From: an uncultured Candidatus Saccharibacteria bacterium | Lineage (GTDB): Bacteria; Patescibacteriota; Minisyncoccia; Phycocordibacterales; DATDWN01 | Assembly: GCA_964551495.1 (NCBI GenBank) | Contig: CAZKCA010000002.1 | Coordinates: 19,648 to 83,647, forward strand | Direction of reading: 5' to 3' | DNA: 64,000 nt | Part shown: positions 1-64,000 of the stretch, one piece after another | How the letters are laid out: every line of letters begins with the position of its first letter | Numbering within the stretch: position 1 is the stretch's first letter | Made by a program: the position numbers and the translations under genes | Notes under the pieces: model-generated | Seen by the model: only the letters and a program-made list of their open reading frames with translations | The model's database searches: none | What the model was told of the DNA's origin: nothing

Positions 1-795
1 TAGTTTCCAAGCATCCACATTGGCTTGAGCAGCCATCATTCTATCTACTAGTTGTTGAGAACTCATTTCAAGAGAAAATATTCCAACAGGAGTTTTGTGG
101 TTGACTGAAGCTTGTCTGGCAATATCTAAAGCTAATGATGTTTTACCAACAGATGGCCTAGCAGCCAAAATAATTAGATCTGATTTTTGTAAACCTGAAA
201 GTTTTTTATCTATATCTACAAAACCAGTTGGTATTCCTCTCATTCCTTGTCCTTCTGTATGGATTCTATCCAACCTTTCCCAAGCTTCATTTAATTCATC
301 TTTAATAGGAACAAATTTATGAGTTGTGTCGTAGTTTGTAACTTCAAATATTTTTTTCTCGGCACCCTCCAAAAGATCTTCTAGTTCTTTACTTTCATCA
401 TAACCCATCTGACTTATATGATCAGAAGCTTCTATAAGTCTTCGCATCATGTATTTCTTTTGAACTATCTCTGCATAATAAGAAATGTTTGATGCAGAGG
501 GAACGGAATGAATAATTTCGGTTAGATATGTGTTTCCGCCTATTTGATCAATCCATCCTTTTTCGGTTAGTTTGCTAGAAACAGAAAGAAGATCTATTGG
601 TTGGTGTTTGGAAAATAGCTCCATCATAGAATCAAAAATTATTCTATGTTTTTCTGAATAAAAAGAATCTTTAGAAATAATGTCTATAATCTCGTATAGA
701 GATTCTGGTCTGAGCATTATAGATCCCAAAAGTGCCATTTCTGCTTCCAAGTTTTGGGGAGGTATTCTCATTGCTTTTGGTTTTATTTCTGCCAT
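1..795 (-). CDS. dnaB: replicative DNA helicase DnaB, N-terminal 265 codons (gene runs off the window start)
   Basis: Not in the ORF track because no stop falls in the window. My minus-strand translation from ATG 795..793 is MAEIKPKAMRIPPQNLEAEMALLGSIM...GIPTGFVDIDKKLSGLQKSDLIILAARPSVGKTSLALDIARQ. This shows the DnaB N-domain and Walker A motif. Confidence 0.9.
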   Translation of the reverse strand, partial: MAEIKPKAMRIPPQNLEAEMALLGSIMLRPESLYEIIDIISKDSFYSEKHRIIFDSMMELFSKHQPIDLLSVSSKLTEKGWIDQIGGNTYLTEIIHSVPSASNISYYAEIVQKKYMMRRLIEASDHISQMGYDESKELEDLLEGAEKKIFEVTNYDTTHKFVPIKDELNEAWERLDRIHTEGQGMRGIPTGFVDIDKKLSGLQKSDLIILAARPSVGKTSLALDIARQASVNHKTPVGIFSLEMSSQQLVDRMMAAQANVDAWKL

Positions 796-872
796 AAGAA
801 GAATTCTAACATTTTAAAAAGGAGCTGGGCTACTTTACAATGTGTCTATACTGTTTGTAAGTTGGGGAAATC

Positions 873-2279
873 TTATTTTTTGGAGATTTTTGGGCCGTTT
901 TCAGTATCTTTTACAGAAAAACCTAGATTTTCTATCTTTTTTCTTATTTCATCAGATTTTTGCCAATCCTTTTCTGCTCGAGATTTTTCTCTTTCGTCGA
1001 TTAGTTTTTTGACTTCTTCTGGTATTTCTACAATTTCAATTGAATCAAGATTTAAACCAAACACTTTATCAAAATCTAAAATTAGGTGTTTTTTTTGGGA
1101 GTTGTCTAATGAATCATCTTTTATTATATCCCAAGTTAAGGCGAGTGCTTTTGGTGTATCTAAATCATTATTTATAAATTCTTTGAATTTTTCTTTGTAG
1201 GTTTCTGTTTGGTTACTGTCTGTTTCTGGACCAAATTCTAAAACTTTTTCTTTTAGTCTTTCCAGGGCATTTTTAGAAGCTTCTAATGATTGCCAGCTAA
1301 AAAGTAGTGGGGAAGAGTAGTGGGCTGTCAGTATTAAATATCTAAAAGAAAGAGGATCAAAACCTTTGTCTAAAATCGTTTGTAGTCTGATGAAATTTTC
1401 TTCAGATTTGGCCATCTTACCAGACTCCACATTTAAAAAAGCATTGTGTATCCAAAAATTAGCTAAAGGTTTTTCGTTTGCACAAGTTGATTGAGCTATT
1501 TCATTTGTGTGGTGCACTGGTATATGATCTATTCCTCCAGTGTGGACATCTATTGTTTCTCCCAAAATCTCTTTTATCATTGCTGAACATTCTATGTGCC
1601 AACCAGGAAAACCCATCTTGTCACTTCTTGGACTTTTCCATTCTTGAAGTCTGTGTTCTCCAGGTTTTGAAAATTTCCATAATGCAAAATCTTGTATATC
1701 TTCTTTTTCTCCTGTTGGTATAACTCTAGCGAATTCTTCCTCCATATTACTTCTGTCTATACCAAAAAGTTTTTGATATTCTGGAAATTTTGAAGTTTTG
1801 AAATATATTGCGTCATCTGTAATATAAGCGAAATCTTTATCCAGCAGTTTTTCGATCATATTTTTTTGAGATTCTATATGTTCAGTAGCTTTAGGAAAAA
1901 TTATTTTTTCTCTATGTATATTTAATCTATCTAAATCTTCAAAAAATTTTTCTGTATAAAACTTAGTTATCTCTTCTGCATCTTTTCCTTCTTTTTTGGC
2001 TTCTTTTTCTATTTTGTCTTCGCCAAAATCCGCATCTGAAGTTAGATGCCCAACATCAGTTATATTTATTACCTGTTTTACAGAAAAATCATTATACTCA
2101 AACATTCTACGTAGGGTGTCTGCAAAAATATAACTTCTCAGATTTCCTAAGTGTGCATAGTTGTAAACAGTTGGACCACAGTTATACATTAATACTTCTC
2201 CTTCTTTTATAGGTCTAAAAGTTTCTTTTTTGCCAGTAAGACTGTTTTGTAGTTTTATTTCCATTTTATTTACATCCAT
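873..2279 (-). CDS. cysS: cysteine--tRNA ligase
   Basis: 468 aa with [17 protein letters not shown] (HIGH region) and KMAKSEENF (KMSKS). The true start may be M6 (ATG 2264), which would remove the 10-nt overlap with the upstream gene. Confidence 0.95.
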
Positions 2280-3184
2280 TTTTTGTTTTTAGCATATATG
2301 ATGGCTATGACAACAGATAATAACATTATTGTTATAGCCATCCAAAATCCATTTGGATTATTGGCAAAAGGAATATTTGACATACTCATTCCAAAAACTT
2401 GTCCAATAACAGTAAGAGGTAGGATTATAAATCCCATAATAGTTAACTGCTTCATTATTTCATTTTGTTTTGAAGACAAAAGAGAATCATTAGTTTCTCT
2501 TAGTTGTTGCAATATCTCCAGGTTGCTGATTATAGTGCTATGTATTTTTGAATATTCAAGATAAACAGATTCCATATCTTTAACAAATTCTTTACCCAAA
2601 AGATCTTTACCGTTTATTATTATTGACTCAAGGATTTCTTTGTGAAGATCTGTTGTTTTTTTGAAGTCCAAAAGAATTCTGGTTATCTCAGAAATTTTTA
2701 TAACCATTTCTTTTTCTTTGCCTTCAAATATTCTATTAGTGATTTGTTTAGTTGTATCTTCCATGTATAACAACTCATCAAAAATACCCTTGTATAGTGA
2801 TTTAAGCATTGAAACAAAAATGGAGTGACCATTTAGTTCTTCTTCTCTGTCTGTTATCTCTTTTACTTCTAGTTCTTTGGCAAATTTGTGTAGAGGATCT
2901 ATTGTATCGTATCTAGCCGTTATGAGAATATTTTTACCAAGAATAAAATCAATCTCTTGGTCGGGCATATTTTTTTTGTGAGTATGCTTAAACGCTGGGA
3001 AATGAATTATTGTATAAACATAACCATCCCTAAATTCTATTCGTGGTTTTGGGGTTGTAGAAGTTAGTTCTTTTGCAACCAGAGGGTGTACAGAGTATTC
3101 TTCCATTATCTGACTAATTTCTTCTGGTGTTGGATCGTTTAGATCAACCCAGGTCTCTTTTTTATAGGTGTATTTATTTATCAT
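2270..3184 (-). CDS. corA: CorA-family divalent cation transporter-like protein (GMN motif replaced by GMS)
   Basis: 304 aa with a cytoplasmic domain and two C-terminal TM helices. The signature position reads VFGMSMSNIPF where canonical CorA has YGMNF. Confidence 0.75.
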   Translation of the reverse strand: MINKYTYKKETWVDLNDPTPEEISQIMEEYSVHPLVAKELTSTTPKPRIEFRDGYVYTIIHFPAFKHTHKKNMPDQEIDFILGKNILITARYDTIDPLHKFAKELEVKEITDREEELNGHSIFVSMLKSLYKGIFDELLYMEDTTKQITNRIFEGKEKEMVIKISEITRILLDFKKTTDLHKEILESIIINGKDLLGKEFVKDMESVYLEYSKIHSTIISNLEILQQLRETNDSLLSSKQNEIMKQLTIMGFIILPLTVIGQVFGMSMSNIPFANNPNGFWMAITIMLLSVVIAIIYAKNKKWM

Positions 3185-3227
3185 ATAAGATAATTATATA
3201 AATCTTTATAAATAAACACAAAATTAT

Positions 3228-3256
3228 TTGACCTCTTAAAAGTTATTTGCGATAAT
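3228..3256 (+). promoter_or_regulatory. putative sigma70-type promoter giving a near-leaderless transcript
   Basis: TTGACC (3228-3233), 17 nt, GATAAT (3251-3256). The ATG at 3265 is only 8 nt after the -10 box and no SD is present. Confidence 0.45.
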
Positions 3257-3264
3257 TTTTTCAG

Positions 3265-4491
3265 ATGGATAAATTAATTTCTAATAAAAAGCATTTAACA
3301 GTTGGACTCCTTATTATATTAGGAGTGTTTTTTTCTGGATTTTTTATAGGTAAAGCCAATCAGTCTGATAAAAGTAAAATACTAAATGTAACAAACAAGG
3401 ATCCGGAAGGTAATGTTTCTGTTGATTTTTCTCCATTTTGGAAAGCTTGGAATACTATAAATGAAAAATATATACCTACTTCTACTACAACTTCTGAAAT
3501 AGATGATCAAAAAAGACTTTATGGTGCTATAGCTGGTATGACAAAAGCATTGGGTGACCCGTATACTGTATTTTTCCCACCAGTTGAGTCAAAAAGTTTT
3601 GAAGAAGAAATAAGTGGAAACTTTGAAGGGGTTGGAATGGAAATTGGTATAAGAGATGGTGTTTTGACTGTTGTAGCGCCACTTAAAAACACTCCAGCCT
3701 ATAGAGCAGGTATCCTTTCTGGTGATAAAATAATACAAATCAACAACGTTTCCACAAATGATCTAAGTACAGAAGAAGCTGTCTCTATGATAAGAGGTAA
3801 AAGAGGAACAGAGGTTGAATTTACAATGCTAAGAGACGGAGAGGAAGAACCTATTAAAATAAAAGTTATAAGAGATGTTATAGATATTCCTACTATAGAT
3901 ACAGAAATAAAAGGTGATGTTTTTATAATCAGACTTTATAATTTTTCAGCTATTTCACAAAATCTTTTCAGGCAAGCACTACGAGAATTCGTAGAGTCTG
4001 GAAGGTATAAGTTGGTATTGGATTTGAGGGGAAATCCTGGTGGATATTTGGAGGCATCTATAGATATGGCTAGCTGGTTTTTACCACCAGGAAAAGTAGT
4101 GGTTAAAGAAGATTTTAAAGATATATCAAAAAACCAGTCTTTTAGAAGTAAAGGGTATAATATTTTTAATGATTCTTTGAAGATGGTCATTTTGATAGAT
4201 GGTGGTTCTGCTTCAGCTTCTGAAATATTAGCAGGTGCTTTAAATGAACATGGTGTAGCAAAACTTATAGGAACCAAATCTTTTGGAAAAGGATCTGTTC
4301 AAGAGTTGGTAAAAATAACAGACGATACTTCACTAAAAATTACAGTGGCTAGATGGCTTACTCCAAATGGTCATTCTATATCAGATGGAGGATTAACTCC
4401 TGATATAGAAGTTGCTCTAGATATCGAGGCTTTTAAAGAAGGGAAAGATAATCAATTGGAAAAAGCCTTAGAATACTTAAAAGAGTTCTAG
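3265..4491 (+). CDS. S41 family carboxyl-terminal processing peptidase with PDZ domain
   Basis: 408 aa with an N-terminal TM anchor, a PDZ-like GDKIIQINNVSTNDLSTEEAVSMIRG and the S41 core GGSASASEILAGAL. Confidence 0.9.
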   Translation: MDKLISNKKHLTVGLLIILGVFFSGFFIGKANQSDKSKILNVTNKDPEGNVSVDFSPFWKAWNTINEKYIPTSTTTSEIDDQKRLYGAIAGMTKALGDPYTVFFPPVESKSFEEEISGNFEGVGMEIGIRDGVLTVVAPLKNTPAYRAGILSGDKIIQINNVSTNDLSTEEAVSMIRGKRGTEVEFTMLRDGEEEPIKIKVIRDVIDIPTIDTEIKGDVFIIRLYNFSAISQNLFRQALREFVESGRYKLVLDLRGNPGGYLEASIDMASWFLPPGKVVVKEDFKDISKNQSFRSKGYNIFNDSLKMVILIDGGSASASEILAGALNEHGVAKLIGTKSFGKGSVQELVKITDDTSLKITVARWLTPNGHSISDGGLTPDIEVALDIEAFKEGKDNQLEKALEYLKEF

Positions 4492-4588
4492 ATTTTGATT
4501 TAATCTTGTGATAGAGTGTTTTCACTAAATTTTATTAATTAATAAACAAAATAATCTTCTTTTATTTGCGAGATTATTTACAAATAGG

Positions 4589-5032
4589 ATGAAAGTCATA
4601 TTACTTAAAGATGTTGCTAAAATAGGAAAAAAGTTTGATATAAAAAATGTTGCTGATGGTTATGCTTTAAATTTTCTTATACCTAAGAAATTGGCTATAT
4701 TGGCTACAAAAGAAGCTGTTTCTAAAATAGAGGAATCCAAAAAACTCCAAACAGCAGAAAAAAATATCCAAGCAGAGCTTCTACTCAAGAACTTAGAGAC
4801 TTTGGCTTCATCTAACGTTGTTATTAAAAGTAAAGCTAATGAGAAAGGGCATCTTTTTGCAGGGGTAGATAAAAAAGAATTAATTGCAGAGATAAAAAAA
4901 CAAGTTAGGTTAGACATTCCAGAAGATTTAATTGAATTAGAAAAACCAATTAAAGAGGTAGGGGATCATAAAATAAAAATGTCATTTGAAAAAAAGAAAT
5001 TTGAGATGACTGTAAAAATAGAAAATATATAA
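4589..5032 (+). CDS. rplI: 50S ribosomal protein L9
   Basis: [36 protein letters not shown] is a typical L9 N-terminus. 147 aa. Confidence 0.95.
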
Positions 5033-5033
5033 C

Positions 5034-5061
5034 AAAAAACTCCCAGAAAGGGAGTTTTTTG
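5034..5061. terminator. bidirectional rho-independent terminator between rplI and rpmA
   Basis: ACTCCC-agaaa-GGGAGT hairpin flanked by an A-run and a T-run. Confidence 0.75.
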
Positions 5062-5334
5062 TTATATTACATTAACTACTTTTTTTATTACTGTTTTATT
5101 ATTGAAGTGAGTTTTTCTTTTTGTTCCAAACTCTATTTTACCTTCTTTTAGAGCATAAAGAGTGTGGTCTTTACCCATACCAACATTTTTACCTGGTAAA
5201 ACATCTGTTCCTCTTTGTCTTACAATAATAGAACCAGCAAAAGCTTTATCACCTGATGTGACTTTTACACCCAAATACTTTGGATTTGAATCTCTACCGT
5301 TTTTACTTACACCGGCTGATTTTTTATGTGCCAT
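5062..5334 (-). CDS. rpmA: 50S ribosomal protein L27
   Basis: [25 protein letters not shown]...IIVRQRGT is canonical L27. Confidence 0.95.
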
Positions 5335-5375
5335 ACTGTTTTAATTCTAAATTTTTGCTGATAAAATAATGTTGT

Positions 5376-5768
5376 ATGAGTATAAAAGAATTTGTGGAAA
5401 AAATCAAGCCTTTATACACCCTTTTTCTTATAATTGTAATAGCTAGTATTTTCTTTGCTCTAGGTAGGCTTTCAGCCCTAGAAGATAGAAAAACACCACT
5501 TAAGATAATAAATCAAGATATAGGCCAAAATAAGCCTTTAGAAGGGCAGAATACAGCAAATGTCATAGATTCTGTTGTTTTAGAGAGTCAAATTAGCAAT
5601 CAAAACTCTGGTGAAGTGGTAGCTTCTAAATCGGGTAGTAAATATCATTTTCCATGGTGTTCTGGTGCAAAGTCTATAAAACCAGAAAATCTTATAACTT
5701 TTGGTTCTATTGAAGAGGCCAGAAAGGCTGGCTACGAGCCAGCTAAGAATTGTAAGGGCTTGAAATAG
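5376..5768 (+). CDS. membrane-anchored hypothetical protein with C-terminal Ada-like Cys domain
   Basis: 130 aa with an N-terminal TM. The C-terminus KYHFPWCSGAKSIKPENLITFGSIEEARKAGYEPAKNCKG resembles the YH-x-P-x-C...AGY-x-P-C-x-x-C small metal-binding domain. Confidence 0.5.
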   Translation: MSIKEFVEKIKPLYTLFLIIVIASIFFALGRLSALEDRKTPLKIINQDIGQNKPLEGQNTANVIDSVVLESQISNQNSGEVVASKSGSKYHFPWCSGAKSIKPENLITFGSIEEARKAGYEPAKNCKGLK

Positions 5769-5776
5769 AGTAATAG

Positions 5777-5808
5777 AAAAACCCGCGCCAAGGTGGGAGG
5801 CGCGGGTT
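5777..5808 (-). terminator. GC-rich hairpin terminator for the minus-strand 196-aa ORF
   Basis: ACCCGCGCC (5781-5789) pairs with GGCGCGGGT (5799-5807). A T-run follows only on the minus strand. Confidence 0.6.
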
Positions 5809-5821
5809 GCGAAGAATCCTT

Positions 5822-6412
5822 TCATTCTTCAGTGTTGGTCTTGCATGGCAAGACCGGACAGATCCCGAAGGGGCGATCAGGGAACTTCTTGCAAAACCTT
5901 TTCAAGGTGGTCACAGTGATTCCTTTCTCGTCACTGTAGACTGTGAGGAATTCTCCTCGATGTTTTTGCGGACAAACAAGTCCGCTTTCGGCGTATCGAA
6001 TTCGTGGAGATTTCACTCCTCTGGATCTTTGGATTGCAAAGGATGCAGTTTCTGAAAACAGATACTGCATAACAGTTTGACATTTGAAAGAATGAAATTG
6101 TTCAGGAGTCCCTCTGAACTCAGGATGAATTTCAAATCCGAAAGGAAAACAAACTATTTCCTCTTCGGAAGAAGGGTCAACCTCGATTCCGTTGTCAACA
6201 TTTATGATGACGCCGAAATTTATCAGAAACAGGTCCAGCGCATCAGCAAAATGAAGCCTGGATGTCACAACTGGCTCTGCTTTGTCAAAGTAGGCCAGGG
6301 TATGGTTTCTCACAGAGATCGAATGGGGAACTCGTAGATTTTCCCCAAATAGATCAAGAATGCTTGTAATTCTTGTTGGCCATCCACCAACTAAGGCGAC
6401 AGCAGCTGACAT
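5822..6412 (-). CDS. hypothetical protein, GC-elevated accessory gene
   Basis: 196-aa ORF with no family recognised by eye. It is visibly more GC-rich than its flanks and has its own terminator. The antisense ORFs at 5807..6055 and 6077..6337 are shadows of it. Confidence 0.5.
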   Translation of the reverse strand: MSAAVALVGGWPTRITSILDLFGENLRVPHSISVRNHTLAYFDKAEPVVTSRLHFADALDLFLINFGVIINVDNGIEVDPSSEEEIVCFPFGFEIHPEFRGTPEQFHSFKCQTVMQYLFSETASFAIQRSRGVKSPRIRYAESGLVCPQKHRGEFLTVYSDEKGITVTTLKRFCKKFPDRPFGICPVLPCKTNTEE

Positions 6413-6481
6413 TGTTGTTTCCTTTCTTTTTCCCTGCTATCAGGGAATTCTTATTAAAATTTACAATTTTTTGTCTGTATG

Positions 6482-6529
6482 TGTCAACACTTATCCACTG
6501 TTGACTTGTTAACTATAAAAATGTAAACT
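6482..6529 (+). promoter_or_regulatory. putative promoter with overlapping inverted-repeat operator for the efflux/MarR operon
   Basis: GTCAACA (6483-6489), N9, TGTTGAC (6499-6505). TTGACT (6501-6506), 17 nt, TAAACT (6524-6529). AGGAG SD sits before ATG 6543. Confidence 0.45.
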
Positions 6530-6542
6530 TTTAGGAGTATTT

Positions 6543-7835
6543 ATGAAATCGGCAGAATTGACTAAAAAGAGAGAGAAAAGATTTGATAAATTTAAAACCT
6601 CCATATCTCTTGGTTTCTTTTTGGCTATAAGACAAATAAAAAGAAGTAGTATTGGAACTACTGCGCTTATTGTTTTTGTGATGACACTAACATTTCTAAA
6701 CCTTGTCGTTGTTTATGGTATTTTGGTTGGACTAATACAGGGTTCTGTTGATGTTTACAAAGAAAAATTTTATGGAGATGTAAATATTTCGTCTTTGCCC
6801 AGAAAAGAATACATAGAAAAAAGCCCTGAAATAATTGAAATAGTTAAAGGTTTGCCTTGGCTGGAATCATATTCTGCAAGATACACAAAAAGTGGAACAG
6901 TAGAAGGGACTTATAAAGAAAGAATAGACTATACAGAAAAAGCAAATATAGCAGGAGGAATATTGACTGGGATTGATCCAGAAAAAGAAGATGCCACAAC
7001 TGAAATATCAAAATTTGTTGTAGAAGGACGATATCTAACTCGAGAAGATTCTGACGGGGTTATTTTGGGAGCCAATACACTCAAAAAATATTTAGATATT
7101 GATGCACCAGAACTTCCTCTTTTGGAAAACGTAGAAGTTGGGGACAAAGTTAGGATTATTGTTGGTGATTATACAAAAGAAGTTACGGTTATTGGTGTCA
7201 TAAAAAGTAAAGCAGATTTCGATCAGAGAATTGTAATGCTTGATACTACACTTAGAAATCTTATAGGAAGAACAGATTATAACGTAAATGAAATAGCTAT
7301 CAGAACAAAACCTTTTACTGATCCTTATTTGGTAAAAAATGCATTGATGCAAAGTGGAGTAGGGGAAACAGCTTTGGTTCAAACTTTTGAGGAAGGTTTG
7401 CCAAAATTTTTGAAAGATATTCAAGCAACTTTTGGACTTTTGGGTAATGTAGTTGGATCTATTGGTTTAGTAGTCGCCTCCATTACAATATTTATTGTTA
7501 TTTATATAAACGCTATTACTCGCAGAAAGTTTATTGGTATTTTGAAAGGTATAGGTATAGATTCAATAGCAATAGAATTTTCCTACATACTACAATCTCT
7601 ATTTTATGCAGTCATGGGTATTCTTTTAGGAATGACTATTCTATACGGATTTTTGGTTCCTTATATAGACGCAAATCCTATAAACTTCCCATTTAGTGAT
7701 GGTATTTTGGTTGCAAATTTGGGAGAAACTTTGATTAGAGCCGGACTTTTGCTTATCGCAACAATATTTGCTGGATTTATACCTGCGCGATTGGTCGTAA
7801 AACAAAATACATTAGATGCTATTTTAGGAAGATAA
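6543..7835 (+). CDS. ABC transporter permease, FtsX/MacB-like
   Basis: 430 aa with an N-terminal TM, a large extracytoplasmic domain and three C-terminal TMs (FtsX-type topology). It is directly followed by an ATPase gene. Confidence 0.85.
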   Translation: MKSAELTKKREKRFDKFKTSISLGFFLAIRQIKRSSIGTTALIVFVMTLTFLNLVVVYGILVGLIQGSVDVYKEKFYGDVNISSLPRKEYIEKSPEIIEIVKGLPWLESYSARYTKSGTVEGTYKERIDYTEKANIAGGILTGIDPEKEDATTEISKFVVEGRYLTREDSDGVILGANTLKKYLDIDAPELPLLENVEVGDKVRIIVGDYTKEVTVIGVIKSKADFDQRIVMLDTTLRNLIGRTDYNVNEIAIRTKPFTDPYLVKNALMQSGVGETALVQTFEEGLPKFLKDIQATFGLLGNVVGSIGLVVASITIFIVIYINAITRRKFIGILKGIGIDSIAIEFSYILQSLFYAVMGILLGMTILYGFLVPYIDANPINFPFSDGILVANLGETLIRAGLLLIATIFAGFIPARLVVKQNTLDAILGR

Positions 7836-7840
7836 AATTT

Positions 7841-8530
7841 ATGGAAGAAATAATAAAAGTAAAAGGATTGGTTAAATCATATAAAAGCGGAGATTCAGAG
7901 CTGGTTGTTTTGAAAGATTTAGATTTGTCTGTTCCAAAAGGCCAATTTATCTCTATCACCGGTAAATCTGGTTCTGGTAAGTCAACTCTTCTTTATCAGT
8001 TGGGTCTTTTGGATCATCCAAATAAAGGTCTGATAATAATAGATGGTGTTGATATTAGTGATTTGGATGCAGAAGATAGGACAGATTTTAGACTTTCAGA
8101 ATTGGGCTATGTTTTCCAAGACTATGCCTTGATACCGGAATTAACTTCTATGGAAAATGTTATGCTACCTCTACTTATGCAAGGATTAACAATCAAAGAA
8201 GCCACAAAAAAAGCAAAAGACTCTTTAGAAAGAATTGGGCTTGGTGATAAAGTTAATAACTTACCAAGTCAGCTTTCTGGAGGACAACAACAGAGAGTTT
8301 CTATAGCTAGAGCCATAGCCCATGATCCAAAAATAATTTTTGCAGATGAACCTACTGCAAATTTGGATACTGAAACCTCAAAATCTGTCTTGGATGCTTT
8401 TTTGGATTTACATAAACAAGGACAAACTATAGTTATGGTAACTCACGAAAAAGAATATGCAGATTTAACAGATAGGGTTGTGTTGTTAAGTGATGGAAAA
8501 ATTATGTCAGATTTAATGAATAAAAAATAA
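7841..8530 (+). CDS. ABC transporter ATP-binding protein (MacB/LolD-type)
   Basis: Walker A GKSGSGKST, signature LSGGQQQRVSIARA and Walker B IIFADEPT. Confidence 0.95.
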   Translation: MEEIIKVKGLVKSYKSGDSELVVLKDLDLSVPKGQFISITGKSGSGKSTLLYQLGLLDHPNKGLIIIDGVDISDLDAEDRTDFRLSELGYVFQDYALIPELTSMENVMLPLLMQGLTIKEATKKAKDSLERIGLGDKVNNLPSQLSGGQQQRVSIARAIAHDPKIIFADEPTANLDTETSKSVLDAFLDLHKQGQTIVMVTHEKEYADLTDRVVLLSDGKIMSDLMNKK

Positions 8531-8532
8531 TT

Positions 8533-10071
8533 ATGAAAAAGACAATTAATTTTATAAAAACAAGATATATTTTAAGTAGTATTATAGGTTTAGTTATTAT
8601 TTTAATCGTTGTTTTTGCTGTAAAATCTGGTAATGGTAAATATGAAATATTTGAAGTAACTAGAGGTGATGTGGTCCAAAAAGTTGTTGTTTTAGGAAAA
8701 ACTAAATCTGCTCAAGTAGTAGATCTTGGATTTGAAGTATCTGGTAGAGTAAGTCAGGTAAATGTTTCTGTTGGTGATAAGGTTTTTGTTGGACAAAATC
8801 TGGTTTCACTCGATCAGGGGACCGCCTATGCTGAACTTCTTAAGGCACAAGCAAACCTAGCTTCAGAAGAAGCTAACCTGTCTGAGTTAAAAAATGGAGC
8901 AAGATCTGAAGAAATAAGTATCTCTGAAGCAGAAGTTTCCAAGGCTCAAATTGCTGTTGTTGATTCAAAAGACGAGGTTTCTTCTAAAACAAGAGAAGCT
9001 TATATAAAATCTGACGATGTTATATATAATACAGTCGATAGTTTTTTCTCAAATCCTAGAAGTCAAAACCCGCAAATAAACTTAACTTTGTCTGATCTTC
9101 AATTGAGAAATAACCTAAATAATACCAGACTTTTGATAGAACCTTTGATGCAAGATTGGCGAGACAGTTCTTTTGATGGTTCAAGAGAATCAGTCTCTTT
9201 GGCTAAAAAAAACTTAAACTACCTAAAAAACTTTCTTGATCTTATGGCTAATGCTGTTAATAGCCAATCTGCAAACTCATCTCTTTCGCAAACAACCATT
9301 GATTCATATAAAGCATCTATTTCTGCTGCTAGAACAACCCTTATAAATTCTCTAAGTGGCGTTACAACAGCTGAAGAAAAACTTAATACTTCTGAATCTA
9401 ATTTGGTAGTAGCAGAAAGAAATTTAACTTTGAAAAAAGTTGGTGCGACAGAGGAAACAATAAAATCTGGAGAGGCTAGGGTGTTACAAGCACAGGCATC
9501 TGTTCAAAGTGCACAGGCTTCTCTATCTAAACTATCACTTAGATCACCTTTAAATGGAGTTGTGACTGTAAAAAATATAAATCCTGGTGAAATTGTAACT
9601 CCTGGATCAGTTGCTGTGTCACTTATATCTGAAAGTGACTTAGAAATAGAGGCTAATGTTTCTGAGATAAGCATAGGCAAAGTTACAGTAGGAAATGAAG
9701 TTGATATAACTTTTGATGCTTTTCCTGGTAGAGTTTTCAAAGGAGCTGTTGTCTATATAGACCCAGCTGAAACAGTTGTTAACGGTGTTGTAAACTACAA
9801 AGTAACAATTCAGTTTAATGAAAATTATCCAGAAGTAAGGAGTGGTTTAACTGCTAATCTAGATATTAAAACATCTATTAAACCTTCTGTCTTAAAAATT
9901 CCTCAGTATGGAATTATAAACAAAGATGATGGCAAATACGTTTCTGTTAAAAAAGGTAATTCTTTTGAAGAAGTCAAAATAGAAACTGGCTTGGTTGGCC
10001 AAGATGGTTTTGTTGAAGTATTGAGTGGACTAGAAGAGGGACAGGAAATAAATTTGGTTATAAAACCATAA
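8533..10071 (+). CDS. HlyD/MacA-family periplasmic adaptor-like protein
   Basis: 512 aa with an N-terminal TM, long coiled-coil-like central region and a beta-barrel C-terminus (SPLNGVVTVKNINPGEIV). It lies in an operon with the ABC pair. Confidence 0.8.
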   Translation: MKKTINFIKTRYILSSIIGLVIILIVVFAVKSGNGKYEIFEVTRGDVVQKVVVLGKTKSAQVVDLGFEVSGRVSQVNVSVGDKVFVGQNLVSLDQGTAYAELLKAQANLASEEANLSELKNGARSEEISISEAEVSKAQIAVVDSKDEVSSKTREAYIKSDDVIYNTVDSFFSNPRSQNPQINLTLSDLQLRNNLNNTRLLIEPLMQDWRDSSFDGSRESVSLAKKNLNYLKNFLDLMANAVNSQSANSSLSQTTIDSYKASISAARTTLINSLSGVTTAEEKLNTSESNLVVAERNLTLKKVGATEETIKSGEARVLQAQASVQSAQASLSKLSLRSPLNGVVTVKNINPGEIVTPGSVAVSLISESDLEIEANVSEISIGKVTVGNEVDITFDAFPGRVFKGAVVYIDPAETVVNGVVNYKVTIQFNENYPEVRSGLTANLDIKTSIKPSVLKIPQYGIINKDDGKYVSVKKGNSFEEVKIETGLVGQDGFVEVLSGLEEGQEINLVIKP

Positions 10072-10096
10072 ATTTTTTGTCTCTATTTTTAAAATT

Positions 10097-19420: not shown

Positions 19421-19633
19421 ATGAATCTTCAACAAGGGGACATTGTCGAAGCCAGGATTCCGACAAATAACCATTTTGCGGGAGATGGATACACTAAAGC
19501 AAAAGTCTTGGAGGTCATCTCTCAAGATGAAGTTTTGCTCAGAATCTCAGCTTTTGGCGACACAGTCATTGCTCCAGAGAACAAATGTCACTTTGTTCTC
19601 CATGGATACGCTTACAACAAGCGCCCTGCCTAA
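19421..19633 (+). CDS. hypothetical 70-aa protein (GC-elevated mini-gene)
   Basis: It has a strong SD and its own promoter-like signal, and its stop codon is embedded in a GC hairpin terminator. No family was recognised. Confidence 0.55.
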   Translation: MNLQQGDIVEARIPTNNHFAGDGYTKAKVLEVISQDEVLLRISAFGDTVIAPENKCHFVLHGYAYNKRPA

Positions 19634-19644
19634 GGGCGCTTTTA
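19621..19644 (+). terminator. rho-independent terminator
   Basis: GCGCCCT-gccta-AGGGCGC followed by TTTT. Confidence 0.7.
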
Positions 19645-19691
19645 CACTGTAATTTTTATTATAAATTTGATAGTATGGGGTAGATAAACAT

Positions 19692-21086
19692 ATGAAAAGA
19701 ACCTATATAAAAGATTTAACAAATTTTGTTGGTCAAGAAGTTATTATAAAAGGCTGGGTAGATGTTCGTCGTGATCAAGGTAAACTTGTTTTTATGGATA
19801 TGAGAGATATGACAGGTAAAGTCCAGTGTGTTGTTTTACCTAACCACACAGAAGCCATGGAGTCTGTAAAAGATGTCAGAACTGAATGGGTTTTAGAGAT
19901 TAAAGGTCTTGTAAATAAAAGACCAGAAAAAAATATAAAAGAAGGAATATTAAATGGTGATATAGAATTAGAAATATTAGAAATTGTTGTCTTGAATAAA
20001 TCAGAAACAACTCCTTTTGATATAGGACAGGATACAAAAAATGTTTCAGAGGATGTGAGACTGAAATATAGATACTTAGATTTGCGTTCAGATAGAATGC
20101 AAAAAAATATAAGAAATAGACATAGGGTTATAAAACATATAAGAGACTTTTTAGACAGAGAAGGTTTTGTGGAAGTAGAAACACCCCTTTTAACAAAGTC
20201 TACTCCAGAAGGCTCTCGCGATTATGTGGTTCCCGCTAGACTTTATCCCGGAACTTTTTACGCATTACCTCAATCTCCTCAACAATACAAACAACTTCTT
20301 ATGACTTCTGGTATCGAAAAATATTTTCAAATAGCTCGTTGCATGAGAGATGAAGACACAAGAGGGGATAGACAACCAGAATTTACTCAACTGGATTTAG
20401 AGATGAGCTTTGTAGAGAGAGAAGATGTCATGGAAATAAACGAAAGATTGATGATAGATCTGGTATCTAAAATCTACCCAGAGAAAAAGATTCAACAAAT
20501 TCCTTTTCCTAGGCTTACTTACAAAGAAGCTATGGAAAAATATAACTCAGACAAGCCAGACCTAAGAGAAAACAAAGAAGATCCAAATCTTTTGGCTTTT
20601 TGTTGGATAATAGATTTTCCTTTCTTTGAAAAAACAGATGAGGGCGGTTGGACATTTACACACAACCCTTTTTCAAAGCCAAAAAATGAACACATGGATC
20701 TTTTGATGAACAAAGAAAAAATAGATCAAATTTTAACAACTCAATACGATTTAGCTTTAAATGGCTATGAAGTTGGAGGAGGGAGTATAAGAAACCACAT
20801 ACCAGAAGCACTGGAAAAAGTTTTTGAAGTAATGGGACACAAAATAGAAAACATAAAGAAAAATTTTGGACACATGATGGAGGCATTTTCTTTTGGAACA
20901 CCTCCTCATGGAGGAATAGCTTGGGGTCTAGATAGACTTATGATGCTTCTCCAGAATGAACCAAACATAAGAGAAGTTATAGCATTTTCTAAGACTGGAG
21001 AAGGAAAAGATTTAATGATGAATTCACCTTCAGAAATTAGTCAGGAGCAACTAAACGAGTTGAATATTTCCCTTAAAAAGAAATAA
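19692..21086 (+). CDS. aspS: aspartate--tRNA ligase (short form lacking the bacterial insertion domain)
   Basis: OB-fold N-terminus. Class II motifs are FRDEDTRGDRQPEFTQLDLE-like (CMRDEDTRGDRQPEFTQLDLEMSF) and GGGSIR...GTPPHGGIAWGLDRL. Confidence 0.95.
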   Translation: MKRTYIKDLTNFVGQEVIIKGWVDVRRDQGKLVFMDMRDMTGKVQCVVLPNHTEAMESVKDVRTEWVLEIKGLVNKRPEKNIKEGILNGDIELEILEIVVLNKSETTPFDIGQDTKNVSEDVRLKYRYLDLRSDRMQKNIRNRHRVIKHIRDFLDREGFVEVETPLLTKSTPEGSRDYVVPARLYPGTFYALPQSPQQYKQLLMTSGIEKYFQIARCMRDEDTRGDRQPEFTQLDLEMSFVEREDVMEINERLMIDLVSKIYPEKKIQQIPFPRLTYKEAMEKYNSDKPDLRENKEDPNLLAFCWIIDFPFFEKTDEGGWTFTHNPFSKPKNEHMDLLMNKEKIDQILTTQYDLALNGYEVGGGSIRNHIPEALEKVFEVMGHKIENIKKNFGHMMEAFSFGTPPHGGIAWGLDRLMMLLQNEPNIREVIAFSKTGEGKDLMMNSPSEISQEQLNELNISLKKK

Positions 21087-21105
21087 AAATTGATATAATG
21101 ATTCT

Positions 21106-21837
21106 GTGAACGAAAACTCATACACAGTTAAAACAGAGATATTTGAAGGTCCACTGGACACTTTGCTTGGTCTTATAGAAAAAAGAAAATTATTTATAAA
21201 TGATATATCTTTAGCTCAGGTGGCTGATGATTTTATAGCTTATGTTAAAAACTTAGGTGATTTTCCTATGGCAGAATCAGCCAATTTTATATTGATAGCA
21301 TCTACTTTGGTTTTAATTAAATCTAAATCTTTATTGCCCAATCTTACTTTATCTCAAGAAGAAGAACAAAGTATAGATGATCTACAAGATAGATTGAAAG
21401 AACACCAAAAATATAAAAGATTAGGAGAAAGTCTTTTAAAGATTTTCAATAAAAAAAATTTATATATAAAATTACCACCTAAACAAACAAAAGTTTTGTT
21501 TGTTCCAGACGAAAGAATTAATTTAAAAAGATTGTATGAAGGTATAATGGGGGTTATATCTCAAATACCTAAAGTTGAAAATTTACCAAAAACCGTGGTT
21601 CAAAAAGTTATCAGTTTAGAAGAAATGATAGAAAATCTCACAGACAGAATAACAAAAAGTTTCAAAATGAGTTTTAAAGATTTCTCTGGAATAGGCAAAG
21701 AAGACAAAGTAAATGTTATAGTAAGTTTTCTGGCTATGTTAGAATTAGTAAAACAGGGAATTATACAAGTTAAACAAGATAGAGCTTTAGACGATATAGA
21801 AATAGAAACAAACAGTGTTAGTGTTCCAAGATATTAA
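21106..21837 (+). CDS. scpA: segregation and condensation protein A
   Basis: FEGPLDTLLGLIEKRKLFINDISLAQVADDF is a typical ScpA N-terminus. The start codon is GTG. Confidence 0.9.
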   Translation: MNENSYTVKTEIFEGPLDTLLGLIEKRKLFINDISLAQVADDFIAYVKNLGDFPMAESANFILIASTLVLIKSKSLLPNLTLSQEEEQSIDDLQDRLKEHQKYKRLGESLLKIFNKKNLYIKLPPKQTKVLFVPDERINLKRLYEGIMGVISQIPKVENLPKTVVQKVISLEEMIENLTDRITKSFKMSFKDFSGIGKEDKVNVIVSFLAMLELVKQGIIQVKQDRALDDIEIETNSVSVPRY

Positions 21838-21838
21838 T

Positions 21839-22378
21839 ATGGATATAAATTTAATTTCAAAAAAAATAGAGGCCGTTCTTTTTTATCTATCAGAACCAGT
21901 AGATATTAAAAGATTATCTAAAATACTAGAAGTTTCTACAGAACAAATAGTTGAGGCGGTTAAAATACTAAATGATTTATACCAAGACAGAGGGATAAGT
22001 CTTATCATTCACGGTAATGAAATATCTTTAGTCACATCAAATAGCGTAACTGAAACAATAGATAAACTAATCCAAGATGAACAAAAAAGAGATATTGGCA
22101 AAGCGGGAATAGAAACCTTGGCTATAATAGCTTATAAAGGAACGGTTTCAAGAAGAGAGATTGAGTATATAAGAGGAGTAAATTGCCAATTTGCCCTAAG
22201 AAACCTACTAATAAGAGGACTTATAGATAAAAAACCATCTGAAACAGATGAAAGAATAATGCTTTATACTATAACTATGGATGCCTTGATGCATTTGGGT
22301 ATAAAAAATATAGAAGAATTACCAGAATATGATAAAGTAAAAAGAGAGATCGATATTTCACCAGAAATAGAAGAATAA
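21839..22378 (+). CDS. scpB: segregation and condensation protein B
   Basis: IEAVLFYLSEPVDIKRLSKIL and TLAIIAYKGTVSRREIEYIRGV. I chose the start at ATG 21839. The ORF-track start at 21815 overlaps scpA. Confidence 0.9.
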   Translation: MDINLISKKIEAVLFYLSEPVDIKRLSKILEVSTEQIVEAVKILNDLYQDRGISLIIHGNEISLVTSNSVTETIDKLIQDEQKRDIGKAGIETLAIIAYKGTVSRREIEYIRGVNCQFALRNLLIRGLIDKKPSETDERIMLYTITMDALMHLGIKNIEELPEYDKVKREIDISPEIEE

Positions 22379-22387
22379 AAATAATTT

Positions 22388-23338
22388 ATGGATACAGAAA
22401 ATAAAGAAAAATTACCCTTGTGGTTACTAATTTTAAATGCCTTTTTAATAATGGCCATAATTTGGTTGTTTTTCCTTATATACGGAAATATAAAAAGTTC
22501 TAAAGTTGTAGAAGCACAACAAACTGAAGAAATTGTAACTTCTCAGTTTTTTGAAAATATTGAAATAGAAGCAAAGTCTGCATACATTTTAGATATAAAA
22601 GAAAATAAAATTTTATACACAAAAAATGAAAATGCTCAATTACCTCTAGCTTCTATTACAAAATTGATGACTGCTATAGTTGCTCTAGAGTTGGTACCAA
22701 ATAATTCTAAAGTAACAATTAGGCCTGAATTTCTCTATGAATACGGGGATGAAGGGCTATTACCTGAAGAAAATTGGCAGTTAAAGGATCTTTTAGATTT
22801 TTCTTTGATTACCTCCTCAAATGATGGATCTCGTGCCATAGCTTCTGTTGTAGGATCAACTTTAGCTCAAACAGACGACTATAATTTGGGAAGGATAGAG
22901 TTTATAGAAAAAATGAACCAGAAAGCTAAAGATTTAGGTCTTGCCAATATGTATTTTGTAAATGAATCTGGGCTTGATATAAGTTCTTATCAAGCTGGAG
23001 CATATGGAACCTCAAAAGAAGTGGCTACACTTTTAAGTTACATAATAAAAAATAGACCAGAAATAGTAGAACTTACAAAATATAGCCAAAAAACAATAAA
23101 TTCAGAAACTGTTCGTCATAATGTTAGCAACACAAACAATCAAGTAGGGGAAATACCAAATTTAATACTTTCCAAAACTGGATATACAAATTTAGCTGGA
23201 GGAAACCTGGCTATAGTATTTGATGTTGAAATAGGCAGACCAGTTGCTATAGTTGTTTTAGGCTCCAGTTTAGATGGTAGGTTTAAAGATGTTTACAAAT
23301 TAAAAGAAGCTACATTTGATTACATTAGATCTCTATAA
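22388..23338 (+). CDS. D-alanyl-D-alanine carboxypeptidase (peptidase S11, PBP5/6-like)
   Basis: N-terminal TM, SxxK (ASITKLMTA), SSND (SxN) and KTGYT (KTG). Confidence 0.85.
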   Translation: MDTENKEKLPLWLLILNAFLIMAIIWLFFLIYGNIKSSKVVEAQQTEEIVTSQFFENIEIEAKSAYILDIKENKILYTKNENAQLPLASITKLMTAIVALELVPNNSKVTIRPEFLYEYGDEGLLPEENWQLKDLLDFSLITSSNDGSRAIASVVGSTLAQTDDYNLGRIEFIEKMNQKAKDLGLANMYFVNESGLDISSYQAGAYGTSKEVATLLSYIIKNRPEIVELTKYSQKTINSETVRHNVSNTNNQVGEIPNLILSKTGYTNLAGGNLAIVFDVEIGRPVAIVVLGSSLDGRFKDVYKLKEATFDYIRSL

Positions 23339-23341
23339 ATT

Positions 23342-25189
23342 ATGTGTGGAATATCTGGAATAATTGATAAATCTGTATTAAATAAAGATTCTGTTATAAA
23401 AAAAATGACAGAAAGTATTCATCATAGAGGACCAGATCAAGATGGATTTTTTGTTGATGATTTGGTTGGTCTTGGAATGAGAAGACTTTCTATTATAGAT
23501 CTTTCTACAGGCAAGCAACCTATTTTTTCAGAGGATGGAGAAATATGTATATTTTTTAATGGTGAAATATATAACTACAAAGAATTAAGAGAAGATCTGG
23601 TCAAAGAGGGTGTTTTGTTTAGTACAAAAACAGACACCGAAGTCATTCTTCAAATGTACAGACTGTATGGAGAGTCATCATTAACAAAACTTAGAGGAAT
23701 GTTTGCTTTTTGCATATATAACACAAAAAATAAAACATTGTTTTTAGCTAGAGATTTTTTTGGTATTAAACCTTTGTATTATTTAAAAGAAGAAAACACA
23801 ATAAGAGCGTTCTCCTCAGAAATAAAAAGTTTTTTAGAAATAGATAATTTTAAAGTGGAAATAAATGAAAATGCTGTATATAACTATTTATCTTTTCAAT
23901 ATAATCCGCTAAATGAAACTTTTTTCAAAAACGTATACAAATTGCCTCCCGCTCACTTTATGCATATAAATCTAGAAACAGGTGAAAGTCAAATAAAAAA
24001 ATATTGGTCATTTGAATTTGAGCAAAATAATAAATTAGAAAAAGAAGAAACCAAAAAGAAAATTTTAGAAACAATTGAAGATTCTGTGGCCCACCATATG
24101 ATAGCAGATGTGGCAGTAGGGTCGTTTTTATCTGGTGGGATAGATAGTAGTATCATAGCTACACTAATGCAAAAAATAAGTGGAACTAAAAAAATAAAAA
24201 CTTTTACTGTTGGATTTAGTTCTCTTTCTGAAGGAAATGAAGCCAAAGAAACATCAAGTTTTTTGGAAACAGATCATAGGGAAATTATTATAGGTCCAGA
24301 AGAATACTTTAATATTTTACCAAAAGCAGTATGGCACTTTGACGAGCCTGTTGCTGATCCATCGGCTATTGGTTTGTATTTTGTGGCAAGAGAAGCAAGA
24401 AAACATGTTACAGTTGTATTATCTGGGGAAGGATCAGATGAATTTTTTGGGGGTTACAATATTTATTTAGAACCTTTTGCCAGAAAAAAAGCATCTTGGA
24501 TACCAAAAAAAATATTAGATTTTGTTATATCTTTACCTTTTGAATTTTTTGGTAAAAATTATTTAAAAAGAGCCTCTAAAAATTTGTCTGACTGGTATAT
24601 AGGAAATGCCTCTGTATTTACAAAAGAAGAAATAGCTAAGCTTTGGAAAGGAGATGCAGGAGAACATCATTCTATTCTTCCTCTGTATAGTCATACAGCT
24701 GGACTGAGCCAATCTACACAAATGCAATACATAGATATAAATACCTGGCTAATAGGGGATATACTAGCTAAAGCTGATAAGATGACAATGGCTAATTCTT
24801 TAGAATTAAGGGTCCCATTTTTAGATAAAGAAGTTGCTCTACTAGCTAGAACTTTACCGGACAATTTTAAATGGCATAGGGGTGTAACTAAGTATTTACT
24901 GAGAGAAGCTTTCAAAAAAATCATTCCAGAAAATACAAGAAATAGAAGAAAGTTAGGTTTTCCTACACCGGTCCAAAATTGGTTTACTAAAGATAAAGAC
25001 GAATTATATAATACAATTCTGGAAAATGATTTTATCAAGAAAAAAATGAATATTTCTTATATAAAAGAAATTATAGAAGAACATACAAATCAAAAGAAAA
25101 ATAATTCTAGAAAAATTTATTTACTACTTATCTTGGCCTTGTGGTACGATATTTTTGTTCAAAAAAAGAAGATTTATCAACATATTTAA
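23342..25189 (+). CDS. asnB: asparagine synthase (glutamine-hydrolysing)
   Basis: MCGISGI N-terminal nucleophile and SGGIDSS PP-loop. 615 aa. Confidence 0.9.
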   Translation: MCGISGIIDKSVLNKDSVIKKMTESIHHRGPDQDGFFVDDLVGLGMRRLSIIDLSTGKQPIFSEDGEICIFFNGEIYNYKELREDLVKEGVLFSTKTDTEVILQMYRLYGESSLTKLRGMFAFCIYNTKNKTLFLARDFFGIKPLYYLKEENTIRAFSSEIKSFLEIDNFKVEINENAVYNYLSFQYNPLNETFFKNVYKLPPAHFMHINLETGESQIKKYWSFEFEQNNKLEKEETKKKILETIEDSVAHHMIADVAVGSFLSGGIDSSIIATLMQKISGTKKIKTFTVGFSSLSEGNEAKETSSFLETDHREIIIGPEEYFNILPKAVWHFDEPVADPSAIGLYFVAREARKHVTVVLSGEGSDEFFGGYNIYLEPFARKKASWIPKKILDFVISLPFEFFGKNYLKRASKNLSDWYIGNASVFTKEEIAKLWKGDAGEHHSILPLYSHTAGLSQSTQMQYIDINTWLIGDILAKADKMTMANSLELRVPFLDKEVALLARTLPDNFKWHRGVTKYLLREAFKKIIPENTRNRRKLGFPTPVQNWFTKDKDELYNTILENDFIKKKMNISYIKEIIEEHTNQKKNNSRKIYLLLILALWYDIFVQKKKIYQHI

Positions 25190-25221
25190 GTATAGATAAT
25201 ATTTTGCTATAATAGTATTCA

Positions 25222-26277
25222 ATGATAGATATACTGAAAATAGTAATACCTTCTGTTTTAACATTTTTTCTGGGTATATTTATTACTCCTTTTTTCACTA
25301 ATATATTCTATAAATATAAAATGTGGAAGAAAAATCCACGTACTGAAACAGGAGATATAACCTCTGAAGATTTTAATAGAATTCATAACACAAAAGGAGA
25401 ACTTTCTACACCCCGAATTGGCGGTGTTATTATTTGGATTTCAGTCCTACTAACAGTAGCAATCATATACTTAACTTCAGTTATATTTCCAACAGACCTA
25501 ACTTTAAAATTAAACTTTTTTAGTAGAAGCCAAACACTGATTCCTTTGTCCACACTTATCTTGGCGGCATGTATCGGATTGTTTGATGATATGATGCATA
25601 TTTTAGGGAAAGGAGCTTTTGCAAAAGACAATATAATATATAGAAAATTTAAAATTATACTAGTAACAATAATTGGTCTAGCTATATCTTTGTGGTTTTA
25701 TTTTAAACTAGATATGTCAACGGTCCATATTCCTTTCTGGGGAGAGTTCGATATATATTTATGGTTTATACCTTTCTTTATAATAGTTATGCTGGCTGTT
25801 TTTTCAACTTCTGTAATAGACGGAATGGACGGCCTTTCTGGAGGTGTATTGGTTACAATATTTACATCATATTCAATAATTGCTTTTGTAAACAACCAAA
25901 TAGATATTGCTGCATTTTGCGCTGTTTTGGCTGGGGGCATTTTAGCATTTCTTTGGTTTAATATACCACCTGCTAGATTTTATATGGGAGAAACTGGAAT
26001 GTTAGCCTTAACAACTACTTTAGCTGTTATAGCATTTCTAACTAATTCTGTAATACTGCTTATTATTATAGCTTTTCCTCTGGTTGCAACATCTGCTTCC
26101 GTTATAATTCAAATAATATCTTACAAGTTTTTTAATAAACATCGAGTCTTCAGAGTGGCACCACTTCATCACCATTTTGAAGCTATAGGATGGACTAGAG
26201 AAAAAGTAGTAATGAGATATTGGATTATTTCAGTTGTGTCAGCAATAACGGGAACAATCTTGGTTTTAATAAGCTAG
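25222..26277 (+). CDS. mraY: phospho-N-acetylmuramoyl-pentapeptide transferase
   Basis: Polytopic protein with motifs DDMMHILGKG, NVIDGMDGLSGG-like (TSVIDGMDGLSGG) and APLHHHFE. Confidence 0.95.
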   Translation: MIDILKIVIPSVLTFFLGIFITPFFTNIFYKYKMWKKNPRTETGDITSEDFNRIHNTKGELSTPRIGGVIIWISVLLTVAIIYLTSVIFPTDLTLKLNFFSRSQTLIPLSTLILAACIGLFDDMMHILGKGAFAKDNIIYRKFKIILVTIIGLAISLWFYFKLDMSTVHIPFWGEFDIYLWFIPFFIIVMLAVFSTSVIDGMDGLSGGVLVTIFTSYSIIAFVNNQIDIAAFCAVLAGGILAFLWFNIPPARFYMGETGMLALTTTLAVIAFLTNSVILLIIIAFPLVATSASVIIQIISYKFFNKHRVFRVAPLHHHFEAIGWTREKVVMRYWIISVVSAITGTILVLIS

Positions 26278-26283
26278 ATTTTA

Positions 26284-27384
26284 ATGAAAAAAATAAAAGT
26301 TGATATTCCTTTTTTAATATCGGTAATTATTCTTGTACTAGGTGGATTTTTGATATTCTCCTCAGCCTCCTTAGGACTACTTTCAAAACACGGGATAAAG
26401 TATGCCAATGTAGCCTTTAATCAGACTATATTTGGCTTATTTTTGGGCTCTATTGCTTGTTTCGCCACCTCTCATATAAATTATACTTTTTGGAAAAAAC
26501 ATGCTTTTTACATATTTTTGGCTGGTATAATAGCTACTTTACTTGTTTTTATACCAGGCATAGGTGTAGAACATGGTGGAGCCAAAAGATGGATATACTT
26601 AGGTTTTGTATCTTTTCAACCATCAGAATTACTAAAAATAGCTTTTATTATTTATCTTTCTGCTTGGCTTTCAAGTGTTAAAAACAAAATAGAAACTATC
26701 TCATATGGATTCGTTCCTGTATTCATAATGCTTTGCTTGGTTGGTTTAATTTTACTTTCACAACCAGATACCGACACTTTTATAGTCATATGCGCAGCAG
26801 CTCTATCAATATTTTTAATTGGGGGAGGAAAATGGAGACATATTATTATATTTGGAATTATAGGTATAATCGGTCTTGCAACTATTGCTTATTTTAGACC
26901 ATATATAAAAACAAGAATAGAAACTTTTATAAACCCAGGATCAAATATTCAAACTAGTGGTTATCAAATAGAACAGTCTCTTATAGCCATAGGTTCGGGA
27001 GGTATGTTTGGAAGAGGTTTCGGACAAAGTATACAAAAATTTAATTTCTTACCAGAACCAATAGGAGATTCTATATTTGCAGTGGCCGGAGAAGAGTTCG
27101 GTTTTATAGGATCCAGTTTAATCATACTTTTATTTATTTTCTTTACCTTAAGGGGACTTAAAATATCTATAAATGCACCTGATAGCTTTAGTAGACTTCT
27201 AACTGCTGGAATTGTTATAATGATAATGACTCAAGCATTTATAAATATAAGTTCGATGGTTGGAATACTACCTGTTTCTGGTATTCCTTTGCCTTTTATT
27301 AGCCATGGAGGAACAGCTTTATTTTTTGCTTTAGCTCAAGTCGGTATTATTCTTAATATTTCTAAATACGCAAAAAAGAAATGA
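26284..27384 (+). CDS. ftsW: SEDS-family peptidoglycan glycosyltransferase FtsW/RodA
   Basis: Ten-TM pattern with FQPSELLKIAFIIYLS, PDTDTF and PLPFISHGGTA. Confidence 0.9.
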   Translation: MKKIKVDIPFLISVIILVLGGFLIFSSASLGLLSKHGIKYANVAFNQTIFGLFLGSIACFATSHINYTFWKKHAFYIFLAGIIATLLVFIPGIGVEHGGAKRWIYLGFVSFQPSELLKIAFIIYLSAWLSSVKNKIETISYGFVPVFIMLCLVGLILLSQPDTDTFIVICAAALSIFLIGGGKWRHIIIFGIIGIIGLATIAYFRPYIKTRIETFINPGSNIQTSGYQIEQSLIAIGSGGMFGRGFGQSIQKFNFLPEPIGDSIFAVAGEEFGFIGSSLIILLFIFFTLRGLKISINAPDSFSRLLTAGIVIMIMTQAFINISSMVGILPVSGIPLPFISHGGTALFFALAQVGIILNISKYAKKK

Positions 27385-28508
27385 AAATATTGCTCACAGG
27401 AGGAGGATCAGGTGGACACTTTTATCCGATTATAGCCATAGCCCAAGAAATACACTCTTTAGTAAAAGAAAATAAATTGGTTAAACCCGAAATTTATTTT
27501 ATGTCTACAGATCCTTACAACGAAGGATTACTTTATGAAAATGACATAATATTTAAAAAGGTTACTTCTGGAAAAATAAGAAGATATTTTTCTTTGATGA
27601 ATTTTTTTGACCTATTCAAAATATTTTGGGGAAGTCTTAAAGCCCTGTGGCTTGTTTTTAGAATCTATCCTGATGTGGTTTTTGGAAAAGGTGGATTTGC
27701 CAGTTTTCCGGCGTTATTTTCTGCTTGGATATTAGGTATACCAATTGTTATCCATGAGTCAGATATAGTTCCAGGTAAAGTAAATGCATGGGTTGGAAAA
27801 TTTGCAAAAAGAATAGCTGTCTCGTATCCAGAATCTGTTGATTATTTCCCAAAAAACAAAACTGCTTATACGGGCAATCCAATAAGAAAAGAAATTATGG
27901 AACCCCAAAATACTGGCTCACATGAATTCTTACAACTAAACGAAACAATACCTACAATACTAGTCTTAGGAGGCTCCCAAGGTGCCCAAAAAATAAATGA
28001 TCTAATAATAGATGCTCTTCCATATTTGGTAAAAAATTATCAAGTTATACATCAAACAGGTAAAAACAACATAAAAATAATTAAAGAAACTGCAGATGTT
28101 GTGCTTTTAAACAACCCAAACAAAGACAGATACAGACCTTATGATTACTTAGACTTGTTAACCATTAGAATGGCCGCTGGGGCTTCAGATATAATCGTAT
28201 CTAGGGCTGGATCTACTATATTTGAAATAGCTAGTTGGGCCAAACCGAGTATATTGATACCTATCACTAAATCAAATGGAGATCACCAGAGAAAAAATGC
28301 ATACTCTTATGCTAGAGCCGGTGGATGTGTTGTTATAGAAGAAAAAAACCTAACATCAAATATACTTCTAGCTGAAATAAATAGAATTTTACAAAACCCA
28401 AATGAAAAAGACAAAATGATAGAGTCGGCCAAGAAATTTTCTAGAAGAGATGCTGCTAAACTAATAGCTAAAGAAATACTATCAATTGGATTAAAGCACG
28501 AAGAATAA
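27381..28508 (+). CDS. murG: UDP-N-acetylglucosamine--N-acetylmuramyl-(pentapeptide) pyrophosphoryl-undecaprenol N-acetylglucosamine transferase
   Basis: TGGGSGGHFYPIIAIA N-terminus, GGSQGA and SRAGSTIFE. It overlaps ftsW by 4 nt. Confidence 0.92.
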   Translation: MKILLTGGGSGGHFYPIIAIAQEIHSLVKENKLVKPEIYFMSTDPYNEGLLYENDIIFKKVTSGKIRRYFSLMNFFDLFKIFWGSLKALWLVFRIYPDVVFGKGGFASFPALFSAWILGIPIVIHESDIVPGKVNAWVGKFAKRIAVSYPESVDYFPKNKTAYTGNPIRKEIMEPQNTGSHEFLQLNETIPTILVLGGSQGAQKINDLIIDALPYLVKNYQVIHQTGKNNIKIIKETADVVLLNNPNKDRYRPYDYLDLLTIRMAAGASDIIVSRAGSTIFEIASWAKPSILIPITKSNGDHQRKNAYSYARAGGCVVIEEKNLTSNILLAEINRILQNPNEKDKMIESAKKFSRRDAAKLIAKEILSIGLKHEE

Positions 28509-28510
28509 CC

Positions 28511-29968
28511 ATGTCCGAAAAAAATAAAATTGTAACAAGATTTGCCCCTTCACCAACTGGATTTATGCACGTTGGCGGTGTTAGAACTGCATTATATGCA
28601 TGGCTTTTAGCTAAAAAAAATAATGGTCATTTTATATTAAGAATAGAAGATACTGATAAAGAAAGGGAAGTACCTGGGTCTATAGAACACATAAAAGAGT
28701 CTTTGCGATGGTTAAAACTTGATTGGGACAAAGGACCAGATAAAGAAGATCAAATTTCTTATATTCAATCAGAAAGATTGGATTTATACAAAAAATATGC
28801 CGAACAATTAATAGAAAAAGGGCTGGCTTTTGCGGATCCATATTCTCCAGAAGAGTTGGATAATTTAAGAAAAAAAGCAGAAGAAAATAAACTACCTTTT
28901 TTGTATAGAAATCATAGACCAGAAAATCCTCCAAAATGGGATGGCTCACAACCTTTAAGATTTAAAATATCGGACATAGAAAAAACTGAATGGAAAGATT
29001 TGGTATGGGGTGAACTATCTGCTGGACCTGATGCTTTGGATGATTTTATTATTATAAAAAGTGATGGCTATCCTACTTATAATTTTGCTCATATAGTCGA
29101 TGATATAGAAATGGGTGTCACACATGTTGTTAGAGGCCAAGAATTCATCTCTTCCGTCCCAAAGTTTTTAGCACTTTATAAGGCTTTAGATATTGACCCT
29201 CCTTACTTTGTAACAACTCCACCAATCATGGCGGCAGATGGAAAAAAGAAATTAGGCAAAAGAGATGGAGCAAAAGATATACTTGAATATAAAAAAGAAG
29301 GTTATTTACCAGAGGCCATGATAAACTTTCTTGCTCTTTTGGGTTGGAATCCAGGAGATGACAGAGAAATATTCTCAATAGAAGAATTGATACAAACATT
29401 CAGTGTAGATGGGATACAAAGATCTGGAGCACGATGGAACGATCAAAAATTAAATTGGATAAACAAAGAGTTTTTGAAAAAACTTCCACAAGAAGAGATC
29501 CAAAAAGAAATTCAAGATAAATTATTGGAAAATAATAAAACCAAAAATTTTGAACTAGTAAAAGATAAGGAATTCATTTCAAAAATTTCCTCAATAATTT
29601 TTGACCGAATAGATAAATGGTCAGATATAAATAACCTGATTGAAGAAGGGGAGTTACAGTATTTCTTTGATAAACCAAGCTATAGTATTGATAAACTCAT
29701 ATGGAAGGAGTCTAACAAAGAGGACACTAAAAAATATTTACTAAAAATTTCTGAGCTTTTGAATAATTCAAATAATTTTTCTAATATAGAAGATATAAAA
29801 AATATCATATTTGATTATGCCACAGAACAGGGTAGGGGATCTGTTTTATGGCCTTTAAGATTTGCTTTATCAGGAAAAGAAAAAAGTCCAGATCCATTTA
29901 CTTTGATATATATATTAGGAAAAGAAGAATCCTTAGATAGAGTAGCTAAAGCTATAGAAAGTTTGTAA
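28511..29968 (+). CDS. gltX: glutamate--tRNA ligase
   Basis: RFAPSPTGFMHVGGVRTALY (HIGH-type) and KLGKRDG (KMSKS-type). Confidence 0.95.
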   Translation: MSEKNKIVTRFAPSPTGFMHVGGVRTALYAWLLAKKNNGHFILRIEDTDKEREVPGSIEHIKESLRWLKLDWDKGPDKEDQISYIQSERLDLYKKYAEQLIEKGLAFADPYSPEELDNLRKKAEENKLPFLYRNHRPENPPKWDGSQPLRFKISDIEKTEWKDLVWGELSAGPDALDDFIIIKSDGYPTYNFAHIVDDIEMGVTHVVRGQEFISSVPKFLALYKALDIDPPYFVTTPPIMAADGKKKLGKRDGAKDILEYKKEGYLPEAMINFLALLGWNPGDDREIFSIEELIQTFSVDGIQRSGARWNDQKLNWINKEFLKKLPQEEIQKEIQDKLLENNKTKNFELVKDKEFISKISSIIFDRIDKWSDINNLIEEGELQYFFDKPSYSIDKLIWKESNKEDTKKYLLKISELLNNSNNFSNIEDIKNIIFDYATEQGRGSVLWPLRFALSGKEKSPDPFTLIYILGKEESLDRVAKAIESL

Positions 29969-31233
29969 TGAATAAATATGTACTTACATTTATAATTTTA
30001 ATAATATTTTTTGGATTCAGGTATTCTTTTGCTGATACTGTTTCTGAATTACAAAATAAAATAGAAGATAGATCAAAACAAATACAAGAAATAGAAGAGG
30101 AAATAAAACAATACACCGAGGAGGTAAATAGAATAAATAAACAATCTAAAACACTATCTAACGCAATAAAAAGTTTAGATACTACTCAAAAGAAAATAAG
30201 TGCTGATTTAAACTTAACCACTCAAAAAATAAACCGAGCAGAATTAACCATAGAACAACTTAACAACGAAATATATAATACTGGAATCAAACTATCTAAA
30301 AATAGAGAAATTGTAGCTAATACAATAAGAACAATAAACCAAGCTGATGAACTAAGTTTAATTTCGCTTGTTTTTTCAGGAAAAAGCATAACTGAAGTTT
30401 GGGAAGATTTAGATTCAATTAAAAAACTTCAATATGAAGTAAGAAACCAATCTAACGAGTTAACCATGATAAAAAAAGAAATGGAAGACAAAAATTTAAG
30501 TTTGGTTAATCAAAAAAGAGAACTGACAAATTATCAAGGTGATCTTGTTGGCCAAAGACAAGTAATTGAGGAGAATAAAAAAGAAAAAAGTAACTTATTG
30601 AATCAGACAAAAAATCAGGAACAAGCATACCGAACACTAATTGAAGAAAAAGAAAGAGAAAAGGATCAATTTGAAAAAGAATTATTTGAATATGAGTCTC
30701 AATTAAAGATATTTATAGACCCAACAGGATACCCTAGTCCAAGAAATGGAATTTTATCTTGGCCGTTAGACAATGTCTACATAACTCAATCTTTTGGTAG
30801 AACAGTTGCTGCTCAAAGACTTTATGTTTCTGGATCACACAACGGAGTAGATTTTAGAGCTAGTATTGGAACAAAGGTTAAATCTGTTTTAGATGGAGTA
30901 GTAGTTGGCACAGGAAATACAGATGCTTATCGCGGATGCTACTCTTTCGGTAAATGGGTAATGGTAAAACATCCTAATGGTCTTTCTACTATATATGCAC
31001 ACCTCTCTGTTATATCAGTATCTCCTGGGGTAGAAGTTAGAACTGGAGATACAATAGGTTTTACTGGTAATACAGGATACTCTACTGGCCCACACCTACA
31101 CCTAGGACTTTATGCTACCCAAGGAGTAAGAATTGAAAAACATGCAACCAGTAGGGGATGTAAGGAGGCAACAATGCCACTGGCAGATATAAAAGCATAC
31201 TTAGATCCTCTACCTTATTTACCTGCACTATAA
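29968..31233 (+). CDS. M23 family peptidoglycan metalloendopeptidase with N-terminal coiled coil
   Basis: Signal/TM, a long coiled-coil region, then HNGVDF...GNTGYSTGPHLHLG (LytM/M23 motifs). Confidence 0.88.
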   Translation: MNKYVLTFIILIIFFGFRYSFADTVSELQNKIEDRSKQIQEIEEEIKQYTEEVNRINKQSKTLSNAIKSLDTTQKKISADLNLTTQKINRAELTIEQLNNEIYNTGIKLSKNREIVANTIRTINQADELSLISLVFSGKSITEVWEDLDSIKKLQYEVRNQSNELTMIKKEMEDKNLSLVNQKRELTNYQGDLVGQRQVIEENKKEKSNLLNQTKNQEQAYRTLIEEKEREKDQFEKELFEYESQLKIFIDPTGYPSPRNGILSWPLDNVYITQSFGRTVAAQRLYVSGSHNGVDFRASIGTKVKSVLDGVVVGTGNTDAYRGCYSFGKWVMVKHPNGLSTIYAHLSVISVSPGVEVRTGDTIGFTGNTGYSTGPHLHLGLYATQGVRIEKHATSRGCKEATMPLADIKAYLDPLPYLPAL

Positions 31234-31266
31234 AACCCTCCCTACTTTTTCAAGTGGGAGGGTTTT
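31232..31266. terminator. bidirectional hairpin terminator
   Basis: AAAACCCTCCC...GGGAGGGTTTT. Confidence 0.7.
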
Positions 31267-31363
31267 GTTCTTTATCATCTTTTAATGCTACGTAGTATAA
31301 AGCAAGAACCGTTATAAAAAGACAAAATAGAGCTGTTAACACTAAGGCCATATCAGGATTCAT
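31250..31363 (-). CDS. possible 37-aa single-TM peptide, translationally coupled (ATGA overlap) to the upstream 147-aa ORF
   Basis: My translation is MNPDMALVLTALFCLFITVLALYYVALKDDKEQNPPT. The ATG (31363..31361) overlaps the TGA (31362..31360) of the preceding gene. It is not in the ORF track because it is under 60 aa. Confidence 0.3.
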   Translation of the reverse strand: MNPDMALVLTALFCLFITVLALYYVALKDDKEQNPPT

Positions 31364-31803
31364 TTTCTCACCTTCAATAAAAAGTCGAGAGCGTCCATTA
31401 CGGCCTTGAATTTTTCAAGTGAACAAGACCTTACAAAATCACCCTGTTCTATATTTTCAAAAAAAGATAAAACTTTACTTATAGAATACAGATGATTATC
31501 ATAAAAACCTTCTTTGTTCCTAATGTTCATATTCTTATGAATACTTTTTAGTTTTTTATGATAGATTTTAATTAGTCTAACAAGACATTTATATTCTTCT
31601 CCTCCGTGGATAAAATAAGGTTTATTGCCTATAATAAAATCCACCTCTGCTTCATTTCTAATAAACAAGATTAGAAGCTTTATCTTTTTTAGATCTTCCT
31701 TAGATTCTGTTATCTTTTTCAGCGGATCATAATTAGAATCTCTAATCATTACTAACATTAAAAGACAGAGAACTAAAACAAAGAAAACCACAATGAAGAA
31801 CAT
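31360..31803 (-). CDS. hypothetical membrane-anchored protein
   Basis: 147 aa with an N-terminal TM. AGGAGG SD lies 7 nt before the ATG. No family was recognised. Confidence 0.5.
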   Translation of the reverse strand: MFFIVVFFVLVLCLLMLVMIRDSNYDPLKKITESKEDLKKIKLLILFIRNEAEVDFIIGNKPYFIHGGEEYKCLVRLIKIYHKKLKSIHKNMNIRNKEGFYDNHLYSISKVLSFFENIEQGDFVRSCSLEKFKAVMDALDFLLKVRK

Positions 31804-31924
31804 CTCAAACCCTCCTAAGCGAAAGATTATAATAAAAAAGCAATTAAGTCAATTTCATTATTTTATCTTTTTTAATAAAAATTGTTATAATATAAACATA
31901 TTTAATTAGTTAAAAAATAAAAAT

Positions 31925-32179
31925 ATGAAAAGAAATGTTGGTTCTTTAGATAGAGCAATTAGAATAGTTTTGGGACTACTTTTTATATGGTGGAGCACAA
32001 GCCTTTCAGGACTTCTCTCTGGGCTAACGCTTATTATAGGAACTATATTGTTTATTACAGGAGTAGTAGGAAGATGTTTGATGTATAAACTACTAAAAAT
32101 GAAAACTAATAAATGTGAACACTGCGGTAAAGGAGAATGTGACTGCAATAATATCCAAACTAATACAAACAACCAATAA
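31925..32179 (+). CDS. DUF2892 (YgaP-like) small membrane protein with Cys-rich tail
   Basis: MKRNVGSLDRAIRIVLGLLFIWW...GRCLMYKLL matches the DUF2892 pattern. The C-terminus is CEHCGKGECDC. Confidence 0.7.
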   Translation: MKRNVGSLDRAIRIVLGLLFIWWSTSLSGLLSGLTLIIGTILFITGVVGRCLMYKLLKMKTNKCEHCGKGECDCNNIQTNTNNQ

Positions 32180-32204
32180 TAAAATAAGTAAGATGCCCAA
32201 TAAA

Positions 32205-32241
32205 AAATAAACACAGCATATTTTTGCTGTGTTTATTTTTT
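32205..32241 (+). terminator. rho-independent terminator
   Basis: AAATAAACACAGCA-tatttt-TGCTGTGTTTATTT followed by a T-run. Confidence 0.75.
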
Positions 32242-32602
32242 GATACCTAAAATAAAGGGTAGGGGACTTCCCTATTGGGAATAGAAAATTAGTCACTAAA
32301 TCTTTTTATGAGATAAAAGATATTTGACGTATTAGGGGAATAGATAAATATACACGATAAACTAATAATCATAATAAAAATAAACAAATTACATTGAACA
32401 AATTGTTTAAAAGATCAATAAATTATTTTAATAGATTTAAAGAACTTTCTCTCTTATATAGAGTGACCAAAGATATATTGTGCGACGTATAATGTATTTA
32501 TTCCCCTCTGTAAATAAAGACCTTAAATGCAAACTTGAAAATAAAAAATAAATGGAAAAACTCCCTACCCTGTGGTAGTATGGTCCTCGGAGGAATGGAG
32601 AA

Positions 32603-32665
32603 ATGCAGAACAACTACTTTGATCCCCTGGAATTTGAAAAAGGCGGCCGACTTATATCAAATTAA
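32603..32665 (+). CDS. possible 20-aa upstream ORF MQNNYFDPLEFEKGGRLISN, coupled (TAATG) to the next ORF
   Basis: GGAGG (32589-32593) lies 9 nt upstream of ATG 32603. The stop TAA at 32663-32665 overlaps ATG 32665. Confidence 0.25.
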   Translation: MQNNYFDPLEFEKGGRLISN

Positions 32666-33027
32666 TGATTGTTATAATTATTATTTCAATAATACCCCTA
32701 ATGATCTTCGTACAATCTTCTATGAAGTCACTTAGGCAAGACCAGAACAAAGTAAGTTGGATAATGGAAACTAAATTAGAACAAATTGGGCCCTACCACT
32801 ACGTAGGATATGCCAAAGAAAACGGAAAAGAAGGTATCCGAGTTGTTACAATCAACTTAGTAGATTGTCCTAAAGAGTTTAAGTTTCGATTTCCTAAAAA
32901 AGGAGATTTTGTCCGTGTTGAACTTTACAAACAAGAAGAAATAGCAGAGACAAAATCTGGAGACCTTATACTCACCCTTCCTAAAGATTTTATAAAAATG
33001 GGAATACTAGATCCTCAATGTAAATGA
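32665..33027 (+). CDS. hypothetical protein with N-terminal hydrophobic anchor
   Basis: 120 aa (MIVIIIISIIPLMIFVQSS...). No family was recognised. A terminator follows. Confidence 0.5.
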   Translation: MIVIIIISIIPLMIFVQSSMKSLRQDQNKVSWIMETKLEQIGPYHYVGYAKENGKEGIRVVTINLVDCPKEFKFRFPKKGDFVRVELYKQEEIAETKSGDLILTLPKDFIKMGILDPQCK

Positions 33028-33037
33028 CACCAAACTC

Positions 33038-33059
33038 AAAGCCCCTAATCGGGGCTTTT
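33038..33059 (+). terminator. rho-independent terminator
   Basis: AAAGCCCC-taatc-GGGGCTTT. Confidence 0.75.
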
Positions 33060-33101
33060 CTTTATTCAAAAAATGTGATAATTTTTTGTTTGGAGGCGCC
33101 G

Positions 33102-33200
33102 GTGACATTAAAAGAATTGGCGATCGGTTGTCTGACTGGTCTTGCTGTTTTTTCAATAATGACAGCGGCTAGCATAATGTTTTTTCTGAAATGGAGGTGA
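33102..33200 (+). CDS. candidate 32-aa hydrophobic peptide (GTG start) MTLKELAIGCLTGLAVFSIMTAASIMFFLKWR
   Basis: GGAGG (33092-33096) lies 5 nt before GTG 33102. An extended -10 TGtGATAAT is at 33074-33082. The stop TGA overlaps the SD region of the next peptide. Confidence 0.4.
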   Translation: MTLKELAIGCLTGLAVFSIMTAASIMFFLKWR

Positions 33201-33205
33201 CAGGC

Positions 33206-33274
33206 ATGTTTTCCAACGAACAAACCGTTTATGCACTCATTGTCCTTGCCTGGGCAATAACATTTCTTTTCTAA
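33206..33274 (+). CDS. candidate 22-aa hydrophobic peptide MFSNEQTVYALIVLAWAITFLF
   Basis: GGAGG (33193-33197) lies 8 nt before ATG 33206. A terminator follows 9 nt after the stop. Confidence 0.4.
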   Translation: MFSNEQTVYALIVLAWAITFLF

Positions 33275-33282
33275 CCCACAAC

Positions 33283-33304
33283 AAAAGCCCCTTTCGGGGC
33301 TTTT
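33283..33304. terminator. bidirectional terminator
   Basis: AAAAGCCCC-tttc-GGGGCTTTT. Confidence 0.75.
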
Positions 33305-33314
33305 ATCGTGAATA

Positions 33315-33755
33315 TTATTTATTCATAGCAAGAGCGGACTCATATTTACCCCAACAAGCTTTGGATGAAATCCAAGGCTGAGTTCCCTGCTTTTCATACA
33401 ATTTTCTTGCATAAGCAGTGTTACCTTCTATGGAATAAATATTATAATTCTCTTTTTCTGCTGTCTCTAAGTGGTAATACTCGTTTATTTGCATTACACC
33501 CACGTCAGCATTATTTACTTTTCCTCTATGAACTTCTCCTTTGGAGTCTAGATGTCTAAATGTTGATTCACATTTAGCAATCTCAATCATAATCGGAATA
33601 TCTGAGAAGTACTGTCTAATATACTGTTCAGTACTCATTAATTTTTCAACGTCCTTCTTTGAAACTTCTCTCACTAACTGAGGCTTTTGTTCTGGTATTT
33701 CGGTTACAGTAACTGGACTGTTAATACCTGATATACTTCCCAAAGCCATAAACAA
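33315..33755 (-). CDS. lysozyme-like / lytic transglycosylase (SLT-type) domain protein
   Basis: IAKCESTFRHLD...NNADVGVMQINEYYH shows the catalytic E-S plus the GxMQI(N) pattern. A signal-peptide-like stretch (LILQFTVVSLFMALGSISG) extends upstream of the first canonical start, so the true start is uncertain. Confidence 0.7.
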   Translation of the reverse strand: MFMALGSISGINSPVTVTEIPEQKPQLVREVSKKDVEKLMSTEQYIRQYFSDIPIMIEIAKCESTFRHLDSKGEVHRGKVNNADVGVMQINEYYHLETAEKENYNIYSIEGNTAYARKLYEKQGTQPWISSKACWGKYESALAMNK

Positions 33756-33966
33756 ACTAACTACTGTAAATTGTAAAATAAGACTTCTGTTAAGTTATAA
33801 TTCTGAAATTTACTCGGAGAAATGAAAACTCAGTAAATTACTGAGTATGTATATATTATAGCACCTTATGATTTATTTGTCAAAGCAAAACACACAAATT
33901 GGACCTTGAAAAGGGTTATAAAACCTATATTTTAAGCCATTTATTATCTTTTTTTATATAAACAAT

Positions 33967-33990
33967 AAAACTTGCTTTTTAGCAAGTTTT
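33967..33990 (-). terminator. terminator downstream of the giant surface protein gene
   Basis: AAAACTTGCT-tttt-AGCAAGTTTT. Confidence 0.7.
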
Positions 33991-34017
33991 ATAAGTTATG
34001 CACTAATTCCCTACCCT

Positions 34018-37000
34018 TTAGAACTCCCTGTATATCAAAGGCTTGAGAGAAAATACAGCTGTGACAGTTTTAGGTGAATTTATTGTCAAAACACAGTTTC
34101 CAGTACCAGAACAATCCCCTTGCCAACCAACAAATCTCCAAGCGGAAGAATCTGGATAAGGAGTTAAGGTAACAACAGTACCAGAAGCATAATTTCTAGA
34201 ACAATTTGATCCACAGTCTATCAATGTATCAACACTTTTAACAGTTCCACCATAAGTTTTGAAAACTTCCAAGTTATGAGTTGTATTAGGAGTAATAGTT
34301 ACAGAGTCACTATCCCCTCCTTCAGTATTTGAACAGGTTAAAGTATAAGTTGTATTGTTTATTATTCCATTTATATCCTCACTACCTCCCAATACAGATT
34401 TTGATCCACTCCAACCACCAGATGCTGTACAACTAGTTGGATTTCCCGTTGTAGACCAAGAAATAGTTGTGGATAGAGGAGCATTACCTGTTGTTGGATT
34501 ACCACTTATTGTTACAGTAGGAACTGTTCCTTGTTTTTGCCAAGTCAATCCATACCCAGCCCCACCTCCATTTTCATACATTTCATAAACAAGAGTTCTC
34601 TGGCCAGCAGATAATACAACAGGAGAACCTGAGGTGCTTCTTATTGCATGGTCAGACCAATCATTTACCAAATATCCACTATCTGGAACACCATCGTTGT
34701 TATCATCAAAATATGCACGAGAACCATCATCTGACGCCGTAGTAAATACATATGTTCCAGCTGTAAAATTGAATCTTCCTTTCCATCTTACAGAATAAGT
34801 ATCTGTCAAAGTTCCTGGACCAGCAGATCCCCAGTCAACATTCGGCAGAGGTGAAGCTGTATTTGGTACAGGAGAAGCTAGGACAGGTCCAGTTATTGGA
34901 TTTATAGCAGCTAAAGTATTAAATGCAGTTCCTGTATAAGCACAACCATACATTTGATTTGTCCCTACTGTGGCAGGGTTACAAGAACCACCTGAGGCAG
35001 CTCCGACAGTAACTGAAGCATACCTTGTTACAGATGCTGGAGAAGCGTCAGCTCTATCACACCTTATACCAAAAGTATAATTTGAGCTTGGAGATACATC
35101 TGTATAACCACCACTTACACTCTTTGATCCGCTCCAACCAAACCCAGTTCCATTATACGCATAACAAGAAGTTGGGTTTCCCGTTGTAGACCATGTCAAT
35201 CTTGAACTATTTCCGGTTGTTATAGAAGAAGGTGTTGCTGTAAATGTTAATCCTATAGTAGGAGAAGATATAACAGGTACGGATACGGAAGTCGCACAAC
35301 CAGCATCTTTTCTTATTTCTATAGTATAAGTTCCTGTTCCAGAAAGAGGATAAACGTTTATTTGATTTGGTCCTCTATAAGTTGTAGGAACATTAAAACC
35401 ACTAGGACTATAAGTTATAGAGGCATTGTCTATTTCTGATTGTGTCCCGAAATTACCATAAATTATAAGGTAGCCGTTCATGTAAACTTCTGGAGTGTAC
35501 ACACCTGTACTAGCATTATAACCGTTATATCCGCTGACACTAAAGTTACAAGCATTAGGATTTACTTTGACAGCAACAGAATCCACAACATCAGCAGTCC
35601 CAGATTTACTACAAATTATATTGTAAGTATAAGTTCCAGCGGTTAAACTAGATCTTAATTCAGAACCACTAGGTACTGATTTGGATCCAGACCAATAACC
35701 AGAAGCTGTACAACTAGATGGACTCCCAGTTGTAGACCAACTAAGTGTTGTTGAGTTTGTAGGTAGGGTCATATTTGTTCTAGAAGCAGAAAGGTCCACA
35801 GTTATAGGAGAAGTTGCCCCAACTGTTACTGTGGCATTTGCAGAAACAGGAGAAAGACCTGCTTTGCTACATGTAATACTGTATGTATATGTCCCTGCGC
35901 TAGGAATAGAAACACCCTGACTTCCGCCGGATGTAGACCTAGACCCAGTCCATGCTCCACTAGCTGTACAACTATCTGGAGCACCTGTTGTTGTCCAAGT
36001 AAGTGTAGAAGAGTTTGAAGGCCATGTCATAGATGTTGGGCTAGCAGACAAAGTCACTCCTATAGAAGCTGGAGCAGATAGATTTACTGTAAGAGTAGCC
36101 AGCGTTCCTCCAGCTGTTGTATCTCCTCTTCTTTGCAAATAAAATACAGTTCCATTGGAAACATTGGACACAGCAACACTTCTACTACCTGAAAGATGCT
36201 GAGCCTCTAGTGTTCCAGAAGTACTTCCCCTTCTTACATCGTGATCACAATTTACATCAGAATATATAGTTGTAGCACCAGTTGCATTTGAAGTAACTAT
36301 TGGATTTGGGTTAGCATAAAAATTTGTAACAGAACAAGTTGGCTGAGTAACAACAACAGTGGCTTCTTTGTAATAATCCGCAACACCAGTCTTTGTACAA
36401 GTTATTCCATATGTATAAGTTCCAACAGTCAGACTAGATCTTACCTCTGAACCACCCGCTGTACTTTTTGCCCCACTCCAAGCTCCACTAGCTGTACAAC
36501 TTTCAGGATTTCCTGTTGTAGACCAAGTAAGTGTTGTAGAGTTTGTGGGTAGTGTCATAGATGTTGGAGTAGCTGAAAAATCTACAGTAATAGGTTCTGG
36601 TGGGACAGGACCAACTCTTGTAGCCATTGTCACTGGTCCAACGTCTCCATCGTTTGCCAAAGACATACCAATAGAAACAATAACTGTTCCAGCAGGGGCT
36701 CTTAGAACTCTTTTTAATGAGCTAATTGATGGATATCCATGTAACCTACAACTCCCTATATAAGGATCCTCCCAGCCTTTATATCCTGCGGTGTTATTAT
36801 TCCCAATATCAACAAGACTTGCATATTCTTGATAATAACAAGGTTTTTCTGGTGAATCATCTATATATGGACTAGCACTACCCATACCTCCAGAAGTAGG
36901 CCTTCCGGATCTTGTTCCCCATGTCCAACCAACAGCATATCTTCCTGTTTGATATGGAGCTCCTGGGTTTGCCGGGTCATTTCCTGGACCATTTGTACAA

Positions 37001-37239
37001 GTTATACTTGTAGATCCTATAGAATTAAAATTTATAGTTCCATCTGGATTCACTGGGGCGTATAAAATAGACAAAGTACAAGCCTTGTCGTCTGAACCAT
37101 ATCCTATAGCAGTTAGCCCACTACCCTCGGGAACAGTCATAAGTGCTCCAGAGTCATAATAATTTTCGGCATTGACTGATGATAGCCCCGCAAAAAATAA
37201 AATTGATGCTAATAAACAAATTTTTAATAATCTTTTCAT
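34018..37239 (-). CDS. 1073-aa secreted surface protein: unknown N-domain, five ~80-aa Ig-like repeats, PA14 domain, C-terminal InlB B-repeat-like domain
   Basis: Signal peptide MKRLLKICLLASILFFAGLSSVNA. The repeats carry a conserved TLTWSTTGNP-SCTASG-WSG-KS...GTYTY-I-C pattern at aa 217-298, 393-474, 478-559, 661-745 and 906-983. PA14 lies at aa ~760-903 (YSVRWKGRFNFTAGTYVFTTASDDGSRAYFDDNNDG...GYGLTWQ). The C-terminus reads GTVVTLTPYPDSSAWRFVGWQGDCSGTGNCVLTINSPKTVTAVF. Confidence 0.85.
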   Translation of the reverse strand: MKRLLKICLLASILFFAGLSSVNAENYYDSGALMTVPEGSGLTAIGYGSDDKACTLSILYAPVNPDGTINFNSIGSTSITCTNGPGNDPANPGAPYQTGRYAVGWTWGTRSGRPTSGGMGSASPYIDDSPEKPCYYQEYASLVDIGNNNTAGYKGWEDPYIGSCRLHGYPSISSLKRVLRAPAGTVIVSIGMSLANDGDVGPVTMATRVGPVPPEPITVDFSATPTSMTLPTNSTTLTWSTTGNPESCTASGAWSGAKSTAGGSEVRSSLTVGTYTYGITCTKTGVADYYKEATVVVTQPTCSVTNFYANPNPIVTSNATGATTIYSDVNCDHDVRRGSTSGTLEAQHLSGSRSVAVSNVSNGTVFYLQRRGDTTAGGTLATLTVNLSAPASIGVTLSASPTSMTWPSNSSTLTWTTTGAPDSCTASGAWTGSRSTSGGSQGVSIPSAGTYTYSITCSKAGLSPVSANATVTVGATSPITVDLSASRTNMTLPTNSTTLSWSTTGSPSSCTASGYWSGSKSVPSGSELRSSLTAGTYTYNIICSKSGTADVVDSVAVKVNPNACNFSVSGYNGYNASTGVYTPEVYMNGYLIIYGNFGTQSEIDNASITYSPSGFNVPTTYRGPNQINVYPLSGTGTYTIEIRKDAGCATSVSVPVISSPTIGLTFTATPSSITTGNSSRLTWSTTGNPTSCYAYNGTGFGWSGSKSVSGGYTDVSPSSNYTFGIRCDRADASPASVTRYASVTVGAASGGSCNPATVGTNQMYGCAYTGTAFNTLAAINPITGPVLASPVPNTASPLPNVDWGSAGPGTLTDTYSVRWKGRFNFTAGTYVFTTASDDGSRAYFDDNNDGVPDSGYLVNDWSDHAIRSTSGSPVVLSAGQRTLVYEMYENGGGAGYGLTWQKQGTVPTVTISGNPTTGNAPLSTTISWSTTGNPTSCTASGGWSGSKSVLGGSEDINGIINNTTYTLTCSNTEGGDSDSVTITPNTTHNLEVFKTYGGTVKSVDTLIDCGSNCSRNYASGTVVTLTPYPDSSAWRFVGWQGDCSGTGNCVLTINSPKTVTAVFSLKPLIYREF

Positions 37240-37240
37240 G

Positions 37241-37783
37241 TTATTTTATTGTTAAGGATATTGTTACATAAGAAAGACCTCCGTCTATAGAAGAAACAGT
37301 GATAGAAAAACGATCGTTTTCTTTTGAAGCAGATAGGAAATCATACTTTGATTCATTGACTTCTTCTAAGAGATAATCTTCTCTAGAAAAAAAATCTTTA
37401 AAAGAACCTACTATTTGATTTCTGGATAAAATAGAATAATAGACATAATTTACAAAAGTCACTTCTCTCTCTGTCCCAGCAAAATTTGTTACTGCCTTGC
37501 TCAGCTCTATATCTACTGGGTTTGTTTCTACAGGCAAACCAAGTAGATACCCAGTAGGAGCTTTGTCTTTTTCTTCAAATAATACAGTTTCTTGTTCTGC
37601 CTTTAGTCGAGCATTTTCTTCTGCCATTTCTGGGTCAGAAACATAAACCTGCTCTCCTCCTACTACTGGCTTATTGTTAAAGTAGTATTTAACAAAGAAA
37701 AACCCTCCTACCAACACAACTAAAAGAACTAATAAAATTATTAAATTACTTTTTTTAAAAGTATTATTTGTAGTTTCGTCCAT
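37241..37783 (-). CDS. hypothetical membrane-anchored protein, same operon as the giant surface protein (1-nt gap)
   Basis: 180 aa with an N-terminal TM. No family was recognised. Confidence 0.55.
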   Translation of the reverse strand: MDETTNNTFKKSNLIILLVLLVVLVGGFFFVKYYFNNKPVVGGEQVYVSDPEMAEENARLKAEQETVLFEEKDKAPTGYLLGLPVETNPVDIELSKAVTNFAGTEREVTFVNYVYYSILSRNQIVGSFKDFFSREDYLLEEVNESKYDFLSASKENDRFSITVSSIDGGLSYVTISLTIK

Positions 37784-37886
37784 AATAAAATTATATATTG
37801 TTTCTAGCTAGTTAGCCAATTATAGCTATGTAAAACTGTGTAAAACTGAAGACCACAAAAATACAAAAAGTAAACCTGTGGAAAAC

Positions 37887-37915
37887 TTGACTTTTTTTAA
37901 AAAATAGTCTATGGT
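37887..37915 (+). promoter_or_regulatory. putative promoter of the beta-barrel gene
   Basis: TTGACT (37887-37892), 17 nt, TATGGT (37910-37915). Confidence 0.5.
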
Positions 37916-37964
37916 GGAGTCAGACAGCCTTGCTGTTCTATCTTTTAGATTCGGAGGCTTCGAG

Positions 37965-38612
37965 GTGAAAAAGTTTGTCTCGCTCTTTGCAATCCTTTTG
38001 GCGATCGTACTCGCGACCGCCTCCATGAACGCTCAAGAAAACCGCAAGGTTGCCTTTTATGCTATCGGTGCTGGTAGCATCGATAGTGGATCTTCTTCCA
38101 GCAACATCAGCGGACTTGGCACCCAAGTGGGTGCTGGTGTCGACATCAATCCTGAGGGCTTTGGCCTTGGACTACGGTTTACCAACGGCTCCCCTGTGGA
38201 CCAAAGCTTCAGTCGAGGCTTTGATAACCTTCCTCCGTGGTATACGGGGCAAGTTCCTCAAGCCAACTATAGGACCGAAAACAGAAGCCGAGTCTTCTCA
38301 GCAATGTTCCAGAAAGGGTTCGGCAACCAAAAAGCCAAACTTATTCTGGGTGCTGGACCAGGAGTTCTGCTAACCCGTTCAAACATCACGGAAAGTTACA
38401 CCGGTGTACCGGCAAACTTTCCTTTTGGAGACACTTCCACAAGAAGTTTCTCTAACAAGCAGAACACTTTTGTCGGCACCTTCGGCGCCACAATTGTCGT
38501 CCGAGGAGGAAAAAACTTCGACTTTCGGTTCGGGGTTCAATATCTCCGAGGATTTACCGGAGAAAAACAGTCTTTCATTATGCCCGTTGGCGGTGCCGGC
38601 GTTGGCTTCTAG
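37965..38612 (+). CDS. outer-membrane-protein-like 8-strand beta-barrel protein (OmpX/OmpW/PF13505-like pattern), strongly GC-elevated
   Basis: GGAGG lies 7 nt before GTG 37965. Signal peptide VKKFVSLFAILLAIVLATASMNAQE. Amphipathic strands alternate (KVAFYAIGAG, GTQVGAGVDI, GLGLRFTNG, RVFSAMFQKGF, KLILGAGPGVLL, FVGTFGATIVVR, FDFRFGVQYLRG, SFIMPVGGAGVGF). The terminal Phe matches the OMP C-terminal signature. Confidence 0.6.
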   Translation: MKKFVSLFAILLAIVLATASMNAQENRKVAFYAIGAGSIDSGSSSSNISGLGTQVGAGVDINPEGFGLGLRFTNGSPVDQSFSRGFDNLPPWYTGQVPQANYRTENRSRVFSAMFQKGFGNQKAKLILGAGPGVLLTRSNITESYTGVPANFPFGDTSTRSFSNKQNTFVGTFGATIVVRGGKNFDFRFGVQYLRGFTGEKQSFIMPVGGAGVGF

Positions 38613-38640
38613 TTCTTCCCGCCCCTTGGGGCGGACAAAG

Positions 38641-38691
38641 AAATCCCATAATTTGGGCTTCCACGTGGAAGCTCCAGATTATGGGATTTTT
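38641..38691 (+). terminator. two-tier hairpin terminator after the beta-barrel gene
   Basis: AAATCCCATAAT...ATTATGGGATTT (12 bp) encloses the 16-nt palindrome GCTTCCACGTGGAAGC and is followed by a T-run. Additional hairpins lie at 38619-38634 and 38704-38724. Confidence 0.7.
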
Positions 38692-38731
38692 CTATTACAC
38701 TAAGTGTCAAGGGGCATCCTTGACATATTTT

Positions 38732-39211
38732 TTACAAAAACAAAAGAATAGCCAAAGGAACCAAAGTTAACCAGAACATATAATCATTTGAGAAAATGTT
38801 ATCCACACTACTTCCAAAGTTGTAAAAAGAATCTAGTGACACAACAGAATAGCTAAAGACTAATACCAAGACAACTAAAGCAAGTGAGTAAGCTATGATT
38901 TTCAGATATTTTGACCCGCCATATCCAACAGAAGAAACATACCTGCCAATTATTATATCTAGTGGTATTAGGAATATTAGAAATAAGACCACTTTATTTA
39001 TAAGCAAAGCTACACCCCCATCCATAAACAAAAGTTTATCTGTAAAAGGAAAACTACTAAAAAGATAAAGTGCTGGATAGAAAGAAAGAATAAGAGAAAT
39101 CATTCTGTTCTTTCCAAAGTAAAGAGCGTAAGAAAAAAATATAATGAATAAAACTAATAAAGCGATTATATCAGTTGAAACAAAAGAACCATTTAAAAGA
39201 TTTGAGAACAT
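38732..39211 (-). CDS. polytopic membrane protein (possibly CvpA-like), hypothetical
   Basis: 159 aa with ~4 TM helices. Confidence 0.5.
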   Translation of the reverse strand: MFSNLLNGSFVSTDIIALLVLFIIFFSYALYFGKNRMISLILSFYPALYLFSSFPFTDKLLFMDGGVALLINKVVLFLIFLIPLDIIIGRYVSSVGYGGSKYLKIIAYSLALVVLVLVFSYSVVSLDSFYNFGSSVDNIFSNDYMFWLTLVPLAILLFL

Positions 39212-39252
39212 ATAAATATATTATACAGACAAAACAAAAAGAAAAAAGGAGG

Positions 39253-40335
39253 TTATACCCCCTCTTTTCTTAACTCCTCTACTATTTTCTTTGCACTTTT
39301 GGAAAGTTTGTTTGGAAGAACAATCTTTATATTTACCAATATGTCCCCTCGTCTGTTTTTGTCATAAGGTACACCTTTATTTTTTATCTTCAAGATTTCT
39401 CCGTGAGAAATACCCTCTGGAATTTTTAGAGAAATATCACCATCTAGTGTTTTGATACTATACTCTGCACCAAGCAAAGCATCTGAAAGTTTTACACCCA
39501 AATCCATCACAAGATTTTCTCCAACTTTCTTGAAAGTAGAATGTTTTTTGACATAAATCTTTATATACAAGTCCCCTGGTTGTCCATGAGATATTGCCTC
39601 TCCTGCACCAGAAAGACGGATCATCTCTCCATTTTCTATACCAGCTGGAATATGGACTTTAATTTCACTTTCTTTTTTGTTTATACCTGCACCTTTACAT
39701 ACAGAACACTTAGTCTTTGGAACCTTCCCAGATCCTCCACAAGTAGAACAAGTGACAATATTTTCAAAACTACCAAAGAAAGATTGTTTTACTTCACGTA
39801 TGCTTCCATTTCCATTACAAGTAGTACAAGTAACCATCTCAGAACCTTTTTCTGCTCCTGTACCAGAACAATGACCACATTCAGAAGCTTTGTTTAGAAG
39901 AATTTTTCTTTCAACTCCAAAAATAGATTCTTCAAAAGAAACTTCTAGGTCAATAGAAATATCTCTTCCTCTTTTTACTTTCTGTCTTCTTCCGCCACCA
40001 AACACATCTCCGAATATGTCTCCTAGATCAAACTCAAAGCCTCCCGCACTTCCCTGATTGAACCCAGAAAAGTCAAAACCTCCAAATCCACCGAAGCCTT
40101 GGCCAGCCCCTGGACCTCCTCCGCCAGCAAAAGTCCTACCATAAGCATCGTATTCTGCTCTTTTCTTATCATCAGACAGGACAGAATAAGCCTCATTTAC
40201 TTCTTTGAATTTAGCATCATCTCCATCTTTTTTATCCGGATGATACTTATGAGCCAAAGTTCTGAAGGCTTTTTTTATTTCATCTTTGGAAGCCTTTTTT
40301 GGGACTCCCAATACTTCATAGTAATCTTTTGACAT
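39253..40335 (-). CDS. dnaJ: molecular chaperone DnaJ
   Basis: J-domain with HPD (KYHPDKK), G/F-rich linker and four CxxCxGxG zinc motifs. Confidence 0.97.
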
Positions 40336-40370
40336 ATTTTTATTATAGTTTTTTTGGTTGATTAGTATAC

Positions 40371-40398
40371 TTGACTAGAGCCAATTTTCTGGTAATGT
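40371..40398 (+). promoter_or_regulatory. putative promoter of the 82-aa accessory ORF
   Basis: TTGACT, 16 nt, TAATGT. GGAGG at 40406-40410. Confidence 0.45.
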
Positions 40399-40414
40399 TT
40401 GGTCTGGAGGAAAA

Positions 40415-40663
40415 ATGTTCACAATCATTTTGGATAGAAATAGAACCATTGAATTTGGTGAATTTGAATCTATAGAAAAGGCACAGGAACTTTTAAAAGA
40501 TAAGGGGTGGGAACAAATCAATCTTAATAACTTTATTGTAAGAACACGATATCGTTCTTATTCTGCTCAGATCATAAGAGCAAACGAAAGGAAACCTCAC
40601 ACAGACTTGCCAACCAGATCAAACTATAGTTCAAATCCCCACGACAGTGAAATGATAATTTGA
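40415..40663 (+). CDS. hypothetical 82-aa protein
   Basis: It has its own promoter-like signal, a GGAGG SD and a downstream hairpin (AGCCACGGT...ACCGCTGGCT followed by a T-run). No family was recognised. Confidence 0.5.
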   Translation: MFTIILDRNRTIEFGEFESIEKAQELLKDKGWEQINLNNFIVRTRYRSYSAQIIRANERKPHTDLPTRSNYSSNPHDSEMII

Positions 40664-40766
40664 ATCTAGGATTTCCTACAAAAGCCACGGTAACCACCGC
40701 TGGCTTTTTCTTTTATCCAACTTCCAACTTTAGATCAAAATAATTCTAACAAAAAAATAATTGAGT

Positions 40767-40896
40767 TTAAATGAAATCTCGTTGAGGCACTGTATTTTTG
40801 GAGACTTCGCAAGCGCGACGGCGCGAGACCGAGCAAAATTTCAGCAGAAATTTATGCGTGCTCCAAAAATACAGTGCCGAGAAAGAGATTTCATTT
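40767..40896 (+). repeat. nested-hairpin palindromic element, family 1, copy A
   Basis: 13-bp outer stem (TAAATGAAATCTC/GAGATTTCATTTA), internal loop, 18-bp perfect middle stem (GGCACTGTATTTTTGGAG) and a 57-nt core ACTTCGCAAGCGCGACGGCGCGAGACCGAGCAAAATTTCAGCAGAAATTTATGCGTG. Confidence 0.85.
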
Positions 40897-40915
40897 ATCA
40901 AAAATTTAGTAATCC

Positions 40916-42829
40916 TTACTTCTGATCTTCATTCTTTTTTTCTTCAAACTCCGCATCCCTTACATTCCCCTCTTTATTCTCTTCTGCTTTATTCTCAGAA
41001 GAATTCTCTTGAGTTTGCTTGTTTAGGATTTCACCGATTTTTGATATTTCAGATGAAAGTGTTTCTGTGGCTTTCTTTATAGTTTCCAAATCTTCACCTT
41101 CTTTAGCTTTCTTCAAATCCGCTACTTTTGTTTCTATAGAAGTTTTTAGATCTGCTGGTACTTTATCTCCTGCATCTTTCAAAGACTTCTCAGATGTGTA
41201 TATAAGCTGTTCAGCCAAGTTTTTGACCTCTGCCAAGTCTTTCTTCTTTTTATCTTCTGTAGCATGAGCTTCTGCATCTTTTTGCATTTTCTCAATATCT
41301 TCTTTAGACAAACCAGAACGAGCCTCTATCCTGATGGATTGTTCTTTTCCTGTCGCTTTATCTTTTGCTTTAACAGAAAGAATTCCATTTGCATCTACAT
41401 CAAAAGTAACTTCAACTTGTGGCATACCACGAGGAGCTGGCGGAATACCGTCTAGGATAAATCTTCCAAGAGATTTGTTATCACTTGCCATTGCTCTTTC
41501 ACCTTGGACTATATGAATCTCTACAGAAGTTTGATTATCTGCTGCAGTAGAGAACACTTGAGATTTAGAAGCTGGGATTGTTGTATTTCTTTCAATAAGA
41601 TGTGTTGCAACTCCTCCCATTGTTTCTATACCAAGAGAAAGTGGAATAACATCCAAAAGCAAAACATCTTTGACGTCCCCTGACATAATACCCCCTTGAA
41701 TAGCAGCGCCTAGAGCAACAACTTCATCTGGGTTAATAGACTTGTTTGGTTCTTTTCCAAAATATTCTTTAACTCTTTCTACCATTTTTGGCATTCTTGT
41801 TTGTCCTCCAACCAGTATAACTTCATTTATATCACCCACAGAGAAGCCAGAAGCCTCCATAGCTCTCTTTGTGATAGACATAGCCCTATCTATGAATTCT
41901 TCTGTAAGTTCCTCTAATTTAGCCCTTGTAAGCTTTATAAGAAGGTGTTTTGGTCCAGAAGCGTCAGATGTAATGAAAGGAATATTTACCTCTGTCTCAA
42001 CTGCAGAAGAAAGCTCAATCTTTGCCTTCTCAGCTGCTTCATCTAACCTTTGCAAAGCCAAGTTATCAGATCTTAAATCAATTCCATTTTCTTTTTTAAA
42101 TTCATCAGCAAGGTAGTTTATTATTTTCTGATCAATATCTTTTCCTCCCAAGTGACTGTCTCCATCTGTAGATTTTACTTTGATATCTCCACCAACTTCG
42201 TCCACATCAACCTCCAAAACAGAAACATCAAAAGTTCCACCTCCAAAGTCAAAAACGACTATCTTTTCATCTTTTCTGTTTTTATCAAATCCATACGCAA
42301 GAGCCGCTGCAGTAGGTTCGTTTATAATTCTTTTTACATCTAGGCCAGCGATGGCTCCGGCGTCTTTTGTGGCTTGTCTTTGAGAGTCGTTAAAGTATGC
42401 GGGTACTGTAATAATCGCTTCTGTAACTTTTTCACCGATTTTAGCTTCAACATCTGCTTTGATTTTAGAAATAATCATGGCAGAAATTTCTTCCGGAGTA
42501 TATTCCTTATCATTCATTTTTACTTTTACTCCACCATTTGAAGCTTTTATCATTTCGTAAGGCACAATACCTTTATCTTTTTGGACTGGAGCATCTTCAA
42601 ATTGATGTCCGATAAATCTTTTTATTCCAAAAATTGTGTTTTTTGGATTTGTTACTGCTTGCCTTTTAGCCAAAAGGCCTACAAGTCTTTCTCCTGTTTT
42701 TGATACAGCAACAATAGAAGGGGTAGTTCTAGCGCCTTCTGCATTTTCCAATATTTTTGGCTGTCCAACTTCCATAACTGCCACAGCCGAGTTTGTTGTT
42801 CCAAGATCAATTCCAATTATTTTAGACAT
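40916..42829 (-). CDS. dnaK: molecular chaperone DnaK (Hsp70)
   Basis: [18 protein letters not shown] and the rest of a full-length Hsp70. 637 aa. Confidence 0.98.
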
Positions 42830-42849
42830 AGTTTTTAGATTAAGTTAGG

Positions 42850-42980
42850 AATCAATAAATCCTTGCCTTGCCATACCTTTTGTGGAGCACGCATAAATTT
42901 CTGCTGAAATTTTGCTCGGTCTCGTGCCGTCGCACTTGCGAAGTCTCCACAAAAGGTACGACTTCGACGTGATTTATTGA
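42850..42980 (-). repeat. nested-hairpin palindromic element, family 1, copy B (inverted relative to the other copies)
   Basis: The reverse complement carries the same core with a compensatory pair change (GCGC..GCGC becomes GTGC..GCAC). It has unique outer (ATCAATAAATC) and middle stems. It lies 21 nt upstream of the dnaK ATG. Confidence 0.85.
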
Positions 42981-43024
42981 TAACAAATTTTTAAGATCGA
43001 ATAATTTAAGTAGATAAATTAAAT

Positions 43025-43161
43025 AATTCAAAACATTCGCAGGTTTTTGGCTGAAATAAAAGCGAGAAGCGCCAGCCGGAGACACTGTCTGAGCGTAGCG
43101 AGTTTGGCGAGAGGCCAGCTTTGAGTGCTTTATTTCACAAAAACCGAGGACGTTTTGAATT
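43025..43161 (+). repeat. nested-hairpin palindromic element, family 2, copy 1
   Basis: Outer stem AATTCAAAAC/GTTTTGAATT. Conserved unpaired ATTCGCAGG and CCGAGGAC. Inner stem TTTTTG..TGAAATAAA(A)GC / GCTTTATTTCACAAAAA. GC-rich centre. Confidence 0.7.
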
Positions 43162-43169
43162 GTTTACAT

Positions 43170-43478
43170 TTAGCTGATCTTATAGGATGGAGCGCGAGGT
43201 TTTGAACCTAAGAAAGATAGAATATTAAAATCAAAATATGGAGAAAGTATTTTATGATCTTTTTCTTTTTCTACCTCAAACTCAAAATTATCTTTAAGTG
43301 TCTCAAGACACAAAACTTCTTTATTTTCCAAACTTTCATCTAAGTAAACCACATTTAAAAGTCTAGCTTTTACTCTCCCGGATTCTTGGTACACACAAAA
43401 AGAGGCCCTGACAAGTCTTCCATCCTTGTCCCTCAAAACTTTTTCTATTAGATTGCCTCTAGGAGTTGTTATTTTCAT
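43170..43478 (-). CDS. hypothetical protein
   Basis: ORF-track 43170..43490 begins at TTG, so I prefer ATG 43478 (MKITTPRGN). A TATAAT lies on the minus strand at 43500..43495. No family was recognised. Confidence 0.5.
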   Translation of the reverse strand: MKITTPRGNLIEKVLRDKDGRLVRASFCVYQESGRVKARLLNVVYLDESLENKEVLCLETLKDNFEFEVEKEKDHKILSPYFDFNILSFLGSKPRAPSYKIS

Positions 43479-43523
43479 AATAGTTAACAAGTAAATTATA
43501 CCAAAGACTTCCCTATTGTGTAG

Positions 43524-43552
43524 TTGATTATAATATCAAAATGTGATATAAT
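43524..43552 (+). promoter_or_regulatory. putative promoter of the 101-aa ORF
   Basis: TTGATT, 17 nt, TATAAT with an extended TG (TGATATAAT). GGAGG at 43560-43564. Confidence 0.5.
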
Positions 43553-43570
43553 TAATAATGGAGGTCCGAA

Positions 43571-43876
43571 ATGGCTCTGAAAAAGAGATTGAAAGATATT
43601 GAGGCTTTACTTGCAATTTTAACACAAGGTTGGAGTGATCAAAAAATATTCCAAGAATCTATACCTCAATATTCAGCTCTTGATGATACTCACGAGTACA
43701 CATTAAACTACGGGTGGGCAGGTATTATTAACAACTTAGCAAAGTTACTAGGTTTTGAACCTTATATCAAAAAAGCTCATGAACCAACCATCACTTCAAG
43801 CAAATTAGATTCTCTAATAAGTGAAGCAGAATGTTTTATTGATTTTTTTGAGGAGAATACCAAAAGCGGCCAATAG
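43571..43876 (+). CDS. hypothetical 101-aa protein
   Basis: Strong promoter and SD. It converges on grpE. No family was recognised. Confidence 0.55.
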   Translation: MALKKRLKDIEALLAILTQGWSDQKIFQESIPQYSALDDTHEYTLNYGWAGIINNLAKLLGFEPYIKKAHEPTITSSKLDSLISEAECFIDFFEENTKSGQ

Positions 43877-43885
43877 GTCGCTTTT

Positions 43886-44488
43886 CTATTTCTTAAACTC
43901 CCCTACTTTTACCTTTGGAGGACGAATTATTTTATCATTTAGTTTGTAACCAAGACTTAAGACTTCCACTACCTTATGGTCGTCTTCTTTTTTATCTACT
44001 TCTACATTTTCTATGGCTTCGTCTCTATTTGGATCAAAAATCTCTCCTATTGGATTTATTTGAGATACTCCATGATTTACTAAAACATTTAAAAGTTGTG
44101 AGTGAATATACTCTACTCCCACACGCCAGTTTTTATCTACTTTTTCCCAAGCTTCTTTATTTTTAAAGGCAGACTCAAAAGAGTCTAATACTGGAATAAG
44201 TTCATTTACAATATCTTCTTTAGCAAATTTTATAAAATTATCTCGTTCTGAAGCGTCTTGTTTTCTAGCATTTATAAAGTCAGCTTTGTCTCTTTGCCAA
44301 TTGTTCAAAAGGTCAGCTTTTTCTTTTTCAAGCTCTTTTATGCGCTTTTTAAGCTTTGCCAGTTTTGCATTTGCATCAACAGAAGTAACTTCTGTGTTTT
44401 CTTCAAACACAACATCATCAGAGTCAATTTCTGTTTCTTCTATCTCATCTTGAGATATCTCTTCTTCTTTTTTTAGATCGTCGTTCAT
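43886..44488 (-). CDS. grpE: nucleotide exchange factor GrpE
   Basis: Acidic N-terminus, coiled coil and C-terminal pattern VLDSFE...VGVEYIHSQLLNVL...GYKLNDKIIRPPKVKV. The ORF-track start at 44527 is TTG, so I prefer ATG 44488 (MNDDLKK). Confidence 0.9.
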   Translation of the reverse strand: MNDDLKKEEEISQDEIEETEIDSDDVVFEENTEVTSVDANAKLAKLKKRIKELEKEKADLLNNWQRDKADFINARKQDASERDNFIKFAKEDIVNELIPVLDSFESAFKNKEAWEKVDKNWRVGVEYIHSQLLNVLVNHGVSQINPIGEIFDPNRDEAIENVEVDKKEDDHKVVEVLSLGYKLNDKIIRPPKVKVGEFKK

Positions 44489-44527
44489 AGAAAGAATACT
44501 ACCAAAAGTTACTAAATTTTCAAACAA

Positions 44528-44649
44528 TTAAATCTTATTGAGGTATGGTATTTTTGGAGACTTCGCAAGCGCGACGGCGCGAGACCGAGCAAAATTTCAG
44601 CAGAAATTTATGCGTGCTCCAAAAATACTATACTGAAAAAGAGATTTAA
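44528..44649 (+). repeat. nested-hairpin palindromic element, family 1, copy C
   Basis: The core is identical to copy A. The stems are different but complementary (TTAAATCT/AGATTTAA and GGTATGGTATTTTTGGAG/CTCCAAAAATACTATACT, the latter with two G:T pairs). Confidence 0.85.
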
Positions 44650-44665
44650 TGATAAATATAAACCA

Positions 44666-44687
44666 AAAATCTCCCGAAGGAGATTTT
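44666..44687 (-). terminator. rho-independent terminator, probably the ancestral rpsI terminator
   Basis: AAAATCTCC-cgaa-GGAGATTTT, 4 nt downstream of the relic rpsI stop. Confidence 0.7.
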
Positions 44688-44691
44688 TTAA

Positions 44692-44718
44692 TTAACGTTT
44701 TGACCACTGTGGAGCCTT
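44692..44718 (-). pseudogene. relic duplicate of the rpsI 3' end (KAPQWSKR + stop)
   Basis: The minus strand reads AAG GCT CCA CAG TGG TCA AAA CGT TAA. The live gene end is AAG GCT CCA CAG TGG AGT AAG AGA TAG (44836..44810). The first 15 nt are identical and the remaining codons, including the stop, differ only by synonymous changes. Confidence 0.55.
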
Positions 44719-44809
44719 ATTGCCGAAGCACTGAAGCAAAGCTTAGTACTCGACTGCGGAAGACTAACGTAATTTGAAATAATTACAGACTACCGAATAG
44801 ACAGTAAAA

Positions 44810-45208
44810 CTATCTCTTACTCCACTGTGGAGCCTTTCTTGCCTTCTTTAGACCGAATTTTCTTCTCTCTTTCATTCTTCCATCTCTCTTTAGAAAACCT
44901 TCTCCTTTTAGAGTTTTTCTAAAATCTGCATTAAATTTAACGATGGCTCTTGCTATACCGTGTCTTAGTGCCTCTGATTGTGAGTGAATACCCCCACCTA
45001 CTATTTTGGCTGTTATTTTAAATCTTTCATCTACTTTTGTAAGAGGCATTTTAGAGATAAGTTCCATCTCACTTGTAGGAAAATAGTCTTTTATATCTTT
45101 ATCATTTACTGAAATGGTTGTTTTTGAAGAAGGAGAAATTCTAACTCTGGCAACAGATGTCTTTCTTCTTCCAACGGCTCCTGTATATTTTGTATTTTTA
45201 TCTTCCAT
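44810..45208 (-). CDS. rpsI: 30S ribosomal protein S9
   Basis: GGGIHSQSEALRHGIARA...RDGRMKERRKFGLKKARKAPQWSKR. Confidence 0.95.
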   Translation of the reverse strand: MEDKNTKYTGAVGRRKTSVARVRISPSSKTTISVNDKDIKDYFPTSEMELISKMPLTKVDERFKITAKIVGGGIHSQSEALRHGIARAIVKFNADFRKTLKGEGFLKRDGRMKERRKFGLKKARKAPQWSKR

Positions 45209-45213
45209 AATAT

Positions 45214-45558
45214 TTATTCTGAAATCTTAAGGTTAAGGATCATTTTTGATCTTAGTTTGTTTTTAGGAAGCATCCCCCAAACAGCATTTTTAAAAATTTC
45301 ACTATATCCTTTCTTTTCTACAACCTGCTTCATTGTTGGTTGTTTCAACCCTCCTGGATATCCTGAGTATCTACTATATTTTTTTTGATCCATTTTCTTT
45401 TCGTCTATCAAAGCTTTTGAAGTGTTTTTTATTTCAACTGTGACATTAGGAATAGCATTCCTTTTAAAATCAGGATTATTTTTACCCATTAGATAAACCG
45501 CTGCTTGTGTAGCGATTCTTCCAACTCTTTTGTTTTCTGCATCTAATACGTATTTCAT
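45214..45558 (-). CDS. rplM: 50S ribosomal protein L13 (short, 114 aa)
   Basis: GRIATQAAVYLMGKNNPDF...YSRYSGYPGGLK...AVWGMLPKN. Confidence 0.9.
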   Translation of the reverse strand: MKYVLDAENKRVGRIATQAAVYLMGKNNPDFKRNAIPNVTVEIKNTSKALIDEKKMDQKKYSRYSGYPGGLKQPTMKQVVEKKGYSEIFKNAVWGMLPKNKLRSKMILNLKISE

Positions 45559-45563
45559 ATCTT

Positions 45564-45911
45564 TTATACAAATTCTATTACTGCCATTTTACTTCCATCT
45601 GAAAGTCTCTGAGGAAGTTTAGTGATTCTAGTATAACCACCAACCCTTTCTGCATATTTAGGAGATATTTCTTTTATTATCTTTTTTGCACCTGCAGGAC
45701 CAATTTTGGCTGCCAAAAGTCTCATTGAAGTTAGATTATTTTTTCTTCCTTGAGTAACCATTTTTTCTACATAAGGTCTTAGTTCACGAGCCTTTGCATC
45801 TGTTGTCTTTATTTTGTTGTTTGTAACCAACGCCAAAGCTAAAGACTTTAGAAGTGCATTTCTAACTTTTCTTACTCTACCAAATTTTCTGTTTGCATTG
45901 TGGTGCCTCAT
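45564..45911 (-). CDS. rplQ: 50S ribosomal protein L17
   Basis: MRHHNANRKFGRVRKVRNALLKSLALAL...GGYTRI. Confidence 0.95.
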   Translation of the reverse strand: MRHHNANRKFGRVRKVRNALLKSLALALVTNNKIKTTDAKARELRPYVEKMVTQGRKNNLTSMRLLAAKIGPAGAKKIIKEISPKYAERVGGYTRITKLPQRLSDGSKMAVIEFV

Positions 45912-45920
45912 CTCTCTTTT

Positions 45921-46880
45921 TTATTTCAGTGTTATATTGAAAGCTTCTAGAACTGACTTGATTTCTGTAAGTCCTTTTGCTCCAAGACCTTCTATTTCTA
46001 GAATGTCTTTTTCTCTTTTTCTAGCCAATCCTCCTATTGTTCTTATATTGGCGTTAGAAAGAGCATTCAATGTTCTTGAAGAAAGATCTAGACTCTCAAT
46101 TCTTGTCTTCAAAACATCGTCGTCTACACTATCATTTTTTTCAGAAAAGTCCAAATCTTTTGATTCACTTGATGAAAGAATAACATCCTCCTCCTTAAAA
46201 CCTACAATCGCTTTAAGTTGATTTATCATTATTTCTATAGATCTTTCCAAAGCCTCTCTAGGAGTGATTGTTCCATCAGTTTCTATGAAAATTTTCAACC
46301 TATTGAAATCTGTTCTATCACCAACACGCATATTTTCAACTTCATAACTAACTCTTCTAACAGGAGTAAATATAGCATCCAAAGCTATACTTCCTATATC
46401 AACTCTGTTTTTTTGCAAAACATCCTTTGGAACAAAACCAAGTCCTGTTTCAGCTGTAATTTCCATATCTAATTCAGCATTTTTATCTGTAAGATTTGCG
46501 ATAACCAATTCAGGATTAAGTATTTCAACCCCTCCAGGTACTTTTATGTCTCCAGCTGTTACCTCTTTTACTCCTTTAACTTTTAGAGTTAATTTTTGAG
46601 ACTCATCTCCAACAAGTCTTATTCTTACTTTCTTCAAATTTAGAAGAATAGTTATGGCGTCTTCTTTAACACCAGATATTGTAGAAAACTCATGCTCTAC
46701 TCCTGAAATTTTAACAGAAGTTATAGCAGAACCCGGCAACGAAGAAAGAATTATTCTTCTAAGAGAATTACCTAAAGTGTTTCCGTAGCCAGGATAAAGA
46801 CCATCTATTTCATAGTGGCCACTGAAATTATCTTCTGATATTATTTGTGGTTTTGATGGTAATACTATTGAGTCAGACAT
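45921..46880 (-). CDS. rpoA: DNA-directed RNA polymerase subunit alpha
   Basis: The N-terminal domain has PGYGNTLGNSLRRILLSSLPG-like sequence (LYPGYGNTLGNSLRRIILSSLPGSAIT). The C-terminal domain has LSSRTLNALSNANIRTIGGL. Confidence 0.95.
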   Translation of the reverse strand: MSDSIVLPSKPQIISEDNFSGHYEIDGLYPGYGNTLGNSLRRIILSSLPGSAITSVKISGVEHEFSTISGVKEDAITILLNLKKVRIRLVGDESQKLTLKVKGVKEVTAGDIKVPGGVEILNPELVIANLTDKNAELDMEITAETGLGFVPKDVLQKNRVDIGSIALDAIFTPVRRVSYEVENMRVGDRTDFNRLKIFIETDGTITPREALERSIEIMINQLKAIVGFKEEDVILSSSESKDLDFSEKNDSVDDDVLKTRIESLDLSSRTLNALSNANIRTIGGLARKREKDILEIEGLGAKGLTEIKSVLEAFNITLK

Positions 46881-46945
46881 AAATTTATTATTTTATTTAA
46901 ATTTAACTTGTAAATTATACACTATTTATCCAATAAAATCAATGA

Positions 46946-47548
46946 TTATCTACTATAAAACTCAATAACAGCATTTAAATCAAACATTACATCAGAACCA
47001 GCGAGCTGTGGACTACCTACTATCTCAGCAGTTTTCTTGTTTATATCAAATTTTATCCAAGAAGGAGTAGATACATTTTTTATAGTTTCATCTACTTTAG
47101 CAAAAAGAGGTTTGTTTATAGAAGCAGGTCTTATAGATATAACGTCTCCTGTTTTTATTTTTCTTGAAGGAATAGTTGTTCTTTTGTTGTTAACCATAAT
47201 ATGACCATGAGAAACCATTTGTCTAGCCCCTAGTCTTGTAGAAGAAAGACCTATCCTAGCAATAACATTATCTAATCTAGATTCAAGTATCCCAAAAAGA
47301 ATTTGTGCTGGATGATTACTTTTTTTAGACAAAGCCTCTTTAACATAGTTACGGAACTGTTTTTCTGAAACTGCATATGTAAATCTAGCTTTTTGTTTTT
47401 CATTAAGCTGAAGACCAAACTCAGATTTTGGCTTAGTCATTCTAACTTTTTTTCTTTCGCTTCTAAGCACGTACTTTTGTGTTTGAGTTTTCTCAAATAC
47501 AGGTGCTCCTAATCTTCTTGCTATTTTATATTTTGGACCTATTTTCAT
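46946..47548 (-). CDS. rpsD: 30S ribosomal protein S4
   Basis: The S4 domain reads RLDNVIARIGLSSTRLGARQMVSHGHIMVNNK. Confidence 0.95.
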   Translation of the reverse strand: MKIGPKYKIARRLGAPVFEKTQTQKYVLRSERKKVRMTKPKSEFGLQLNEKQKARFTYAVSEKQFRNYVKEALSKKSNHPAQILFGILESRLDNVIARIGLSSTRLGARQMVSHGHIMVNNKRTTIPSRKIKTGDVISIRPASINKPLFAKVDETIKNVSTPSWIKFDINKKTAEIVGSPQLAGSDVMFDLNAVIEFYSR

Positions 47549-47559
47549 AAATTATAAAA

Positions 47560-47994
47560 TTATACTCTTCTTGGTTTTTTAGGTTTTGGACCGTTATGAG
47601 GAACCGCTGTCATATCTTTTATAGAAGTTAGATTAACTCCTTTAGATATAAAACCTCTAATTCCTGATTCTCTCCCAGATCCTACTCCTTTTACAAAGAC
47701 AGCTACTTCCTTCATACCCATAGCAGAAGCCTTTGTTCCGATAATTTCCCCAACTTTGGCTGCAGCAAAAGGAGTTCCTTTTTTAGCACCTTTAAATCCT
47801 ATTGAACCAGATGAAGAAGTAGCTAAAACATTACCTTTATTGTCAGTTAAAACAATCTTAGTATTGTTATAAGTAGACTGAACAAAAAGAAGACCAGTAT
47901 CCGCCTTTCTTTTAGACACAGCAACAACTGAAGAAGGTTTTAATACCTCTCCTTCGCTTGTTCCTCCTGTAGTTACGATTCTTTTCTTTCCCAT
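47560..47994 (-). CDS. rpsK: 30S ribosomal protein S11
   Basis: NNTKIVLTDNKGNVLATSSSGSIGFKGAKKGTPFAA...DMTAVPHNGPKPKKPRRV. Confidence 0.95.
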   Translation of the reverse strand: MGKKRIVTTGGTSEGEVLKPSSVVAVSKRKADTGLLFVQSTYNNTKIVLTDNKGNVLATSSSGSIGFKGAKKGTPFAAAKVGEIIGTKASAMGMKEVAVFVKGVGSGRESGIRGFISKGVNLTSIKDMTAVPHNGPKPKKPRRV

Positions 47995-48002
47995 ATTATT
48001 TA

Positions 48003-48383
48003 TTATTTCTTATCAGCCGCCTTTCTTCCAGTTCCCATAGTCTTTCTAACATTACCTCTACGAGTACGAGAATTTGTTTTTGTTCTTTGTCCTCTAGAAG
48101 GCAAACCTCTTTGGTGCCTAGAACCTCTATATGAACTAATATCTTTTAATCTTTTTATATTACCAGCCACCTCTCTTTTCAAATCACCTTCAATCTTGTG
48201 ATTTTCAACAATTTTCCTAATAGCATTTTCTTCGTCTATAGTCAGGTCTTTTGATTTCTTATCAAAAGGAACTTTAGCTTCTTTTAGTATTTTTTGAGCC
48301 AAAGGACGACCTATACCATAAAGGATAGTTAGGCCAATTTCAATTCTTTTTTCTTCTGGTATTGTTATTCCTAGTATACGCAT
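48003..48383 (-). CDS. rpsM: 30S ribosomal protein S13
   Basis: MRILGITIPEEKRIEIGLTILYGIGRP. I chose the start at ATG 48383. The ORF-track extension to 48440 runs through rpmJ. Confidence 0.95.
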   Translation of the reverse strand: MRILGITIPEEKRIEIGLTILYGIGRPLAQKILKEAKVPFDKKSKDLTIDEENAIRKIVENHKIEGDLKREVAGNIKRLKDISSYRGSRHQRGLPSRGQRTKTNSRTRRGNVRKTMGTGRKAADKK

Positions 48384-48387
48384 AATT

Positions 48388-48504
48388 TTAACCTTGTCTC
48401 TGTTTGTGTCTTGCGTTAGCTTTACATACAACATAAACATAGCCCTTTCTTCGGACTACCTGACACTTTGGACAAATTTTTTTAACTGAAGATTTTACTT
48501 TCAT
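48388..48504 (-). CDS. rpmJ: 50S ribosomal protein L36
   Basis: Not in the ORF track (38 aa). My translation is [38 protein letters not shown]. Confidence 0.92.
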
Positions 48505-48505
48505 T

Positions 48506-48727
48506 TTATACTCTTTTAACTATTCTACCCTTTCCTCCGTAAGGATCTATTTCCACTATAACCTTATCCCCAACAAGGACACGGATTCTATGCAAGCGCA
48601 TTTTACCTGAAAGATAGGTCAACATCTCTTCGCCATTATCATCACGCTTCACCTTGAAAAATGTGTTCGGCAAAGCCTCAGTAACAACCCCAGATATTGA
48701 AATATCTTTTTTATTCTGTTCTTGCAT
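48506..48727 (-). CDS. infA: translation initiation factor IF-1
   Basis: [60 protein letters not shown]. Confidence 0.95.
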
Positions 48728-48791
48728 TACAATTTAATCAATGGGTTACATACTAGCAGAATAGAGCCTAGTTAGTCAAGTCTTTATTTGG

Positions 48792-50198
48792 CTAAATCTC
48801 TAGGGTATTTACAAGTTTGACCTTTTCTTCATTTTTAGGTACAGACATAAACCAAAAAGGTTTGATCTCTATAGTGGCTTCTTTTATGGCTGGATACCTT
48901 GATATAGCCTCCTTTACATCATTTTTTGATAAACCTGTTATTTCCGATACTAGAGAATTCTGGTCAAAAAGCCAGACTAATTGAGGTTGTCCTTCTAATT
49001 TAAAGCTTAAATTGCCTGTATTTTGTATATCAGAGATATTTCCTGTAAATGAAAAGTTGAGCTCATCCAAGTTAGAAATTTTAATATTCTGATCAGCAAT
49101 ATTTGGAGAAGTTGCCTCAATAATTTCTCTTGTAAGAGTAACTCTATCAAAAATAAATGCTGTTGCTGTGGCTTTTTTATTAATTATAGCTTTATCTCCT
49201 GATCCGCCCACTTGAGTCGGCGAAGAAAAAGAATAATTTACACTGTTTTTATACATCACAAAATTAGCAGGTATTTGACCTTCTATTTCAGAAGAAAGTA
49301 GATTTTTTAGTTCTTCTTCTAATTCTTTACTTGCTGTTCCAAGATTCTCTTCAGATACAACCCTCCTCTCTCCAACAAAACCACCTGTCATATCAGTTTT
49401 TGAGCGAGCATATACTTGCTCATATTTAGCAGTACCTTTAAAGCCAGGAACAGTAAAATCTTTAAGTCCTATGTTATATCTGTCCCCAGTCTGGTCAGCT
49501 TCTACTTGAGTATCAATACTTCCGGGAACTGTTTTACCATCTTTTACTGTTCTGGCGGGAACTGTTATTGCATTTGGGATCCTATAAACTAGACCTTCTG
49601 GTGTTTCAAATCTTGTAGTAGCAATGAGTCTTTGCGATTCGGCTGTGTTATTAAAAACAGTTATTGTTCCTTTAGCCTTAACACTGACATTTTCTGAACC
49701 AGAAGCGGAAACCTCTTTAGAGACCTCTTTAGAAACACTTACTATTTGAAAACCCAAAGTTGTTCCTACAGCATCCTTTCGTGCTGTAAAAGATGAATCC
49801 AAAGCCACAACCTGACTATGAGGAGTTATTGTTATAACAGCTTGTTTAAATAATGCTGAAATAGCAAATCCTATAATTAGGATAGCAACAATAACAGCAA
49901 CATACAGTATTTTTTTGCTTGGTTTTTTTACTTCATCTTCATATTCATAATGATAGGTGTTTTCTTTTGTTTCTGATTGTTTAGAAGGCTTAACAGGTGT
50001 GTTTACATCAACATCTTTTTTTATTGAAACTGGCCTAGAAAACTCCTGCTCATCATAATCATCTTTTGTGCTAACCCTAGAAACATCATTTGATATAGAA
50101 GATCTTCTAGATCTATTTGGTAACTCTATGTTTCGTATAGATCTTTTTGATGGCAAAACATCTTGAACTAGATTTTTTTTATTTGATTCGTTTTTCAT
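48792..50198 (-). CDS. hypothetical single-pass membrane protein
   Basis: 468 aa with a basic cytoplasmic N-terminus, a TM (ILYVAVIVAILIIGFAISALF) and a large extracytoplasmic domain. No family was recognised. Confidence 0.55.
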   Translation of the reverse strand: MKNESNKKNLVQDVLPSKRSIRNIELPNRSRRSSISNDVSRVSTKDDYDEQEFSRPVSIKKDVDVNTPVKPSKQSETKENTYHYEYEDEVKKPSKKILYVAVIVAILIIGFAISALFKQAVITITPHSQVVALDSSFTARKDAVGTTLGFQIVSVSKEVSKEVSASGSENVSVKAKGTITVFNNTAESQRLIATTRFETPEGLVYRIPNAITVPARTVKDGKTVPGSIDTQVEADQTGDRYNIGLKDFTVPGFKGTAKYEQVYARSKTDMTGGFVGERRVVSEENLGTASKELEEELKNLLSSEIEGQIPANFVMYKNSVNYSFSSPTQVGGSGDKAIINKKATATAFIFDRVTLTREIIEATSPNIADQNIKISNLDELNFSFTGNISDIQNTGNLSFKLEGQPQLVWLFDQNSLVSEITGLSKNDVKEAISRYPAIKEATIEIKPFWFMSVPKNEEKVKLVNTLEI

Positions 50199-50244
50199 AT
50201 TTCTTATGAAATTTTAACTCATTATTTGCCAATTGAAAAGAAAA

Positions 50245-51465
50245 CTACCTGTGAATAGTGTACTTATGGAACAAAGACAGTATAGCAATAAATTCACTAT
50301 GTTTGGCATCTGATTTAAAACTGACTAATCTATTTAATAAATCCTTAGATAAACCTATCTTGTTTAAATTTTTTCTAAAACTTGCGGTACTATCACTTTT
50401 CGATAAATTAAAAAAATCCATATATATAGGAGCAACATCTTCTTCCGAAGTTATATATAGAGTTGTGGGCAAAAGCATTTCTGGTGATAATTTCATAAGT
50501 GAATCTTCTAAATATATGGCCCATTCTTTTTCTACATCAGAAAATATATCAACCATTCTTTCTGTCATATTGGTATCGGTTTTCTTTTTATTAAACATAT
50601 GCATAAAAGATTCTGCTATTTCAAAAGAAACACCAAAAACCTTGGCTATCTGTTTTATAATAAAATTTCTACCAATAGGAAAAGAAGATGTTGATACTAT
50701 TGTTCCATTTCTAACTAAAGCAAAACAAGTCATCTCTGAAGTTATATCCATTAAAATATAATTGATTGTTTTTGGATAAAGAAAACCTAAAACATTAAAT
50801 GAAACAAAAGGAAAAGTGTGTATATAAATATCATTATCGTCCAAATGTGTATGGGTTTTTATTATTTTTCTGACACTAGAAACCATCTGATCTAGAACGA
50901 GACTCATGTAAACACTTAATTCTAGATTTTTGGTTTTTTTGCCTATACTTTTTTCTACAAAATACCCGTTTACTTTTGTCCTAGTTATAGCTTTTTCTAC
51001 ATAAGAGTTATCTCCTTTATGGAAAAAATCATCAGATTCTGAAACTTCTTTTATAAAAACTTCTGATTCTTTTTCCAAAACACTTTTCAAAAAATTTTCA
51101 GTAATCAAAAATTCTTTTTCTTGGTTTATCTTTATTTCTTTTGTTTTAGATAAAAACCAAGGAGAAGAAAAAGAAACCAATACATTGTCTACTCTTTTGT
51201 TGTGTTTCTTTTTGTTAAAATACTGACTTGTAAAAGTTTTCTTGATTGACTCTACAACAACCCTGTTCAACATTTTTTCAAAATGGGAAATTATTGTTTC
51301 TATATCAGAATCTAAACCAATTGAAATAGGAAAAACAGTGTTGGTTAAAATATAAGGAGAGCTGTTACCTTTGTAAATAGCAGAAGCAACAGAAATGCTT
51401 CCATTACCTATATCTATAAGTAGGGATATTTCATCTTTTTTACTAAAAAGACTTTTAAGAAACAT
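50245..51465 (-). CDS. actin-like ATPase fold protein (FtsA/PilM-like), tentative
   Basis: The N-terminus LLIDIGNGSISVA resembles the phosphate-1 motif of FtsA/PilM/MreB-type ATPases. 406 aa. Confidence 0.45.
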   Translation of the reverse strand: MFLKSLFSKKDEISLLIDIGNGSISVASAIYKGNSSPYILTNTVFPISIGLDSDIETIISHFEKMLNRVVVESIKKTFTSQYFNKKKHNKRVDNVLVSFSSPWFLSKTKEIKINQEKEFLITENFLKSVLEKESEVFIKEVSESDDFFHKGDNSYVEKAITRTKVNGYFVEKSIGKKTKNLELSVYMSLVLDQMVSSVRKIIKTHTHLDDNDIYIHTFPFVSFNVLGFLYPKTINYILMDITSEMTCFALVRNGTIVSTSSFPIGRNFIIKQIAKVFGVSFEIAESFMHMFNKKKTDTNMTERMVDIFSDVEKEWAIYLEDSLMKLSPEMLLPTTLYITSEEDVAPIYMDFFNLSKSDSTASFRKNLNKIGLSKDLLNRLVSFKSDAKHSEFIAILSLFHKYTIHR

Positions 51466-51469
51466 GACT

Positions 51470-53314
51470 TTATTGTAACACAGCTTTAATTCTTCTTACT
51501 CCTGTGGAAATCCCCTCCTCTTTGGAAATTTTAAATTTTCCCAAAACGCCCGTATTTTCTACATGTGGACCACCACAAAATTCTTTTGAATAAGCAGTAT
51601 CTATAGAATCTCCTATGAAATAAACGCTGACTTCATCTCCATAAGTATCATTGAAAAAATGTAGTGCTCCAGTTTTTTCAGCATCTTCTTTTTTCATAAC
51701 AACTCTATTTACGGGCAGATTTTCTTTTATTTTCTGATTTACAATTTCCTCTACTTTTTGTTTTTGTTCATCTGTCATTTTTTCAGGATGAGAAAAATCA
51801 AAACGAAGTCTTTCGGCTGTTATGTTGCTTCCTTTTTGTGAGACATGGTCACCCAAAACATCCCTAAGAGCTTGGTGGAGCAAATGTGTAGCTGTGTGGT
51901 ATTTTGTTTCCATTTCTCCGTGTCCACCCAGTCCCCCTTTGAATTTTTGTTCTGCCCCAGCACGAGAAAGCTCTTGATGCTTTTTGAATAAATCGTTAAA
52001 TTCGTTTTCTGCAATCAATATATTTTTCTTGAGTGCAATTTCTTTAGTTAATTCAGGAGGAAAACCATAGGTTTGATAAAGATCAAAAACAACTTCTCCT
52101 GGCAAAAATTTATTTTTTTCTAAATGTTCAGCTAAATCATAATGCTCACCATTTAAACTGTTTTTATTCTCTACAATAAAATCTACTGCCTTATTAAACT
52201 GAAGCAAACCTTTATTAAGAGTTTTATCAAACTTTTCTGATTCTTTATTTATTACATCAACAATCTCTTCTCTTTTTTCTTTTATATTTTGATAAACATT
52301 CCCATACACAGAAACAATAGAATCTACAATTTTTTCTATTTCTATTTTTTCTAATTTCCTATCTTTTGTATTAAATACAGCTCTTCTTATAAGTCTTCGC
52401 AAGATATACCCTTGATCTGTGTTACTTGGCAAAACTCCATCTGAAATCATAAATACCGAAGCTCTCATGTGATCAGAAATAATTCTCTGAGATTTTAAAT
52501 TATCTGATATCTCTTTTGTAGTTTCCATTATCGGCTCAAACAAATCTGTATCGAAAATATTATCTCTACCTTGCATCACAGCAACAACTCTTTCAAAACC
52601 AGAACCAGTATCTACATTTTTATTTTCCAATTTTCCAATAACCTTTCCGTCTTTTTTGACATACTCCATAAAAACATCATTCCAGATCTCAACAACTCTT
52701 TGTTCATCATCTGCTTTTAGGTACTCTTCCAAAGTCATACCCTCTGTAAGTTTTCCTGTAAGATCATAAAACATTTCTGTATCTGGACCACAAGGACCAT
52801 TGTCTCCCGGAGACCACCAGTTTTTATCTGCTGGCCTAAAATAAATTCTTTCTCCTTCTATATTATTTTTTTCAAAAATTTCTTTCCAGATTTTGTAAGA
52901 CTCTTCATCTCTTGGAGCATTTTCATCCCCTTCAAAGCAAGTAACATAAAGCCTTCTAGGATCAAGCTCTAGACCTTCTTCTTTTGAAGTTAGAAACTCA
53001 AAACTCCATTCTATGGCCTCTTTTTTGAAATAATCCCCCAAAGACCAGTTTCCCATCATCTCAAAGAAAGTAGCGTGAGTATTGTCTCCTATTTCGTCTA
53101 TATCCCCCGTCCTAACACACTTTTGAATATTAGCCAGACGAGTTCCTTTTGGATGTTTTTCACCTAAAAGATATGGGGCTAGAGGTTGCATACCGGCAGT
53201 AGTAAAAAGGACAGAAGGATCATTTTCTGGTACAAGTGAATATGAAGGAATTATGGCATGTCCTCTATTTTCGAAAAATTTTAAAAACCGCTTTCGTATT
53301 TCTTCAGATTTCAT
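51470..53314 (-). CDS. alaS: alanine--tRNA ligase (short, 614 aa; lacks the long C-terminal extension)
   Basis: MKSEEIRKRFLKFFENRGH, the catalytic core, editing-domain motifs HTATHLLHQALR and CGGPHV. A TATAAT lies 6 nt upstream of the ATG. Confidence 0.95.
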   Translation of the reverse strand: MKSEEIRKRFLKFFENRGHAIIPSYSLVPENDPSVLFTTAGMQPLAPYLLGEKHPKGTRLANIQKCVRTGDIDEIGDNTHATFFEMMGNWSLGDYFKKEAIEWSFEFLTSKEEGLELDPRRLYVTCFEGDENAPRDEESYKIWKEIFEKNNIEGERIYFRPADKNWWSPGDNGPCGPDTEMFYDLTGKLTEGMTLEEYLKADDEQRVVEIWNDVFMEYVKKDGKVIGKLENKNVDTGSGFERVVAVMQGRDNIFDTDLFEPIMETTKEISDNLKSQRIISDHMRASVFMISDGVLPSNTDQGYILRRLIRRAVFNTKDRKLEKIEIEKIVDSIVSVYGNVYQNIKEKREEIVDVINKESEKFDKTLNKGLLQFNKAVDFIVENKNSLNGEHYDLAEHLEKNKFLPGEVVFDLYQTYGFPPELTKEIALKKNILIAENEFNDLFKKHQELSRAGAEQKFKGGLGGHGEMETKYHTATHLLHQALRDVLGDHVSQKGSNITAERLRFDFSHPEKMTDEQKQKVEEIVNQKIKENLPVNRVVMKKEDAEKTGALHFFNDTYGDEVSVYFIGDSIDTAYSKEFCGGPHVENTGVLGKFKISKEEGISTGVRRIKAVLQ

Positions 53315-53369
53315 ATATAGATTATATTTACATAAAATAAGCCTTTTTGGAAGATTATCGTGTACAAAA

Positions 53370-53491
53370 AAACAAACTCGTTGAGTTGATATGATTTTGG
53401 AGACTTCGCAGTCGGGTAGACGAGACCGAGCGATTTTTCAGCAGAAAAATACGCGTGCTCCAAAATTATATCAATGAAAAAGAGTTTGTTT
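53370..53491 (+). repeat. nested-hairpin palindromic element, family 1, copy D
   Basis: Outer stem AAACAAACTC/GAGTTTGTTT, loop GTTGAG, middle stem TTGATATGATTTTGGAG/CTCCAAAATTATATCAA (one G:T). The core is diverged, with the hairpin ATTTTTC-AGCA-GAAAAAT. Confidence 0.8.
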
Positions 53492-53498
53492 AAAAATT

Positions 53499-53921
53499 TT
53501 ATTTCAAAATAGTCAAAAAGGCTCCAGTTGCAATCATAGCAACTCCGACTATTTTATAAACAGTAAACCCTTCTGACAAAAATAGTCCAGCCAAAATTGC
53601 TACAAAAACAATACTTAACCTATCTATAGCAGAAACAGTTGTTGCATCCCCATTTTTTAGAGCAAAAAAATAGAAAAGCCAAGATAAAGCTCCTGCAACT
53701 CCAGAAAAAACAATAAACAAAAACTCTCTTGACCCAAAAAAGTCTGTAGAAAAACCATTAAATTTTTTAAGTGAAAAAGAAACCAATATTAGAAACAAAG
53801 CCATTACAACAGAACGAATTGTTGTCGCCAAAGTTGAATCAATATCTTTTAATCCTATTTTTCCAAAAATAGCAACAAGAGAAGCAAAAACAGCTGATAA
53901 AATTGCAAATAATATCCACAT
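53499..53921 (-). CDS. EamA-like (DMT superfamily) small membrane transporter
   Basis: 140 aa with 4-5 TM helices. The N-terminus MWILFAILSAVFASLVAIFGKIGLK is typical of single EamA-domain proteins. Confidence 0.7.
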   Translation of the reverse strand: MWILFAILSAVFASLVAIFGKIGLKDIDSTLATTIRSVVMALFLILVSFSLKKFNGFSTDFFGSREFLFIVFSGVAGALSWLFYFFALKNGDATTVSAIDRLSIVFVAILAGLFLSEGFTVYKIVGVAMIATGAFLTILK

Positions 53922-53926
53922 AAGTT

Positions 53927-54532
53927 TTAAATATATTTTTTAAGTATTTGAAAATCTTTTAATAAACTTTCTTTGTTCTTACCATTATACAGTGCTACAG
54001 CTGGATGATACAAAGGAACAATAGAAACTTTTCCATAACCCCACTGACCTACGAACTCTTTTCCATGAGCTTCTGTTATTGAATATTTCTCTTTTATTCC
54101 AAACTTTTCTATTATATAAACCATAGAAAATCTACCTAGAGTAGCTATTACTTTTGGTTGTATTATGTCTATCTGTCTATCTAAAAAAGAGGAATAGAGT
54201 CTTATTTCTTGGGGGGACGGATCTCTATTTTCTGGGGGTCTGTCTTTAACAACATTTGTTATATAAACATCTTCCCTTTTCAAATTTATAGAAGATAGCA
54301 TTTCATCTAAAAATTTTCCTGACCTTCCACAAAAAGGTCTTGCTGTTTCAGCTTCATTTTTTCCCGGAGCCTCGCCTATAAACATTACACTTGCAAAATG
54401 ACTTCCTTCTCCTACTACAGGAAAATATTTATTTTTTATCCTATATTCATACAAAGGAGATTCTTTAAAAGAAAGAAGTTCATCTCTAATTTCTTTCATC
54501 TTTTCAAATCTTTCTTCCTTTGAAAGTGACAT
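53927..54532 (-). CDS. uracil-DNA glycosylase, family 4
   Basis: GEAPGKNEAETARPFCGRSGKFL (motif A) and HPAVALYN (motif B-like). Confidence 0.85.
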   Translation of the reverse strand: MSLSKEERFEKMKEIRDELLSFKESPLYEYRIKNKYFPVVGEGSHFASVMFIGEAPGKNEAETARPFCGRSGKFLDEMLSSINLKREDVYITNVVKDRPPENRDPSPQEIRLYSSFLDRQIDIIQPKVIATLGRFSMVYIIEKFGIKEKYSITEAHGKEFVGQWGYGKVSIVPLYHPAVALYNGKNKESLLKDFQILKKYI

Positions 54533-54533
54533 T

Positions 54534-55151
54534 TTATTTTTTGTTTCTATTTACCCACCAATTACTCTTTTGACTTTTCTTGTCATACCACCAATCATTT
54601 GAATCTGTCTTCATTATTTCCTTGGCTATTGTTTTAGCGGTATCTGTTTTTAATCTTTTTATTGCAGAATCAATCCAAGTTAACGCTCTTGTATTACCAG
54701 TATCAATTTCTTCTTTCAAAGAAAGTATCCACTCCAAGTTATCTGCATCTTTTACAAGAATTGATTCTGGACTTTTTCTTTCTTCATACTCTTCAATTAA
54801 ATTATAAAATGTTTCTCCAAAAGGCACAGAGGCGGCAATATCTTTATGGGCTTCGTGTTCTTTTCTTTCTACATATTTTTGATGAACATAATTTAAGTCA
54901 GATATTCTTGTTTCTGAAATATCATGAAGAAGTGCCATCTGCAACACCTTAGAAATATCCACTTTACCATCCATAAGCGCTAGAACGTAAGCAATAAAAC
55001 ATGCTCTATTTACATGTTCTGCAACAGTCTGATCTCCTGTGCCCAAAAAATGAAAACCGCTTCTTGGTGTTTTAGCCAAAATTCCTACTTCAAAAAGGAA
55101 ATTCGTTATTTTCTTTATGTCCCCCTTTCCTTTTTTCATATTTTTTTTCAT
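54534..55151 (-). CDS. HD-domain phosphohydrolase (YfbR-like 5'-deoxynucleotidase family)
   Basis: PRSGFHFLG...TVAEHVNRA...LLHDISETRISDL...KDADNLE. Confidence 0.8.
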   Translation of the reverse strand: MKKNMKKGKGDIKKITNFLFEVGILAKTPRSGFHFLGTGDQTVAEHVNRACFIAYVLALMDGKVDISKVLQMALLHDISETRISDLNYVHQKYVERKEHEAHKDIAASVPFGETFYNLIEEYEERKSPESILVKDADNLEWILSLKEEIDTGNTRALTWIDSAIKRLKTDTAKTIAKEIMKTDSNDWWYDKKSQKSNWWVNRNKK

Positions 55152-55155
55152 ATTT

Positions 55156-56001
55156 TTATAACAAACTTATCTCCATTAAAACTTTGTTTATTTTTTCTTT
55201 CGGAACACCTATATCTTCCAATAGTTCTGTATTTTCTTCTATTGTTTTACACAACACAATACCTTTATCTAATAGTTCTTTTTTCTCTCTTCCATCCAAA
55301 GTTCCTAAGCAGGTTAAAGGATGAAGTTTTGCCTTGACTATCATATCCCGCAAATTTCCTTCTGGTGGATAATTCCAACCAATAAGTTTAAGTCCTCCTT
55401 GGCAGGAGCCGTATTCAATAGCTGTGGTAGTAAATTTTGTATTTGTGACAATCCAACCTTCATCCAATTTTCTTTCTCTTCCACCATAGTTAAAACTGAC
55501 ACTATTTAAATCATCAAAACGAGCTTTTACATACAAAGCCACTTTTAAATCTGATTTTACGCCAAGTTGATTGTGGAACTTTGCCTCCACCATTATTAGT
55601 TTTTCTTCATTCCAAGCAACAACATCTATCTCATGTTCAACACAATGACCTTTAACAGTCTGACCTGTTAAAGTCTCATACCCCATTCTATTAAAAATCT
55701 CCGCAACAAATTTCTCAAACGGAAAACCTGAGGGTCCAAGTTCCATTATGGCCCTTTTCAAAGAATACTTTAAAGCAACTGGTTGATCTTTTTTATACAA
55801 AAGCTCAAAAGCATGATTATAAATATCATGAGTAGTCATTCCATCTTTTATATAGTATGAAGTCTGAGAAACAATATCTAAAACCTCTTCTTCTGTTGCT
55901 CCAGATTTTCTTAAAGAATCTTCTAATTTTGAATTATCAAATAGTTCTTTTGTTCCATCTGCCTTTAATATGTATTTTGGTTCTGTATTCATAAAAACCA
56001 T
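55156..56001 (-). CDS. ATP-cone domain protein fused to a restriction-endonuclease-like (Mrr-cat type) domain
   Basis: The N-terminus ILKADGTKELFDNSKLEDSLRKSGATEEEV is ATP-cone-like. The middle has EIDVVAWNEEKLIMVEAKFH (a D...E-x-K nuclease-like core). The start may be M4. Confidence 0.65.
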   Translation of the reverse strand: MVFMNTEPKYILKADGTKELFDNSKLEDSLRKSGATEEEVLDIVSQTSYYIKDGMTTHDIYNHAFELLYKKDQPVALKYSLKRAIMELGPSGFPFEKFVAEIFNRMGYETLTGQTVKGHCVEHEIDVVAWNEEKLIMVEAKFHNQLGVKSDLKVALYVKARFDDLNSVSFNYGGRERKLDEGWIVTNTKFTTTAIEYGSCQGGLKLIGWNYPPEGNLRDMIVKAKLHPLTCLGTLDGREKKELLDKGIVLCKTIEENTELLEDIGVPKEKINKVLMEISLL

Positions 56002-56029
56002 TATCTCATAAAGGTATTGCTATTTCCAA

Positions 56030-57238
56030 TTAAATTATAGTTTCCATTATTCCTCCTCCGAGACATTTTTCTCCTTGGTAGAATACAGCGGACTGACCTT
56101 TTGCTACTCCATTTTGGGGTTTTTCAAAAGAGATTTTATAACCTAATTCTAACTTTTCTACCTTACAATTTTGTTTTTCTTGTCTGTATCTTATCCTAAC
56201 CTGACAATTTAAAGGAAATTCTGGCTCTACCCCATCTATAAAATGAATATCTTTTATAAAAATCTCTTTTGTATTGAAAACTAAATCTAGCTGATTTTCT
56301 TTGTCTGCTACAGTTATAGTATTTTTTTCTAGGTCTTTTGACACAACAAAAAAACTTGGGTCATTTGGAGTCTTTTTGGTAATAGTAAATCCATGTCTTT
56401 GACCTATGGTATAAAACAGTGCCCCATCGTGAATCCCAACAACCTCTCCTTTGGAATTTAAAACATCTCCTTTTTTAGTTTCAATGAAGTGTTCAAGAAA
56501 ATCTTTCATATCTACTTTTCCAATAAAACAAAGTCCTTGGCTATCTTTTTTTGTGGCCGTAGGAAGACTAAACTTCTCTGCCAGTTTTCTAACTTCTGGT
56601 TTTGTTAAGTGTCCTACAGGGAAAAGTGTTTTTGAAAGCTGTTCTTGGTTTAAAGTGTAAAGAAAATAACTTTGATCTTTATTTTTATCATTTGATTCAT
56701 GAAGTTCAAACCTATAGTTTGATAAATCTTGTTGAGACAAGAGGTTTCTGAAACATTGCGAGCGCGACGGCGCGAACACGAGGAATTTTTCAGCAGAAAA
56801 ATATCCGTTTTCAGAAACCTCTTGAGGAGAAAGAGATTTATCAAATACCAAATTCTGAGCATAGTGTCCTGTGGCTATAAAATCAGCCCCCATCTCTTTG
56901 GCTTTATCTAGAAAAACTCCAAATTTTACATACTTATTACAAAAAACATCTGGATTTGGAGTCCTACCGGCTTTGTATTCAGAAATCATATAGTCAACTA
57001 CTTCTTTTTTATATTCCTTCTCACAATCAATAGTTAAAAATGGGACATCCAAAATGGCACAAACTCTCATAGCACTTCTCCTTTCTTCTTTCCAGTCACA
57101 AGGTAAAAACTCTGGATGCCAAACTTTTAGAAAAACCCCCATGACGTCAAAACCGGCTTCTTTAAGCAAAGCCAAAGAGACAGAAGAGTCCACTCCGCCT
57201 GATAGACCAACAAAAACCTTTGGCTTTCTATTTTCCAT
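56030..57238 (-). CDS. mnmA: tRNA 2-thiouridine(34) synthase MnmA, carrying a ~37-40 codon in-frame insert derived from a palindromic element
   Basis: VGLSGGVDSSV PP-loop, ATGHYAQ, KDQSYFLY and GLCFIGK. There are 58 residues between ATGHYAQ and KDQSYFL, whereas my recollection of characterised MnmA proteins is ~20. A TATAAA lies 7 nt upstream of the ATG. Confidence 0.95.
   Translation of the reverse strand: MENRKPKVFVGLSGGVDSSVSLALLKEAGFDVMGVFLKVWHPEFLPCDWKEERRSAMRVCAILDVPFLTIDCEKEYKKEVVDYMISEYKAGRTPNPDVFCNKYVKFGVFLDKAKEMGADFIATGHYAQNLVFDKSLSPQEVSENGYFSAEKFLVFAPSRSQCFRNLLSQQDLSNYRFELHESNDKNKDQSYFLYTLNQEQLSKTLFPVGHLTKPEVRKLAEKFSLPTATKKDSQGLCFIGKVDMKDFLEHFIETKKGDVLNSKGEVVGIHDGALFYTIGQRHGFTITKKTPNDPSFFVVSKDLEKNTITVADKENQLDLVFNTKEIFIKDIHFIDGVEPEFPLNCQVRIRYRQEKQNCKVEKLELGYKISFEKPQNGVAKGQSAVFYQGEKCLGGGIMETII
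56720..56841 (+). repeat. nested-hairpin palindromic element, family 1, copy E, located inside the mnmA coding sequence
   Basis: Outer stem GATAAATCT/AGATTTATC, loop GTTGAG, middle stem CAAGAGGTTTCTGAAA/TTTCAGAAACCTCTTG. The core is CATTGCGAGCGCGACGGCGCGAACACGAGGAATTTTTCAGCAGAAAAATATCCG. Confidence 0.78.
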
Positions 57239-57278
57239 TGCTGTATTTATAACACAAATCCATTACAAAACACATCCT

Positions 57279-57462
57279 AATCAAAAACATACACGAGAAA
57301 ACCATTCGCAGACTTTTGTTTAAGATAACAACAATTTTTTCTAGCCGTGAGCACTAACCCCTATGAAATAAGGGGCGACCGAAGGGAGTTTGCGGTAAGG
57401 CAGAAAAAATTGTGCTTTATCTTACAAAAGACGAGGACGGTTTTGGAGGTATGTTTTTGATT
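57279..57462 (+). repeat. nested-hairpin palindromic element, family 2, copy 2 (four stacked stems)
   Basis: Stems are AATCAAAAACATAC/GTATGTTTTTGATT (14 bp), AAAACC/GGTTTT, CTTTTG(tt)TAAGATAA/TTATCTTACAAAAG and ACAATTTTTTCT/AGAAAAAATTGT (12 bp). Conserved unpaired ATTCGCAGA and ACGAGGAC. Confidence 0.7.
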
Positions 57463-57464
57463 TT

Positions 57465-58460
57465 TTAACTACTCAAATAAAGTTCTTTATTTCTCTTATG
57501 CTCATCAAAAGTTTTAGCGTAATACATAATACCATCATGACCTGTTAGAAAATATAAATAATTTGTTTTCTCTGGATTTAAAGCGGCCATTATAGAATCT
57601 AATCCAGGATTTGAGATAGGTGTAGGAGGAAGACCTTTGTATTTGTATGTATTATAAGGAGAATCTATTTGTAGATCATCCAAGGTTAAATCAAAAGTTG
57701 TTTTACCATTTACATAAATAAAAGCAGTATCAACCTGAAGTGGCATATTTATAGAAATTCTTTTCCATAAAATACCTGCAATGAGAGGTCTATCTTTTGG
57801 TTTGGCCTCACCTTCCAAAATCGAAGCCATTATTATTATCTCCTCTAAAGTTTTATCGCTATTTTTAAATTCATCTATTTTTGAAATTTTCAATTCAAAG
57901 TTTCTTTTCATTATTTCAACCAAATCTTTCTCTCTTATTGTTGGAGAAACAAAATAAGTATCAGGGAAAAGATATCCTTCATATTTTTTAGCAATATCTA
58001 AAAAATTATCCCTATCAAATCTTACTAAATTTTTCTCAAGATAATCAGCCATTTGATAAACATTCCAACCTTCAGGTATTGTTACCCTAACATCATCCAA
58101 TTCAAAAACACCGTTTATAAAACGCTCAGCCAAAAAGATGGCTCCTTGTTTTCTACTTATAAAATAATCCCCCGCTTTTATTTTATTTTCGCCTCCTCTT
58201 AAAATAGTATACGTTCTAAATATAAATTTAGATCTTATTAATCCATCTTCATACATCTGATTTGTTATTTGTTGCAAAGAATCCCCTGAATTAATAGTGA
58301 TTATTTGTTGTGTCTGAAAATTTGGACTACTTATAAAAATCCCGGAAAAAATATAAACAGACAAAAAAACCACACCAACTAAAATTGATTGAATCATTAT
58401 TTCCTTTTTGTTTTCCTTACAAAAGGAATGTATGTATTTCATTTTATCTTTTAAAAACAT
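57465..58460 (-). CDS. mltG: endolytic murein transglycosylase MltG (YceG family)
   Basis: N-terminal TM, the YceG pattern ASILEGEA and PPTPISNPG. Confidence 0.9.
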   Translation of the reverse strand: MFLKDKMKYIHSFCKENKKEIMIQSILVGVVFLSVYIFSGIFISSPNFQTQQIITINSGDSLQQITNQMYEDGLIRSKFIFRTYTILRGGENKIKAGDYFISRKQGAIFLAERFINGVFELDDVRVTIPEGWNVYQMADYLEKNLVRFDRDNFLDIAKKYEGYLFPDTYFVSPTIREKDLVEIMKRNFELKISKIDEFKNSDKTLEEIIIMASILEGEAKPKDRPLIAGILWKRISINMPLQVDTAFIYVNGKTTFDLTLDDLQIDSPYNTYKYKGLPPTPISNPGLDSIMAALNPEKTNYLYFLTGHDGIMYYAKTFDEHKRNKELYLSS

Positions 58461-58472
58461 TGTTTTTATTTT

Positions 58473-59738
58473 TTACATAGGTAAATTAGAAGGGGCTTCA
58501 GATTTCTTTGAAGAAATCCTAGACAATGTTGGTGTTTGAGCAACATTACCAGGTATATGAAATATACTAGCCAATTCTTCTGTATTCAAAACAAAGAATT
58601 TTCTCCTGTGTTCATTCCAAAAATATCCTCTAGCTTTATAAGCATCCAGAAGAATTGATTTTTCTAAATCAATATCTGCTTTTGGCCTGTCTTTCCAAGG
58701 AAACCACTTTCTTTTTGGGGCTGGAATATTTGTTGGTTTAAACCCGTTTAAGTTAGAAGAATTGAAATGAGTAATACCCCCAACAACACCCCCAACATTA
58801 TCCATACTGAAAATATCCTTTGGAGCTGTGTAAACAACCCTAATACCAGTGTCAAAACCTACTTTAGAAATACTTCTCTCCAAAGCTTTTATTGTTTCAG
58901 TTTCTCCATCTGTTAAAAATCTTCCTGTACCTGGAACTGTTTTGCCTGTTTCTTTGTCTTTTTCACCTTTAGCTTTTTCTTGAATTTTTTTGATGGCCTC
59001 TTCAGCAGCTTTTTTCCATCTAAGATCAACCATCTTTACTTCTCCAGTTTCTTTATTTTTCTCTTTATCCTCTGCTTTATGAGCTCTAACGATTATTTGA
59101 ACCCATGCTTGATGACCCTGACCCAAAGAACCCATAAATTCTAAAAGAGGTGTTAATGGATCTATTTTATATTCTTCTTTTGGATCCTTATCTAAACCAT
59201 AATCAACATAGGTTTTTATAGGGTAAGCATCTTCTTTGGTAAGCTCGAACTCACAGGCCCACAATCCAGTTTTTTCTGGATCATAACTAACAGGTAAAGT
59301 GTAGTCTGGCACTTCATATATTTCTATACCTGGATATTGTGAATAAAGTCTTGATTCTATTAAATTTTTATAACCTTTTTTGGTATAAACAAAAAAGTGC
59401 ACAGCTCCACCAATGGAAACAATTTCCAAAGAAAAATGTGCTCTAACTGACCCCTGCCAATACTTTTGATACCAATTTGCCTCTCCAAAAGTCTGGTATA
59501 GACTTTCTAAAAAGAATTCCATGGCTTTGGGAGATTTAAAAACATCTTTAGGTATTTTTATTTCCAACAAAATATAACTTTGTTTAGCCAAAAACTGAGA
59601 TCTTCTATATGTTATCCAGAGATCCCAAACTAGATAAAAGAAAAACACTGGCAGCCAAAAGAATGAGGTAAAATAAAGAATTCTTAAAACTGTTTGAACG
59701 GTTTCTAAATTTAAAATATTTGAATAAATTTCAAACAT
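58473..59738 (-). CDS. hypothetical membrane protein
   Basis: 421 aa with two N-terminal TM helices and then a soluble domain. No family was recognised by eye. Confidence 0.55.
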   Translation of the reverse strand: MFEIYSNILNLETVQTVLRILYFTSFFWLPVFFFYLVWDLWITYRRSQFLAKQSYILLEIKIPKDVFKSPKAMEFFLESLYQTFGEANWYQKYWQGSVRAHFSLEIVSIGGAVHFFVYTKKGYKNLIESRLYSQYPGIEIYEVPDYTLPVSYDPEKTGLWACEFELTKEDAYPIKTYVDYGLDKDPKEEYKIDPLTPLLEFMGSLGQGHQAWVQIIVRAHKAEDKEKNKETGEVKMVDLRWKKAAEEAIKKIQEKAKGEKDKETGKTVPGTGRFLTDGETETIKALERSISKVGFDTGIRVVYTAPKDIFSMDNVGGVVGGITHFNSSNLNGFKPTNIPAPKRKWFPWKDRPKADIDLEKSILLDAYKARGYFWNEHRRKFFVLNTEELASIFHIPGNVAQTPTLSRISSKKSEAPSNLPM

Positions 59739-59770
59739 ATGTGTTTATATAATTATACAAAATAATAAAC

Positions 59771-59797
59771 AAAAAACCACCCGAAGGTGGTCTTTTG
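59771..59797 (-). terminator. rho-independent terminator
   Basis: ACCACC-cgaa-GGTGGT with flanking A and T runs. Confidence 0.65.
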
Positions 59798-59798
59798 T

Positions 59799-60917
59799 TT
59801 AAACTAGAGTATATTTACCGTCTTTTAATTTTTTAAATACTTTTGAATTTTGAAGATTGACCATAATAGTATTCTCTTTAACATATCTCTCTTTCAAAAC
59901 TTTTTCGACAATTTCTTCTTTTGTTAAAGGTCCATTTTTCTTTAATATATCCTTTATAACATCTTTAACAACACCAGACATATAGCCCCACTCTGCAAGA
60001 GCGTAAAGACCTCTTCCCACCAAAACAAAACGAGGGTCTTTAATCAACTCATTGTGGGTAGTAGCAACATGAGCTTTTTTCTTAAATATTTCAGTAATTA
60101 ATTTAGCAACTTCTTTAAAGTGTATAGGGGAACCATGTCTTCTTATCACTAGGTAAGAATAATCTCTCATTCCCTTAGCATTGATATTTGGAGAAGTCGA
60201 TTTACCCCATTCACCAAGAGGATTTTTACCTATAAGTTTTGACAAAGCCAACCATCTTTTAGCAACTTCTTCTGTTTTGTATTTTTCAGAAACATCTTTT
60301 AGGTGTTCTAAAAACTTCTCTATCATATCTGATTCAAGCATTATCTCGTCATCAGACAAAGTTGAATAAAGAGTTTTTATTGCCTCATGAATTTTTTTTG
60401 AAAGATCCTTATCTACATGCCATCTATGTTTGAATTCTGCATCTTCTTTTTCTTTGAAGAAAGCGTCTCCTACAACAAAAAGAAAATGAACATGATTTTG
60501 AGTAGATTTGTTTTTTGATATATAACTCAAAAGATCTTCTTCAGAAATTACAACACCCAAATCATGAATTAAATTTTTTAATTCTTCAAATACAGATTTC
60601 TCCTTTTCGTATTCTTTTGACTTTCTAATGTTGGTTATAGAATAATTTTCTATTTGTCTTATTCTTTCTCTGGTAATTTTGTATTTTTTACCAATAGACT
60701 CTAAGGTCATTCTTTTTGGATCACTGCCCAAACCAAAACGACCGATTATAACATCTCTTGACCTAGGAGAAAGCACAGAAAGAAGTCTTTTGGTTACTTG
60801 CTCTGGTTTAAAATTTATAGGTAATTTTTCACTCATAATTTTAATTTTTTTAATTAAGTTGCTTTTGAAGGACAACGAATGTTTACTATTTTTATCATTA
60901 TTATCAAATATAGTCAA
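59799..60917 (-). CDS. DNA-binding protein with sigma-70 region-4-like HTH and C-terminal HARE-HTH-like domain
   Basis: RSRDVIIGRFGLG...TLESIGKKYKITRERIRQIENYSITNIRK is region 4-like. The C-terminus SPIHFKEVAKLI...LIKDPRFVLVGRGLYALAEWGY follows the HARE-HTH pattern. The start may be M28 (ATG 60836). Confidence 0.6.
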   Translation of the reverse strand: MTIFDNNDKNSKHSLSFKSNLIKKIKIMSEKLPINFKPEQVTKRLLSVLSPRSRDVIIGRFGLGSDPKRMTLESIGKKYKITRERIRQIENYSITNIRKSKEYEKEKSVFEELKNLIHDLGVVISEEDLLSYISKNKSTQNHVHFLFVVGDAFFKEKEDAEFKHRWHVDKDLSKKIHEAIKTLYSTLSDDEIMLESDMIEKFLEHLKDVSEKYKTEEVAKRWLALSKLIGKNPLGEWGKSTSPNINAKGMRDYSYLVIRRHGSPIHFKEVAKLITEIFKKKAHVATTHNELIKDPRFVLVGRGLYALAEWGYMSGVVKDVIKDILKKNGPLTKEEIVEKVLKERYVKENTIMVNLQNSKVFKKLKDGKYTLV

Positions 60918-60926
60918 GTGGAAAAA

Positions 60927-63335
60927 TTAGACCACAACAAAATTGATTAATTTGTCTGGAATATGAACTATTTTAATGATTTTCTTGCCATCTAGCCATT
61001 TTGAAACCTCTGTTATACTCTTGACCAAATCTTCCAATTTAGCTTGCTCCATACCCTTTTCTGTCTCAAAAGTAGTCCTTACTTTACCATTAACTTGAAC
61101 AACTAAAGAGACAACTGAAACCTCCATTTTCTTTTTATCTGCAACTGGCCACTTTTCAAAAATTATAGATTTTTTATTACCTAATTTACCCCATAATTCC
61201 TCGGCCAAATGAGGAACAAAAGGAGAAAGGATTCTCAAAAACATTTCAAAATCTTTTTTAGATATGAATTTATGTTTTTCTAAATCATTAATAAATATCA
61301 TCATAGAAGATATTGCTGTATTAAATGACATTGACTCTATATCTTTTGAAACTTTATCTATAGTTTGATGCAATAATGTTTCTATTTCTTTTGGTGTTTT
61401 AGATTTAAAATCATATGTTTGTCCTATCTTGTAAACCCTTTCAATAAACCTTCTAACACCTATTATATTTTCATCAGCCCAAGAAATAGACTGATCAAAA
61501 GGCCCCATAAACATCTGATAAAGCCTTAGAGTGTCTGCACCATAAGTTTTTACTATGGTATCTGGATTTATAACATTACCCTTTGACTTGGACATCTTTT
61601 CCCCACCTTCAGCCAAAATCATTCCATGGGCAGTTCTCTTTTTGTAAGGTTCTTTTGTTGGAACAAGTTTCAAATCATATAAAAATTTGTGCCAAAATCT
61701 TGAATACAATAAGTGAAGGGTTGTGTGTTCCATTCCCCCGTTATACCAATCAACAGGAGTAAAGTATTTCAACGCTTTTGGATCGGCAAACTTTTTGGAA
61801 TTCATTGGATCTGCATATCTCAAATAATACCAAGAAGAACCGGCCCATTGTGGCATAGTGTCTGTTTCTCTTTTTGCTTTTCCTCCGCACTTTGGACATT
61901 TTACATTGACCCATTTGTCTATATTTGCCAAAGGAGATTCGCCTGTATCTGTTGGTTCATATTTATCTACTTTTGGAAGTTTTACTGGCAAATCTTTTTC
62001 TGCGACAGGCACGGTCCCACATTTATCACAGTGAATAAGAGGAATAGGTTCTCCCCAATATCTCTGCCTTGAAAAAACCCAATCACGAAGCTTAAACTTT
62101 GTAACCCACTTACCTCCTACAAATTTTGTAATGTCTTTTTTAACTTCTAGAGAATCTCTTCCGTTAAATTTTTCTGAATTAATCAATTTTCCTTGATCTG
62201 TATAAGCAGAATCCTTAACTCCGCCTTCAGAATTTATAACTTCCTTTATGGACAAATTATATTTTCTAGCAAATTCAAAATCTCTCTGGTCATGAGCAGG
62301 CACAGCCATAACAACTCCTGTTCCATAGTGGGCCAAAACATAGTCAGCAACCCATATAGGAATCTCCTCTCCATTTGCTGGATTTATAGCTTTTATTCCT
62401 TTCATTTCTACACCTGTTTTTTCTTTTCCTTCTGCTGTTCTTTCTATATCATCTTTTTTCTTGGCGTCTGAAACATACCTTGAAACTTCTTCAAAATTTT
62501 CTACTTTGTCTTTCAACTTTTCTACAAGCTCGTGCTCAGGAGAAAGGACTACATAGGTAGCACCAAAAATAGTATCTGGCCTTGTTGTAAAAACTTTAAT
62601 TTTTTCTTTGCTGTCTTTCATTTGAAAATCTATCTCTGCTCCTTCAGATTTTCCTATCCAATTTCTCTGACCAATTTTTATTCTTTCCAAATAATCAACA
62701 TCATCCAAGTCTTTGTCTAATCTCTCTGCATATTTTGTAATAGCAAGCATCCATTGTTCTTTTTCTCTTTTTTCCACTGGAGTACCGCACCTTTCGCAAC
62801 AACCATTTATAACTTCCTCATTTGCTAAACCTATCTTATCTTTTGGACACCAATTTATGGTCATTTTCTTTTTGTAAGCCAAACCTTTTTTATACATCTG
62901 CAAGAAAATCCATTGTGTCCATTTGTAATATTTTGGATCTGTAGTATTTATCTCCCTATCCCAATCAAAAGAAAAACCAATTGACTTTAATTGTCTTCTA
63001 AAATTATCTGTATTTCTTTTTGTTACAACTTCCGGAGGAGTACTTGTTTTTATGGCATAGTTTTCTGTAGGCAAACCAAAAGCATCCCAACCAATAGGAT
63101 ACAAAACATTAAACCCTTCCATCCTTCTCTTTCTAGAAATAATGTCCATAGCGGTGTTGCTTCTAACATGCCCGACATGTAGTCCTTCTCCAGATGGATA
63201 TGGAAATTCTATTAGAGAATAGAATTTTTTCTTTTTGGAATCTAATTTGGTTTTAAAAGTTTTGTTTTTGTCCCAAAATTTCTGCCATTTAGACTCTATT
63301 TTCGAGTGATCGTATTGATTCATACATGCAATCAT
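60927..63335 (-). CDS. leuS: leucine--tRNA ligase
   Basis: KWQKFW, PYPSGEGLHVGHV (HIGH), the CP1 editing domain and KMSKSKGN. The start may be M5 (ATG 63323), which has a TATGAT 7 nt upstream. Confidence 0.97.
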   Translation of the reverse strand: MIACMNQYDHSKIESKWQKFWDKNKTFKTKLDSKKKKFYSLIEFPYPSGEGLHVGHVRSNTAMDIISRKRRMEGFNVLYPIGWDAFGLPTENYAIKTSTPPEVVTKRNTDNFRRQLKSIGFSFDWDREINTTDPKYYKWTQWIFLQMYKKGLAYKKKMTINWCPKDKIGLANEEVINGCCERCGTPVEKREKEQWMLAITKYAERLDKDLDDVDYLERIKIGQRNWIGKSEGAEIDFQMKDSKEKIKVFTTRPDTIFGATYVVLSPEHELVEKLKDKVENFEEVSRYVSDAKKKDDIERTAEGKEKTGVEMKGIKAINPANGEEIPIWVADYVLAHYGTGVVMAVPAHDQRDFEFARKYNLSIKEVINSEGGVKDSAYTDQGKLINSEKFNGRDSLEVKKDITKFVGGKWVTKFKLRDWVFSRQRYWGEPIPLIHCDKCGTVPVAEKDLPVKLPKVDKYEPTDTGESPLANIDKWVNVKCPKCGGKAKRETDTMPQWAGSSWYYLRYADPMNSKKFADPKALKYFTPVDWYNGGMEHTTLHLLYSRFWHKFLYDLKLVPTKEPYKKRTAHGMILAEGGEKMSKSKGNVINPDTIVKTYGADTLRLYQMFMGPFDQSISWADENIIGVRRFIERVYKIGQTYDFKSKTPKEIETLLHQTIDKVSKDIESMSFNTAISSMMIFINDLEKHKFISKKDFEMFLRILSPFVPHLAEELWGKLGNKKSIIFEKWPVADKKKMEVSVVSLVVQVNGKVRTTFETEKGMEQAKLEDLVKSITEVSKWLDGKKIIKIVHIPDKLINFVVV

Positions 63336-63336
63336 A

Positions 63337-63370
63337 CTAAAAAACCGCCCTTTTGGAAAGGCGGCTTTTT
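63337..63370 (-). terminator. rho-independent terminator
   Basis: CCGCC(C)TTT-tgg-AAAGGCGG with flanking A and T runs. Confidence 0.6.
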
Positions 63371-63375
63371 AGTAT

Positions 63376-64000
63376 TTATCTTACGCTTGGTTTATATATT
63401 TGTTCATTTATAACATAAGTAAAACATGATCTACCTTCTTTATATGACCAATCTGAAGGAGTTGTGTAATTGTATTTTGGATCTATATAAGACCTACTGT
63501 ATGGATTGTTTTTTCCAGAATCAAAATTAAAATCAGCACAAATCTCAAATGAATTTGGAGATGCTACACTGTATTCGTAAGGTTTTTTACTATCAGGTTG
63601 ATTTAAATCAAAGTAACCATCCTGACCAGCAACTTCTGACAAATTTTGTGGCAGATTTCCATTTATCTGCCAAAATGATACAACTGAAGATTGTAATTGT
63701 TGAATATCATTTATTTTTTCTTGATCATAATTTTTTAACCTTTGACTTCTAGGTGAGCCGATAATTACAAAACCCAATACGATAGATAAAAGAATTATAA
63801 GTGAAGCGGACAAAAGCCAGACTTTCTTTGACCTTGAAGTCAGTATATTTCTTGCATCTGAAATATAATAACCAAAAACCAAAATTGAAATAGCAAAAAC
63901 AGAAAAGAATTTAAGTAAAAATCCTGTAGTTAAATCTCTACCGTCTAGAAAATAGTAAAGCACTGTAACTAAACTTCCAGCCACAACTAGACCTGATACA
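63376..64000 (-). CDS. multi-TM membrane protein with extracytoplasmic C-terminal domain (DUF5671-like), possibly continuing beyond the window
   Basis: The ORF-track start at 63984 is GTG, and the frame stays open to position 64000. There are several TM helices followed by RSQRLKNYDQEKINDIQQLQSSVVSFWQINGNLPQNL. Confidence 0.5.
   Translation of the reverse strand, partial: VSGLVVAGSLVTVLYYFLDGRDLTTGFLLKFFSVFAISILVFGYYISDARNILTSRSKKVWLLSASLIILLSIVLGFVIIGSPRSQRLKNYDQEKINDIQQLQSSVVSFWQINGNLPQNLSEVAGQDGYFDLNQPDSKKPYEYSVASPNSFEICADFNFDSGKNNPYSRSYIDPKYNYTTPSDWSYKEGRSCFTYVINEQIYKPSVR

What the first reader, a model, noticed from the sequence alone, without database searches (positions are those of the whole stretch)
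5777..43885. Two classes of translation/transcription signals: apparently leaderless core genes versus SD-led, GC-rich accessory mini-genes
Seen in sequence: many core genes lack any SD and have a -10-like hexamer 6-8 nt before the start codon.
- dnaB: TAGAAT 808..803, ATG 795.
- S41 peptidase: GATAAT 3251-3256, ATG 3265.
- mraY: TATAAT 25208-25213, ATG 25222.
- alaS: TATAAT 53326..53321, ATG 53314.
- mnmA: TATAAA 57251..57246, ATG 57238.
- leuS: TATGAT, if the start is 63323.
- trpS: TTAATA, 8 nt before the ATG.
A TSS at or within 1-2 nt of the ATG is therefore implied. By contrast, the compositionally deviant small genes all carry a canonical GGAGG/AGGAGG 4-9 nt upstream. Most also have TTGAC(A/T)-type promoters and GC-clamp terminators. 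These genes are at 14731, 16306, 19421, 31803 (minus), 32603, 33102, 33206, 37965, 40415 and 43571. Inference: the accessory mini-genes may be foreign in origin, or may form a distinct highly translated regulon in a largely leaderless genome. Caveat: -10-like hexamers are common by chance in AT-rich DNA.
Basis: partly seen in the sequence, partly recalled or inferred. Interest (0 to 1): 0.55.

Follow-up and report, generated by a model that had tools for sequence, protein, structure and literature searches.

The report
Leaderless core genes, Shine-Dalgarno accessory genes
In this ultra-small (candidate phyla radiation) bacterium the conserved genes start translation without the classical ribosome-binding site, which is kept only for a handful of small, fast-evolving genes, one of them a conserved peptide that resembles an insect ribosome-blocking antibiotic.

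Summary
The window is from a Candidatus Paceibacterota (Parcubacteria, CPR) genome.

- **Leaderless signal.** A TATAAT-like box sits 6-8 nt before the ATG in 8 of 32 operon-first genes (shuffles 1.3±1.1). In 60 related loci it is 94 of 486 (shuffles 13.5±3.8). These boxes carry extended -10 TG (50%) and a TTG about 17 nt upstream, so they are promoters, not ribosome sites.
- **No SD in core genes.** Internal operon genes have no Shine-Dalgarno (SD) sequence (0/25 here, 3.8% in the clade, 51% in SD-using controls). They are tightly stop-start coupled in an A-rich, G-poor context.

"Foreign origin" is not shown: the families tested occur only in close CPR relatives, with no mobility genes and no viral relatives. 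Six or seven units are absent from the nearest genome. Three or four occupy conserved slots whose promoter and SD are conserved while the protein diverges or is swapped. Unit 16306 is a conserved leader peptide, (T/V)DKPPHLP(R/Q)PRP, placed before a terminator and a CPR-specific prolyl oligopeptidase. It matches the oncocin pharmacophore.

The parts
803..808 (-). -10-like box TAGAAT, 7 nt before the dnaB ATG (795)
   Evidence: Pfam DnaB
3193..3198 (-). TATAAT, 8 nt before the corA ATG (3184)
3251..3256 (+). GATAAT, 8 nt before the S41 peptidase ATG (3265), with TTGACC 17 nt upstream
15554..15559 (+). TATCAT, 6 nt before the methyltransferase ATG (15566)
18372..18377 (+). TAATAT, 7 nt before the trpS ATG (18385)
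21094..21099 (+). TATAAT, 6 nt before the scpA start (GTG 21106)
25208..25213 (+). TATAAT, preceded by TG one base upstream (extended -10), 8 nt before the mraY ATG (25222)
37790..37795 (-). TATAAT, 6 nt before the ATG (37783) of a 180-aa gene. The box is conserved in L083/L084
39220..39225 (-). TATAAT, 8 nt before the ATG (39211) of a conserved 159-aa membrane protein
40342..40347 (-). TATAAT, 6 nt before the dnaJ ATG (40335), identical in four related loci
53321..53326 (-). TATAAT, 6 nt before the alaS ATG (53314)
57246..57251 (-). TATAAA, 7 nt before the mnmA ATG (57238)
5822..6487 (-). Leadered unit with a TTGACA-17-TAAATT promoter (6487..6458), a weak SD AAGGAA (6424..6419) and a 196-aa ORFan (GC3 0.41). 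The allele is hypervariable: 51% identity to the same-species locus L087, whose flanks are 94-99% identical
14721..14955 (+). SD-led unit: AGGAG (14721-14725), a 61-aa four-CxxC zinc-ribbon ORF (14731-14916) and a terminator (14924-14955). Absent from nearest relative L003
16243..16389 (+). Leader of the prolyl oligopeptidase gene. It holds a 12/12 promoter TTGACA-16-TATAAT (16243-16270), AGGAGG (16296-16301), a 15-codon ORF MTDKPPHLPRPRPTK (16306-16353) and a terminator GGGGGG/CCCCC+TTTT (16357-16382)
16390..18354 (+). Prolyl oligopeptidase (S9A, 654 aa, GC 0.24). It has no SD and no -10 of its own, and its ATG lies 7 nt after the terminator's T-run. The module is absent from L003
19376..19643 (+). 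SD-led unit: TTTACA-16-TATCAT (19376-19403), GGAGG (19410-19414), a 70-aa ORF (19421-19633, GC3 0.44) and a terminator (19620-19643). It is an insertion between trpS and aspS relative to L003 and L092
31250..31852 (-). SD-led two-gene unit: promoter TTGACT..TATAAT (31852..31826), AGGAGG (31816..31811), a 147-aa membrane-anchored ORF (31803..31360) and an overlapping 37-aa ORF (31363..31250). The SD and -35 are conserved in L083/L084, and the protein is barely alignable
32589..33058 (+). GGAGG (32589-32593), then a 20-codon upstream ORF (32603-32665) whose stop overlaps the ATG (TAATG) of a 120-aa membrane-anchored ORF (32665-33027), then a terminator (33038-33058). Absent from relatives
33092..33304 (+). 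Two tandem tiny hydrophobic ORFs, each with its own GGAGG: 32 aa (GTG 33102-33200) and 22 aa (33206-33274). A terminator follows at 33283-33304. There is no comparative support
37887..38726 (+). SD-led unit: TTGACT-17-TATGGT (37887-37915), a conserved 5'UTR hairpin (37923-37937), GGAGG (37953-37957), a 215-aa signal-peptide protein (GTG 37965-38612, GC3 0.51) modelled as an 8-stranded OmpA/OmpX-like barrel, and a terminator (38704-38726). Syntenic in L083-L086 with the SD kept
40371..40709 (+). SD-led unit between dnaJ and dnaK: TTGACT-17-TAATGT (40371-40398), an invariant TGGAGGA (40405-40411), an 82-aa ORF (40415-40663) and a terminator (40680-40709). The slot is conserved in four related loci while the protein is about 35% identical over 40-55 aa
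43524..43885 (+). SD-led unit: TTGATT-17-TATAAT with TG (43524-43552), GGAGG (43560-43564), a 101-aa ORFan (43571-43876) and a terminator (43862-43885). Absent from L083-L086
21815..31233 (+). Example of an SD-less coupled operon (scpB, S11 peptidase, asnB; then mraY, ftsW, murG, gltX, M23). Stop-start gaps run from -23 to +9 nt, there is no GGAG/GAGG, and the upstream context is A/T-rich

Best explanation
The window shows three ways of starting translation, divided along the line between conserved and flexible genes.

**1. Leaderless starts for conserved operon-first genes.** These genes are typically transcribed from sigma-70-type promoters, often with an extended -10 (TGnTATAAT) and a weak TTG -35. 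The -10 box ends 6-8 (up to 9) nt before the ATG. The transcript therefore begins at, or within a few bases of, the start codon, and is presumably read by direct binding of 70S ribosomes to the 5' AUG.

**2. Coupled starts for conserved downstream genes.** These genes have no SD. They start 1-5 nt after, or overlapping, the preceding stop codon, in an A-rich, G-depleted context. This implies termination-reinitiation or unstructured-mRNA initiation.

**3. SD-dependent starts for a minority of leadered units.** About ten units in 64 kb are self-contained. Each has its own promoter, a 25-45 nt 5'UTR with GGAGG/AGGAG 4-9 nt before the start, a short ORF and its own GC-stem terminator. A leadered, isolated short ORF can use neither of the first two routes, so it depends on 30S/anti-SD recruitment.
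- These units make up the flexible genome: lineage-restricted ORFans, insertions between core genes, or conserved "slots" whose expression signals are conserved while the coding part diverges very fast or is swapped.
- They are functionally mixed: small secreted or membrane proteins, a zinc ribbon, an OmpA-like barrel, an upstream ORF (32603), and a leader peptide (16306) that probably couples its own translation to read-through of a terminator in front of a prolyl oligopeptidase.

**Shown:** the sequence statistics, the clade-wide generality, the promoter character of the box, conservation of the SD in orthologous slots, and the link between SD and poor conservation.

**Inferred:** the transcription start positions, use of the anti-SD by the ribosome, and the coupling mechanism.
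For: **Leaderless signal**
- Positional peak of the -10 box at -12..-17 in the window and in 486 genes from 60 Paceibacterota loci. It is absent in Fusobacteria and other controls.
- The peak is independent of locus G+C: 16-26% against 1-4% background in all four G+C bins.
- It is as frequent before divergently transcribed genes (23.8%) as before same-strand genes with gaps of at least 6 nt.
- Extended -10 TG in 106/212, and a TTG at 17-nt spacing.

**SD-less core**
- 0/25 coupled genes here. In the clade 14/366 (3.8%) against 20/39 in controls. G falls to 7-15% at -12..-1, A is 43-54%, and gaps peak at +1..+5 and -4.

**SD class**
- Ten of ten units carry GGAGG/AGGAG at a 4-9 nt spacer.
- 10/20 intergenic GGAGG are followed by a start and an ORF, against 3/51 for permuted motifs.

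**SD under selection**
- TGGAGGA is invariant in five orthologous dnaJ-dnaK slots, while the sequence diverges right after the ATG.
- The SD is kept as GGAGG or AGGAG in the 37965 slot, and as GGAGG in the 31360 slot.
- The one "core" AGGAG (FtsX) is not conserved.

**Link to the flexible genome**
- Against the nearest relative (L003/L083), 0 of 8 SD-led proteins reach 60% identity and 6 have no hit. Of 31 SD-less genes, 26 reach 60%.
- Units 14731, 16306+POP and 19421 are insertions.
- The 40415 ORF is unalignable to L085 at the DNA level although its flanks are 92.5% identical.
- The 5822 allele is 51% identical within flanks that are 94-99% identical.

**Leader peptide**
- Three independent Parcubacteria loci share promoter, SD, a DKPPHLP(R/Q)PRP ORF, a terminator and then POP. 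Codons differ at synonymous sites, and the POP proteins are only 40-52% identical.

**Literature**
- GeneMarkS-2 group C is defined by a Pribnow box 6-8 nt from starts (PMC6028130).
- bS21 is often absent and bS1 is shortened in Parcubacteria (PMC9297842).
Against: - There are no transcript data, so transcription start sites are inferred from promoter geometry only.
- The 16S rRNA 3' end of this lineage was not available. There is no rRNA in the window or in the 92 held loci, so anti-SD complementarity is untested.
- Gene starts in related loci come from a simple ORF rule of my own. Wrong starts would blur the peak rather than create it.
- 19 of 71 window genes fit none of the three modes cleanly.
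- Nothing explains why GC3 stays high (0.44-0.54) in the conserved 37965 slot across species.
- Three of the smallest ORFs (32603, 33102, 33206) have no comparative support.
- One leaderless-type box precedes a GTG start (scpA), which is unusual for leaderless mRNAs.
Confidence: 0.7

Rival explanations
1. The SD-led mini-genes are recent horizontal acquisitions from GC-richer, SD-using donors (host bacteria, phages, mobile elements). On this view they simply still carry the donor's promoter, SD, terminator and codon usage.
For: - Pooled GC3 is 0.38 against 0.205, with C-ending codons preferred.
- 14731, 16306+POP and 19421 are clean insertions between conserved genes relative to L003 and L092.
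- 43571, 32603/32665, 33102 and 33206 are absent from L083-L086.
- SD-led ORFs in other AT-rich Paceibacterota loci also have strongly raised GC3.
- The 37965 product has an outer-membrane barrel fold, which is unexpected in a CPR cell.
Against: - No donor was found. The families have 2-6 members, all in close CPR relatives, among 5.8 and 1.8 billion proteins.
- No relatives in IMG/VR. No PHROG or PADLOC hits.
- No integrase, no tRNA, and no repeats shared between or flanking the cassettes.
- Four slots are syntenic across species with conserved expression signals. Their GC3 stays high although the proteins have diverged to 35-58%, which is not what unameliorated recent DNA predicts.
- GC-rich Paceibacterota are also SD-less, so they are not obvious donors.
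Confidence: 0.2
2. The SD-led genes form a distinct, highly or conditionally translated regulon. Because they need the 30S/IF3/anti-SD route while the core uses 70S leaderless or coupled initiation, the cell could shift the balance between the two sets globally.
For: - Near-consensus SDs at optimal spacing.
- Strong individual promoters, including a 12/12 match at 16243.
- Own terminators.
- SD conserved in orthologous slots.
- A distinct synonymous codon bias.
Against: - Nothing here measures expression.
- Genes expected to be highly expressed (ribosomal proteins, dnaK, rpoA) do not share the codon bias or the SD.
- The units share no common operator or other motif.
- Their products are unrelated ORFans, and two are upstream or leader ORFs rather than end products.
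Confidence: 0.12
3. The TATAAT-like motif before core starts acts at the RNA level as an A/U-rich, non-SD ribosome-binding element, as in GeneMarkS-2 group B. On this view it is not a promoter and the genes are not leaderless.
For: - The motif is also found before same-strand genes only 6-19 nt from the preceding stop (23%).
- The whole region upstream of starts is A-rich and G-poor even for internal genes.
Against: - Aligned on the motif there is TG one base upstream in 50%, a TTG about 17 nt upstream, and a -35 excess (77 against about 30). These are promoter features with no meaning in mRNA.
- The consensus is exactly TATAAT.
- The frequency falls to 5.9% for genes coupled at gaps of 5 nt or less, and equals that of divergently transcribed genes.
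Confidence: 0.06
4. Some or all of the smallest units (32603, 33102, 33206, perhaps 16306) are not protein-coding. They would be small GC-rich RNAs with their own promoter and terminator, with the ORFs and GGAGG being incidental.
For: - GC-rich islands with a promoter and a terminator in an AT-rich genome are typical of RNA genes.
- The ORFs are 15-32 codons long, and three have no homologs.
- The 16306 leader folds well below shuffles, z -3.8.
Against: - No Rfam family at gathering or relaxed thresholds.
- For 16306 the amino-acid core is identical in three loci while codons differ at synonymous sites.
- Every one of these ORFs has a GGAGG at SD spacing.
Confidence: 0.1

Closest known systems
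GeneMarkS-2 'group C' bacterial genomes (Actinobacteria, Deinococcus-Thermus) with frequent leaderless transcription (PMC6028130)
   Same: A Pribnow box is localised 6-8 nt from the start of operon-first genes. The estimated share of leaderless transcription units, a quarter to a third, lies in the 25-50% range reported for group C.
   Different: - In group C the remaining genes carry SD sites. Here internal and leadered core genes have none (0/25; 3.8% in the clade).
- The genome is AT-rich, tiny and from the CPR, a group for which I found no description of this in the searchable literature.
Bacteroidota-type SD-poor genomes (GeneMarkS-2 group B).
   Same: - Near absence of SD before ordinary genes.
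- An A-rich, G-depleted upstream context with A maxima near -3 and -6.
- A small minority of genes that keep a strong SD.
   Different: - Here operon-first genes show a promoter at leaderless distance, which Bacteroidota do not.
- The SD-led minority here is fast-evolving accessory ORFans, not a ribosomal-protein autoregulatory gene.
- bS21 is reported as often absent in Parcubacteria (PMC9297842).
Leader-peptide transcription attenuators and arrest peptides (trp/his leaders, pyrBI, tnaC). This comparison is from established knowledge.
   Same: For 16306: own promoter and RBS, a short ORF enriched in the amino acid relevant to the enzyme (5 Pro in 15 codons before a proline-specific peptidase), and an intrinsic terminator 3-12 nt after the stop codon. 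The structural gene has no promoter or SD of its own.
   Different: - No conserved antiterminator could be shown with three sequences.
- The whole peptide core, not just the Pro codons, is conserved. This points to a sequence-specific action in the ribosome, as with tnaC, rather than simple codon-supply sensing.
Class I proline-rich antimicrobial peptides of Hemiptera (oncocin VDKPPYLPRPRPPRRIYNR; Oncopeltus peptide 4; pyrrhocoricin; metalnikowin) (PMC11678341)
   Same: The conserved core (T/V)DKPPHLPRPRP matches oncocin residues 1-12 at 10-11 of 12 positions (Y6 to H). This includes the PRP motif that the review calls essential for ribosome binding.
   Different: - Encoded by a CPR bacterium as a 15-23 codon cytoplasmic ORF, with no signal or pro-peptide.
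- Lacks the C-terminal RRIYNR.
- Always paired with a prolyl oligopeptidase.
- Ribosome binding is untested.
Flexible-genome islets and strain-variable ORFan slots in bacterial genomes
   Same: Small lineage-specific genes are inserted between conserved genes. Alleles are highly divergent within near-identical flanks (5822, 40415).
   Different: There is no mobility machinery. Here the flexible genes are also marked by a different translation-initiation signal from the core.

Membership tests
Leaderless-type genome (GeneMarkS-2 group C) | Promoter -10 box localised about 6-8 nt upstream of the start of operon-first genes, above chance | tested here: met
   window 8/32 against 1.3±1.1; clade 94/486 against 13.5±3.8; extended -10 TG in 50%, and a TTG at 17-nt spacing.
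Leaderless-type genome (GeneMarkS-2 group C) | Genes that are not leaderless (internal or leadered) carry an SD-type RBS | tested here: not met
   0/25 coupled genes in the window; 14/366 in the clade, equal to background; controls 20/39.
Leaderless-type genome (GeneMarkS-2 group C) | Mapped transcription start coincides with the start codon | not testable with these tools
   No transcriptome data. This needs dRNA-seq or Cappable-seq.
Non-SD RBS genome (GeneMarkS-2 group B, Bacteroidota type) | The same non-SD motif lies upstream of both first and internal genes | tested here: not met
   the TATAAT motif drops to 5.9% at gaps of 5 nt or less, against 23-32% elsewhere; it has promoter features. 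Only a general A-rich, G-poor context is shared.
Canonical Shine-Dalgarno initiation (for the ten mini-genes) | GGAGG-type motif 4-10 nt upstream of the start, above chance | tested here: met
   10/20 intergenic GGAGG against 3/51 permuted motifs; spacers 4-9 nt.
Canonical Shine-Dalgarno initiation (for the ten mini-genes) | Motif conserved in orthologs while the surroundings diverge | tested here: met
   for the slots at 40415, 37965 and 31360. The leader-peptide loci also agree.
Canonical Shine-Dalgarno initiation (for the ten mini-genes) | Complementary CCUCC at the 3' end of the organism's 16S rRNA | not testable with these tools
Horizontally acquired island or cassette | Atypical composition relative to the host | tested here: met
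   GC3 is 0.36-0.51 in 7 of 10 units against 0.205±0.039. Three units are only mildly raised.
Horizontally acquired island or cassette | Homologs in a plausible donor outside the lineage | tested here: not met
   only close CPR relatives; none in viral contigs; no PHROG or PADLOC family.
Horizontally acquired island or cassette | Mobility hallmarks (integrase or transposase, tRNA target, flanking repeats) | tested here: not met
   no tRNA, no repeats shared between or flanking the cassettes, and no mobility domains.
Leader-peptide attenuator (for 16306) | Short translated ORF with its own RBS, followed by an intrinsic terminator directly before the regulated gene, conserved across loci | tested here: met
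   the same architecture in three lineages, with strong hairpin plus U-run. POP starts 7-25 nt after the U-run.
Leader-peptide attenuator (for 16306) | Mutually exclusive antiterminator structure | tested here: inconclusive
   no common alternative fold, and only three sequences. Pro codons (CCUCC-like) pair with the SD in two of the three minimum-free-energy folds.
Class I PrAMP (oncocin family) | N-terminal VDKPPYLPRP-type core with a PRP motif | tested here: met
   Window MTDKPPHLPRPRPTK; L090 ..GVDKPPHLPRPRPR; L092 MTDKPPHLPQPRPQPRP... Compared with sequences in PMC11678341.
Class I PrAMP (oncocin family) | Secreted host-defence peptide processed from a precursor, binding the exit tunnel in inverted orientation | not testable with these tools
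   There is no signal peptide or precursor, which argues against membership as such. Binding requires biochemistry.
8-stranded outer-membrane beta-barrel (OmpA/OmpX/OmpW-like) for 37965 | Signal peptide, antiparallel barrel fold and a C-terminal aromatic residue | tested here: met
   N-terminal helix plus 8-9 strands, pLDDT 67.5. OmpA, Ail and OmpX at E 1e-6 to 1e-5, TM 0.4-0.65. The protein ends ...GVGF. Pfam OMP_b-brl is only weak.

The most novel reading that the evidence does not exclude
SD-dependent initiation in Paceibacterota may be a separate expression channel reserved for fast-evolving interaction genes, in a genome that otherwise runs on leaderless and coupled translation.

One member of that channel would be a bacterial counterpart of the insect class I PrAMPs. 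The 15-23 aa peptide (T/V)DKPPHLP(R/Q)PRP is conserved in three Parcubacteria lineages, always in front of a terminator and a CPR-specific prolyl oligopeptidase. On this reading the peptide engages the ribosomal peptidyl-transferase centre and exit tunnel in one of two ways:
- as an arrest or sensor peptide that gates terminator read-through (tnaC-like, induced by proline-rich peptides);
- as a trans-acting translation inhibitor, with the oligopeptidase as its processing or immunity enzyme.
Probability: 0.2. Interest if true: 0.85.

Novelty: new variant of a known kind. Interest (0 to 1): 0.62.

Why it matters
**For annotation.** CPR/Patescibacteria make up a large share of bacterial diversity, yet their gene expression signals are essentially undescribed. 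I found no paper in the searchable library linking them to leaderless or SD-free initiation. If the pattern holds genome-wide, it affects how these genomes are annotated.
- Start-codon choice is affected.
- The SD-led mini-ORFs and leader peptides are mostly unannotated. In one public record the oligopeptidase is called with an N-terminal extension that runs over its leader.

**For the biology.** The pattern fits the reduced CPR ribosome, in which bS21 is often missing and bS1 is short.

**As a practical handle.** In these genomes a GGAGG at SD distance flags the flexible, fast-evolving genes. Those genes are most likely to mediate interaction with hosts or phages.

**The leader peptide.** The oncocin-like leader paired with a prolyl oligopeptidase could be a new ribosome-directed regulatory or inhibitory peptide, and it is directly testable in vitro.

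Tried and rejected
- **RNA genes as the cause of the GC-rich islands.** ARAGORN and Rfam found nothing, at gathering thresholds over the whole window or at relaxed thresholds on 5300-6700.
- **16S rRNA 3' end.** Motif searches over all 92 held loci found no rRNA.
- **Promoters as a class.** Consensus promoter matches are not above shuffles in these AT-rich regions, so I rely on individual strong sites and on positional statistics.
- **A repeated mobile element carrying the cassettes.** All-against-all BLAST of the nine cassette regions gave nothing.
- **Phage or defence origin.** No PHROG hits (one marginal, E 0.008) and no PADLOC hits. Four IMG/VR scans gave no relatives.
- **Pfam on the accessory proteins.** Only YgaP-like TM (31925, which is not SD-led) passed thresholds.
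- **Structure of the 5822 protein.** pLDDT was 44.8, too poor to search with.
- **Naming the source record.** The exact-match look-up of the window's oligopeptidase (P0009) found nothing.
- **GC-rich Paceibacterota as SD-using donors.** Rejected: they are as SD-free as the AT-rich ones.
- **DGR-type hypermutation for 5822.** Rejected by inspection: divergence spans the whole N-terminal half rather than a short adenine-specific variable region.
- **Literature.** No paper in the held library links leaderless or SD initiation to CPR, and none contains the string DKPPHLP.

Full report
**What the window is.** The window has 32% G+C, no tRNA and no Rfam family.
- Relatives of its trpS identify it as Candidatus Paceibacterota (Parcubacteria, CPR/Patescibacteria). 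The nearest genome is JBAYWK01, at 83% TrpRS identity.
- That search also gave 80 loci. About 60 of them are Paceibacterota/Patescibacteria, and 8 are Fusobacteria and others. I used the first group as a clade sample and the second as SD-using controls.

**Checking the leaderless observation.**
- I called genes with a simple codon-usage ORF rule. I then plotted where TATAAT-like hexamers (TAnnnT, at least 5/6) begin relative to the start codon.
- The window shows a peak at -14..-12. In the 486 clade genes with at least 30 nt of upstream spacer the peak is sharp: 55 hits at -12, 15-25 at -13..-15, and about 5 per position elsewhere. The controls show nothing.
- Against dinucleotide-preserving shuffles, the window has 8/32 genes with a box at a 6-8 nt spacer against 1.3±1.1 (maximum 5 of 300). 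The clade has 94/486 against 13.5±3.8.
- The signal is independent of locus G+C.

**Promoter or ribosome site?** The motif also occurs before same-strand genes only 6-19 nt from the previous stop, so an RNA-level role had to be considered.
- I aligned the 212 genes that carry the motif on the hexamer. TG lies one base upstream in 106 of them (extended -10). There is a T-T-G at -23..-21, which is 17-nt spacing. A -35 match of at least 4/6 occurs in 77, against about 30 in shifted controls.
- These features belong to sigma-70 promoters and have no meaning in mRNA. With 6-9 nt between the box and the ATG, transcription should start at, or up to about 3 nt before, the start codon.
- This is the pattern GeneMarkS-2 calls group C (PMC6028130).
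- The strict motif marks about 22-26% of genes that are not tightly coupled. With the relaxed motif, after subtracting background, it is about a third. "Largely leaderless" is therefore too strong.

**The rest of the core is SD-free.** I sorted 71 window genes by start context.

| Class | Genes |
|---|---|
| -10 box at 5-9 nt | 16 |
| Tightly coupled (gap under 19 nt) | 25 |
| Unclear | 19 |
| SD | 11 |

- None of the 25 coupled genes has GGAG or GAGG.
- In the clade, 14/366 coupled genes have it (3.8%, equal to background). In controls it is 20/39.
- Upstream of coupled starts G falls to 7-15% and A rises to 43-54%, with maxima at -6 and -3. T is 47% at -1. Gaps peak at +1..+5 and -4.
- This differs from group C, where non-leaderless genes carry SDs. 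It resembles the A-rich context of SD-poor Bacteroidota (from my own knowledge). Termination-reinitiation is the likely mechanism (inference).
- The literature reports that Parcubacteria often lack bS21 and have a 3-4 domain bS1 (PMC9297842). That is compatible with reduced reliance on SD pairing (inference).

**The SD-led units.** All ten listed starts have GGAGG or AGGAG at a 4-9 nt spacer.
- Of 20 intergenic GGAGG, 10 are followed by ATG/GTG and an ORF of at least 15 codons. The figure is 3 of 51 for permuted motifs, and the 50% rate equals that of SD-using control genomes.
- The only SD among the other 61 genes (FtsX, TAGGAG) is lost in the orthologous locus L088.
- Pooled GC3 is 0.38 against 0.205 for the core (sd 0.039 among core genes), with C-ending codons preferred. 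Ribosomal-protein genes and dnaK do not share this bias.
- Most units end in GC-stem terminators.
- A further unit at 5822-6412 has a TTGACA promoter, a weak SD (AAGGAA) and GC3 0.41.

**Are they foreign?** Synteny with the nearest relative gives a mixed answer.
- 14731, the 16306+oligopeptidase module and 19421 are clean insertions between conserved neighbours. 43571, 32603/32665, 33102 and 33206 are absent from four related loci.
- 31360, 37965 and 40415 sit in slots that are syntenic in L083-L086. Their -35 and SD are conserved, and TGGAGGA is invariant in five sequences. Yet the proteins are barely alignable, 53-58% identical, and about 35% identical over 40-55 aa, respectively. Neighbouring genes are 65-91% identical.
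- In L085 the flanks of the 40415 ORF are 92.5% identical, yet the ORF itself does not align at the DNA level.
- The 5822 protein is 51% identical to its counterpart in L087. That locus's neighbouring proteins are 98.5-100% identical and its DNA is 94-97% identical. The N-terminal half is effectively replaced.
- Overall, 0 of 8 SD-led proteins reach 60% identity to the nearest relative, against 26 of 31 SD-less ones.
- No donor emerges. The families of 37965, 5822, 19421 and the oligopeptidase clade have 2-6 members, all in close CPR relatives. There are no viral relatives, no PHROG or PADLOC hits, and no mobility genes or shared repeats.
- GC3 stays at 0.44-0.54 in all orthologs of 37965. Simple lack of amelioration does not explain that.

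I conclude that these units are the flexible, fast-evolving part of the genome. Their origin is open. Conservation of the SD shows that the SD is used.

**Why an SD there?** This part is inference. A monocistronic short ORF behind a 25-45 nt leader can use neither 5'-AUG recognition nor coupling to an upstream cistron, so it needs 30S recruitment.
- Two units look like ribosome entry points for a following SD-less gene.
- The 20-codon ORF at 32603 ends in TAATG, overlapping the start of a 120-aa gene.
- 16306 precedes the oligopeptidase gene.

**The 16306 leader.** The unit comprises:
- a 12/12 promoter;
- AGGAGG;
- the ORF MTDKPPHLPRPRPTK;
- a terminator starting 3-5 nt after the stop codon;
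- the ATG of a 654-aa S9A prolyl oligopeptidase 7 nt after the T-run, with no -10 or SD of its own.

A metagenome scan for DNA encoding DKPP[HY]LPRPRP found one more lineage, in two assemblies (L090/L091, Parcubacteria GW2011_GWF2_39_8b-like). Its peptide is MGYLYADKPGVDKPPHLPRPRPR. The context of the closest oligopeptidase homolog gave a third lineage (L092), with MTDKPPHLPQPRPQPRPQPPKK.
- All three have the same layout: promoter, AAAGGAG(G), short ORF, strong terminator, then the oligopeptidase.
- The enzymes are only 40-52% identical, and the next homologs are at most 31%. The peptide core is identical, with different synonymous codons. Selection therefore acts on the peptide.
- The core matches residues 1-12 of oncocin (VDKPPYLPRPRPPRRIYNR) at 10-11 positions. 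Oncocin is a class I PrAMP that binds the exit tunnel in inverted orientation and arrests ribosomes at the start codon. It requires the PRP motif (PMC11678341).
- My preferred reading (about 50%) is a cis-acting leader. Progress or arrest of the ribosome on a Pro-rich, tunnel-active peptide would decide whether the terminator forms, as in tnaC or pyrBI.
- A trans-acting inhibitor, with the oligopeptidase as its processing or immunity enzyme, is not excluded. No antiterminator could be established from three sequences.

**Other products.** The 37965 family has a signal peptide and a C-terminal Phe. Its model (pLDDT 67.5) matches 8-stranded outer-membrane barrels such as OmpA, Ail and OmpX at E 1e-6. 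That is unexpected for a CPR cell. The other products are ORFans.

**Comparison and verdict.** The leaderless half is a new member of a known kind (group C-like), in a phylum where I found no published description. The near-total absence of SD from the core is one departure from group C. The confinement of conserved, functional-looking SDs to fast-evolving accessory units is a second. The closest analogy to both is SD-poor Bacteroidota. The foreign-origin inference is neither confirmed nor excluded (about 0.2 as the sole explanation). The "highly translated regulon" idea is untested. Transcript 5' ends and the 16S 3' end are the decisive missing data.

Noticed in passing
window 16243-18354; L090 5800-7994; L091; L092 1280-3453: A conserved module in three Parcubacteria lineages. 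It comprises an SD-led 15-23 aa peptide with the core (T/V)DKPPHLP(R/Q)PRP, then a terminator, then a CPR-specific prolyl oligopeptidase. The peptide core matches oncocin residues 1-12 at 10-11 positions. The leader ORF is unannotated. The public oligopeptidase record of the L090 lineage (P0011, 703 aa) appears to carry a false N-terminal extension over the leader.
   Followed up: yes
window 37965-38612; L083 10001-10657; L084 10001-10648: A signal-peptide protein modelled as an 8-stranded OmpA/OmpX-like outer-membrane barrel ending in Phe, in a lineage generally thought to lack an outer membrane. GC3 is 0.44-0.54 in all orthologs, against about 0.20 for the genomes. A conserved small hairpin plus U-rich stretch lies in its 5'UTR (37923-37946).
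   Followed up: partly
window 5822-6412 vs L087 8001-8615: A hypervariable allele. The 196-aa protein is 51% identical between two assemblies whose flanking proteins are 98.5-100% identical and whose promoter and 5'UTR differ at 1 of 110 nt. The N-terminal half is effectively replaced, while the C-terminal RPFGICPVLPCKT is invariant.
   Followed up: partly
window 40336-40915 vs L085 12946-13591: An ORF swap inside conserved flanks. The promoter plus SD (79 nt) and the terminator plus downstream region (269 nt) are about 92.5% identical. The 82/99-aa ORF between them does not align at the DNA level. The proteins share only a GPF-S..EAE.FL..GW core.
   Followed up: partly
window 40770-40894, 42879-42953 (inverted), 44526-44650: A roughly 125-nt element present three times (90-95% identity), flanking dnaK and upstream of grpE. 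Two copies (40786-40878 and 44543-44633) fold as a 17-18 bp stem (GGCACTGTATTTTTGGAG / CTCCAAAAATACAGTGCC) around a 57-nt GC-rich interior; the third (42842-42990) has a longer, imperfect 46-nt stem around a 57-nt interior. It is conserved in L084-L086. It may be a heat-shock operator or an RNA element. It is not canonical CIRCE and has no Rfam hit.
   Followed up: partly
window ~31000-33800: Cumulative GC skew peaks here and gene orientation switches, from + strand on the left to - strand on the right. This is a terminus-like convergence point. The same 2.5 kb is the most variable stretch among relatives (a different gene set in each of L083, L084 and L085) and holds four of the SD-led units.
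   Followed up: partly
window 33102-33274: Two tandem tiny hydrophobic ORFs (32 and 22 aa), each with its own GGAGG, sharing one terminator. They are reminiscent of small membrane toxins or two-peptide systems. No homologs were found.
   Followed up: no
window 34018-37239: A 1073-aa secreted repeat protein with a weak PA14 match. It raises local G+C to 0.40, but its GC3 is 0.18. The compositional bump is therefore due to amino-acid content (Gly/Ser/Thr-rich), not foreign DNA. It has no SD and is coupled 1 nt after the preceding gene.
   Followed up: partly
window 16296-16325; L092 1352-1383: In the leader mRNAs the Pro-Pro codons (CCCCCU / CCUCCU) are anti-SD-like. In two of the three minimum-free-energy folds they pair with the leader's own SD. 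This is a possible self-sequestration of the ribosome site.
   Followed up: no
L011 ~10686 and ~16822, L019 9120, L021 10747, L025 3568: Other AT-rich Paceibacterota loci also contain GGAGG-led ORFs with GC3 far above their genome (z up to 12). The link between SD and deviant composition may therefore be general in the group.
   Followed up: partly

Follow-up and report, generated by a model that had tools for sequence, protein, structure and literature searches.

Gene content and composition of the interval

The window, i.e., the whole stretch of 64 kb of the source genome that was analysed, contains an interval of 7.5 kb between an M23 peptidase gene, the ORF of which ends at 31233, and the gene for a membrane protein (mem159) next to dnaJ (Table 1); for the relatives, ±10 kb of each locus was compared. 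All of the ORFs listed in a first-pass annotation of this DNA are present where it placed them, and the interval is, as had been described, rich in secreted and membrane proteins. The spacers are unusually long, three of the eight longest intergenic gaps of the window (450, 287, and 262 bp; median 40 bp) being located here, and many units possess their own terminators, with 16 terminator-like sites vs. 5.6 ± 2.9 in shuffled sequences; for promoter-like sites, no enrichment was seen (26 observed, 26.8 in shuffled sequences). The GC content is patchy and raised, reaching ~0.40 in the gene for a giant PA14 protein and ~0.50 at 37900-38650, compared with ~0.32 elsewhere. According to GC at the codon positions, a foreign-type composition applies to the OMP-like gene only (GC3 0.51 vs. 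0.17-0.29 in its neighbors), and every other gene is native; the high GC content of the giant gene is amino-acid driven, because its GC2 is 0.60 and its GC3 is 0.18. The reported absence of an integrase, a transposase, and a tRNA flank also holds: neither a tRNA or tmRNA nor any Rfam family was found in the interval, and integrase or transposase domains were found neither in ten proteins scanned in and beside it (a set without p37, p20, and the 22-aa ORF) nor in nine of the ten ORFs in the window with lengths of 281-351 aa.

Table 1. Features of the interval and its edges (window coordinates).
Feature	Position	Strand	Remarks
Terminator hairpin after M23 peptidase gene	31241..31258	.	Terminator-like site; + strand genes end here
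p37	31250-31363	-	Overlaps p147 stop
p147	31360-31803	-	N-terminal hydrophobic stretch
DUF2892/YgaP-like small membrane protein	31925..32179	+	Cys-rich tail; PF11127 YgaP-like_TM, E=2.8e-18
dif-like site	32461..32488	+	GAGTGACCAAA/GATATA/TTGTGCGACGT; degenerate left arm, AT-rich center, invariant right arm
Variable slot	32489..33314	.	~0.8 kb; alignments diverge just past conserved block
20-aa ORF (p20)	32604-32666		Coupled to p120 via TAATGA
p120	32665-33027
p58	33024-33200		Hydrophobic; doubtful gene
Terminator hairpin in slot	33038-33058
22-aa ORF	33206-33274		Hydrophobic
Bidirectional terminator	33283-33306
SLT/lysozyme-like secreted protein	33315..33755	-	Invariant C-E-S ... G-V-M-Q-I-N motif
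Sigma-70-type promoter	33855..33883	-	TTGACA-17-TATAAT with TG, 12/12 match; in 262-bp spacer upstream of SLT-like gene
Giant secreted surface protein	34018..37239	-	1073 aa; PA14 28.5 bits vs. 24-bit cut-off
p180	37241..37783	-	N-terminal TM anchor and ~140-aa domain; 1 nt upstream of giant gene
Promoter of OMP-like gene	37887..37915	+	TTGACT-17-TATGGT; conserved
Hypervariable GC-rich cassette	37925..38612	+	5′UTR with small hairpin, then CDS
OMP-like CDS	37965-38612	+	215 aa; OmpA/OmpW-type 8-stranded beta-barrel, signal peptide, C-terminal Phe
Two terminator hairpins closing cassette	38619..38692	+	CCGCCCC/GGGGCGG, then long AAATCCCATAAT...ATTATGGGATTT stem
mem159	38732..39211	-	Polytopic membrane protein by dnaJ; right edge of interval

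Secreted and membrane proteins

A total of 646 homologs of the SLT-like protein were found, the best 120 of which share at least 61% identity with it, all unnamed and from Paceibacterota/Zambryskibacteria, and the SLT-like gene follows the M23 gene in eight relatives, including L002, L005, L007, L015, L032, and L051. It is a class-wide core gene, and the statement that none of the genes in this interval is housekeeping was therefore too strong. The protein resembles the Family-1 lytic transglycosylases and c-type lysozymes in its invariant Glu-Ser after a helix, the downstream G-[VL]-M-Q-[IV]-N motif, its conserved Cys residues, and weak, repeated matches to SLT_3 (sub-threshold in 9 of 10 family members), SLT (likewise sub-threshold, in 8 of 10), and lysozyme (a c-type lysozyme in the PDB, E = 0.1-0.3). 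Unlike in those enzymes, every match falls under the curated thresholds, and the homologs constitute a separate, unnamed, and highly conserved Paceibacterota family. The AF2 model was unusable (pLDDT 46.5).

The giant protein starts with a signal peptide and a unique N-terminal domain and contains five Ig-like repeats of ~80 aa that each harbor a Cys pair; it also has a PA14 domain and, at the C terminus, an InlB-B-repeat-like domain, and an ortholog carries PF18998 (Flg_new_2). The signal peptide, the tandem Ig-like repeats with an inserted PA14 domain, and the Thr/Ser/Gly-rich composition are shared with PA14-containing repeat adhesins, from which the protein differs in that it does not itself possess a recognizable anchor to the cell wall or the membrane and in that its gene is always paired with a gene for a small TM-anchored partner. 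This partner, p180, is translationally coupled to the giant gene and matches no family; its orthologs are 39-44% identical in the genus (87% in L206), and those of the giant protein are 65-67% identical in L001 and L081. In L002 and L007, giant-related proteins come after SLT, and the pairing with a TM-partner gene recurs. p180 and the giant gene form a genus-conserved two-gene unit, in which p180 is proposed to be a fast-evolving membrane anchor or assembly factor for the giant protein. One PA14 match and the repeat architecture suggest that the giant protein is a glycan-binding surface adhesin, and an interaction with a host is plausible.

The DUF2892 protein is conserved in the genus, with orthologs of 54-55% identity at the corresponding place in L001, L081, and L082. 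mem159 is a family-level core gene, with an identity of 81-84% in the genus and of 51-54% in L004 and L005; its gene lies next to dnaJ or M23 in every case. The p147/p37 slot, in which no Pfam family was found, is conserved in position and not in sequence: at this position, L001 and L081 encode a TM protein of 165 aa without significant similarity to p147 (E = 0.6), and p147 gave no tblastn match in any fetched locus.

Allele replacement at the OMP-like gene

The ORF of the OMP-like gene lies on the + strand, as annotated earlier, but it starts at GTG 37965 (ATG in relatives) and not at 37911. In the window, L206, L001, L081, and L085, the -35 element of its promoter (TTGACT) is invariant, the -10 element is slightly variable, and the adjoining non-coding DNA varies; the terminators closing the cassette are identical in the window and L206 and show compensatory changes in L001, L081, and L085. 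Between these signals, entire alleles are replaced: the flanks are 91-98% identical vs. a protein identity of 36% in the coding part, near-identical strains differ completely, the breakpoints map to the transcript start and the stop codon, and the relationships among the alleles disagree with those among the flanks. The third-position identity between L001 and L081 is 0.46 in this gene and 0.72-0.81 in its neighbors, which implies that the alleles are older than the species split or have been exchanged. Allele replacement via recombination in conserved flanks also occurs in the porins of Neisseria and in other surface loci with antigenic variation, and the divergence confined between conserved flanks, the position of the breakpoints, and the discord between flanks and alleles are all alike; the differences are that this case concerns a diderm-type barrel in an uncultured CPR bacterium and that two deep allele classes were sampled. 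Whole OMP-like alleles appear to be swapped through homologous recombination in the conserved flanks; the 64 kb showed no silent cassettes. In the barrel, variable loops lie at one end and conserved turns at the other, as would be expected with diversifying selection on an exposed surface. Allele replacement at this locus is observed; the direction and purpose of the gene's transfer we infer.

The fold is that of a diderm outer-membrane barrel. A signal peptide, ~190 mature residues, a C-terminal Phe, and long variable loops at one end with short conserved turns at the other are shared with the small 8-stranded outer-membrane barrels (OmpA N-domain, OmpX/Ail, OmpW, and OprF; Pfam OMP_b-brl, PF13505). 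As differences, the window protein misses PF13505 (just two relatives match, weakly), the family is tiny, its GC3 is 2.5 times that of the genome, the allele of L206 has a terminal Gln in place of Phe, and the host lineage belongs to the Patescibacteria, for which the absence of an outer membrane is assumed (PMC12102498). It is conceivable, if somewhat doubtful, that the gene, instead of being an import from a diderm, is a native, very fast-evolving surface gene, the GC content of which is kept high by selection (e.g., on mRNA stability or expression) and the alleles of which represent an old balanced polymorphism. This would be in keeping with the place, the conserved AT-rich promoter, and the terminators shared by all seven lineage alleles found (six loci examined), with a small 5′UTR hairpin that is retained in structure, not in sequence, across the allele classes, and with a GC3 that stays at 0.44-0.58 while synonymous sites fall to 0.38-0.47 identity, which is not what simple decay of foreign DNA predicts. 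However, no other gene of the window shows a raised GC3, dnaK and the genes of the ribosomal region included, and the only family member outside the lineage lies on a contig of 53% GC, by a Solibacter C-terminal domain gene (TIGR03437, 34.8 bits vs. a cut-off of 29.05); the diderm fold in a lineage thought to be without an outer membrane likewise argues against this native origin. The notion that this GC-rich stretch of 0.7 kb encodes a structured RNA, or that it is a chimera with host DNA created during assembly, as its GC of ~0.5, equal at all three codon positions, and its several open frames might suggest, is effectively ruled out by the distribution of substitutions over codon positions (2>1>3) and by identical junctions in at least six independent assemblies, besides indels in multiples of 3, a conserved signal peptide, Shine-Dalgarno sequence, and start codon (GTG or ATG), and the lack of any Rfam or tRNA match.

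A dif-like site at the GC-skew shift

The cumulative GC skew reaches its maximum at 31-33 kb of the window, where the gene strands switch from + to -; because GC skew is correlated with gene orientation, these two lines of evidence are only partly independent. Two replication arms with co-oriented genes would meet here, namely the cell-wall/gltX/M23 block (+) and the dnaK/dnaJ/ribosomal block (-). A dif-like site with the core ATATATTGTGCGAC sits inside the 423-bp spacer (32180-32602) in a single copy in the 64-kb window. The exact 15-mer GATATATTGTGCGAC is present in 25 loci, and the 14-mer core (up to one mismatch) is single-copy in 56 sources, that is, the window and 55 of 85 related Paceibacterota loci, a count that includes one chance match within murG of L055. 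The core in relatives is located ~0.3-2 kb past M23, just downstream of gltX-M23; the sites are intergenic in 52 of the 56 and between convergent genes in 47, and the skew is positive to the left and negative to the right in 44 of 48 loci. The right arm and the center are invariant in a PWM of the sites, even across genomes whose GltX is only ~57-69% identical to that of the window. The left arm is degenerate and weakly palindromic (at least 6 of 8 complementary positions in 18 of 53 loci; 5 of 9 in the window), and its palindromes fall in two registers that imply centers of 6 or 7 bp, a shift of 1 nt between genomes. A longer conserved block runs rightward from the site in genus-level relatives. 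In IMG/VR, 124 matches were found on 120 contigs, and the palindrome is full in 27 of the 124 vs. ~1.5 expected by chance; full copies occur between genes of an inovirus-like contig and also on a phage contig that bears a terminase. One palindrome contig (4.6 kb, 30% GC) has a gene for a Zot assembly ATPase (PF05707, 23 bits vs. a cut-off of 20.3), and its four ORFs of at least 80 aa yielded no integrase domain, which resembles the situation in filamentous phages with integration at dif.

dif sites follow the skew shift point and are used by phages (PMC3025954). The site described here would be acted upon by a Xer-type tyrosine recombinase in the resolution of chromosome dimers. Like the sites of XerCD/dif, XerS/difSL, XerH/difH, and archaeal XerA/dif, it is a single short non-coding site at the GC-skew shift between convergent replichores, with inverted arms around an AT-rich center, one of which is far better conserved, and it is kept across a large clade and copied on filamentous-phage-like elements; unlike theirs, its left arm is very degenerate and shifts in register by 1 nt. 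It can be aligned with the Escherichia coli and Bacillus subtilis dif consensus only at the TT-TG with which the conserved arm begins and at the AT-rich center, and the literature library searched yielded no paper on a Patescibacteria dif. It is unlikely that the palindrome is instead a transcription-factor operator, a barrier to replication forks, or a promoter element serving the slot downstream, because the DNA after the site differs among genomes, whereas operators and promoters would travel with their gene; its coincidence with the skew flip, its invariance in one arm and the center, and its full copies on phage-like contigs point in the same direction. Nonetheless, the sequence unlike that of canonical dif, the degenerate left arm, the further rightward reach of the conserved block in this genus, a TATAAT just 3′ of the site in the window, and the absence of a Xer recombinase gene from the 64-kb window would fit such an alternative.

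The ~0.8-kb slot immediately to the right of the dif-like site is a first place of gene flux: the window has ORFans there, and one relative has a methyltransferase pair. In L081, it is occupied by an N6_N4 methyltransferase and a 176-aa ORF, and 1095 bp of this are missing from L082, from a point 37 bp away from the core. Both of the tandem hydrophobic peptides reported for this interval exist as ORFs, but p58 is probably not a gene, because it begins across a terminator hairpin. Together with p147, p20, p120, and p58 are indeed strain-specific, with no counterpart in any fetched locus, and p120 has no match in phage records. As in IMEX such as CTX-phi-type inoviruses, variable genes start within ~40 bp of the site, and small Zot-encoding contigs carry it with no integrase found; unlike in IMEX, the slot is not bounded by a second (pseudo-)site (one match in the window at up to three mismatches), its ORFs match no fetched viral contig, and the difference between L081 and L082 is a plain indel.

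Conservation of gene order

The order M23, TM protein, DUF2892, SLT-like, giant PA14, TM partner, OMP-like, mem159, and dnaJ is found in every sampled genus-level relative, and it is identical in L001 (GltX 69% identical) and the independent assemblies L081-L085 and L206. The backbone M23 ... SLT ... mem159-dnaJ-dnaK is retained in L004 (GltX 61% identical), as well as in L005, L002, and L007, and the giant/p180/OMP trio is confined to one genus-level clade, for which alone it is "core." The first-pass annotation had interpreted the whole 7.5 kb as an accessory "host-interaction island," a mosaic of independently acquired secreted or membrane effectors, and the synteny comparison yielded largely the conserved order that it had named as contrary to this reading. 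Its observations are confirmed and its interpretation is partly supported: separate terminators, long spacers, the strain-specific ORFs, the foreign composition of the OMP-like gene, and an L004 locus without the trio would all suit an island. As an account of the entire interval, however, acquisition is improbable and largely refuted by synteny, given an order shared by all genus-level relatives in independent assemblies, an SLT-like protein and mem159 that are conserved far outside the genus, and native GC3 in all genes but one; the long spacer is explained by the conserved site, not by junction scars.

Thus, the interval likely represents the zone of replication termination on the small chromosome of a symbiotic member of the Paceibacterota (CPR/Patescibacteria) and not an acquired island, with the dif-like site within it and flux in three small places. 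A replication terminus with a dif-like site in the long spacer is the organizing feature that the first-pass annotation missed. The envelope genes round the terminus (SLT-like, DUF2892, mem159, and p180 with the giant gene) are conserved in the lineage. Real gene flux is limited to the right-hand slot; the p147/p37 position, which is the second place; and, as the third, the transcribed part of the OMP-like gene between its conserved promoter and its conserved terminators.

Organisation around a probable replication terminus

The 7.5 kb between the M23 peptidase gene and the mem159 and dnaJ genes is mostly a lineage-conserved neighbourhood of envelope genes around a dif-like site, and its organising principle is the replication terminus. 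Cumulative GC skew climbs from ~3 kb, peaks at 31-33 kb and drops to the window end, and the genes lie almost all on the + strand to the left of the peak and on the - strand to its right. Because positive skew and co-oriented genes on both sides point inward, which is the signature of converging replication arms, the interval is read as the replication terminus. The dif-like site, at 32.47 kb, falls on the skew maximum, and at 44 of 48 loci the skew of the flanking 8 kb turns from positive left of the site to negative right of it (means +0.093 and -0.069). Where non-housekeeping genes with long spacers and uneven GC separate two core blocks, this can be no more than the mark of a terminus, and the interval as a whole is an ordinary terminus-proximal plasticity zone. 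A local reversal of skew and gene direction is seen at the left end of the window (see the table).

Features of the interval, its flanks and the compared contigs (window coordinates unless a contig is named)
Feature	Location	Strand	Remarks
Local reversal	1-3200	-	negative GC skew; 468-aa ORF and CorA gene, ahead of the long + run
p37/p147	31250-31803	-	
DUF2892 gene	31925-32179	+	
Hairpin-forming block	32255-32275		AGGG[T/C]AGGGGACTTCCCT, directly past the DUF2892 terminator; kept in the window, L001, L081 and L082
dif-like site	32461-32488	+	in the spacer between the DUF2892 and SLT-like genes
Slot	32489-33314		right of the dif-like site
p20	32604-32666		
p120	32665-33027		
p58	33024-33200		
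Slot terminator hairpin, first	33038-33058		
22-aa ORF	33206-33274		
Slot terminator hairpin, second	33283-33306		
SLT-like gene	33315-33755	-	
Giant PA14 protein gene	34018-37239	-	1073 aa
p180 (TM partner)	37241-37783	-	
5' hairpin of OMP-like transcript	37923-37937; L206 ~2073-2090		
OMP-like cassette	37925-38612		between conserved promoter and terminators
OMP-like CDS	37965-38612	+	215 aa
mem159	38732-39211	-	
mem159-dnaJ gap	39228-39253		26 bp
Insertion between mem159 and dnaJ	L206:3393-3869		477 bp, with a 65-aa ORF
ORF between dnaJ and dnaK	40415-40663	+	82 aa, against the local strand bias
Slot indel	L081:3508-4602; L082:4602/4603		1095 bp
GC-rich gene, L007	L007:16887-17620	-	
GC-rich genes, L005	L005:15952-19066		
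Intergenic site, viral contig L129	L129:1179-1263		

A candidate dif site

The site was exposed by aligning the DUF2892-SLT spacer with three relatives, in which it stands out as a conserved block amid otherwise unalignable DNA. Of the 85 fetched loci, 25 contain its core, GATATATTGTGCGAC, unchanged, and the 14-mer ATATATTGTGCGAC (at most one mismatch) is single-copy in 56 sources, namely 55 of the 85 loci and the window; one of these, inside murG in the relative L055, is a chance hit. The usual place of the site is 0.3-2 kb past the M23 gene, also in loci whose GltX shares no more than ~57-63% identity with that of the window, and it is intergenic in 52 of the 56 sources and placed between convergent large ORFs in 47. 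The window copy is the sole match in 64 kb at up to three mismatches, and the relatives have one per ~21-kb locus.

A dif site spans ~28 bp, in which inverted arms of 11 bp each flank a 6-bp centre and are unequally conserved. In a frequency matrix of 54 of the present sites, AAA[G/C]ATATATTGTGCGAC[A/G][C/T] stands at nearly full information, the right arm and centre being invariant, and to the left lies a weakly conserved tGTCGC-like stretch that is a partial reverse complement of the right arm, that is, a degenerate arm. Complementarity of this left arm reaches six of eight positions in only 18 of 53 loci, in two registers equivalent to 6- or 7-bp centres; the best palindromes, found on viral contigs, are 8/9 complementary with a 6-bp centre (counted by eye). 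Compared by eye with the dif sequences of E. coli and B. subtilis, the site shares only the TT-TG opening of its conserved arm and an AT-rich centre. This is little likeness to canonical dif, as expected for a distant phylum, so membership is argued from architecture and position. Kono et al. [quoted passage not shown] Judged on its architecture and placement, the site is probably a dif-type Xer site, and a candidate for this role in a large CPR class.

The literature searched yielded no account of a Patescibacteria dif site, and as a secondary reading the ATATATTGTGCGAC site is a candidate for the first defined dif of Patescibacteria and may be exploited by CPR-infecting inoviruses. If confirmed, it would be a simple sequence landmark of the replication terminus for a large, uncultured CPR class, and would help to close and orient MAGs, to interpret replication-rate indices and to find phages and elements that exploit Xer.

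Viral contigs carrying the site

A scan of IMG/VR with the 14-mer returned many chance hits; of the 124 matches, spread over 120 contigs, 27 have the inverted left arm as well, against ~1.5 expected. One group consists of 4-5-kb contigs of 30% GC with a full palindromic site in intergenic DNA (L129, L107, L119, L138, L169 and L196). The first of these (IMG/VR UViG_3300008278_000079) has a second, inverted partial arm ~50 bp upstream of its intergenic site and encodes a Zot-type assembly ATPase (phrog_197; PF05707, 23 bits versus 20.3); a search of its four ORFs of at least 80 aa gave no integrase domain. A Zot protein, the lack of an integrase and an intergenic dif-like site are the look of filamentous phages that use the host Xer system. 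Contigs of the L129 type look like inoviruses of Patescibacteria, and they may integrate via the Xer system of the host. In a second group, of 38-49% GC, the near-perfect palindrome GTCGTACAA-CATATA-TTGTGCGAC occurs in L144, L091, L135, L143, L156, L178, L188, L198 and L202; L144 is taken as a tailed-phage contig because it encodes a large terminase and an HNH endonuclease.

Conserved gene order and variable slots

Synteny was examined by tblastn of the window proteins against 80 GltX-anchored loci, together with OMP homologs in independent Logan and JGI assemblies. The nearest GltX relatives of the window (57-69% identity) are solely Patescibacteria MAGs labelled Paceibacterota, Parcubacteria or Nomurabacteria. 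The full order, M23 peptidase, a ~165-aa TM protein, DUF2892, the slot, SLT, the giant PA14 protein, its ~180-aa TM partner, the OMP-like gene (+), mem159, dnaJ and dnaK, is found in the relative L001 and in the independent assemblies L081-L085 and L206. Among other relatives, L004 keeps the backbone from M23 to SLT, mem159, dnaJ and dnaK without the trio of giant, partner and OMP genes; in L005 mem159 and SLT are inverted and adjoin M23; and in L002 and L007 SLT is followed by tandem pairs of a TM partner and a giant Ig-repeat protein.

The first-pass annotation had proposed an accessory host-interaction island, and had itself named conserved gene order among relatives as a sign of core status. 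The shared order in L001, L081-L085 and L206 goes most of the way toward that, and the island as proposed is supported only in part. Close relatives do not lack or displace the region; variation occurs only at 32.5-33.3 kb, in the p147 slot and in the OMP-like CDS, and gene flux is confined to ~1.5-2 kb.

At the p147/p37 position the relatives carry an unrelated TM protein, and p147 has no significant similarity to the 165-aa TM protein at the same position in L001. In the slot to the right of the dif-like site, p20, p120, p58 and the 22-aa ORF have no counterpart in any fetched locus or phage record searched, and L081 carries there an N6_N4 DNA methyltransferase and a 176-aa ORF, possibly a small restriction-modification pair. 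The near-identical L081 and L082 differ by a 1095-bp indel whose left end is 37 bp to the right of the dif-like core, with 99.7% identity to the left of it and 96% to the right; L082 lacks the methyltransferase gene and the part of the neighbouring 176-aa ORF that encodes its N-terminal half. An IMEX remnant in the window's slot was rejected: the window has no second dif-like copy, and neither the 120 viral contigs nor the phage records contain a match to p120 or p58.

Several smaller differences were also observed. In the slot, two near-identical terminator hairpins (AAAGCCCC-loop-GGGGCTTT) bracket a 245-bp segment with the hydrophobic-peptide ORFs, and L001 has a single copy of this hairpin; the doubled hairpin may be a trace of the event that inserted the p120 segment. 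Between mem159 and dnaJ, L206 has an insertion where the window has a short gap, and between dnaJ and dnaK gene callers place a + strand gene of 97-156 aa in L081-L085, at the position of the 82-aa ORF of the window. Other GC-rich genes (GC3 0.53-0.58) occur in L007 and L005 near the same terminus-proximal position, after the TM-partner and giant genes, in genomes of 39-41% GC in which most neighbouring ORFs have a GC3 of 0.24-0.43. The product of the L007 gene is unrelated to the OMP-like barrel. Since both relatives carry other GC-rich genes near this position, the terminus flank may tolerate foreign DNA generally.

Gene content and composition of the interval

All ORFs listed in the first-pass annotation are present in the window, and its observations were confirmed overall, with four corrections, which concern the start of the OMP-like gene, p58, the GC content of the giant gene and the status of the SLT-like protein. 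The OMP-like CDS starts at GTG 37965, which is ATG in relatives, and p58 is a doubtful ORF whose start spans a terminator hairpin. Pfam matches are limited to the M23 peptidase on the left flank, the DUF2892/YgaP-like TM protein (PF11127, 66.3 bits, above the gathering score of 25.3) and a partial profile match to PA14 in the 1073-aa protein (PF07691, 28.5 bits versus a cut-off of 24, residues 793-847); the remaining interval proteins matched no Pfam or NCBIfam family. The reported lack of integrase, transposase or tRNA marks was borne out by Pfam and tRNA scans: no tRNA, tmRNA or Rfam family was found in the whole 64 kb, and neither the interval proteins nor the nine scanned ORFs of 281-351 aa (ten such in the window) have an integrase or transposase domain, so that no Xer recombinase gene was seen among those nine. 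The long spacers and numerous terminators are likewise real. Gaps between genes have a median of 40 bp across the window, and of the eight longest, three fall in the interval; terminator-like hairpins are enriched three-fold (16 versus 5.6 +/- 2.9 in shuffled sequence), and promoter-like matches in the interval are not enriched.

Atypical composition and codon usage do not extend over the whole interval. Against a window GC of ~32%, every gene save the OMP-like gene, the sole deviant, has native composition, with a GC3 of 0.17-0.29 (0.18-0.29 for genes of at least 80 aa); the doubtful p58 ORF reads 0.39. The elevated GC of the giant gene (0.40) is an amino-acid effect, because it results from a GC2 of 0.60 that reflects a Thr/Ser/Gly/Ala/Pro-rich sequence, with GC3 at 0.18.

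The OMP-like gene

The 50% GC segment is a protein gene, as argued from its codon-position substitution pattern (identity between the window and L001 of 0.62, 0.71 and 0.38 at positions 1, 2 and 3, the differences being mostly at third positions) and from indels among alleles that are multiples of three. A structured RNA was ruled out by these patterns and by the lack of any Rfam or tRNA match. Conservation around the gene extends to the promoter TTGACT-17-TATGGT, the GGAGG motif, the signal peptide and a pair of terminator hairpins in which changes are compensatory. A small hairpin also lies at the very 5' end of the transcript, where two allele classes keep the structure and not the sequence (GACAGC/GCTGT versus GAACAA/TTGTTC); it may be an mRNA-stabilising stem-loop. 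GC1, GC2 and GC3 of the window allele are 0.53, 0.47 and 0.51; the six alleles examined all have a GC3 of 0.44-0.58, against ~0.2 for their genomes, so the composition of the gene appears foreign.

The product is predicted to be an 8-stranded antiparallel small outer-membrane barrel. Its AF2 model is all-beta (pLDDT 67.5), and Foldseek retrieved OmpA, Ail, OmpX and OprF at E=1e-6 to 1e-5. The window protein did not match PF13505, its only hit being PagL at 16.9 bits, below the 23-bit cut-off; its relatives P0003 and P0004 have weak precomputed PF13505 matches. It has a Sec signal peptide (MKKFVSLFAILLAIVLATASMNA|QE) and ends in GAGVGF-COOH, an aromatic beta-signal; the divergent L206 allele ends in Gln. 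Variation is concentrated at residues 37-53, 86-98 and 147-159, which are loops at one barrel end, and the turns at 62-65, 121-123 and 181-184 are conserved. Variable loops at one end and conserved turns are the classical pattern of exposed loops versus periplasmic turns.

The family is small. A word-indexed search of 5.8 billion proteins gave five homologs and an exhaustive HMM search of 1.84 billion representatives gave four at E<=0.001; the 1241-aa protein P0008 was set aside, its profile match being a short repeated motif with no barrel. The five of seven lineage members whose neighbourhood was examined all lie at this locus, and a metagenome scan with a 22-mer of the OMP promoter returned only the L001 contig and no further alleles. 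The only member outside the lineage, P0007, is on a 1-kb contig of 53% GC, where the neighbouring gene fragment has a Solibacter C-terminal domain (TIGR03437, 34.8 bits versus 29.05), which indicates a putatively acidobacterial, diderm source. This one outside homolog points to Acidobacteria.

Whole alleles of the gene appear to be replaced between near-identical strains. Nucleotide identity between L206 and the window is 98.0% in dnaJ, 95.7% in mem159 (100% as protein) and 90.7% over the stretch that holds the N-terminal part of the giant gene, p180 and the OMP promoter, yet blastn finds no similarity in the OMP mature-coding region, the proteins being 36% identical. The left breakpoint, at ~37925, is a few bases from the expected transcript start, and the right breakpoint is the stop codon. 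The window allele is 54-59% identical to those of the more distant L001, L081 and L085, and less to that of the near-conspecific L206. When L001 is compared with L081, identity at third codon positions is 0.46 in the OMP-like gene versus 0.72-0.81 in its neighbours, and therefore the alleles have been exchanged or are older than the species. As sources of the variability, two mechanisms were rejected. A diversity-generating retroelement does not fit, as the whole mature region differs rather than a short A-biased tract and no reverse-transcriptase domain occurs in the proteins scanned; silent cassettes for gene conversion were not seen, the window having no other GC-rich segment or OMP-like match.

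The cassette presents a diderm-type barrel in a presumed monoderm episymbiont, and its foreign composition persists from one species to another. The cassette could be relevant to the means by which CPR cells make contact with host cells, or to the identity of those hosts. Patescibacteria have been proposed to be without an outer membrane (PMC12102498), and nothing specific on OMP-type barrels in CPR was found in the literature searched. Possible places for the barrel are the outer membrane of the host, an outer layer that has gone unrecognised and, by self-insertion, the membrane of the cell that makes it. It is tempting, if rather improbable, to imagine that a CPR bacterium keeps a strongly promoted diderm (Acidobacteria-like) OmpA/OmpW-type barrel by an adhesin operon, exports it and inserts it into the host outer membrane or its own unrecognised layer for attachment or as a pore, with entire alleles traded among strains to follow host or phage specificity. 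If the host-directed reading were true, such allele swapping would keep the gene GC-rich and hypervariable.

The giant protein, its partner and the SLT-like protein

The giant protein is composed of a signal peptide, a unique N-terminal domain of ~200 aa, five repeats of ~80 aa that each contain two conserved Cys residues as a pair, a PA14 domain that separates repeats 4 and 5, and a C-terminal InlB-B-repeat-like domain (Flg_new_2 in an ortholog). It has no anchor of its own and is always preceded, 1-5 nt upstream, by a gene for a small protein with an N-terminal TM helix. From this architecture we infer that the TM partner would anchor, or help to assemble, the giant protein as a putative glycan-binding adhesin. 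Identity between the window and L001 is 39% for p180, 67% for the co-transcribed giant protein and 79% for dnaJ, and the partner appears to evolve much faster than its cargo.

The SLT-like protein, earlier regarded as accessory, has 646 database homologs; identity is 61% or more for the best 120, none of which is named. The family has an invariant C-E-S and a G-V-M-Q-I-N motif, with E63-S64 invariant, and its profile matches are sub-threshold (SLT_3, best E=0.0056, 9 of 10 members; SLT, 0.0043, 8 of 10). Matches to c-type lysozymes in the PDB are weak (E=0.12-0.3) and aligned on ES...QIN, and the AF2 model (32 homologs, pLDDT 46.5) was too poor to use. A perfect sigma-70-type promoter of the gene lies in the 262-bp spacer. 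Since this protein is conserved class-wide next to an M23 peptidase, it seems to serve in the routine remodelling of peptidoglycan and not as an effector.

Follow-up and report, generated by a model that had tools for sequence, protein, structure and literature searches.

The window, the whole 64-kb stretch of DNA that was analysed, contains two small open reading frames, sORF1 and sORF2 (ORF1 and ORF2), at a locus whose neighbouring genes encode GltX, an M23 peptidase, a YgaP-like TM protein, p120, an SLT-like (lysozyme-like) protein and a PA14 surface protein. Neither ORF was annotated in any of five assemblies. The features of the locus are as follows.

32461-32488, plus strand: dif-like site gagtgaccaaa-GATATA-TTGTGCGACgt (11-6-11), left border of a slot holding p120 and the sORFs
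32603-33027, plus strand: p120, upstream cargo gene, with an N-terminal TM helix and a domain of approximately 85 aa
33038-33058, plus strand: intrinsic terminator of p120, AAAGCCCC-taatc-GGGGCTTT, 8 pairs (5 GC) and a T-rich tail
33074-33082, plus strand: extended -10-like element TGtGATAAT (TGTGATAAT), core GATAAT at 33077-33082
33092-33096, plus strand: Shine-Dalgarno (SD) GGAGG of ORF1, 5 nt upstream of GTG 33102
33102-33200, plus strand: sORF1, 32 aa, GTG start, (M)TLKELAIGCLTGLAVFSIMTAASIMFFLKWR
33193-33197, plus strand: SD GGAGG of ORF2, inside the ORF1 end codons TGG AGG TGA and 8 nt upstream of ATG 33206
33206-33274, plus strand: sORF2, 22 aa, ATG start, MFSNEQTVYALIVLAWAITFLF
33283-33304, both strands: GC-rich hairpin, bidirectional terminator common to the convergent gene, AAAAGCCCC-tttc-GGGGCTTTT
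33315-33755, minus strand: convergent SLT-like gene, 146 aa

The two frames form a compact promoter-to-terminator unit, as a first-pass annotation of this DNA had proposed, and the extended -10, both GGAGG motifs, GTG 33102 (32 aa), ATG 33206 (22 aa) and the hairpin were all recovered at the positions that it had given. Its distance of 9 nt from the stop to the hairpin was corrected, with GCCCC lying 12 nt and the extended stem AAAAGCCCC 8 nt past the stop. The p120 terminator is the 5' limit of the unit and was kept in five of five strain variants. The hairpin at the opposite end has its core (GCCCC-tttc-GGGGC) at 33287-33300, with AAAA and TTTT flanks within 33283-33304, and was predicted by RNA folding to contain 9 bp. 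It was retained in L007 and in the sister lineage L003, and its loop was inverted (GAAA) in strain L002. A consensus terminator scan listed 33038-33058 and passed over the hairpin at 33283-33304 because a stem that runs on into the A/T flanks fails the T-tail rule.

No good -35 element accompanies GATAAT, and the TG of the extended -10 is polymorphic (TATGATAAT in three of the five strains). The -10 ends at 33082 and the start codon is at 33102, so that transcription starting about 7 nt past GATAAT would give a leader of approximately 12 nt with a perfect GGAGG. This SD was invariant in five strains and pairs weakly with a distant U-rich stretch in the MFE fold. In one strain the ORF2 SD reads GGAGA through a synonymous AGG to AGA change in ORF1. 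An in-frame ATG at 33191 offers an alternative ORF2 start (27 aa) but lacks an SD. The location of the ORF2 SD within the end codons of ORF1 suggests translational coupling.

The description of each peptide as approximately one hydrophobic helix was borne out, and both ORFs behave as genuine coding sequence. sORF1 opens with a polar MTLKE and closes with a basic KWR, and the 24 hydrophobic residues in between include G9xxxG13 and a conserved Cys10. sORF2 has a polar MFSNEQT followed by a hydrophobic C-terminus of 15 residues, which lacks a charged anchor and is rather short to span a membrane as a helix. The Kyte-Doolittle maxima over 15 residues were 2.2 (ORF1) and 2.5 (ORF2). ORF1 and ORF2 are diverged tandem paralogues. 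This paralogy, the terminus location, the dif-like neighbour and the hypervariable cargo slot were all absent from the first-pass annotation.

To place the pair against chance, both strands of the window were scanned for ORFs of 18-60 aa that have a start codon with a strong SD and average at least 2.0 on the Kyte-Doolittle scale over 15 residues. Such ORFs were found at only three stop codons, those of ORF1, ORF2 and one inside a 654-aa gene, and no hydrophobic sORF with a strong SD other than ORF1 and ORF2 lies in intergenic DNA of the window. In 100 block shuffles of the window, the mean count per 128 kb of strand was 0.61. Few genes of this genome carry a strong SD (2 of 47 larger, core genes). 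A chance origin of the two ORFs is unlikely.

Comparison with the sister lineage L003, whose neighbour protein is 90% identical to that of the window, was informative with respect to selection. The neighbouring DNA is 87% identical, and the cassette itself is unalignable by local DNA alignment. Despite this, L003 retains the -10 (as ATGATAAT, with a hexamer-to-start spacing likewise of 19 nt), a 19-nt leader with an SD (GAGGTG at the counterpart of the ORF1 SD), two tandem ORFs whose stop and start overlap as ATGA, and the terminator. The L003 homologue of ORF1, MTVKEISIGCLIPTFVIVLALILARSIMYFLKQ, has 17 of 31 residues identical, 10 of which are encoded by different codons (e.g. AGC/TCA for Ser and CTG/TTA for Leu). 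Differences per codon position were 14/7/20 with conservative replacements, and identity in the two wrong frames was approximately 3/10 and 5/18. By position, ORF2 is orthologous to the second L003 ORF in that ORF's C-terminal half, where 7 of 15 residues are identical, 5 of them encoded by different codons. The differences per codon position were 4/4/10, and the ORF2 frame is kept, as the sole indel in the alignment is 3 nt.

Among the five strain variants, ORF1 carried four synonymous changes and one conservative change (S18A), ORF2 was 100% identical at the DNA level, and the 43 positions of the promoter and leader region showed between 0 and 4 differences to the window, according to strain. 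Samples carrying this strain are SRR27710300, SRR12487026, SRR29704191 and SRR28285720. In L001 both sORFs were intact although p120 has a 52-nt frameshifting deletion. Conservation of the reading frames in homologous regions, on which the first-pass annotation had staked its proposal, thus holds in L003 and in the strains. Two divergent lineages and five near-identical strains represent all carriers of the family, and the selection statistics therefore rest on a few dozen codons. On the sequence comparison, both ORFs are real, selectively maintained genes with frames under purifying selection. The transcript folds better than shuffled sequences (z = -2.9), and part of the conservation could therefore be at the RNA level; the complete invariance of ORF2, synonymous sites included, would be compatible with this. 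The antisense strand likewise folds better than shuffles (z = -3.7).

These comparisons bear directly on a reading without any protein function, in which the frames would be fortuitous or decaying within fast-evolving intergenic DNA, or the transcript a small RNA. AT-rich genomes yield hydrophobic ORFs readily, through T-rich codons, the family is limited to one narrow clade, and the region, which folds well, has a higher GC content (0.40-0.45) than the DNA on either side. The codon-position pattern of ORF1 with its 10 synonymous codon replacements at conserved residues, the frame-keeping indel in ORF2, the persistence of the SD, start and stop architecture in unalignable DNA and the scarcity of such ORFs in shuffles (0.6 per 128 kb) all argue against it, and Rfam gave no match at E ≤1 across 31-35 kb or in five related loci. 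Such a reading is rather improbable.

The distribution of the pair was examined in 167 related loci that were fetched via the SLT-like gene, which is hence present in all of them. Conservation of this gene extends over more than 1,000 Patescibacteria proteins, and its match to SLT_3 is only weak (E=0.01). The sORFs were present only where the SLT-like protein was at least 90% identical, and because relatives at or below 72% identity were devoid of them, the lysozyme association is not conserved. The lysis-cassette-like link with the lysozyme-like gene that had been entertained in the first-pass annotation was not upheld, as the genes are convergent and not co-transcribed, a terminator lies between them and most relatives lack the sORFs. 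The search of relatives for small ORFs that it had recommended recovered the tandem pair in L003 and nothing beyond the two close lineages. Run against 25,556 six-frame segments from these loci and the window (168 sequences), an HMM built on the ORF1 family found no member beyond the window and L003 lineages and a single copy in the 64 kb. Outside the two close lineages, tblastn (PAM30) of the peptides against all fetched loci returned noise only.

Wider searches gave a similar picture. A fused ORF1 and ORF2 profile had one match among 5.8 billion proteins, a 62-aa miscalled ORF of L003, and a metagenome scan added no close relatives. Pfam, NCBIfam, PADLOC and PHROGs contained no credible match for either peptide, p120 or p147. 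A conserved 65-73-aa TM protein of relatives was considered as a source of the sORFs and rejected, as its gene is directly 3' of the M23 gene, outside the slot, and is unmatched in the window. An exact-protein look-up of the neighbouring M23 peptidase returned no record. The pair represents orphan, lineage-restricted accessory genes matching no known family.

Several properties recall type I toxin-antitoxin modules, in which one or more membrane-depolarising toxins would be silenced by an antisense or nearby small RNA and serve in stress, phage defence or addiction. The size (<60 aa), the single hydrophobic helix and the basic C-terminus fit, type I toxins are often duplicated in tandem, the family is an orphan that is specific to its lineage and lies within a variable island, and the mRNA and antisense strand both fold better than shuffles, as given above. 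A HicA/HicB-like pair, judged by eye, is present in the corresponding slot of L084, and addiction modules may therefore land there. The expression signals fit less well. A consensus scan of 33060-33300 detected no sigma-70-like promoter on the minus strand, although weak or atypical promoters could escape it, and the short leader with its exposed perfect SD is not the usual long, structured, SD-occluding 5' UTR. The coupled two-cistron arrangement is atypical, and there is one copy in 64 kb. The peptides matched neither Hok, Fst/Ldr, TisB, Ibs or ShoB nor other Pfam, NCBIfam or PADLOC models, with no toxin-family match in these databases at E ≤10, and literature searches for type I toxins or small proteins of Patescibacteria/CPR yielded no relevant work. 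A module of this type is considered unlikely.

The adjacent p120 gene is relevant to a further possibility, namely that the peptides are exported. They would then be precursors of short hydrophobic signalling peptides, or a leaderless two-peptide bacteriocin or cytolysin that targets the membranes of the host or of competitors, p120 serving as the immunity protein. The ancestral start of p120, which is 146 aa long in L169 and 141 aa in L168, is ATG 32603, preceded by a GGAGG SD; in the window the frame is broken, giving a 20-aa ORF and then a TAATG restart at 32665. It is a fast-evolving orphan with 42% identity to L003 and homologues at strain level only, and its AlphaFold2 model (pLDDT 43) was too poor for a fold search. 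Like p120, the peptides are identical within a type and very divergent between types, a pattern of toxin/immunity or pheromone loci. Two co-expressed small peptides with strong expression signals, a GxxxG in ORF1 and the C-terminal SIM[FY]FLK, the most conserved segment of the ORF1 family, are likewise consistent with export. Against this, the sORFs remain intact where p120 does not, both in the window (p120 split) and in L001 (p120 truncated), which argues against p120 as an essential immunity protein. There is no double-glycine leader, G9xxxG13 occurs in ORF1 only, ORF2 is negatively charged overall and not amphipathic, and no bacteriocin family was matched. No ABC transporter, C39 peptidase or receptor gene lies within reach, and no transporter, immunity or partner gene was found among the neighbours. 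Export was accordingly judged improbable.

The sORF pair sits at the replication terminus, marked by the GC-skew switch, and the dif-like site lies under this switch. GC skew changes sign and reaches its cumulative maximum at 30-34 kb, where gene orientation also flips. A dif site is defined by two imperfect inverted 11-bp arms with 6 bp between them (PMC2958812), and the consensus nnnnnnCAAAA-GATATA-TTGTGCGACRT of the dif-like sites fits this 11-6-11 definition. The left arm matched the reverse complement of the right at a mean of 5.3 of 11 positions (control, 2.7), and 14 of 103 dif-like sites had at least 8 of 11 matches, e.g. ACGTCGCAAAA-GGTATA-TTGTGCGACGT. A conserved 18-mer of the site was present in 134 of 170 sources, with one copy in the window at up to 4 mismatches. 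The near-invariant element at 32461-32488 is a candidate dif (Xer) site. Two hairpins near the 18-mer, P1 and P2, covary (19 of 32 pairs), and the 18-mer was also considered as part of a structured RNA. A covariance model found these hairpins in only 11 of 84 sources, as against 134 of 170 for the 18-mer, and they are therefore better read as lineage-specific flanks, with a DNA site the better reading of the 18-mer.

In other lineages the same slot holds unrelated SD-led small TM ORFs, including those of L020 (45 and 28 aa), L089 (41 aa), L101 (59 aa), L146 (74 aa) and L018 (79 aa). Cargo genes in the slot use SDs, unlike the core genes. The pair might be one allele of a hitherto unrecognised slot in Paceibacteria, from the dif-like site to the SLT-like gene, that would repeatedly gain different self-promoted, SD-led genes, mostly for small membrane proteins, perhaps by Xer-mediated (IMEX-like) capture; the sORFs would then be mobile membrane-active peptides, toxin-like or phage-coat-derived, and not housekeeping. 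We regard this scenario as improbable.

A more specific proposal is that the unit is the relic of a dif-integrated mobile element (IMEX), for instance a filamentous-phage remnant, with the ORFs as minor coat proteins of the pVII/pIX type. The phage proteins pVII (33 aa) and pIX (32 aa) are encoded by overlapping genes. The window has tandem hydrophobic ORFs of about 30 aa with an SD in the stop region, L003 has the ATGA overlap, and the unit directly adjoins the dif-like site at the terminus, with SDs on cargo genes and mostly none on core genes. [quoted passage not shown] The surroundings, however, contain no Rep, Zot/pI ATPase, major coat or integrase-like gene, and within the window the cargo is not flanked by another dif-like copy. 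No PHROG was matched, searches of 2.9 million viral contigs and 50,697 phage records returned no relative, and ORF1 gave chance-level matches only against the phage records (E = 0.3). The long slots of other lineages hold ordinary cellular-type genes, as judged by eye. A phage or IMEX relic is thus very improbable.

The reading we lean towards, at somewhat better than an even chance, is a self-contained bicistronic unit encoding two diverged paralogous micro-proteins, a co-translated accessory membrane pair that is non-core cargo. ORF1 would be translated first and ORF2 next, from the GGAGG built into the end codons of ORF1, and both peptides would therefore be made together. Transcription would end at the hairpin common to the convergent gene. 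Both peptides would enter the cell's own cytoplasmic membrane, with the KWR end anchoring ORF1, and would probably pair via small-residue faces (GxxxG in ORF1) into a hetero-oligomeric accessory membrane component. Together with p120, the unit would be cargo filling the hypervariable slot between the dif-like site and the conserved SLT-like gene. That the ORFs encode translated membrane peptides is highly probable. Their role is less certain: a benign accessory or modulator function is plausible, if short of an even chance, a membrane-damaging toxin is a minority prospect, neutral ORFs without function are a little less probable again, and an exported peptide is the least probable of these.

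Small membrane proteins are routinely overlooked by genome annotation, and the Patescibacteria, with their very small genomes and host-attached lifestyle, are almost unexplored in this respect. The present case shows that Patescibacteria have selected micro-genes of this sort, with fast turnover at one defined chromosomal hot spot. The genes are ordinary in kind and form a new orphan family, and the pair alone is of modest importance because it is an orphan without an assigned role. Of more general use is the combination of terminus, a candidate dif site near-invariant across the whole class, and a variable slot, which could serve in orienting and closing Patescibacteria assemblies, in finding accessory genes and in studying chromosome dimer resolution in this group.

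Among known systems, type I toxins (Hok, Fst/Ldr, TisB, IbsC, ShoB) resemble the pair in size, hydrophobicity, basic end, tandem paralogues and patchy, lineage-specific distribution, but the pair has no detected antisense promoter, a short unstructured leader, an exposed SD, coupled cistrons and no sequence match. Class IIb and leaderless bacteriocins share two neighbouring small ORFs on one transcript and GxxxG in one of them; the pair differs in having no leader, transporter, dedicated immunity gene or match, and in not being cationic-amphipathic. With pVII/pIX and IMEX it has in common two tandem hydrophobic ORFs of about 30 aa, a stop/start overlap and an adjoining dif-like site, but not other phage genes, a second flanking dif copy or viral relatives. 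Phage holin-endolysin cassettes likewise place small membrane proteins beside a lysozyme-like (SLT-type) gene, whereas here the genes are convergent with a terminator between them, the SLT-like gene is a core gene that is sORF-less in nearly all relatives, and no PHROG holin was matched. Small membrane proteins of 50 aa or less, such as AcrZ, KdpF, CydX and MgtS, lie in or beside the operon of the complex that they modulate and are conserved across genera, whereas the sORF pair, with neither partner gene nor family match, is limited to two sister lineages; what the pair shares with them is a single hydrophobic helix, a length of 20-40 aa, an SD of its own and a tendency to go uncalled.

The two tandem micro-ORFs of the plus strand (ORF1, 32 aa; ORF2, 22 aa) are best explained as a self-contained bicistron for two paralogous single-helix membrane peptides. 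The coordinates that the first-pass annotation had assigned to this promoter-to-terminator unit were checked on the sequence and are correct.

Features of the two-ORF unit and its borders (window positions)
33038-33058: terminator of the upstream gene, closely resembling the downstream hairpin (consensus scan)
33074-33082, plus strand: -10 element TGTGATAAT
33092-33096, plus strand: ORF1 Shine-Dalgarno (SD) GGAGG, 5 nt before GTG 33102
33102-33200, plus strand: ORF1, GTG start, product MTLKELAIGCLTGLAVFSIMTAASIMFFLKWR
33193-33197, plus strand: ORF2 SD GGAGG, inside the final ORF1 codons TGG AGG TGA and 8 nt before ATG 33206
33206-33274, plus strand: ORF2, ATG start, product MFSNEQTVYALIVLAWAITFLF
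33283-33304: hairpin AAAAGCCCC-tttc-GGGGCTTTT, 3' of ORF2 and common to the convergent 146-aa gene (33315-33755, minus strand)

With terminators at 33038-33058 and 33283-33304, the unit is thus bracketed on both sides. The downstream hairpin is clear in the RNA fold and is unlisted by the consensus scan because extension of the stem through the A/T flanks uses up the T-tail. The loop of this shared terminator (33287-33300) reads TTTC in the window and its reverse complement, GAAA, in strain L002 (approximately 945-965), with the stem unchanged. An alternative in-frame ATG at 33191 gives a 27-aa ORF2 but lacks an SD. ORF1 contains G9xxxG13 and a conserved Cys10. In the proposed mechanism the two ORFs would be co-translated via the SD embedded in the ORF1 stop region, and both peptides would lodge in the membrane of the cell that makes them, where they probably associate. 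Their size, hydrophobicity and patchy occurrence would suit a type I toxin, as would the folding z-scores (-2.9 and -3.7); however, an antisense promoter was not found, the leader is approximately 12 nt with the SD exposed, and the peptides have no family match, making this identity unlikely.

Both strands of the whole window were scanned for ORFs of 18-60 aa that have a strong SD (GGAGG, AGGAG or GAGGT), a start codon and a 15-residue hydrophobic segment. Just three stop codons had qualifying ORFs: those of ORF1, of ORF2 and of one ORF within a 654-aa gene; block shuffles of the window yielded 0.61 qualifying ORFs per 128 kb of strand. Among 47 larger window genes, just two have a strong SD, and most carry a TATAAT-like hexamer shortly upstream of the ATG, at 7-13 nt in many, suggesting mostly leaderless or SD-independent initiation in these genes. 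Given this scarcity of SDs and the shuffle rate, two perfect GGAGG motifs at the right spacing from consecutive small ORFs are conspicuous.

Related loci comprised four near-identical strains with the same locus (L001, L002, L168 and L169; five variants with the window), a sister lineage at 90% identity in the 146-aa protein (L003-L006, L088), an 82% lineage by the same protein (L007, L008, L089) and approximately 150 loci of more remote relatives, taken from genomic and metagenomic sequence. Compared with L003, the window has a DNA identity of 87% in the flanking gene and 87.5% in the flanking intergenic region; local DNA alignment of the cassette itself fails. The architecture in L003 is nonetheless that of the window: a terminator, ATGATAAT, a 19-nt leader with GAGGTG, two ORFs and a terminator. 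The first L003 ORF is ATG-MSLTLKEVILVMMVILLAIILTVMRIK (27 aa) and the second, joined to it by an ATGA overlap, is MTVKEISIGCLIPTFVIVLALILARSIMYFLKQ (33 aa).

The reading frames are kept under purifying selection. ORF1 is a clear homologue of the L003 33-aa peptide, with 17 of 31 aligned residues identical, 10 of them via different codons (e.g. Ser AGC/TCA, Leu CTG/TTA); differences by codon position are 14/7/20, replacements are conservative, and wrong-frame identities are approximately 3/10 and 5/18. ORF2 matches the C-terminal half of the same L003 ORF in position and frame (7/15 identical, five of the seven synonymous; codon-position differences 4/4/10), and the N-terminus MSLTLKE of the first L003 ORF matches MTLKE of ORF1. 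These cross-alignments and the N-terminal match therefore identify the four ORFs as diverged tandem paralogues, and the two-ORF layout with its stop/start junction is ancestral and did not arise by a recent frameshift. Across the five strain variants the changes in ORF1 are four synonymous and one conservative (S18A), ORF2 is unchanged, and the 43-nt promoter/leader departs from the window sequence at 0-4 positions, according to strain. The codon and strain patterns, drawn from few codons and few lineages, are good evidence that selection acts on encoded protein. The codon-level data contradict a reading of the region as non-functional ORFs or an RNA element, and such a reading is decidedly unlikely.

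An ORF1-family HMM, run against 25,556 six-frame segments of the window and the fetched loci, found no member beyond these two lineages, and a profile searched across 5.8 billion proteins gave a single match, a 62-aa miscall spanning the L003 pair. Pfam, NCBIfam, PADLOC and PHROGs gave no family match. Judged by these searches, the range of the family is very narrow. The 82% lineage has a single, unrelated-looking 41-aa hydrophobic ORF (MSQQKKINFEFYIWIAKKICGSLLVFLIITFLAILAFKRFF) in the same place before the same terminator, and relatives at 72% identity or less have no such ORF adjoining the 146-aa gene; the association with that gene is therefore unconserved. Homologues of its product number 1,176, and those with a name belong to Candidatus Zambryskibacteria, Minisyncoccia and Patescibacteria; the sole family signal of this protein is a sub-threshold match to SLT_3 'lysozyme-like' (E=0.01). 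Because the genes are convergent and their pairing unconserved, the lysis-cassette-like association raised in the first-pass annotation is unsupported. Genes around the unit encode MurG, GltX, an M23 peptidase, a YgaP-like membrane protein and a 1,073-aa PA14 surface protein.

GC skew is +0.13 to +0.15 over 2-30 kb and -0.1 to -0.25 from 33 kb on, with a cumulative maximum at approximately 30-34 kb; genes left of this region read on the plus strand and those right of it on the minus strand. The skew switch and orientation flip therefore place the pair at the replication terminus. An 18-mer, AAAGATATATTGTGCGAC, lies approximately 620 nt upstream of the unit. Of 170 sequences (the window and 169 fetched loci), 134 carry it in almost unchanged form, and with respect to the 146-aa gene its orientation never varies. 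Its reverse complement agrees with the E. coli dif core at 14 of 18 positions.

Features at the terminus
31250-31803, minus strand: p147, a 147-aa orphan, and a 37-aa ORF, with an ATGA overlap; p147 SD AGGAGGG
32461-32488: dif-like site nnnnnnCAAAA-GATATA-TTGTGCGACRT, 11-6-11, imperfect inverted repeat
32469-32486: the 18-mer
32603-33027, plus strand: p120, the gene upstream of ORF1, one TM helix and approximately 85 aa; ancestral start ATG 32603 with GGAGG SD
Upstream of the core in some relatives (e.g. L119:2474-2573, minus strand): hairpins P1 (..AUUUUGCGA../..GUUGCAAAAU..) and P2 (AUCUUUUG-variable-CAAAAGAU)

The arms of the dif-like site form a partial inverted repeat (mean 5.3/11 matches vs 2.7 in the control), and 14 sites reach at least 8/11, e.g. 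ACGTCGCAAAA-GGTATA-TTGTGCGACGT. The element has no Rfam match. Dif sites are defined by an 11-6-11-type architecture and terminus location, both of which it fits (PMC2958812). The element is thus a probable candidate for the dif (Xer) site of this Patescibacteria group, and this candidate is conserved across Paceibacteria. A location by dif and tandem overlapping ORFs of approximately 30 aa would also fit a relic of a dif-integrated filamentous-phage-like element with pVII/pIX-like proteins (PMC10175506), but the locus shows no further viral feature and the window no second dif copy, rendering this origin highly improbable.

In a subset of relatives the core is preceded by the covarying hairpins P1 and P2, 19 of 32 pairs showing compensatory changes (alignments A5 and A6; L119, L049, L145, L111, L045, L064, L041, L035, L104, L100, L013). 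A covariance model places them in just 11 of 84 sources, Rfam gave no match for them, and they are regarded as lineage-specific flanks of the dif-like site. The arms of these hairpins, which may form as RNA or as DNA, look like inverted copies of half of the core. On the far side of the 18-mer, two copies of the right arm GTGCGACAT flank a hairpin of approximately 50-60 nt in L016, L025, L034, L090 and L099, and L090 appears by eye to repeat this whole arrangement further, as tandem units of approximately 63 nt; half-site duplication or the insertion of small elements at the dif-like site could account for them. A palindrome, TAGGGGACTTCCCTA (32258-32275), called as a minus-strand terminator by the scan, soon follows the gene upstream of the dif-like site and recurs in L003, L007, L018, L020, L035, L102 and L104.

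The slot, bounded by the dif-like site and the end of the 146-aa gene, spans 30-320 nt in most relatives and is expanded in some lineages. In most expanded slots, up to approximately 1 kb, the first gene has a -10 and, ahead of its start codon, a GGAGG-bearing leader of approximately 17-20 nt (longer in L101), and by our own count it encodes a membrane protein in 11 of approximately 17 such cases. The slot tends toward SD-led small membrane-protein genes.

Membrane proteins in the slots of relatives
L020: 45 aa and 28 aa, tandem
L089: 41 aa
L101: 59 aa
L146: 74 aa
L018: 79 aa
L103, L023: approximately 150 aa

By eye, longer slots hold ordinary-looking genes, with a HicB/HicA-like antitoxin-toxin pair and a NUDIX-like protein in L084, and LexA-like, DsbA-like and VKOR-like proteins in L046 and L054; no phage or integrase signature was seen in the slots. 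The slot of the window lineage holds p120 and then the pair, which would be non-essential accessory cargo. Lineage-specific cargo (p147, p120, the micro-ORFs and analogues in relatives) carries GGAGG on a leader of approximately 19 nt, unlike most of the 47 larger genes.

The orphan p120 is fast-evolving, at 42% identity to L003 compared with 77-93% for flanking proteins. The window copy is interrupted: a 20-aa ORF ends in TAATG, and the gene restarts at 32665. L168 and L169 encode 141-146 aa with N-terminal indels, and L001 has a 52-nt frameshifting deletion (approximately position 1929) with the micro-ORFs still identical. Since they are intact despite this deletion, the micro-ORFs are independent of p120, which argues against p120 as an immunity protein or antitoxin that they require. 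Peptides for export, bacteriocin-like or signalling, would fit the divergence pattern between cassette types, but the locus is without a leader peptide, transporter, receptor or stable immunity gene, and this role is very unlikely. The p120 5' leader (32555-32602, AAACTCCCTACCCTGTGGTAGTAT..CCTCGGAGGA) has a small hairpin and SD, is better preserved in L003 than the coding part of p120, and may be a regulatory structure.

The strongly SD-led p147 and its 37-aa single-TM partner (MNPDMALVLTALFCLFITVLALYYVALKDDKEQNPPT) are a lineage-specific pair, of which tblastn finds no copy in related loci, L003 included. A conserved single-TM protein of 65-73 aa (MKNNRGFIGRIVLLIIAVIALKYFLDFDIIEW...) is encoded in relatives immediately 3' of the M23 peptidase gene (L010 3901-4095, minus strand; L013, L105, L104, L102, L020 and others), with no Pfam family above threshold and no tblastn copy in the window, L003 or L007.

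The terminus, candidate dif site and variable cargo slot may outweigh the pair itself in use. Small hydrophobic bacterial proteins are a well-known kind; the pair is real, narrowly confined, and a new orphan family of such proteins in a poorly studied phylum.

Follow-up and report, generated by a model that had tools for sequence, protein, structure and literature searches.

A family of structured palindromic repeats, apparently not described before, in the spacers and genes of Patescibacteria

Introduction

The repeats reported here most resemble the Rickettsia palindromic elements (RPE), whose source study is reportedly that of Ogata et al. in 2000. Other short repeats are built differently. 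Classical MITEs have conserved terminal inverted repeats (TIRs) that match an IS transposase, and clear target duplications. REPs are simple hairpins of 20–40 nt with a conserved 5′ tetranucleotide, clustered near a RAYT gene, and enzymes of the IS200/IS605 type use the lagging-strand template (IS608). Integron attC sites possess paired core sites, R″ (RYYYAAC) and R′ (GTTRRRY), at both ends and lie in cassette arrays. The GC clusters and ‘byp’ elements of yeast mitochondria are said to be the subject of a 2014 study by Lang et al.; the ribosome skips byps, and these may be out of frame. A published summary of the RPE families describes palindromic repeats of 100–150 nt in a reduced genome, with in-frame copies in ORFs (PMC10969869).

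Here we analyze a 64-kb stretch of Patescibacteria DNA (the window). An earlier note, made from this sequence alone, had described in it five copies (A–E) of a nested-hairpin element, three of them bracketing grpE-dnaK-dnaJ. The structured family, its absence from Rfam and its nature as a hairpin element without defining TIRs all stood up in our analysis; a special link to grpE-dnaK-dnaJ did not.

Results

All five copies were recovered at the coordinates and in the orientations first given for them (Table 1). A 22-position core pattern matches exactly these sites and nothing in 100 shuffles. Likewise, a covariance model of 76 family members, run with filters off, finds the five copies and no others in the 64 kb, scoring them at 71.6–90.2 bits on the named strand and no higher than 17 bits on the other. 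Each copy shows the proposed architecture of outer stem, internal loop, long stem and branched core fold, with z-scores from -6.4 to -11.6, and the strand in ACTTCGCA orientation folds more stably in five of five. The core of A is indeed that of C, and B departs from both by the paired change of GCGC/GCGC to GUGC/GCAC. The distances to neighboring genes also agreed with those in the note. What it had missed is that copy E is not intergenic but lies antisense and in frame within mnmA, where it contributes 41 residues of MnmA (133–173, DKSLSPQEVSENGYFSAEKFLVFAPSRSQCFRNLLSQQDLS).

Table 1. Coordinates of the element copies and of adjoining features (window positions unless stated otherwise)
Feature	Position	Strand	Description
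Copy A	40767–40896	+	Model match 40786–40878, 90.2 bits; antisense to dnaK, 19 nt past its stop; outer stem AAATGAAATCTC/GAGATTTCATTT, internal loop GTTGAG / CGAGAAA, P1, three-way-junction core
Copy B	42850–42980	-	Model match 42870–42962, 86.9 bits; spacer between a small ORF and dnaK; sense, 20 nt 5′ of the dnaK ATG
Copy C, hairpin	44528–44649	+	Model match 44542–44634, 86.3 bits; ends 39 nt 5′ of the real grpE ATG; between the S9 terminator hairpin and the grpE promoter-like sequence
Copy C, full inserted segment	44522–44659	+	
Copy C, direct repeats	44522–44525 and 44660–44663		AAAC
S9 terminator hairpin	44665–44688		Promoter/terminator scan
grpE promoter-like sequence	44523–44496		TTGAAA-16-TAGTAT; promoter/terminator scan
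Copy D	53370–53491	+	Model match 53385–53475, 71.6 bits; between a 140-aa ORF and alaS; variant 2 core, P2 UCGGGUAGACGA, P3 GCGAUUUUUC/GAAAAAUACGC
Copy E	56720–56841	+	Model match 56736–56826, 81.4 bits; family-consensus core
mnmA ORF	56030–57238	-	Contains copy E
Copy A ortholog, L124	3373–3463 (L124)	-	Same scaffold, D-type core

The element is a single long hairpin. Its helix P1, 15–30 bp long and copy-specific in its basal part, is reached through a conserved purine-rich internal loop, preceded by an outer stem that is optional, and closes a conserved GC-rich three-way junction. In the junction, P2 reads UGC-GA-GCGC-loop-GCGC-GA-GCA with tandem G.A pairs, and P3 is a helix of 10–12 bp capped by an AGCA loop. 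The outer stems and basal P1 vary most, the center least. In the family alignment 89% of cells are paired (34–57% in slid controls) and 607 double changes occur (128–238 in slid controls), and none of 500 shuffles reached the observed score. With more copies added, the covariation is very strong, and compensatory changes accompany the conserved structure. The claim of strand-specific G.U pairing held as well: the sense fold contains 134 G.U against 12 A.C pairs, the antisense fold 40 against 34, and the sense strand folds more stably in 74 of 78 copies. A hammerhead-like reading was rejected, as the positions that would make up a hammerhead core form a covarying helix.

The core pattern matches at least 118 loci, nearly all of them in Paceibacteria-type Patescibacteria MAGs, and the covariance model gives 131 matches in 100 loci. 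Copy number differs sharply between near relatives. The viral contigs scanned contained no family member, and a scan of metagenomes for the exact type-1 core gave no match; a looser pattern led to three useful metagenomic loci. The absence from Rfam suggested earlier was confirmed with Rfam 15, which has no match in the window at the gathering threshold. At E≤10 only noise appeared over 40700–44750 (best mir-586, 25 bits against a threshold of 89), and on 16 related loci only tRNA and SSU rRNA were matched. The literature on structured RNAs and on palindromic or MITE-like repeats in Patescibacteria/CPR yielded no relevant description. These repeats of 90–130 nt constitute a large structured family of ultra-small Patescibacteria that has apparently not been described previously. 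Some relatives of the family are linked to tRNA genes, and on their 3′ side the 3′ end of the tRNA is repeated through CCA.

Copy E is not alone in occupying a gene. About 15 further copies within genes keep the reading frame and contain no stop codon, whichever way they point; half of them are antisense to the mRNA. Their hosts, confirmed with Pfam, are TsaD, PheT, MnmA, ArgS, MiaA, Dus, an IscS-like protein, UvrD, a PGM-like protein and ComEC; six or seven of these ten are tRNA enzymes, which purely random selfish spread does not predict. Depending on orientation, the copies encode the recurrent peptides ..ATARARGIFQQKNIR.. or ..GYFSAEKFLVLAPSRSQ... No split host gene was found, as every apparent fusion joins different neighboring genes. 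In the predicted MnmA structure the insert forms a low-confidence loop (pLDDT <50) between two strands. Between orthologous TsaD and PheT copies the core is 92–94% identical and the flanking coding DNA 57–62%; the search pattern had itself fixed half of the positions in that core. The conservation could equally reflect a host-level function.

Comparison of orthologous regions, proposed in the note as a check for presence/absence polymorphism, revealed filled sites that differ between close relatives. In a model scan of the syntenic operons of four relatives, the sole match was the copy A ortholog of L124; copy A is missing from L122 and L125. In L122 and L124 the place equivalent to B holds hairpins with an unrelated core, which is inverted between the two relatives inside one and the same hairpin. 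L123 has a cleanly empty copy C site, with ...TTTTTGGTTT directly followed by GAAAATTT.... A fifth relative, L128, keeps the ortholog of C and a partial one of B, the latter with unchanged scaffold and a different P2 variant, and has gained an A-like copy between the grpE stop and the grpE terminator, where the window is empty. Copy D is missing from the orthologous spacer upstream of alaS in L120 and L121. By homolog alignment, the copy E site is empty in most MnmA sequences and filled in L121; in L119 mnmA the copy was lost by an exact 90-nt deletion between TTGAG repeats, and in L120 it has decayed to a remnant. Partial deletions of in-gene copies are also in frame.

Direct repeats at the junctions are short: AAAC/GTTT around C and TTGAG around the 90-nt unit lost in L119, with no clear repeat at the L128 insertion. 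Target-site duplications would measure just 3–5 nt, a figure based on two or three junctions. Two origins for the arms were rejected. Copying of P1 arms from flanking target DNA is contradicted for window-type copies, as no extra arm copies occur within 400 nt and the entire hairpin is missing at empty sites. Insertion into pre-existing solo outer hairpins fails too, since such a hairpin was seen only in the L119 deletion product. The idea that the stems are independent of the element was not borne out, because outer stem and internal loop travel with it. Nor is there a fixed RNA gene surrounded by rapidly changing stems: other P2/P3 variants occupy the scaffolds orthologous to A (in L124) and B (in L128).

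The supposed tie to grpE-dnaK-dnaJ finds no support: copies are largely missing or replaced in relatives' operons, and the same family occupies many unrelated spacers and sits in frame in housekeeping ORFs. A heat-shock role as a dnaK-specific regulator is not supported. T-tracts follow 4 of 61 intergenic copies, compared with a background of 10%. As T-tracts are not enriched, the reading as intrinsic (rho-independent) terminators was rejected; hairpins without T-tracts are therefore not general terminators. Relative to local genes, 36 copies point in the opposite direction and 20 along with them. The gap that holds copy C, from terminator to promoter, is probably untranscribed. Selection on one strand is hard to square with this gap and with copies in both orientations.

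Discussion

On balance, the family probably consists of phylum-restricted, non-coding, non-autonomous, RPE-like selfish repeats of Paceibacteria-type Patescibacteria that act as a single strand. What we observed is that the copies belong to one family, share a covarying fold that is selected on one strand, can occupy genes in frame, come and go between relatives and have had their cores replaced on orthologous scaffolds. Entire units would insert into AT-rich spacers and also into permissive surface loops of housekeeping proteins, where only in-frame, stop-free copies would survive and be translated. Loss may occur by precise deletion between direct repeats of a few nucleotides at the hairpin base. 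Short-patch gene conversion, with the P1 arms supplying homology, would swap cores between dispersed copies and homogenize them, which would explain identical cores beside different stems and the common core of A, B and C on unlike stems; the P1 arms could flip the core as well. We infer that the fold matters because recognition or propagation acts on a single strand, RNA or ssDNA, in the ACUUGCGAG sense. Movement would depend on a trans-acting enzyme of the host or the element, and effects on dnaK-operon expression would be incidental. No transposase, reverse transcriptase or autonomous partner was found in the window or in about 125 loci, and no autonomous version, with ends 0.2–4 kb apart enclosing an ORF, in the same loci.

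It is possible, though we lean against it, that Patescibacteria have an undescribed mobility system with the three-way junction as its active module, or else that the junction is a multi-copy functional RNA tied to tRNA metabolism. As a mobility module, a hairpin-borne RNA or ssDNA cassette would be exchanged from one scaffold to another and copied into the loops of hairpins and tRNAs, into spacers and into permissive codons; such a system might be RNA-mediated and tRNA-linked, or itself catalytic. The functional RNA is suggested because of the share of tRNA enzymes among the host genes.

A structured RNA that benefits the host and is selected at each locus is unlikely. It would be either a small RNA present in many copies or an element that acts in cis in mRNAs, such as a processing site, stabilizer or protein-binding site, and the dnaK-operon copies would tune heat-shock genes. 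The RNA-type covariation with tandem G.A pairs and strand-specific G.U agrees with this, as do core conservation well above that of host coding sequence at the orthologous TsaD and PheT sites, compensatory P2 changes between orthologous copies, and the sense position of copy B in the dnaK 5′ leader. However, both orientations are found within ORFs and operons, copies point more often against the local genes than with them, copy C sits between a terminator and a promoter, and no conserved promoter lies inside or adjoining the element. The lack of T-tract enrichment, the sharp differences in copy number and the missing or replaced dnaK-operon copies of close relatives point the same way.

Quite unlikely, too, is an ssDNA hairpin element mobilized in trans by an HUH/Y1-type enzyme, as in REP/RAYT or in palindromic elements derived from IS200/IS605, with the junction as recognition site on one DNA strand. 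Selection on a single strand, insertion of entire hairpins with very short direct repeats and precise, excision-like loss are all consistent with it. So is a bias in how copies are oriented with respect to GC skew (55 of 78, p=4e-4), which is moderate and inflated by orthologous copies that are not independent. Yet the favored strand is C-rich and thus the leading-strand rather than the lagging-strand template, no Y1 or RAYT gene occurs in the loci inspected, and the end hairpins of IS608, like REPs, are far smaller and less branched than the element.

We regard as improbable an RNA-mediated, SINE-like retroelement in which the junction RNA is a reverse-transcriptase template and the tRNA-linked relatives are source genes. 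Relatives with short P1 do lie 40–75 nt past tRNA genes, with a copy of tRNA positions 56–76 behind them, others sit within the D and anticodon loops of tRNA-Glu copies and interrupt these, tolerance of G.U is typical of RNA, and Patescibacteria have retroelement genes (bAvd is present in L120). But no reverse transcriptase adjoins any copy, poly-A and variable 5′ truncations are lacking, DNA transposition explains the short direct repeats equally well, and the tRNA-end repeats could instead represent integrase-type target restoration. An element that the host mRNA loses as a miniature intron, or that translation bypasses, is hardly credible: a GC-rich structured insert in an AT-rich genome, as in yeast mitochondrial bypass elements, and conserved sites of conserved genes occupied in many species would fit, but the frame analysis already contradicts it, with all of the about 15 clear in-gene copies in frame and stop-free, no split genes, antisense orientation in half of them and partial deletions that keep the frame.

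If the selfish-repeat reading is correct, the family would be a second, independent and far better resolved case of the phenomenon left unexplained in Rickettsia, selfish DNA in protein-coding genes. Patescibacteria genomes are among the smallest and most streamlined in bacteria, yet many hold dozens of these highly structured copies, even within the essential genes tsaD, pheT, mnmA and argS. The conserved core can be modeled, searched and tested biochemically. Moreover, where in-frame inserts and GC-rich hairpins are overlooked in this phylum, they affect the calling of genes, the alignment of protein families and the assembly of MAGs.

Among known systems, classical MITEs differ in having a parent IS, none of which was found here. 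The family's ends are its least and its center its most conserved part, and no ORF-enclosing end pairs were found in about 125 loci, so membership by shared TIRs was rejected; a hairpin-dependent element, as proposed in the note, is the better description. An integron attC site was likewise rejected: the 5′ GTTGAG is present, but the other end (GAGAAAG) is no inverse core, and the setting is housekeeping operons rather than cassette arrays. If a folded single strand were what is recognized, as in REP/RAYT and IS200/IS605 systems, the strand-specific G.T(U) pairs would be accounted for. However, none of the REP traits was seen, size and branched fold do not fit a simple palindrome of 20–40 nt, the loci inspected contain no RAYT/Y1 gene, and the bias in orientation favors the other replication strand. 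With ERIC, Correia/NEMIS, BOX and RUP, bacterial MITEs that form hairpins as RNA, the family shares short, non-autonomous, dispersed copies, often co-transcribed with neighbors, stable hairpins and presence/absence polymorphism between strains. Like yeast GC clusters and byps, it comprises mobile GC-rich hairpins that invade coding regions of an AT-rich genome; unlike byps, all in-gene copies are in frame and open.

The likeness to RPE is one of behavior only, as the host phylum differs and we claim no membership in RPE sequence families. The RPE hallmarks, a palindromic repeat of 100–150 nt with many in-frame ORF copies, recur in the Patescibacteria family at 90–130 nt: in both, reduced genomes carry several coexisting families, roughly one-fifth to one-half of the copies have inserted in frame into unrelated ORFs of housekeeping genes, and a permissive region of the protein thereby receives a recurring peptide. 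In contrast to RPE, the Patescibacteria repeats have a conserved GC-rich three-way junction with extensive covariation and a copy-specific closing helix, occupy ORFs in both orientations, exchange cores between copies and have relatives embedded in tRNA genes.

Five window copies and the extent of the family

The earlier note had described five nested hairpins (copies A to E), three of them around grpE-dnaK-dnaJ, with a conserved core, identical in A and C, on different stems. We confirm this observation: the five copies lie where they had been placed, and a 22-position core pattern matches these five sites only, with no match in 100 shuffles of the window. Every copy has the proposed outer stem, asymmetric internal loop, long stem and branched core (z-scores -6.4 to -11.6), and the strand written ACTTCGCA folds better than its complement in all five. 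A scan of the window with R1, a covariance model of the family trained on 76 copies, recovered exactly these five copies with filters off, at 72-90 bits on the sense strand, i.e. the strand of fixed polarity on which copies are named, and no higher than 17 bits on the antisense strand. Rfam 15 holds no match to the window copies at gathering thresholds or at E<=10, in agreement with the note. As a correction, copy E is not intergenic: it lies inside the mnmA ORF.

Species-representative genomes were then scanned with the pattern CGAG-N5-TTTCAGCAGAAA-N2-TAY-N-CGT. At least 118 loci were found among the matches listed, nearly all of them in Patescibacteria MAGs of the Paceibacteria/Parcubacteria type (Nomura-, Taylor-, Yonath-, Zambryskii-, Kaiser-, Wildermuth-, Nealson- and Moraniibacteria, and 'Minisyncoccia'). 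Many of the loci listed are automatic submissions labelled Saccharibacteria, and two carry other labels. A scan of viral contigs gave no match. By its MnmA and GrpE relatives, the window belongs to a Paceibacterota MAG. R1 yields 131 copies in the first 100 loci and catches diverged members outside the search pattern, with P3 loops AGUA, AACA or UAGCAA or with GC-rich P3 stems. The subfamily of the window copies has an extra outer stem (AAAUCUC/GAGAUUU) and internal loop (GUUGAG/CGAGAAA), and another has AAGCGAG ... CGAGCG as the base of P1. In some copies the P2 loop contains additional hairpins or an entire second module (loci L010, L016, L020, L053 and L090), and three loci (L019, L039, L081) hold several modules, tandem or nested, within 2-8 kb.

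Coordinates of the window copies, neighbouring features and related loci (L-numbers are fetched loci)
Feature	Sequence	Positions	Strand	Detail
Copy A	window	40767-40896	+	
Copy B	window	42850-42980	-	
Copy C, hairpin	window	44528-44649	+	
Copy C, segment missing in relatives	window	44522-44659		138 nt
Copy D	window	53370-53491	+	
Copy E	window	56720-56841	+	
mnmA ORF	window	56030-57238	-	402 codons
Small nested hairpin	window	38639-38691		AAATCCCATAATTTGG-GCTTCCACGTGGAAGC-CCAGATTATGGGATTT
Different nested-hairpin element	window	43020-43166	-	arms TAAACAATTCAAAACG.../...CGAATGTTTTGAATTATTTA, GC-rich core
Duplicated S9 3' end	window	44692-44830	-	CCACAGTGG-AGTAAGAGATAG, 97 nt, CCACAGTGG-TCAAAACGTTAA
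~100-residue ORF	window	43170-43490	-	
~100-residue ORF	L122	6720-7019		
~100-residue ORF	L124	909-1217		
~100-residue ORF	L125	7095-7394		
Hairpin with unrelated core before dnaK	L122	~7180-7400		
Hairpin with unrelated core before dnaK	L124	~1230-1400		
Nested element	L010	3971-4148		
Broken tRNA-Glu copy	L032	4050-4320		
Short-P1 relative	L085	5560-5740		

Fold, covariation and strand

The P1 helix (15-30 bp), whose apical part is kept within one genome and whose basal 8-14 bp are copy-specific, closes a three-way junction with P2 and P3. After a junction of 3 nt (ACU) follows P2, made of a 3-bp helix, tandem G.A/A.G pairs and a 4-bp helix; the former covaries (UGC/GCA with AGC/GCU, UGU/ACA and AGA/UCU), and the latter varies among nine or more sequences. 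P3 leads from a conserved CGAG/CGU base through a covarying 10-bp helix (GGAAUUUUUC with GCAAAUUUUC or GCGAUUUUUC) to an AGCA loop. The compensatory changes first noticed in the window hold across 76 sequences: standard pairs fill 89.2% of cells, compared with 34-57% in controls whose 3' partners were shifted by 1-3 columns, 607 cells are changed on both sides (128-238 in the shifted controls), and the covariation score is 0.52 against at most 0.15. The observed values were reached by none of 500 shuffles. Invariance in the 3' half of the core carries no evidential weight, since the retrieval pattern required it; neither the 5' half nor any helix is subject to this bias.

The confinement of G.U pairs to one strand was also borne out. 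Counted over the long stems of 78 copies, G.U pairs number 134 and single A.C mismatches 12 when the sense strand is folded, against 40 and 34 when the antisense strand is. The sense strand forms the more stable fold in 74 of these copies, and its advantage holds also for copies antisense to their host ORF. This excess of G.U pairs and this stability indicate that one strand, always of the same polarity, is what counts in the element and is under selection; the data are compatible with RNA or DNA. In 55 of 78 copies the sense strand lies on the C-rich strand, a moderate bias; it and runs opposite to local gene direction in 36 copies and with it in 20, both counts being inflated by orthologous copies.

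Gain, loss and core exchange in relatives

Syntenic DNA of relatives (L119-L125 and L128) was obtained via MnmA and GrpE homologs and via a looser metagenome pattern. Copy E is kept in L121, whose MnmA is 88% identical, and there P2 has changed from GCGC/GCGC to GCUC/GAGC in a compensatory way; L120 has a decayed remnant, and L119 shows an exact 90-nt deletion between TTGAG repeats that leaves the outer hairpin GATAAATCTTGTTGAG|GAGAAAGAGATTTATC. Neither L120 nor L121 has copy D in the spacer upstream of alaS. Copy C is found in L128; its full segment, flanked by a 4-nt direct repeat, is missing in L122 and in L123, the latter with a clean empty site (...TTTTTGGTTT|GAAAATTT...). Because it lies between the S9 terminator hairpin and the conserved promoter-like TTGAAA-16-TAGTAT of grpE, copy C is probably poorly transcribed. 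Copy A is found in L124 and missing in L122 and L125. In L128 an A-like copy (87% identity, scaffold included) is inserted between the stop codon of grpE and its terminator, where the window is empty. This comparison of orthologous spacers, raised in the earlier note, thus finds copies A, C and D gained or lost between relatives and a new site after grpE.

Cores change as well. The L124 ortholog of copy A has a near-identical outer stem and P1 around the copy D variant of the core, and the scaffold ortholog of copy B in L128 carries another P2 variant. At the place of copy B before dnaK, L122 and L124 have a similar hairpin scaffold (apical TTTTTGGAA/TTCCAAAAA) around an unrelated ~95-nt core (..AACTCCAGCGAGTTT..); the core is in opposite orientation in the two and has therefore flipped within the inverted arms. 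In the window lineage, A, B and C have in common the GCGC-GACG-GCGC form of P2, which has spread there; orthologs of A and B in relatives have the GGGUAG form. Taken together, whole hairpins are gained and lost, and cores or core parts such as P2 are replaced between dispersed copies, which explains the identical cores on different stems. At old orthologous sites the core is 92-94% identical, compared with 57-62% for flanking coding DNA.

Further elements lie nearby. Between a small ORF and copy B is the different nested-hairpin element, at whose place L128 has a diverged family member (39.8 bits, P3 CUAGCCC-AGCA-GGGCUAG) and L122 yet another palindromic element. The 3' end of S9 is duplicated around an insertion of ~118 nt that is missing in L128 and L123; the first copy restores the C-terminus SKR and stop with different codons, and the second is like that of relatives and keeps the terminator. 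The small nested hairpin, in an intergenic spacer, scores 15 bits with the model and matches as a hairpin only. The ~100-residue ORF between grpE and dnaK, without a Pfam match, is conserved in all relatives; since the conserved promoter-like TACACA-16-TATAAT precedes it, dnaK is probably co-transcribed with it.

Copies inside genes

About one fifth of the pattern matches listed fall in long ORFs. The host genes, confirmed with Pfam except for MnmA, which was identified separately, encode TsaD (same site in at least six genomes), PheT (same site in five genomes, between the core and FDX-ACB domains), MnmA (window copy E), ArgS (at the DALR domain), MiaA, Dus, a class-V aminotransferase (IscS-like), UvrD, a phosphohexomutase and ComEC. 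All copies in these genes are in frame and stop-free, and in-gene copies occur in both orientations. Sense copies are nearly always in the frame encoding ..RLGSATARARGIFQQKNIR.., and antisense copies encode ..HGYFSAEKFLVLAPSRSQ.. or ..TDIFLLKNSSCS..; insert peptides include GYFSAEKFLV (MnmA, PheT) and ATARARGIFQQK (TsaD). The consensus core is open in five of six frames, and 4% of shuffles are as open. MnmA gains 41 residues from copy E; most of its homologs have 356-365 aa and lack the insert. From a shallow alignment, AlphaFold predicts the insert as a low-confidence loop between two strands (pLDDT <50 for residues 138-169).

When each hairpin was removed in silico and ORFs opening only then were sought, no split gene was found; the ORFs opened were only fusions of different neighbours, e.g. 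SecY|Adk, FtsZ|TrxB and DnaB|RecR. With the in-gene copies in frame and stop-free, an intron or bypass element is rejected. The in-gene copies are thus putatively translated insertions, as in Rickettsia palindromic elements.

Enzymes that modify or charge tRNA make up 6-7 of 10 independent hosts (TsaD, PheT, MnmA, ArgS, MiaA, Dus, IscS-like; L101, L097, L093, L089, L069, L090 and window copy E), a fraction far above that of such genes in a small genome. The MnmA loop of copy E carries unrelated palindromic inserts in more distant MnmAs. Unrelated inserts of 20-50 residues follow ATGHYA in many lineages (MnmA homologs P0005, P0007, P0011, P0017, P0019, P0022, P0071 and P0111), with additional inserts at other places in P0071 and P0111. 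Palindromic insertions that keep the frame seem to be widespread in Patescibacteria and to involve several element families.

Relatives linked to tRNA genes

P1 is short in a second class of relatives (GAAAG-CCGGAG-P2-GAGGCGGGGUC-P3-GUGACC). They lie 40-75 nt downstream of a tRNA gene (L033, L094, L082, L108, L072, L087, L080) and, directly repeated behind them, comes the final ~21 nt of the same tRNA (positions 56-76, T-loop to CCA), to which their 5' arm is complementary. At L032, a tRNA-Glu copy beside an intact tRNA-Glu is broken in the D loop and anticodon loop by two such modules.

Nature of the element and comparison with known systems

We consider the family, on balance, to be probably a selfish, non-autonomous structured repeat similar to Rickettsia palindromic elements. 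Of this reading, the fold, selection on one strand, dispersal with in-frame survival, insertion and precise-deletion polymorphism, and core replacement are shown. Beyond that, the element would pass through a single-stranded intermediate (RNA or ssDNA) in which the three-way junction is what is recognised or active; the long helix may act as a handle and provide homology for gene conversion and flipping, and a trans-acting enzyme would move the element. Neither a transposase-like partner nor an autonomous arrangement was seen among the examined loci. Three observations keep alternatives to the selfish reading in view: the very strong conservation of the core at old orthologous sites, the excess of tRNA-related enzymes among host genes, and the link of the short-P1 relatives to tRNA genes. 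It is rather doubtful that the family hides a genuinely new mobility or RNA system.

The earlier note had also linked the copies to the dnaK operon; they are not conserved with it in relatives, which argues against an operon regulator. Its suggestion of terminators fails too: T-tracts follow 4 of 61 intergenic copies, below the 10% background, and a general intrinsic terminator is rejected. An attC site, a hammerhead and other Rfam families are likewise rejected.

Descriptions of such elements in Patescibacteria were not found in the full-text literature, whose coverage is incomplete, so that this absence is not proof. Unlike MITEs, the family has its least conserved parts at the ends and its most conserved part at the centre, and the note's view that it is not a TIR-recognised MITE stands. 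Rickettsia palindromic elements belong to a different phylum, and we claim no membership by sequence; in behaviour, they are the closest known system.
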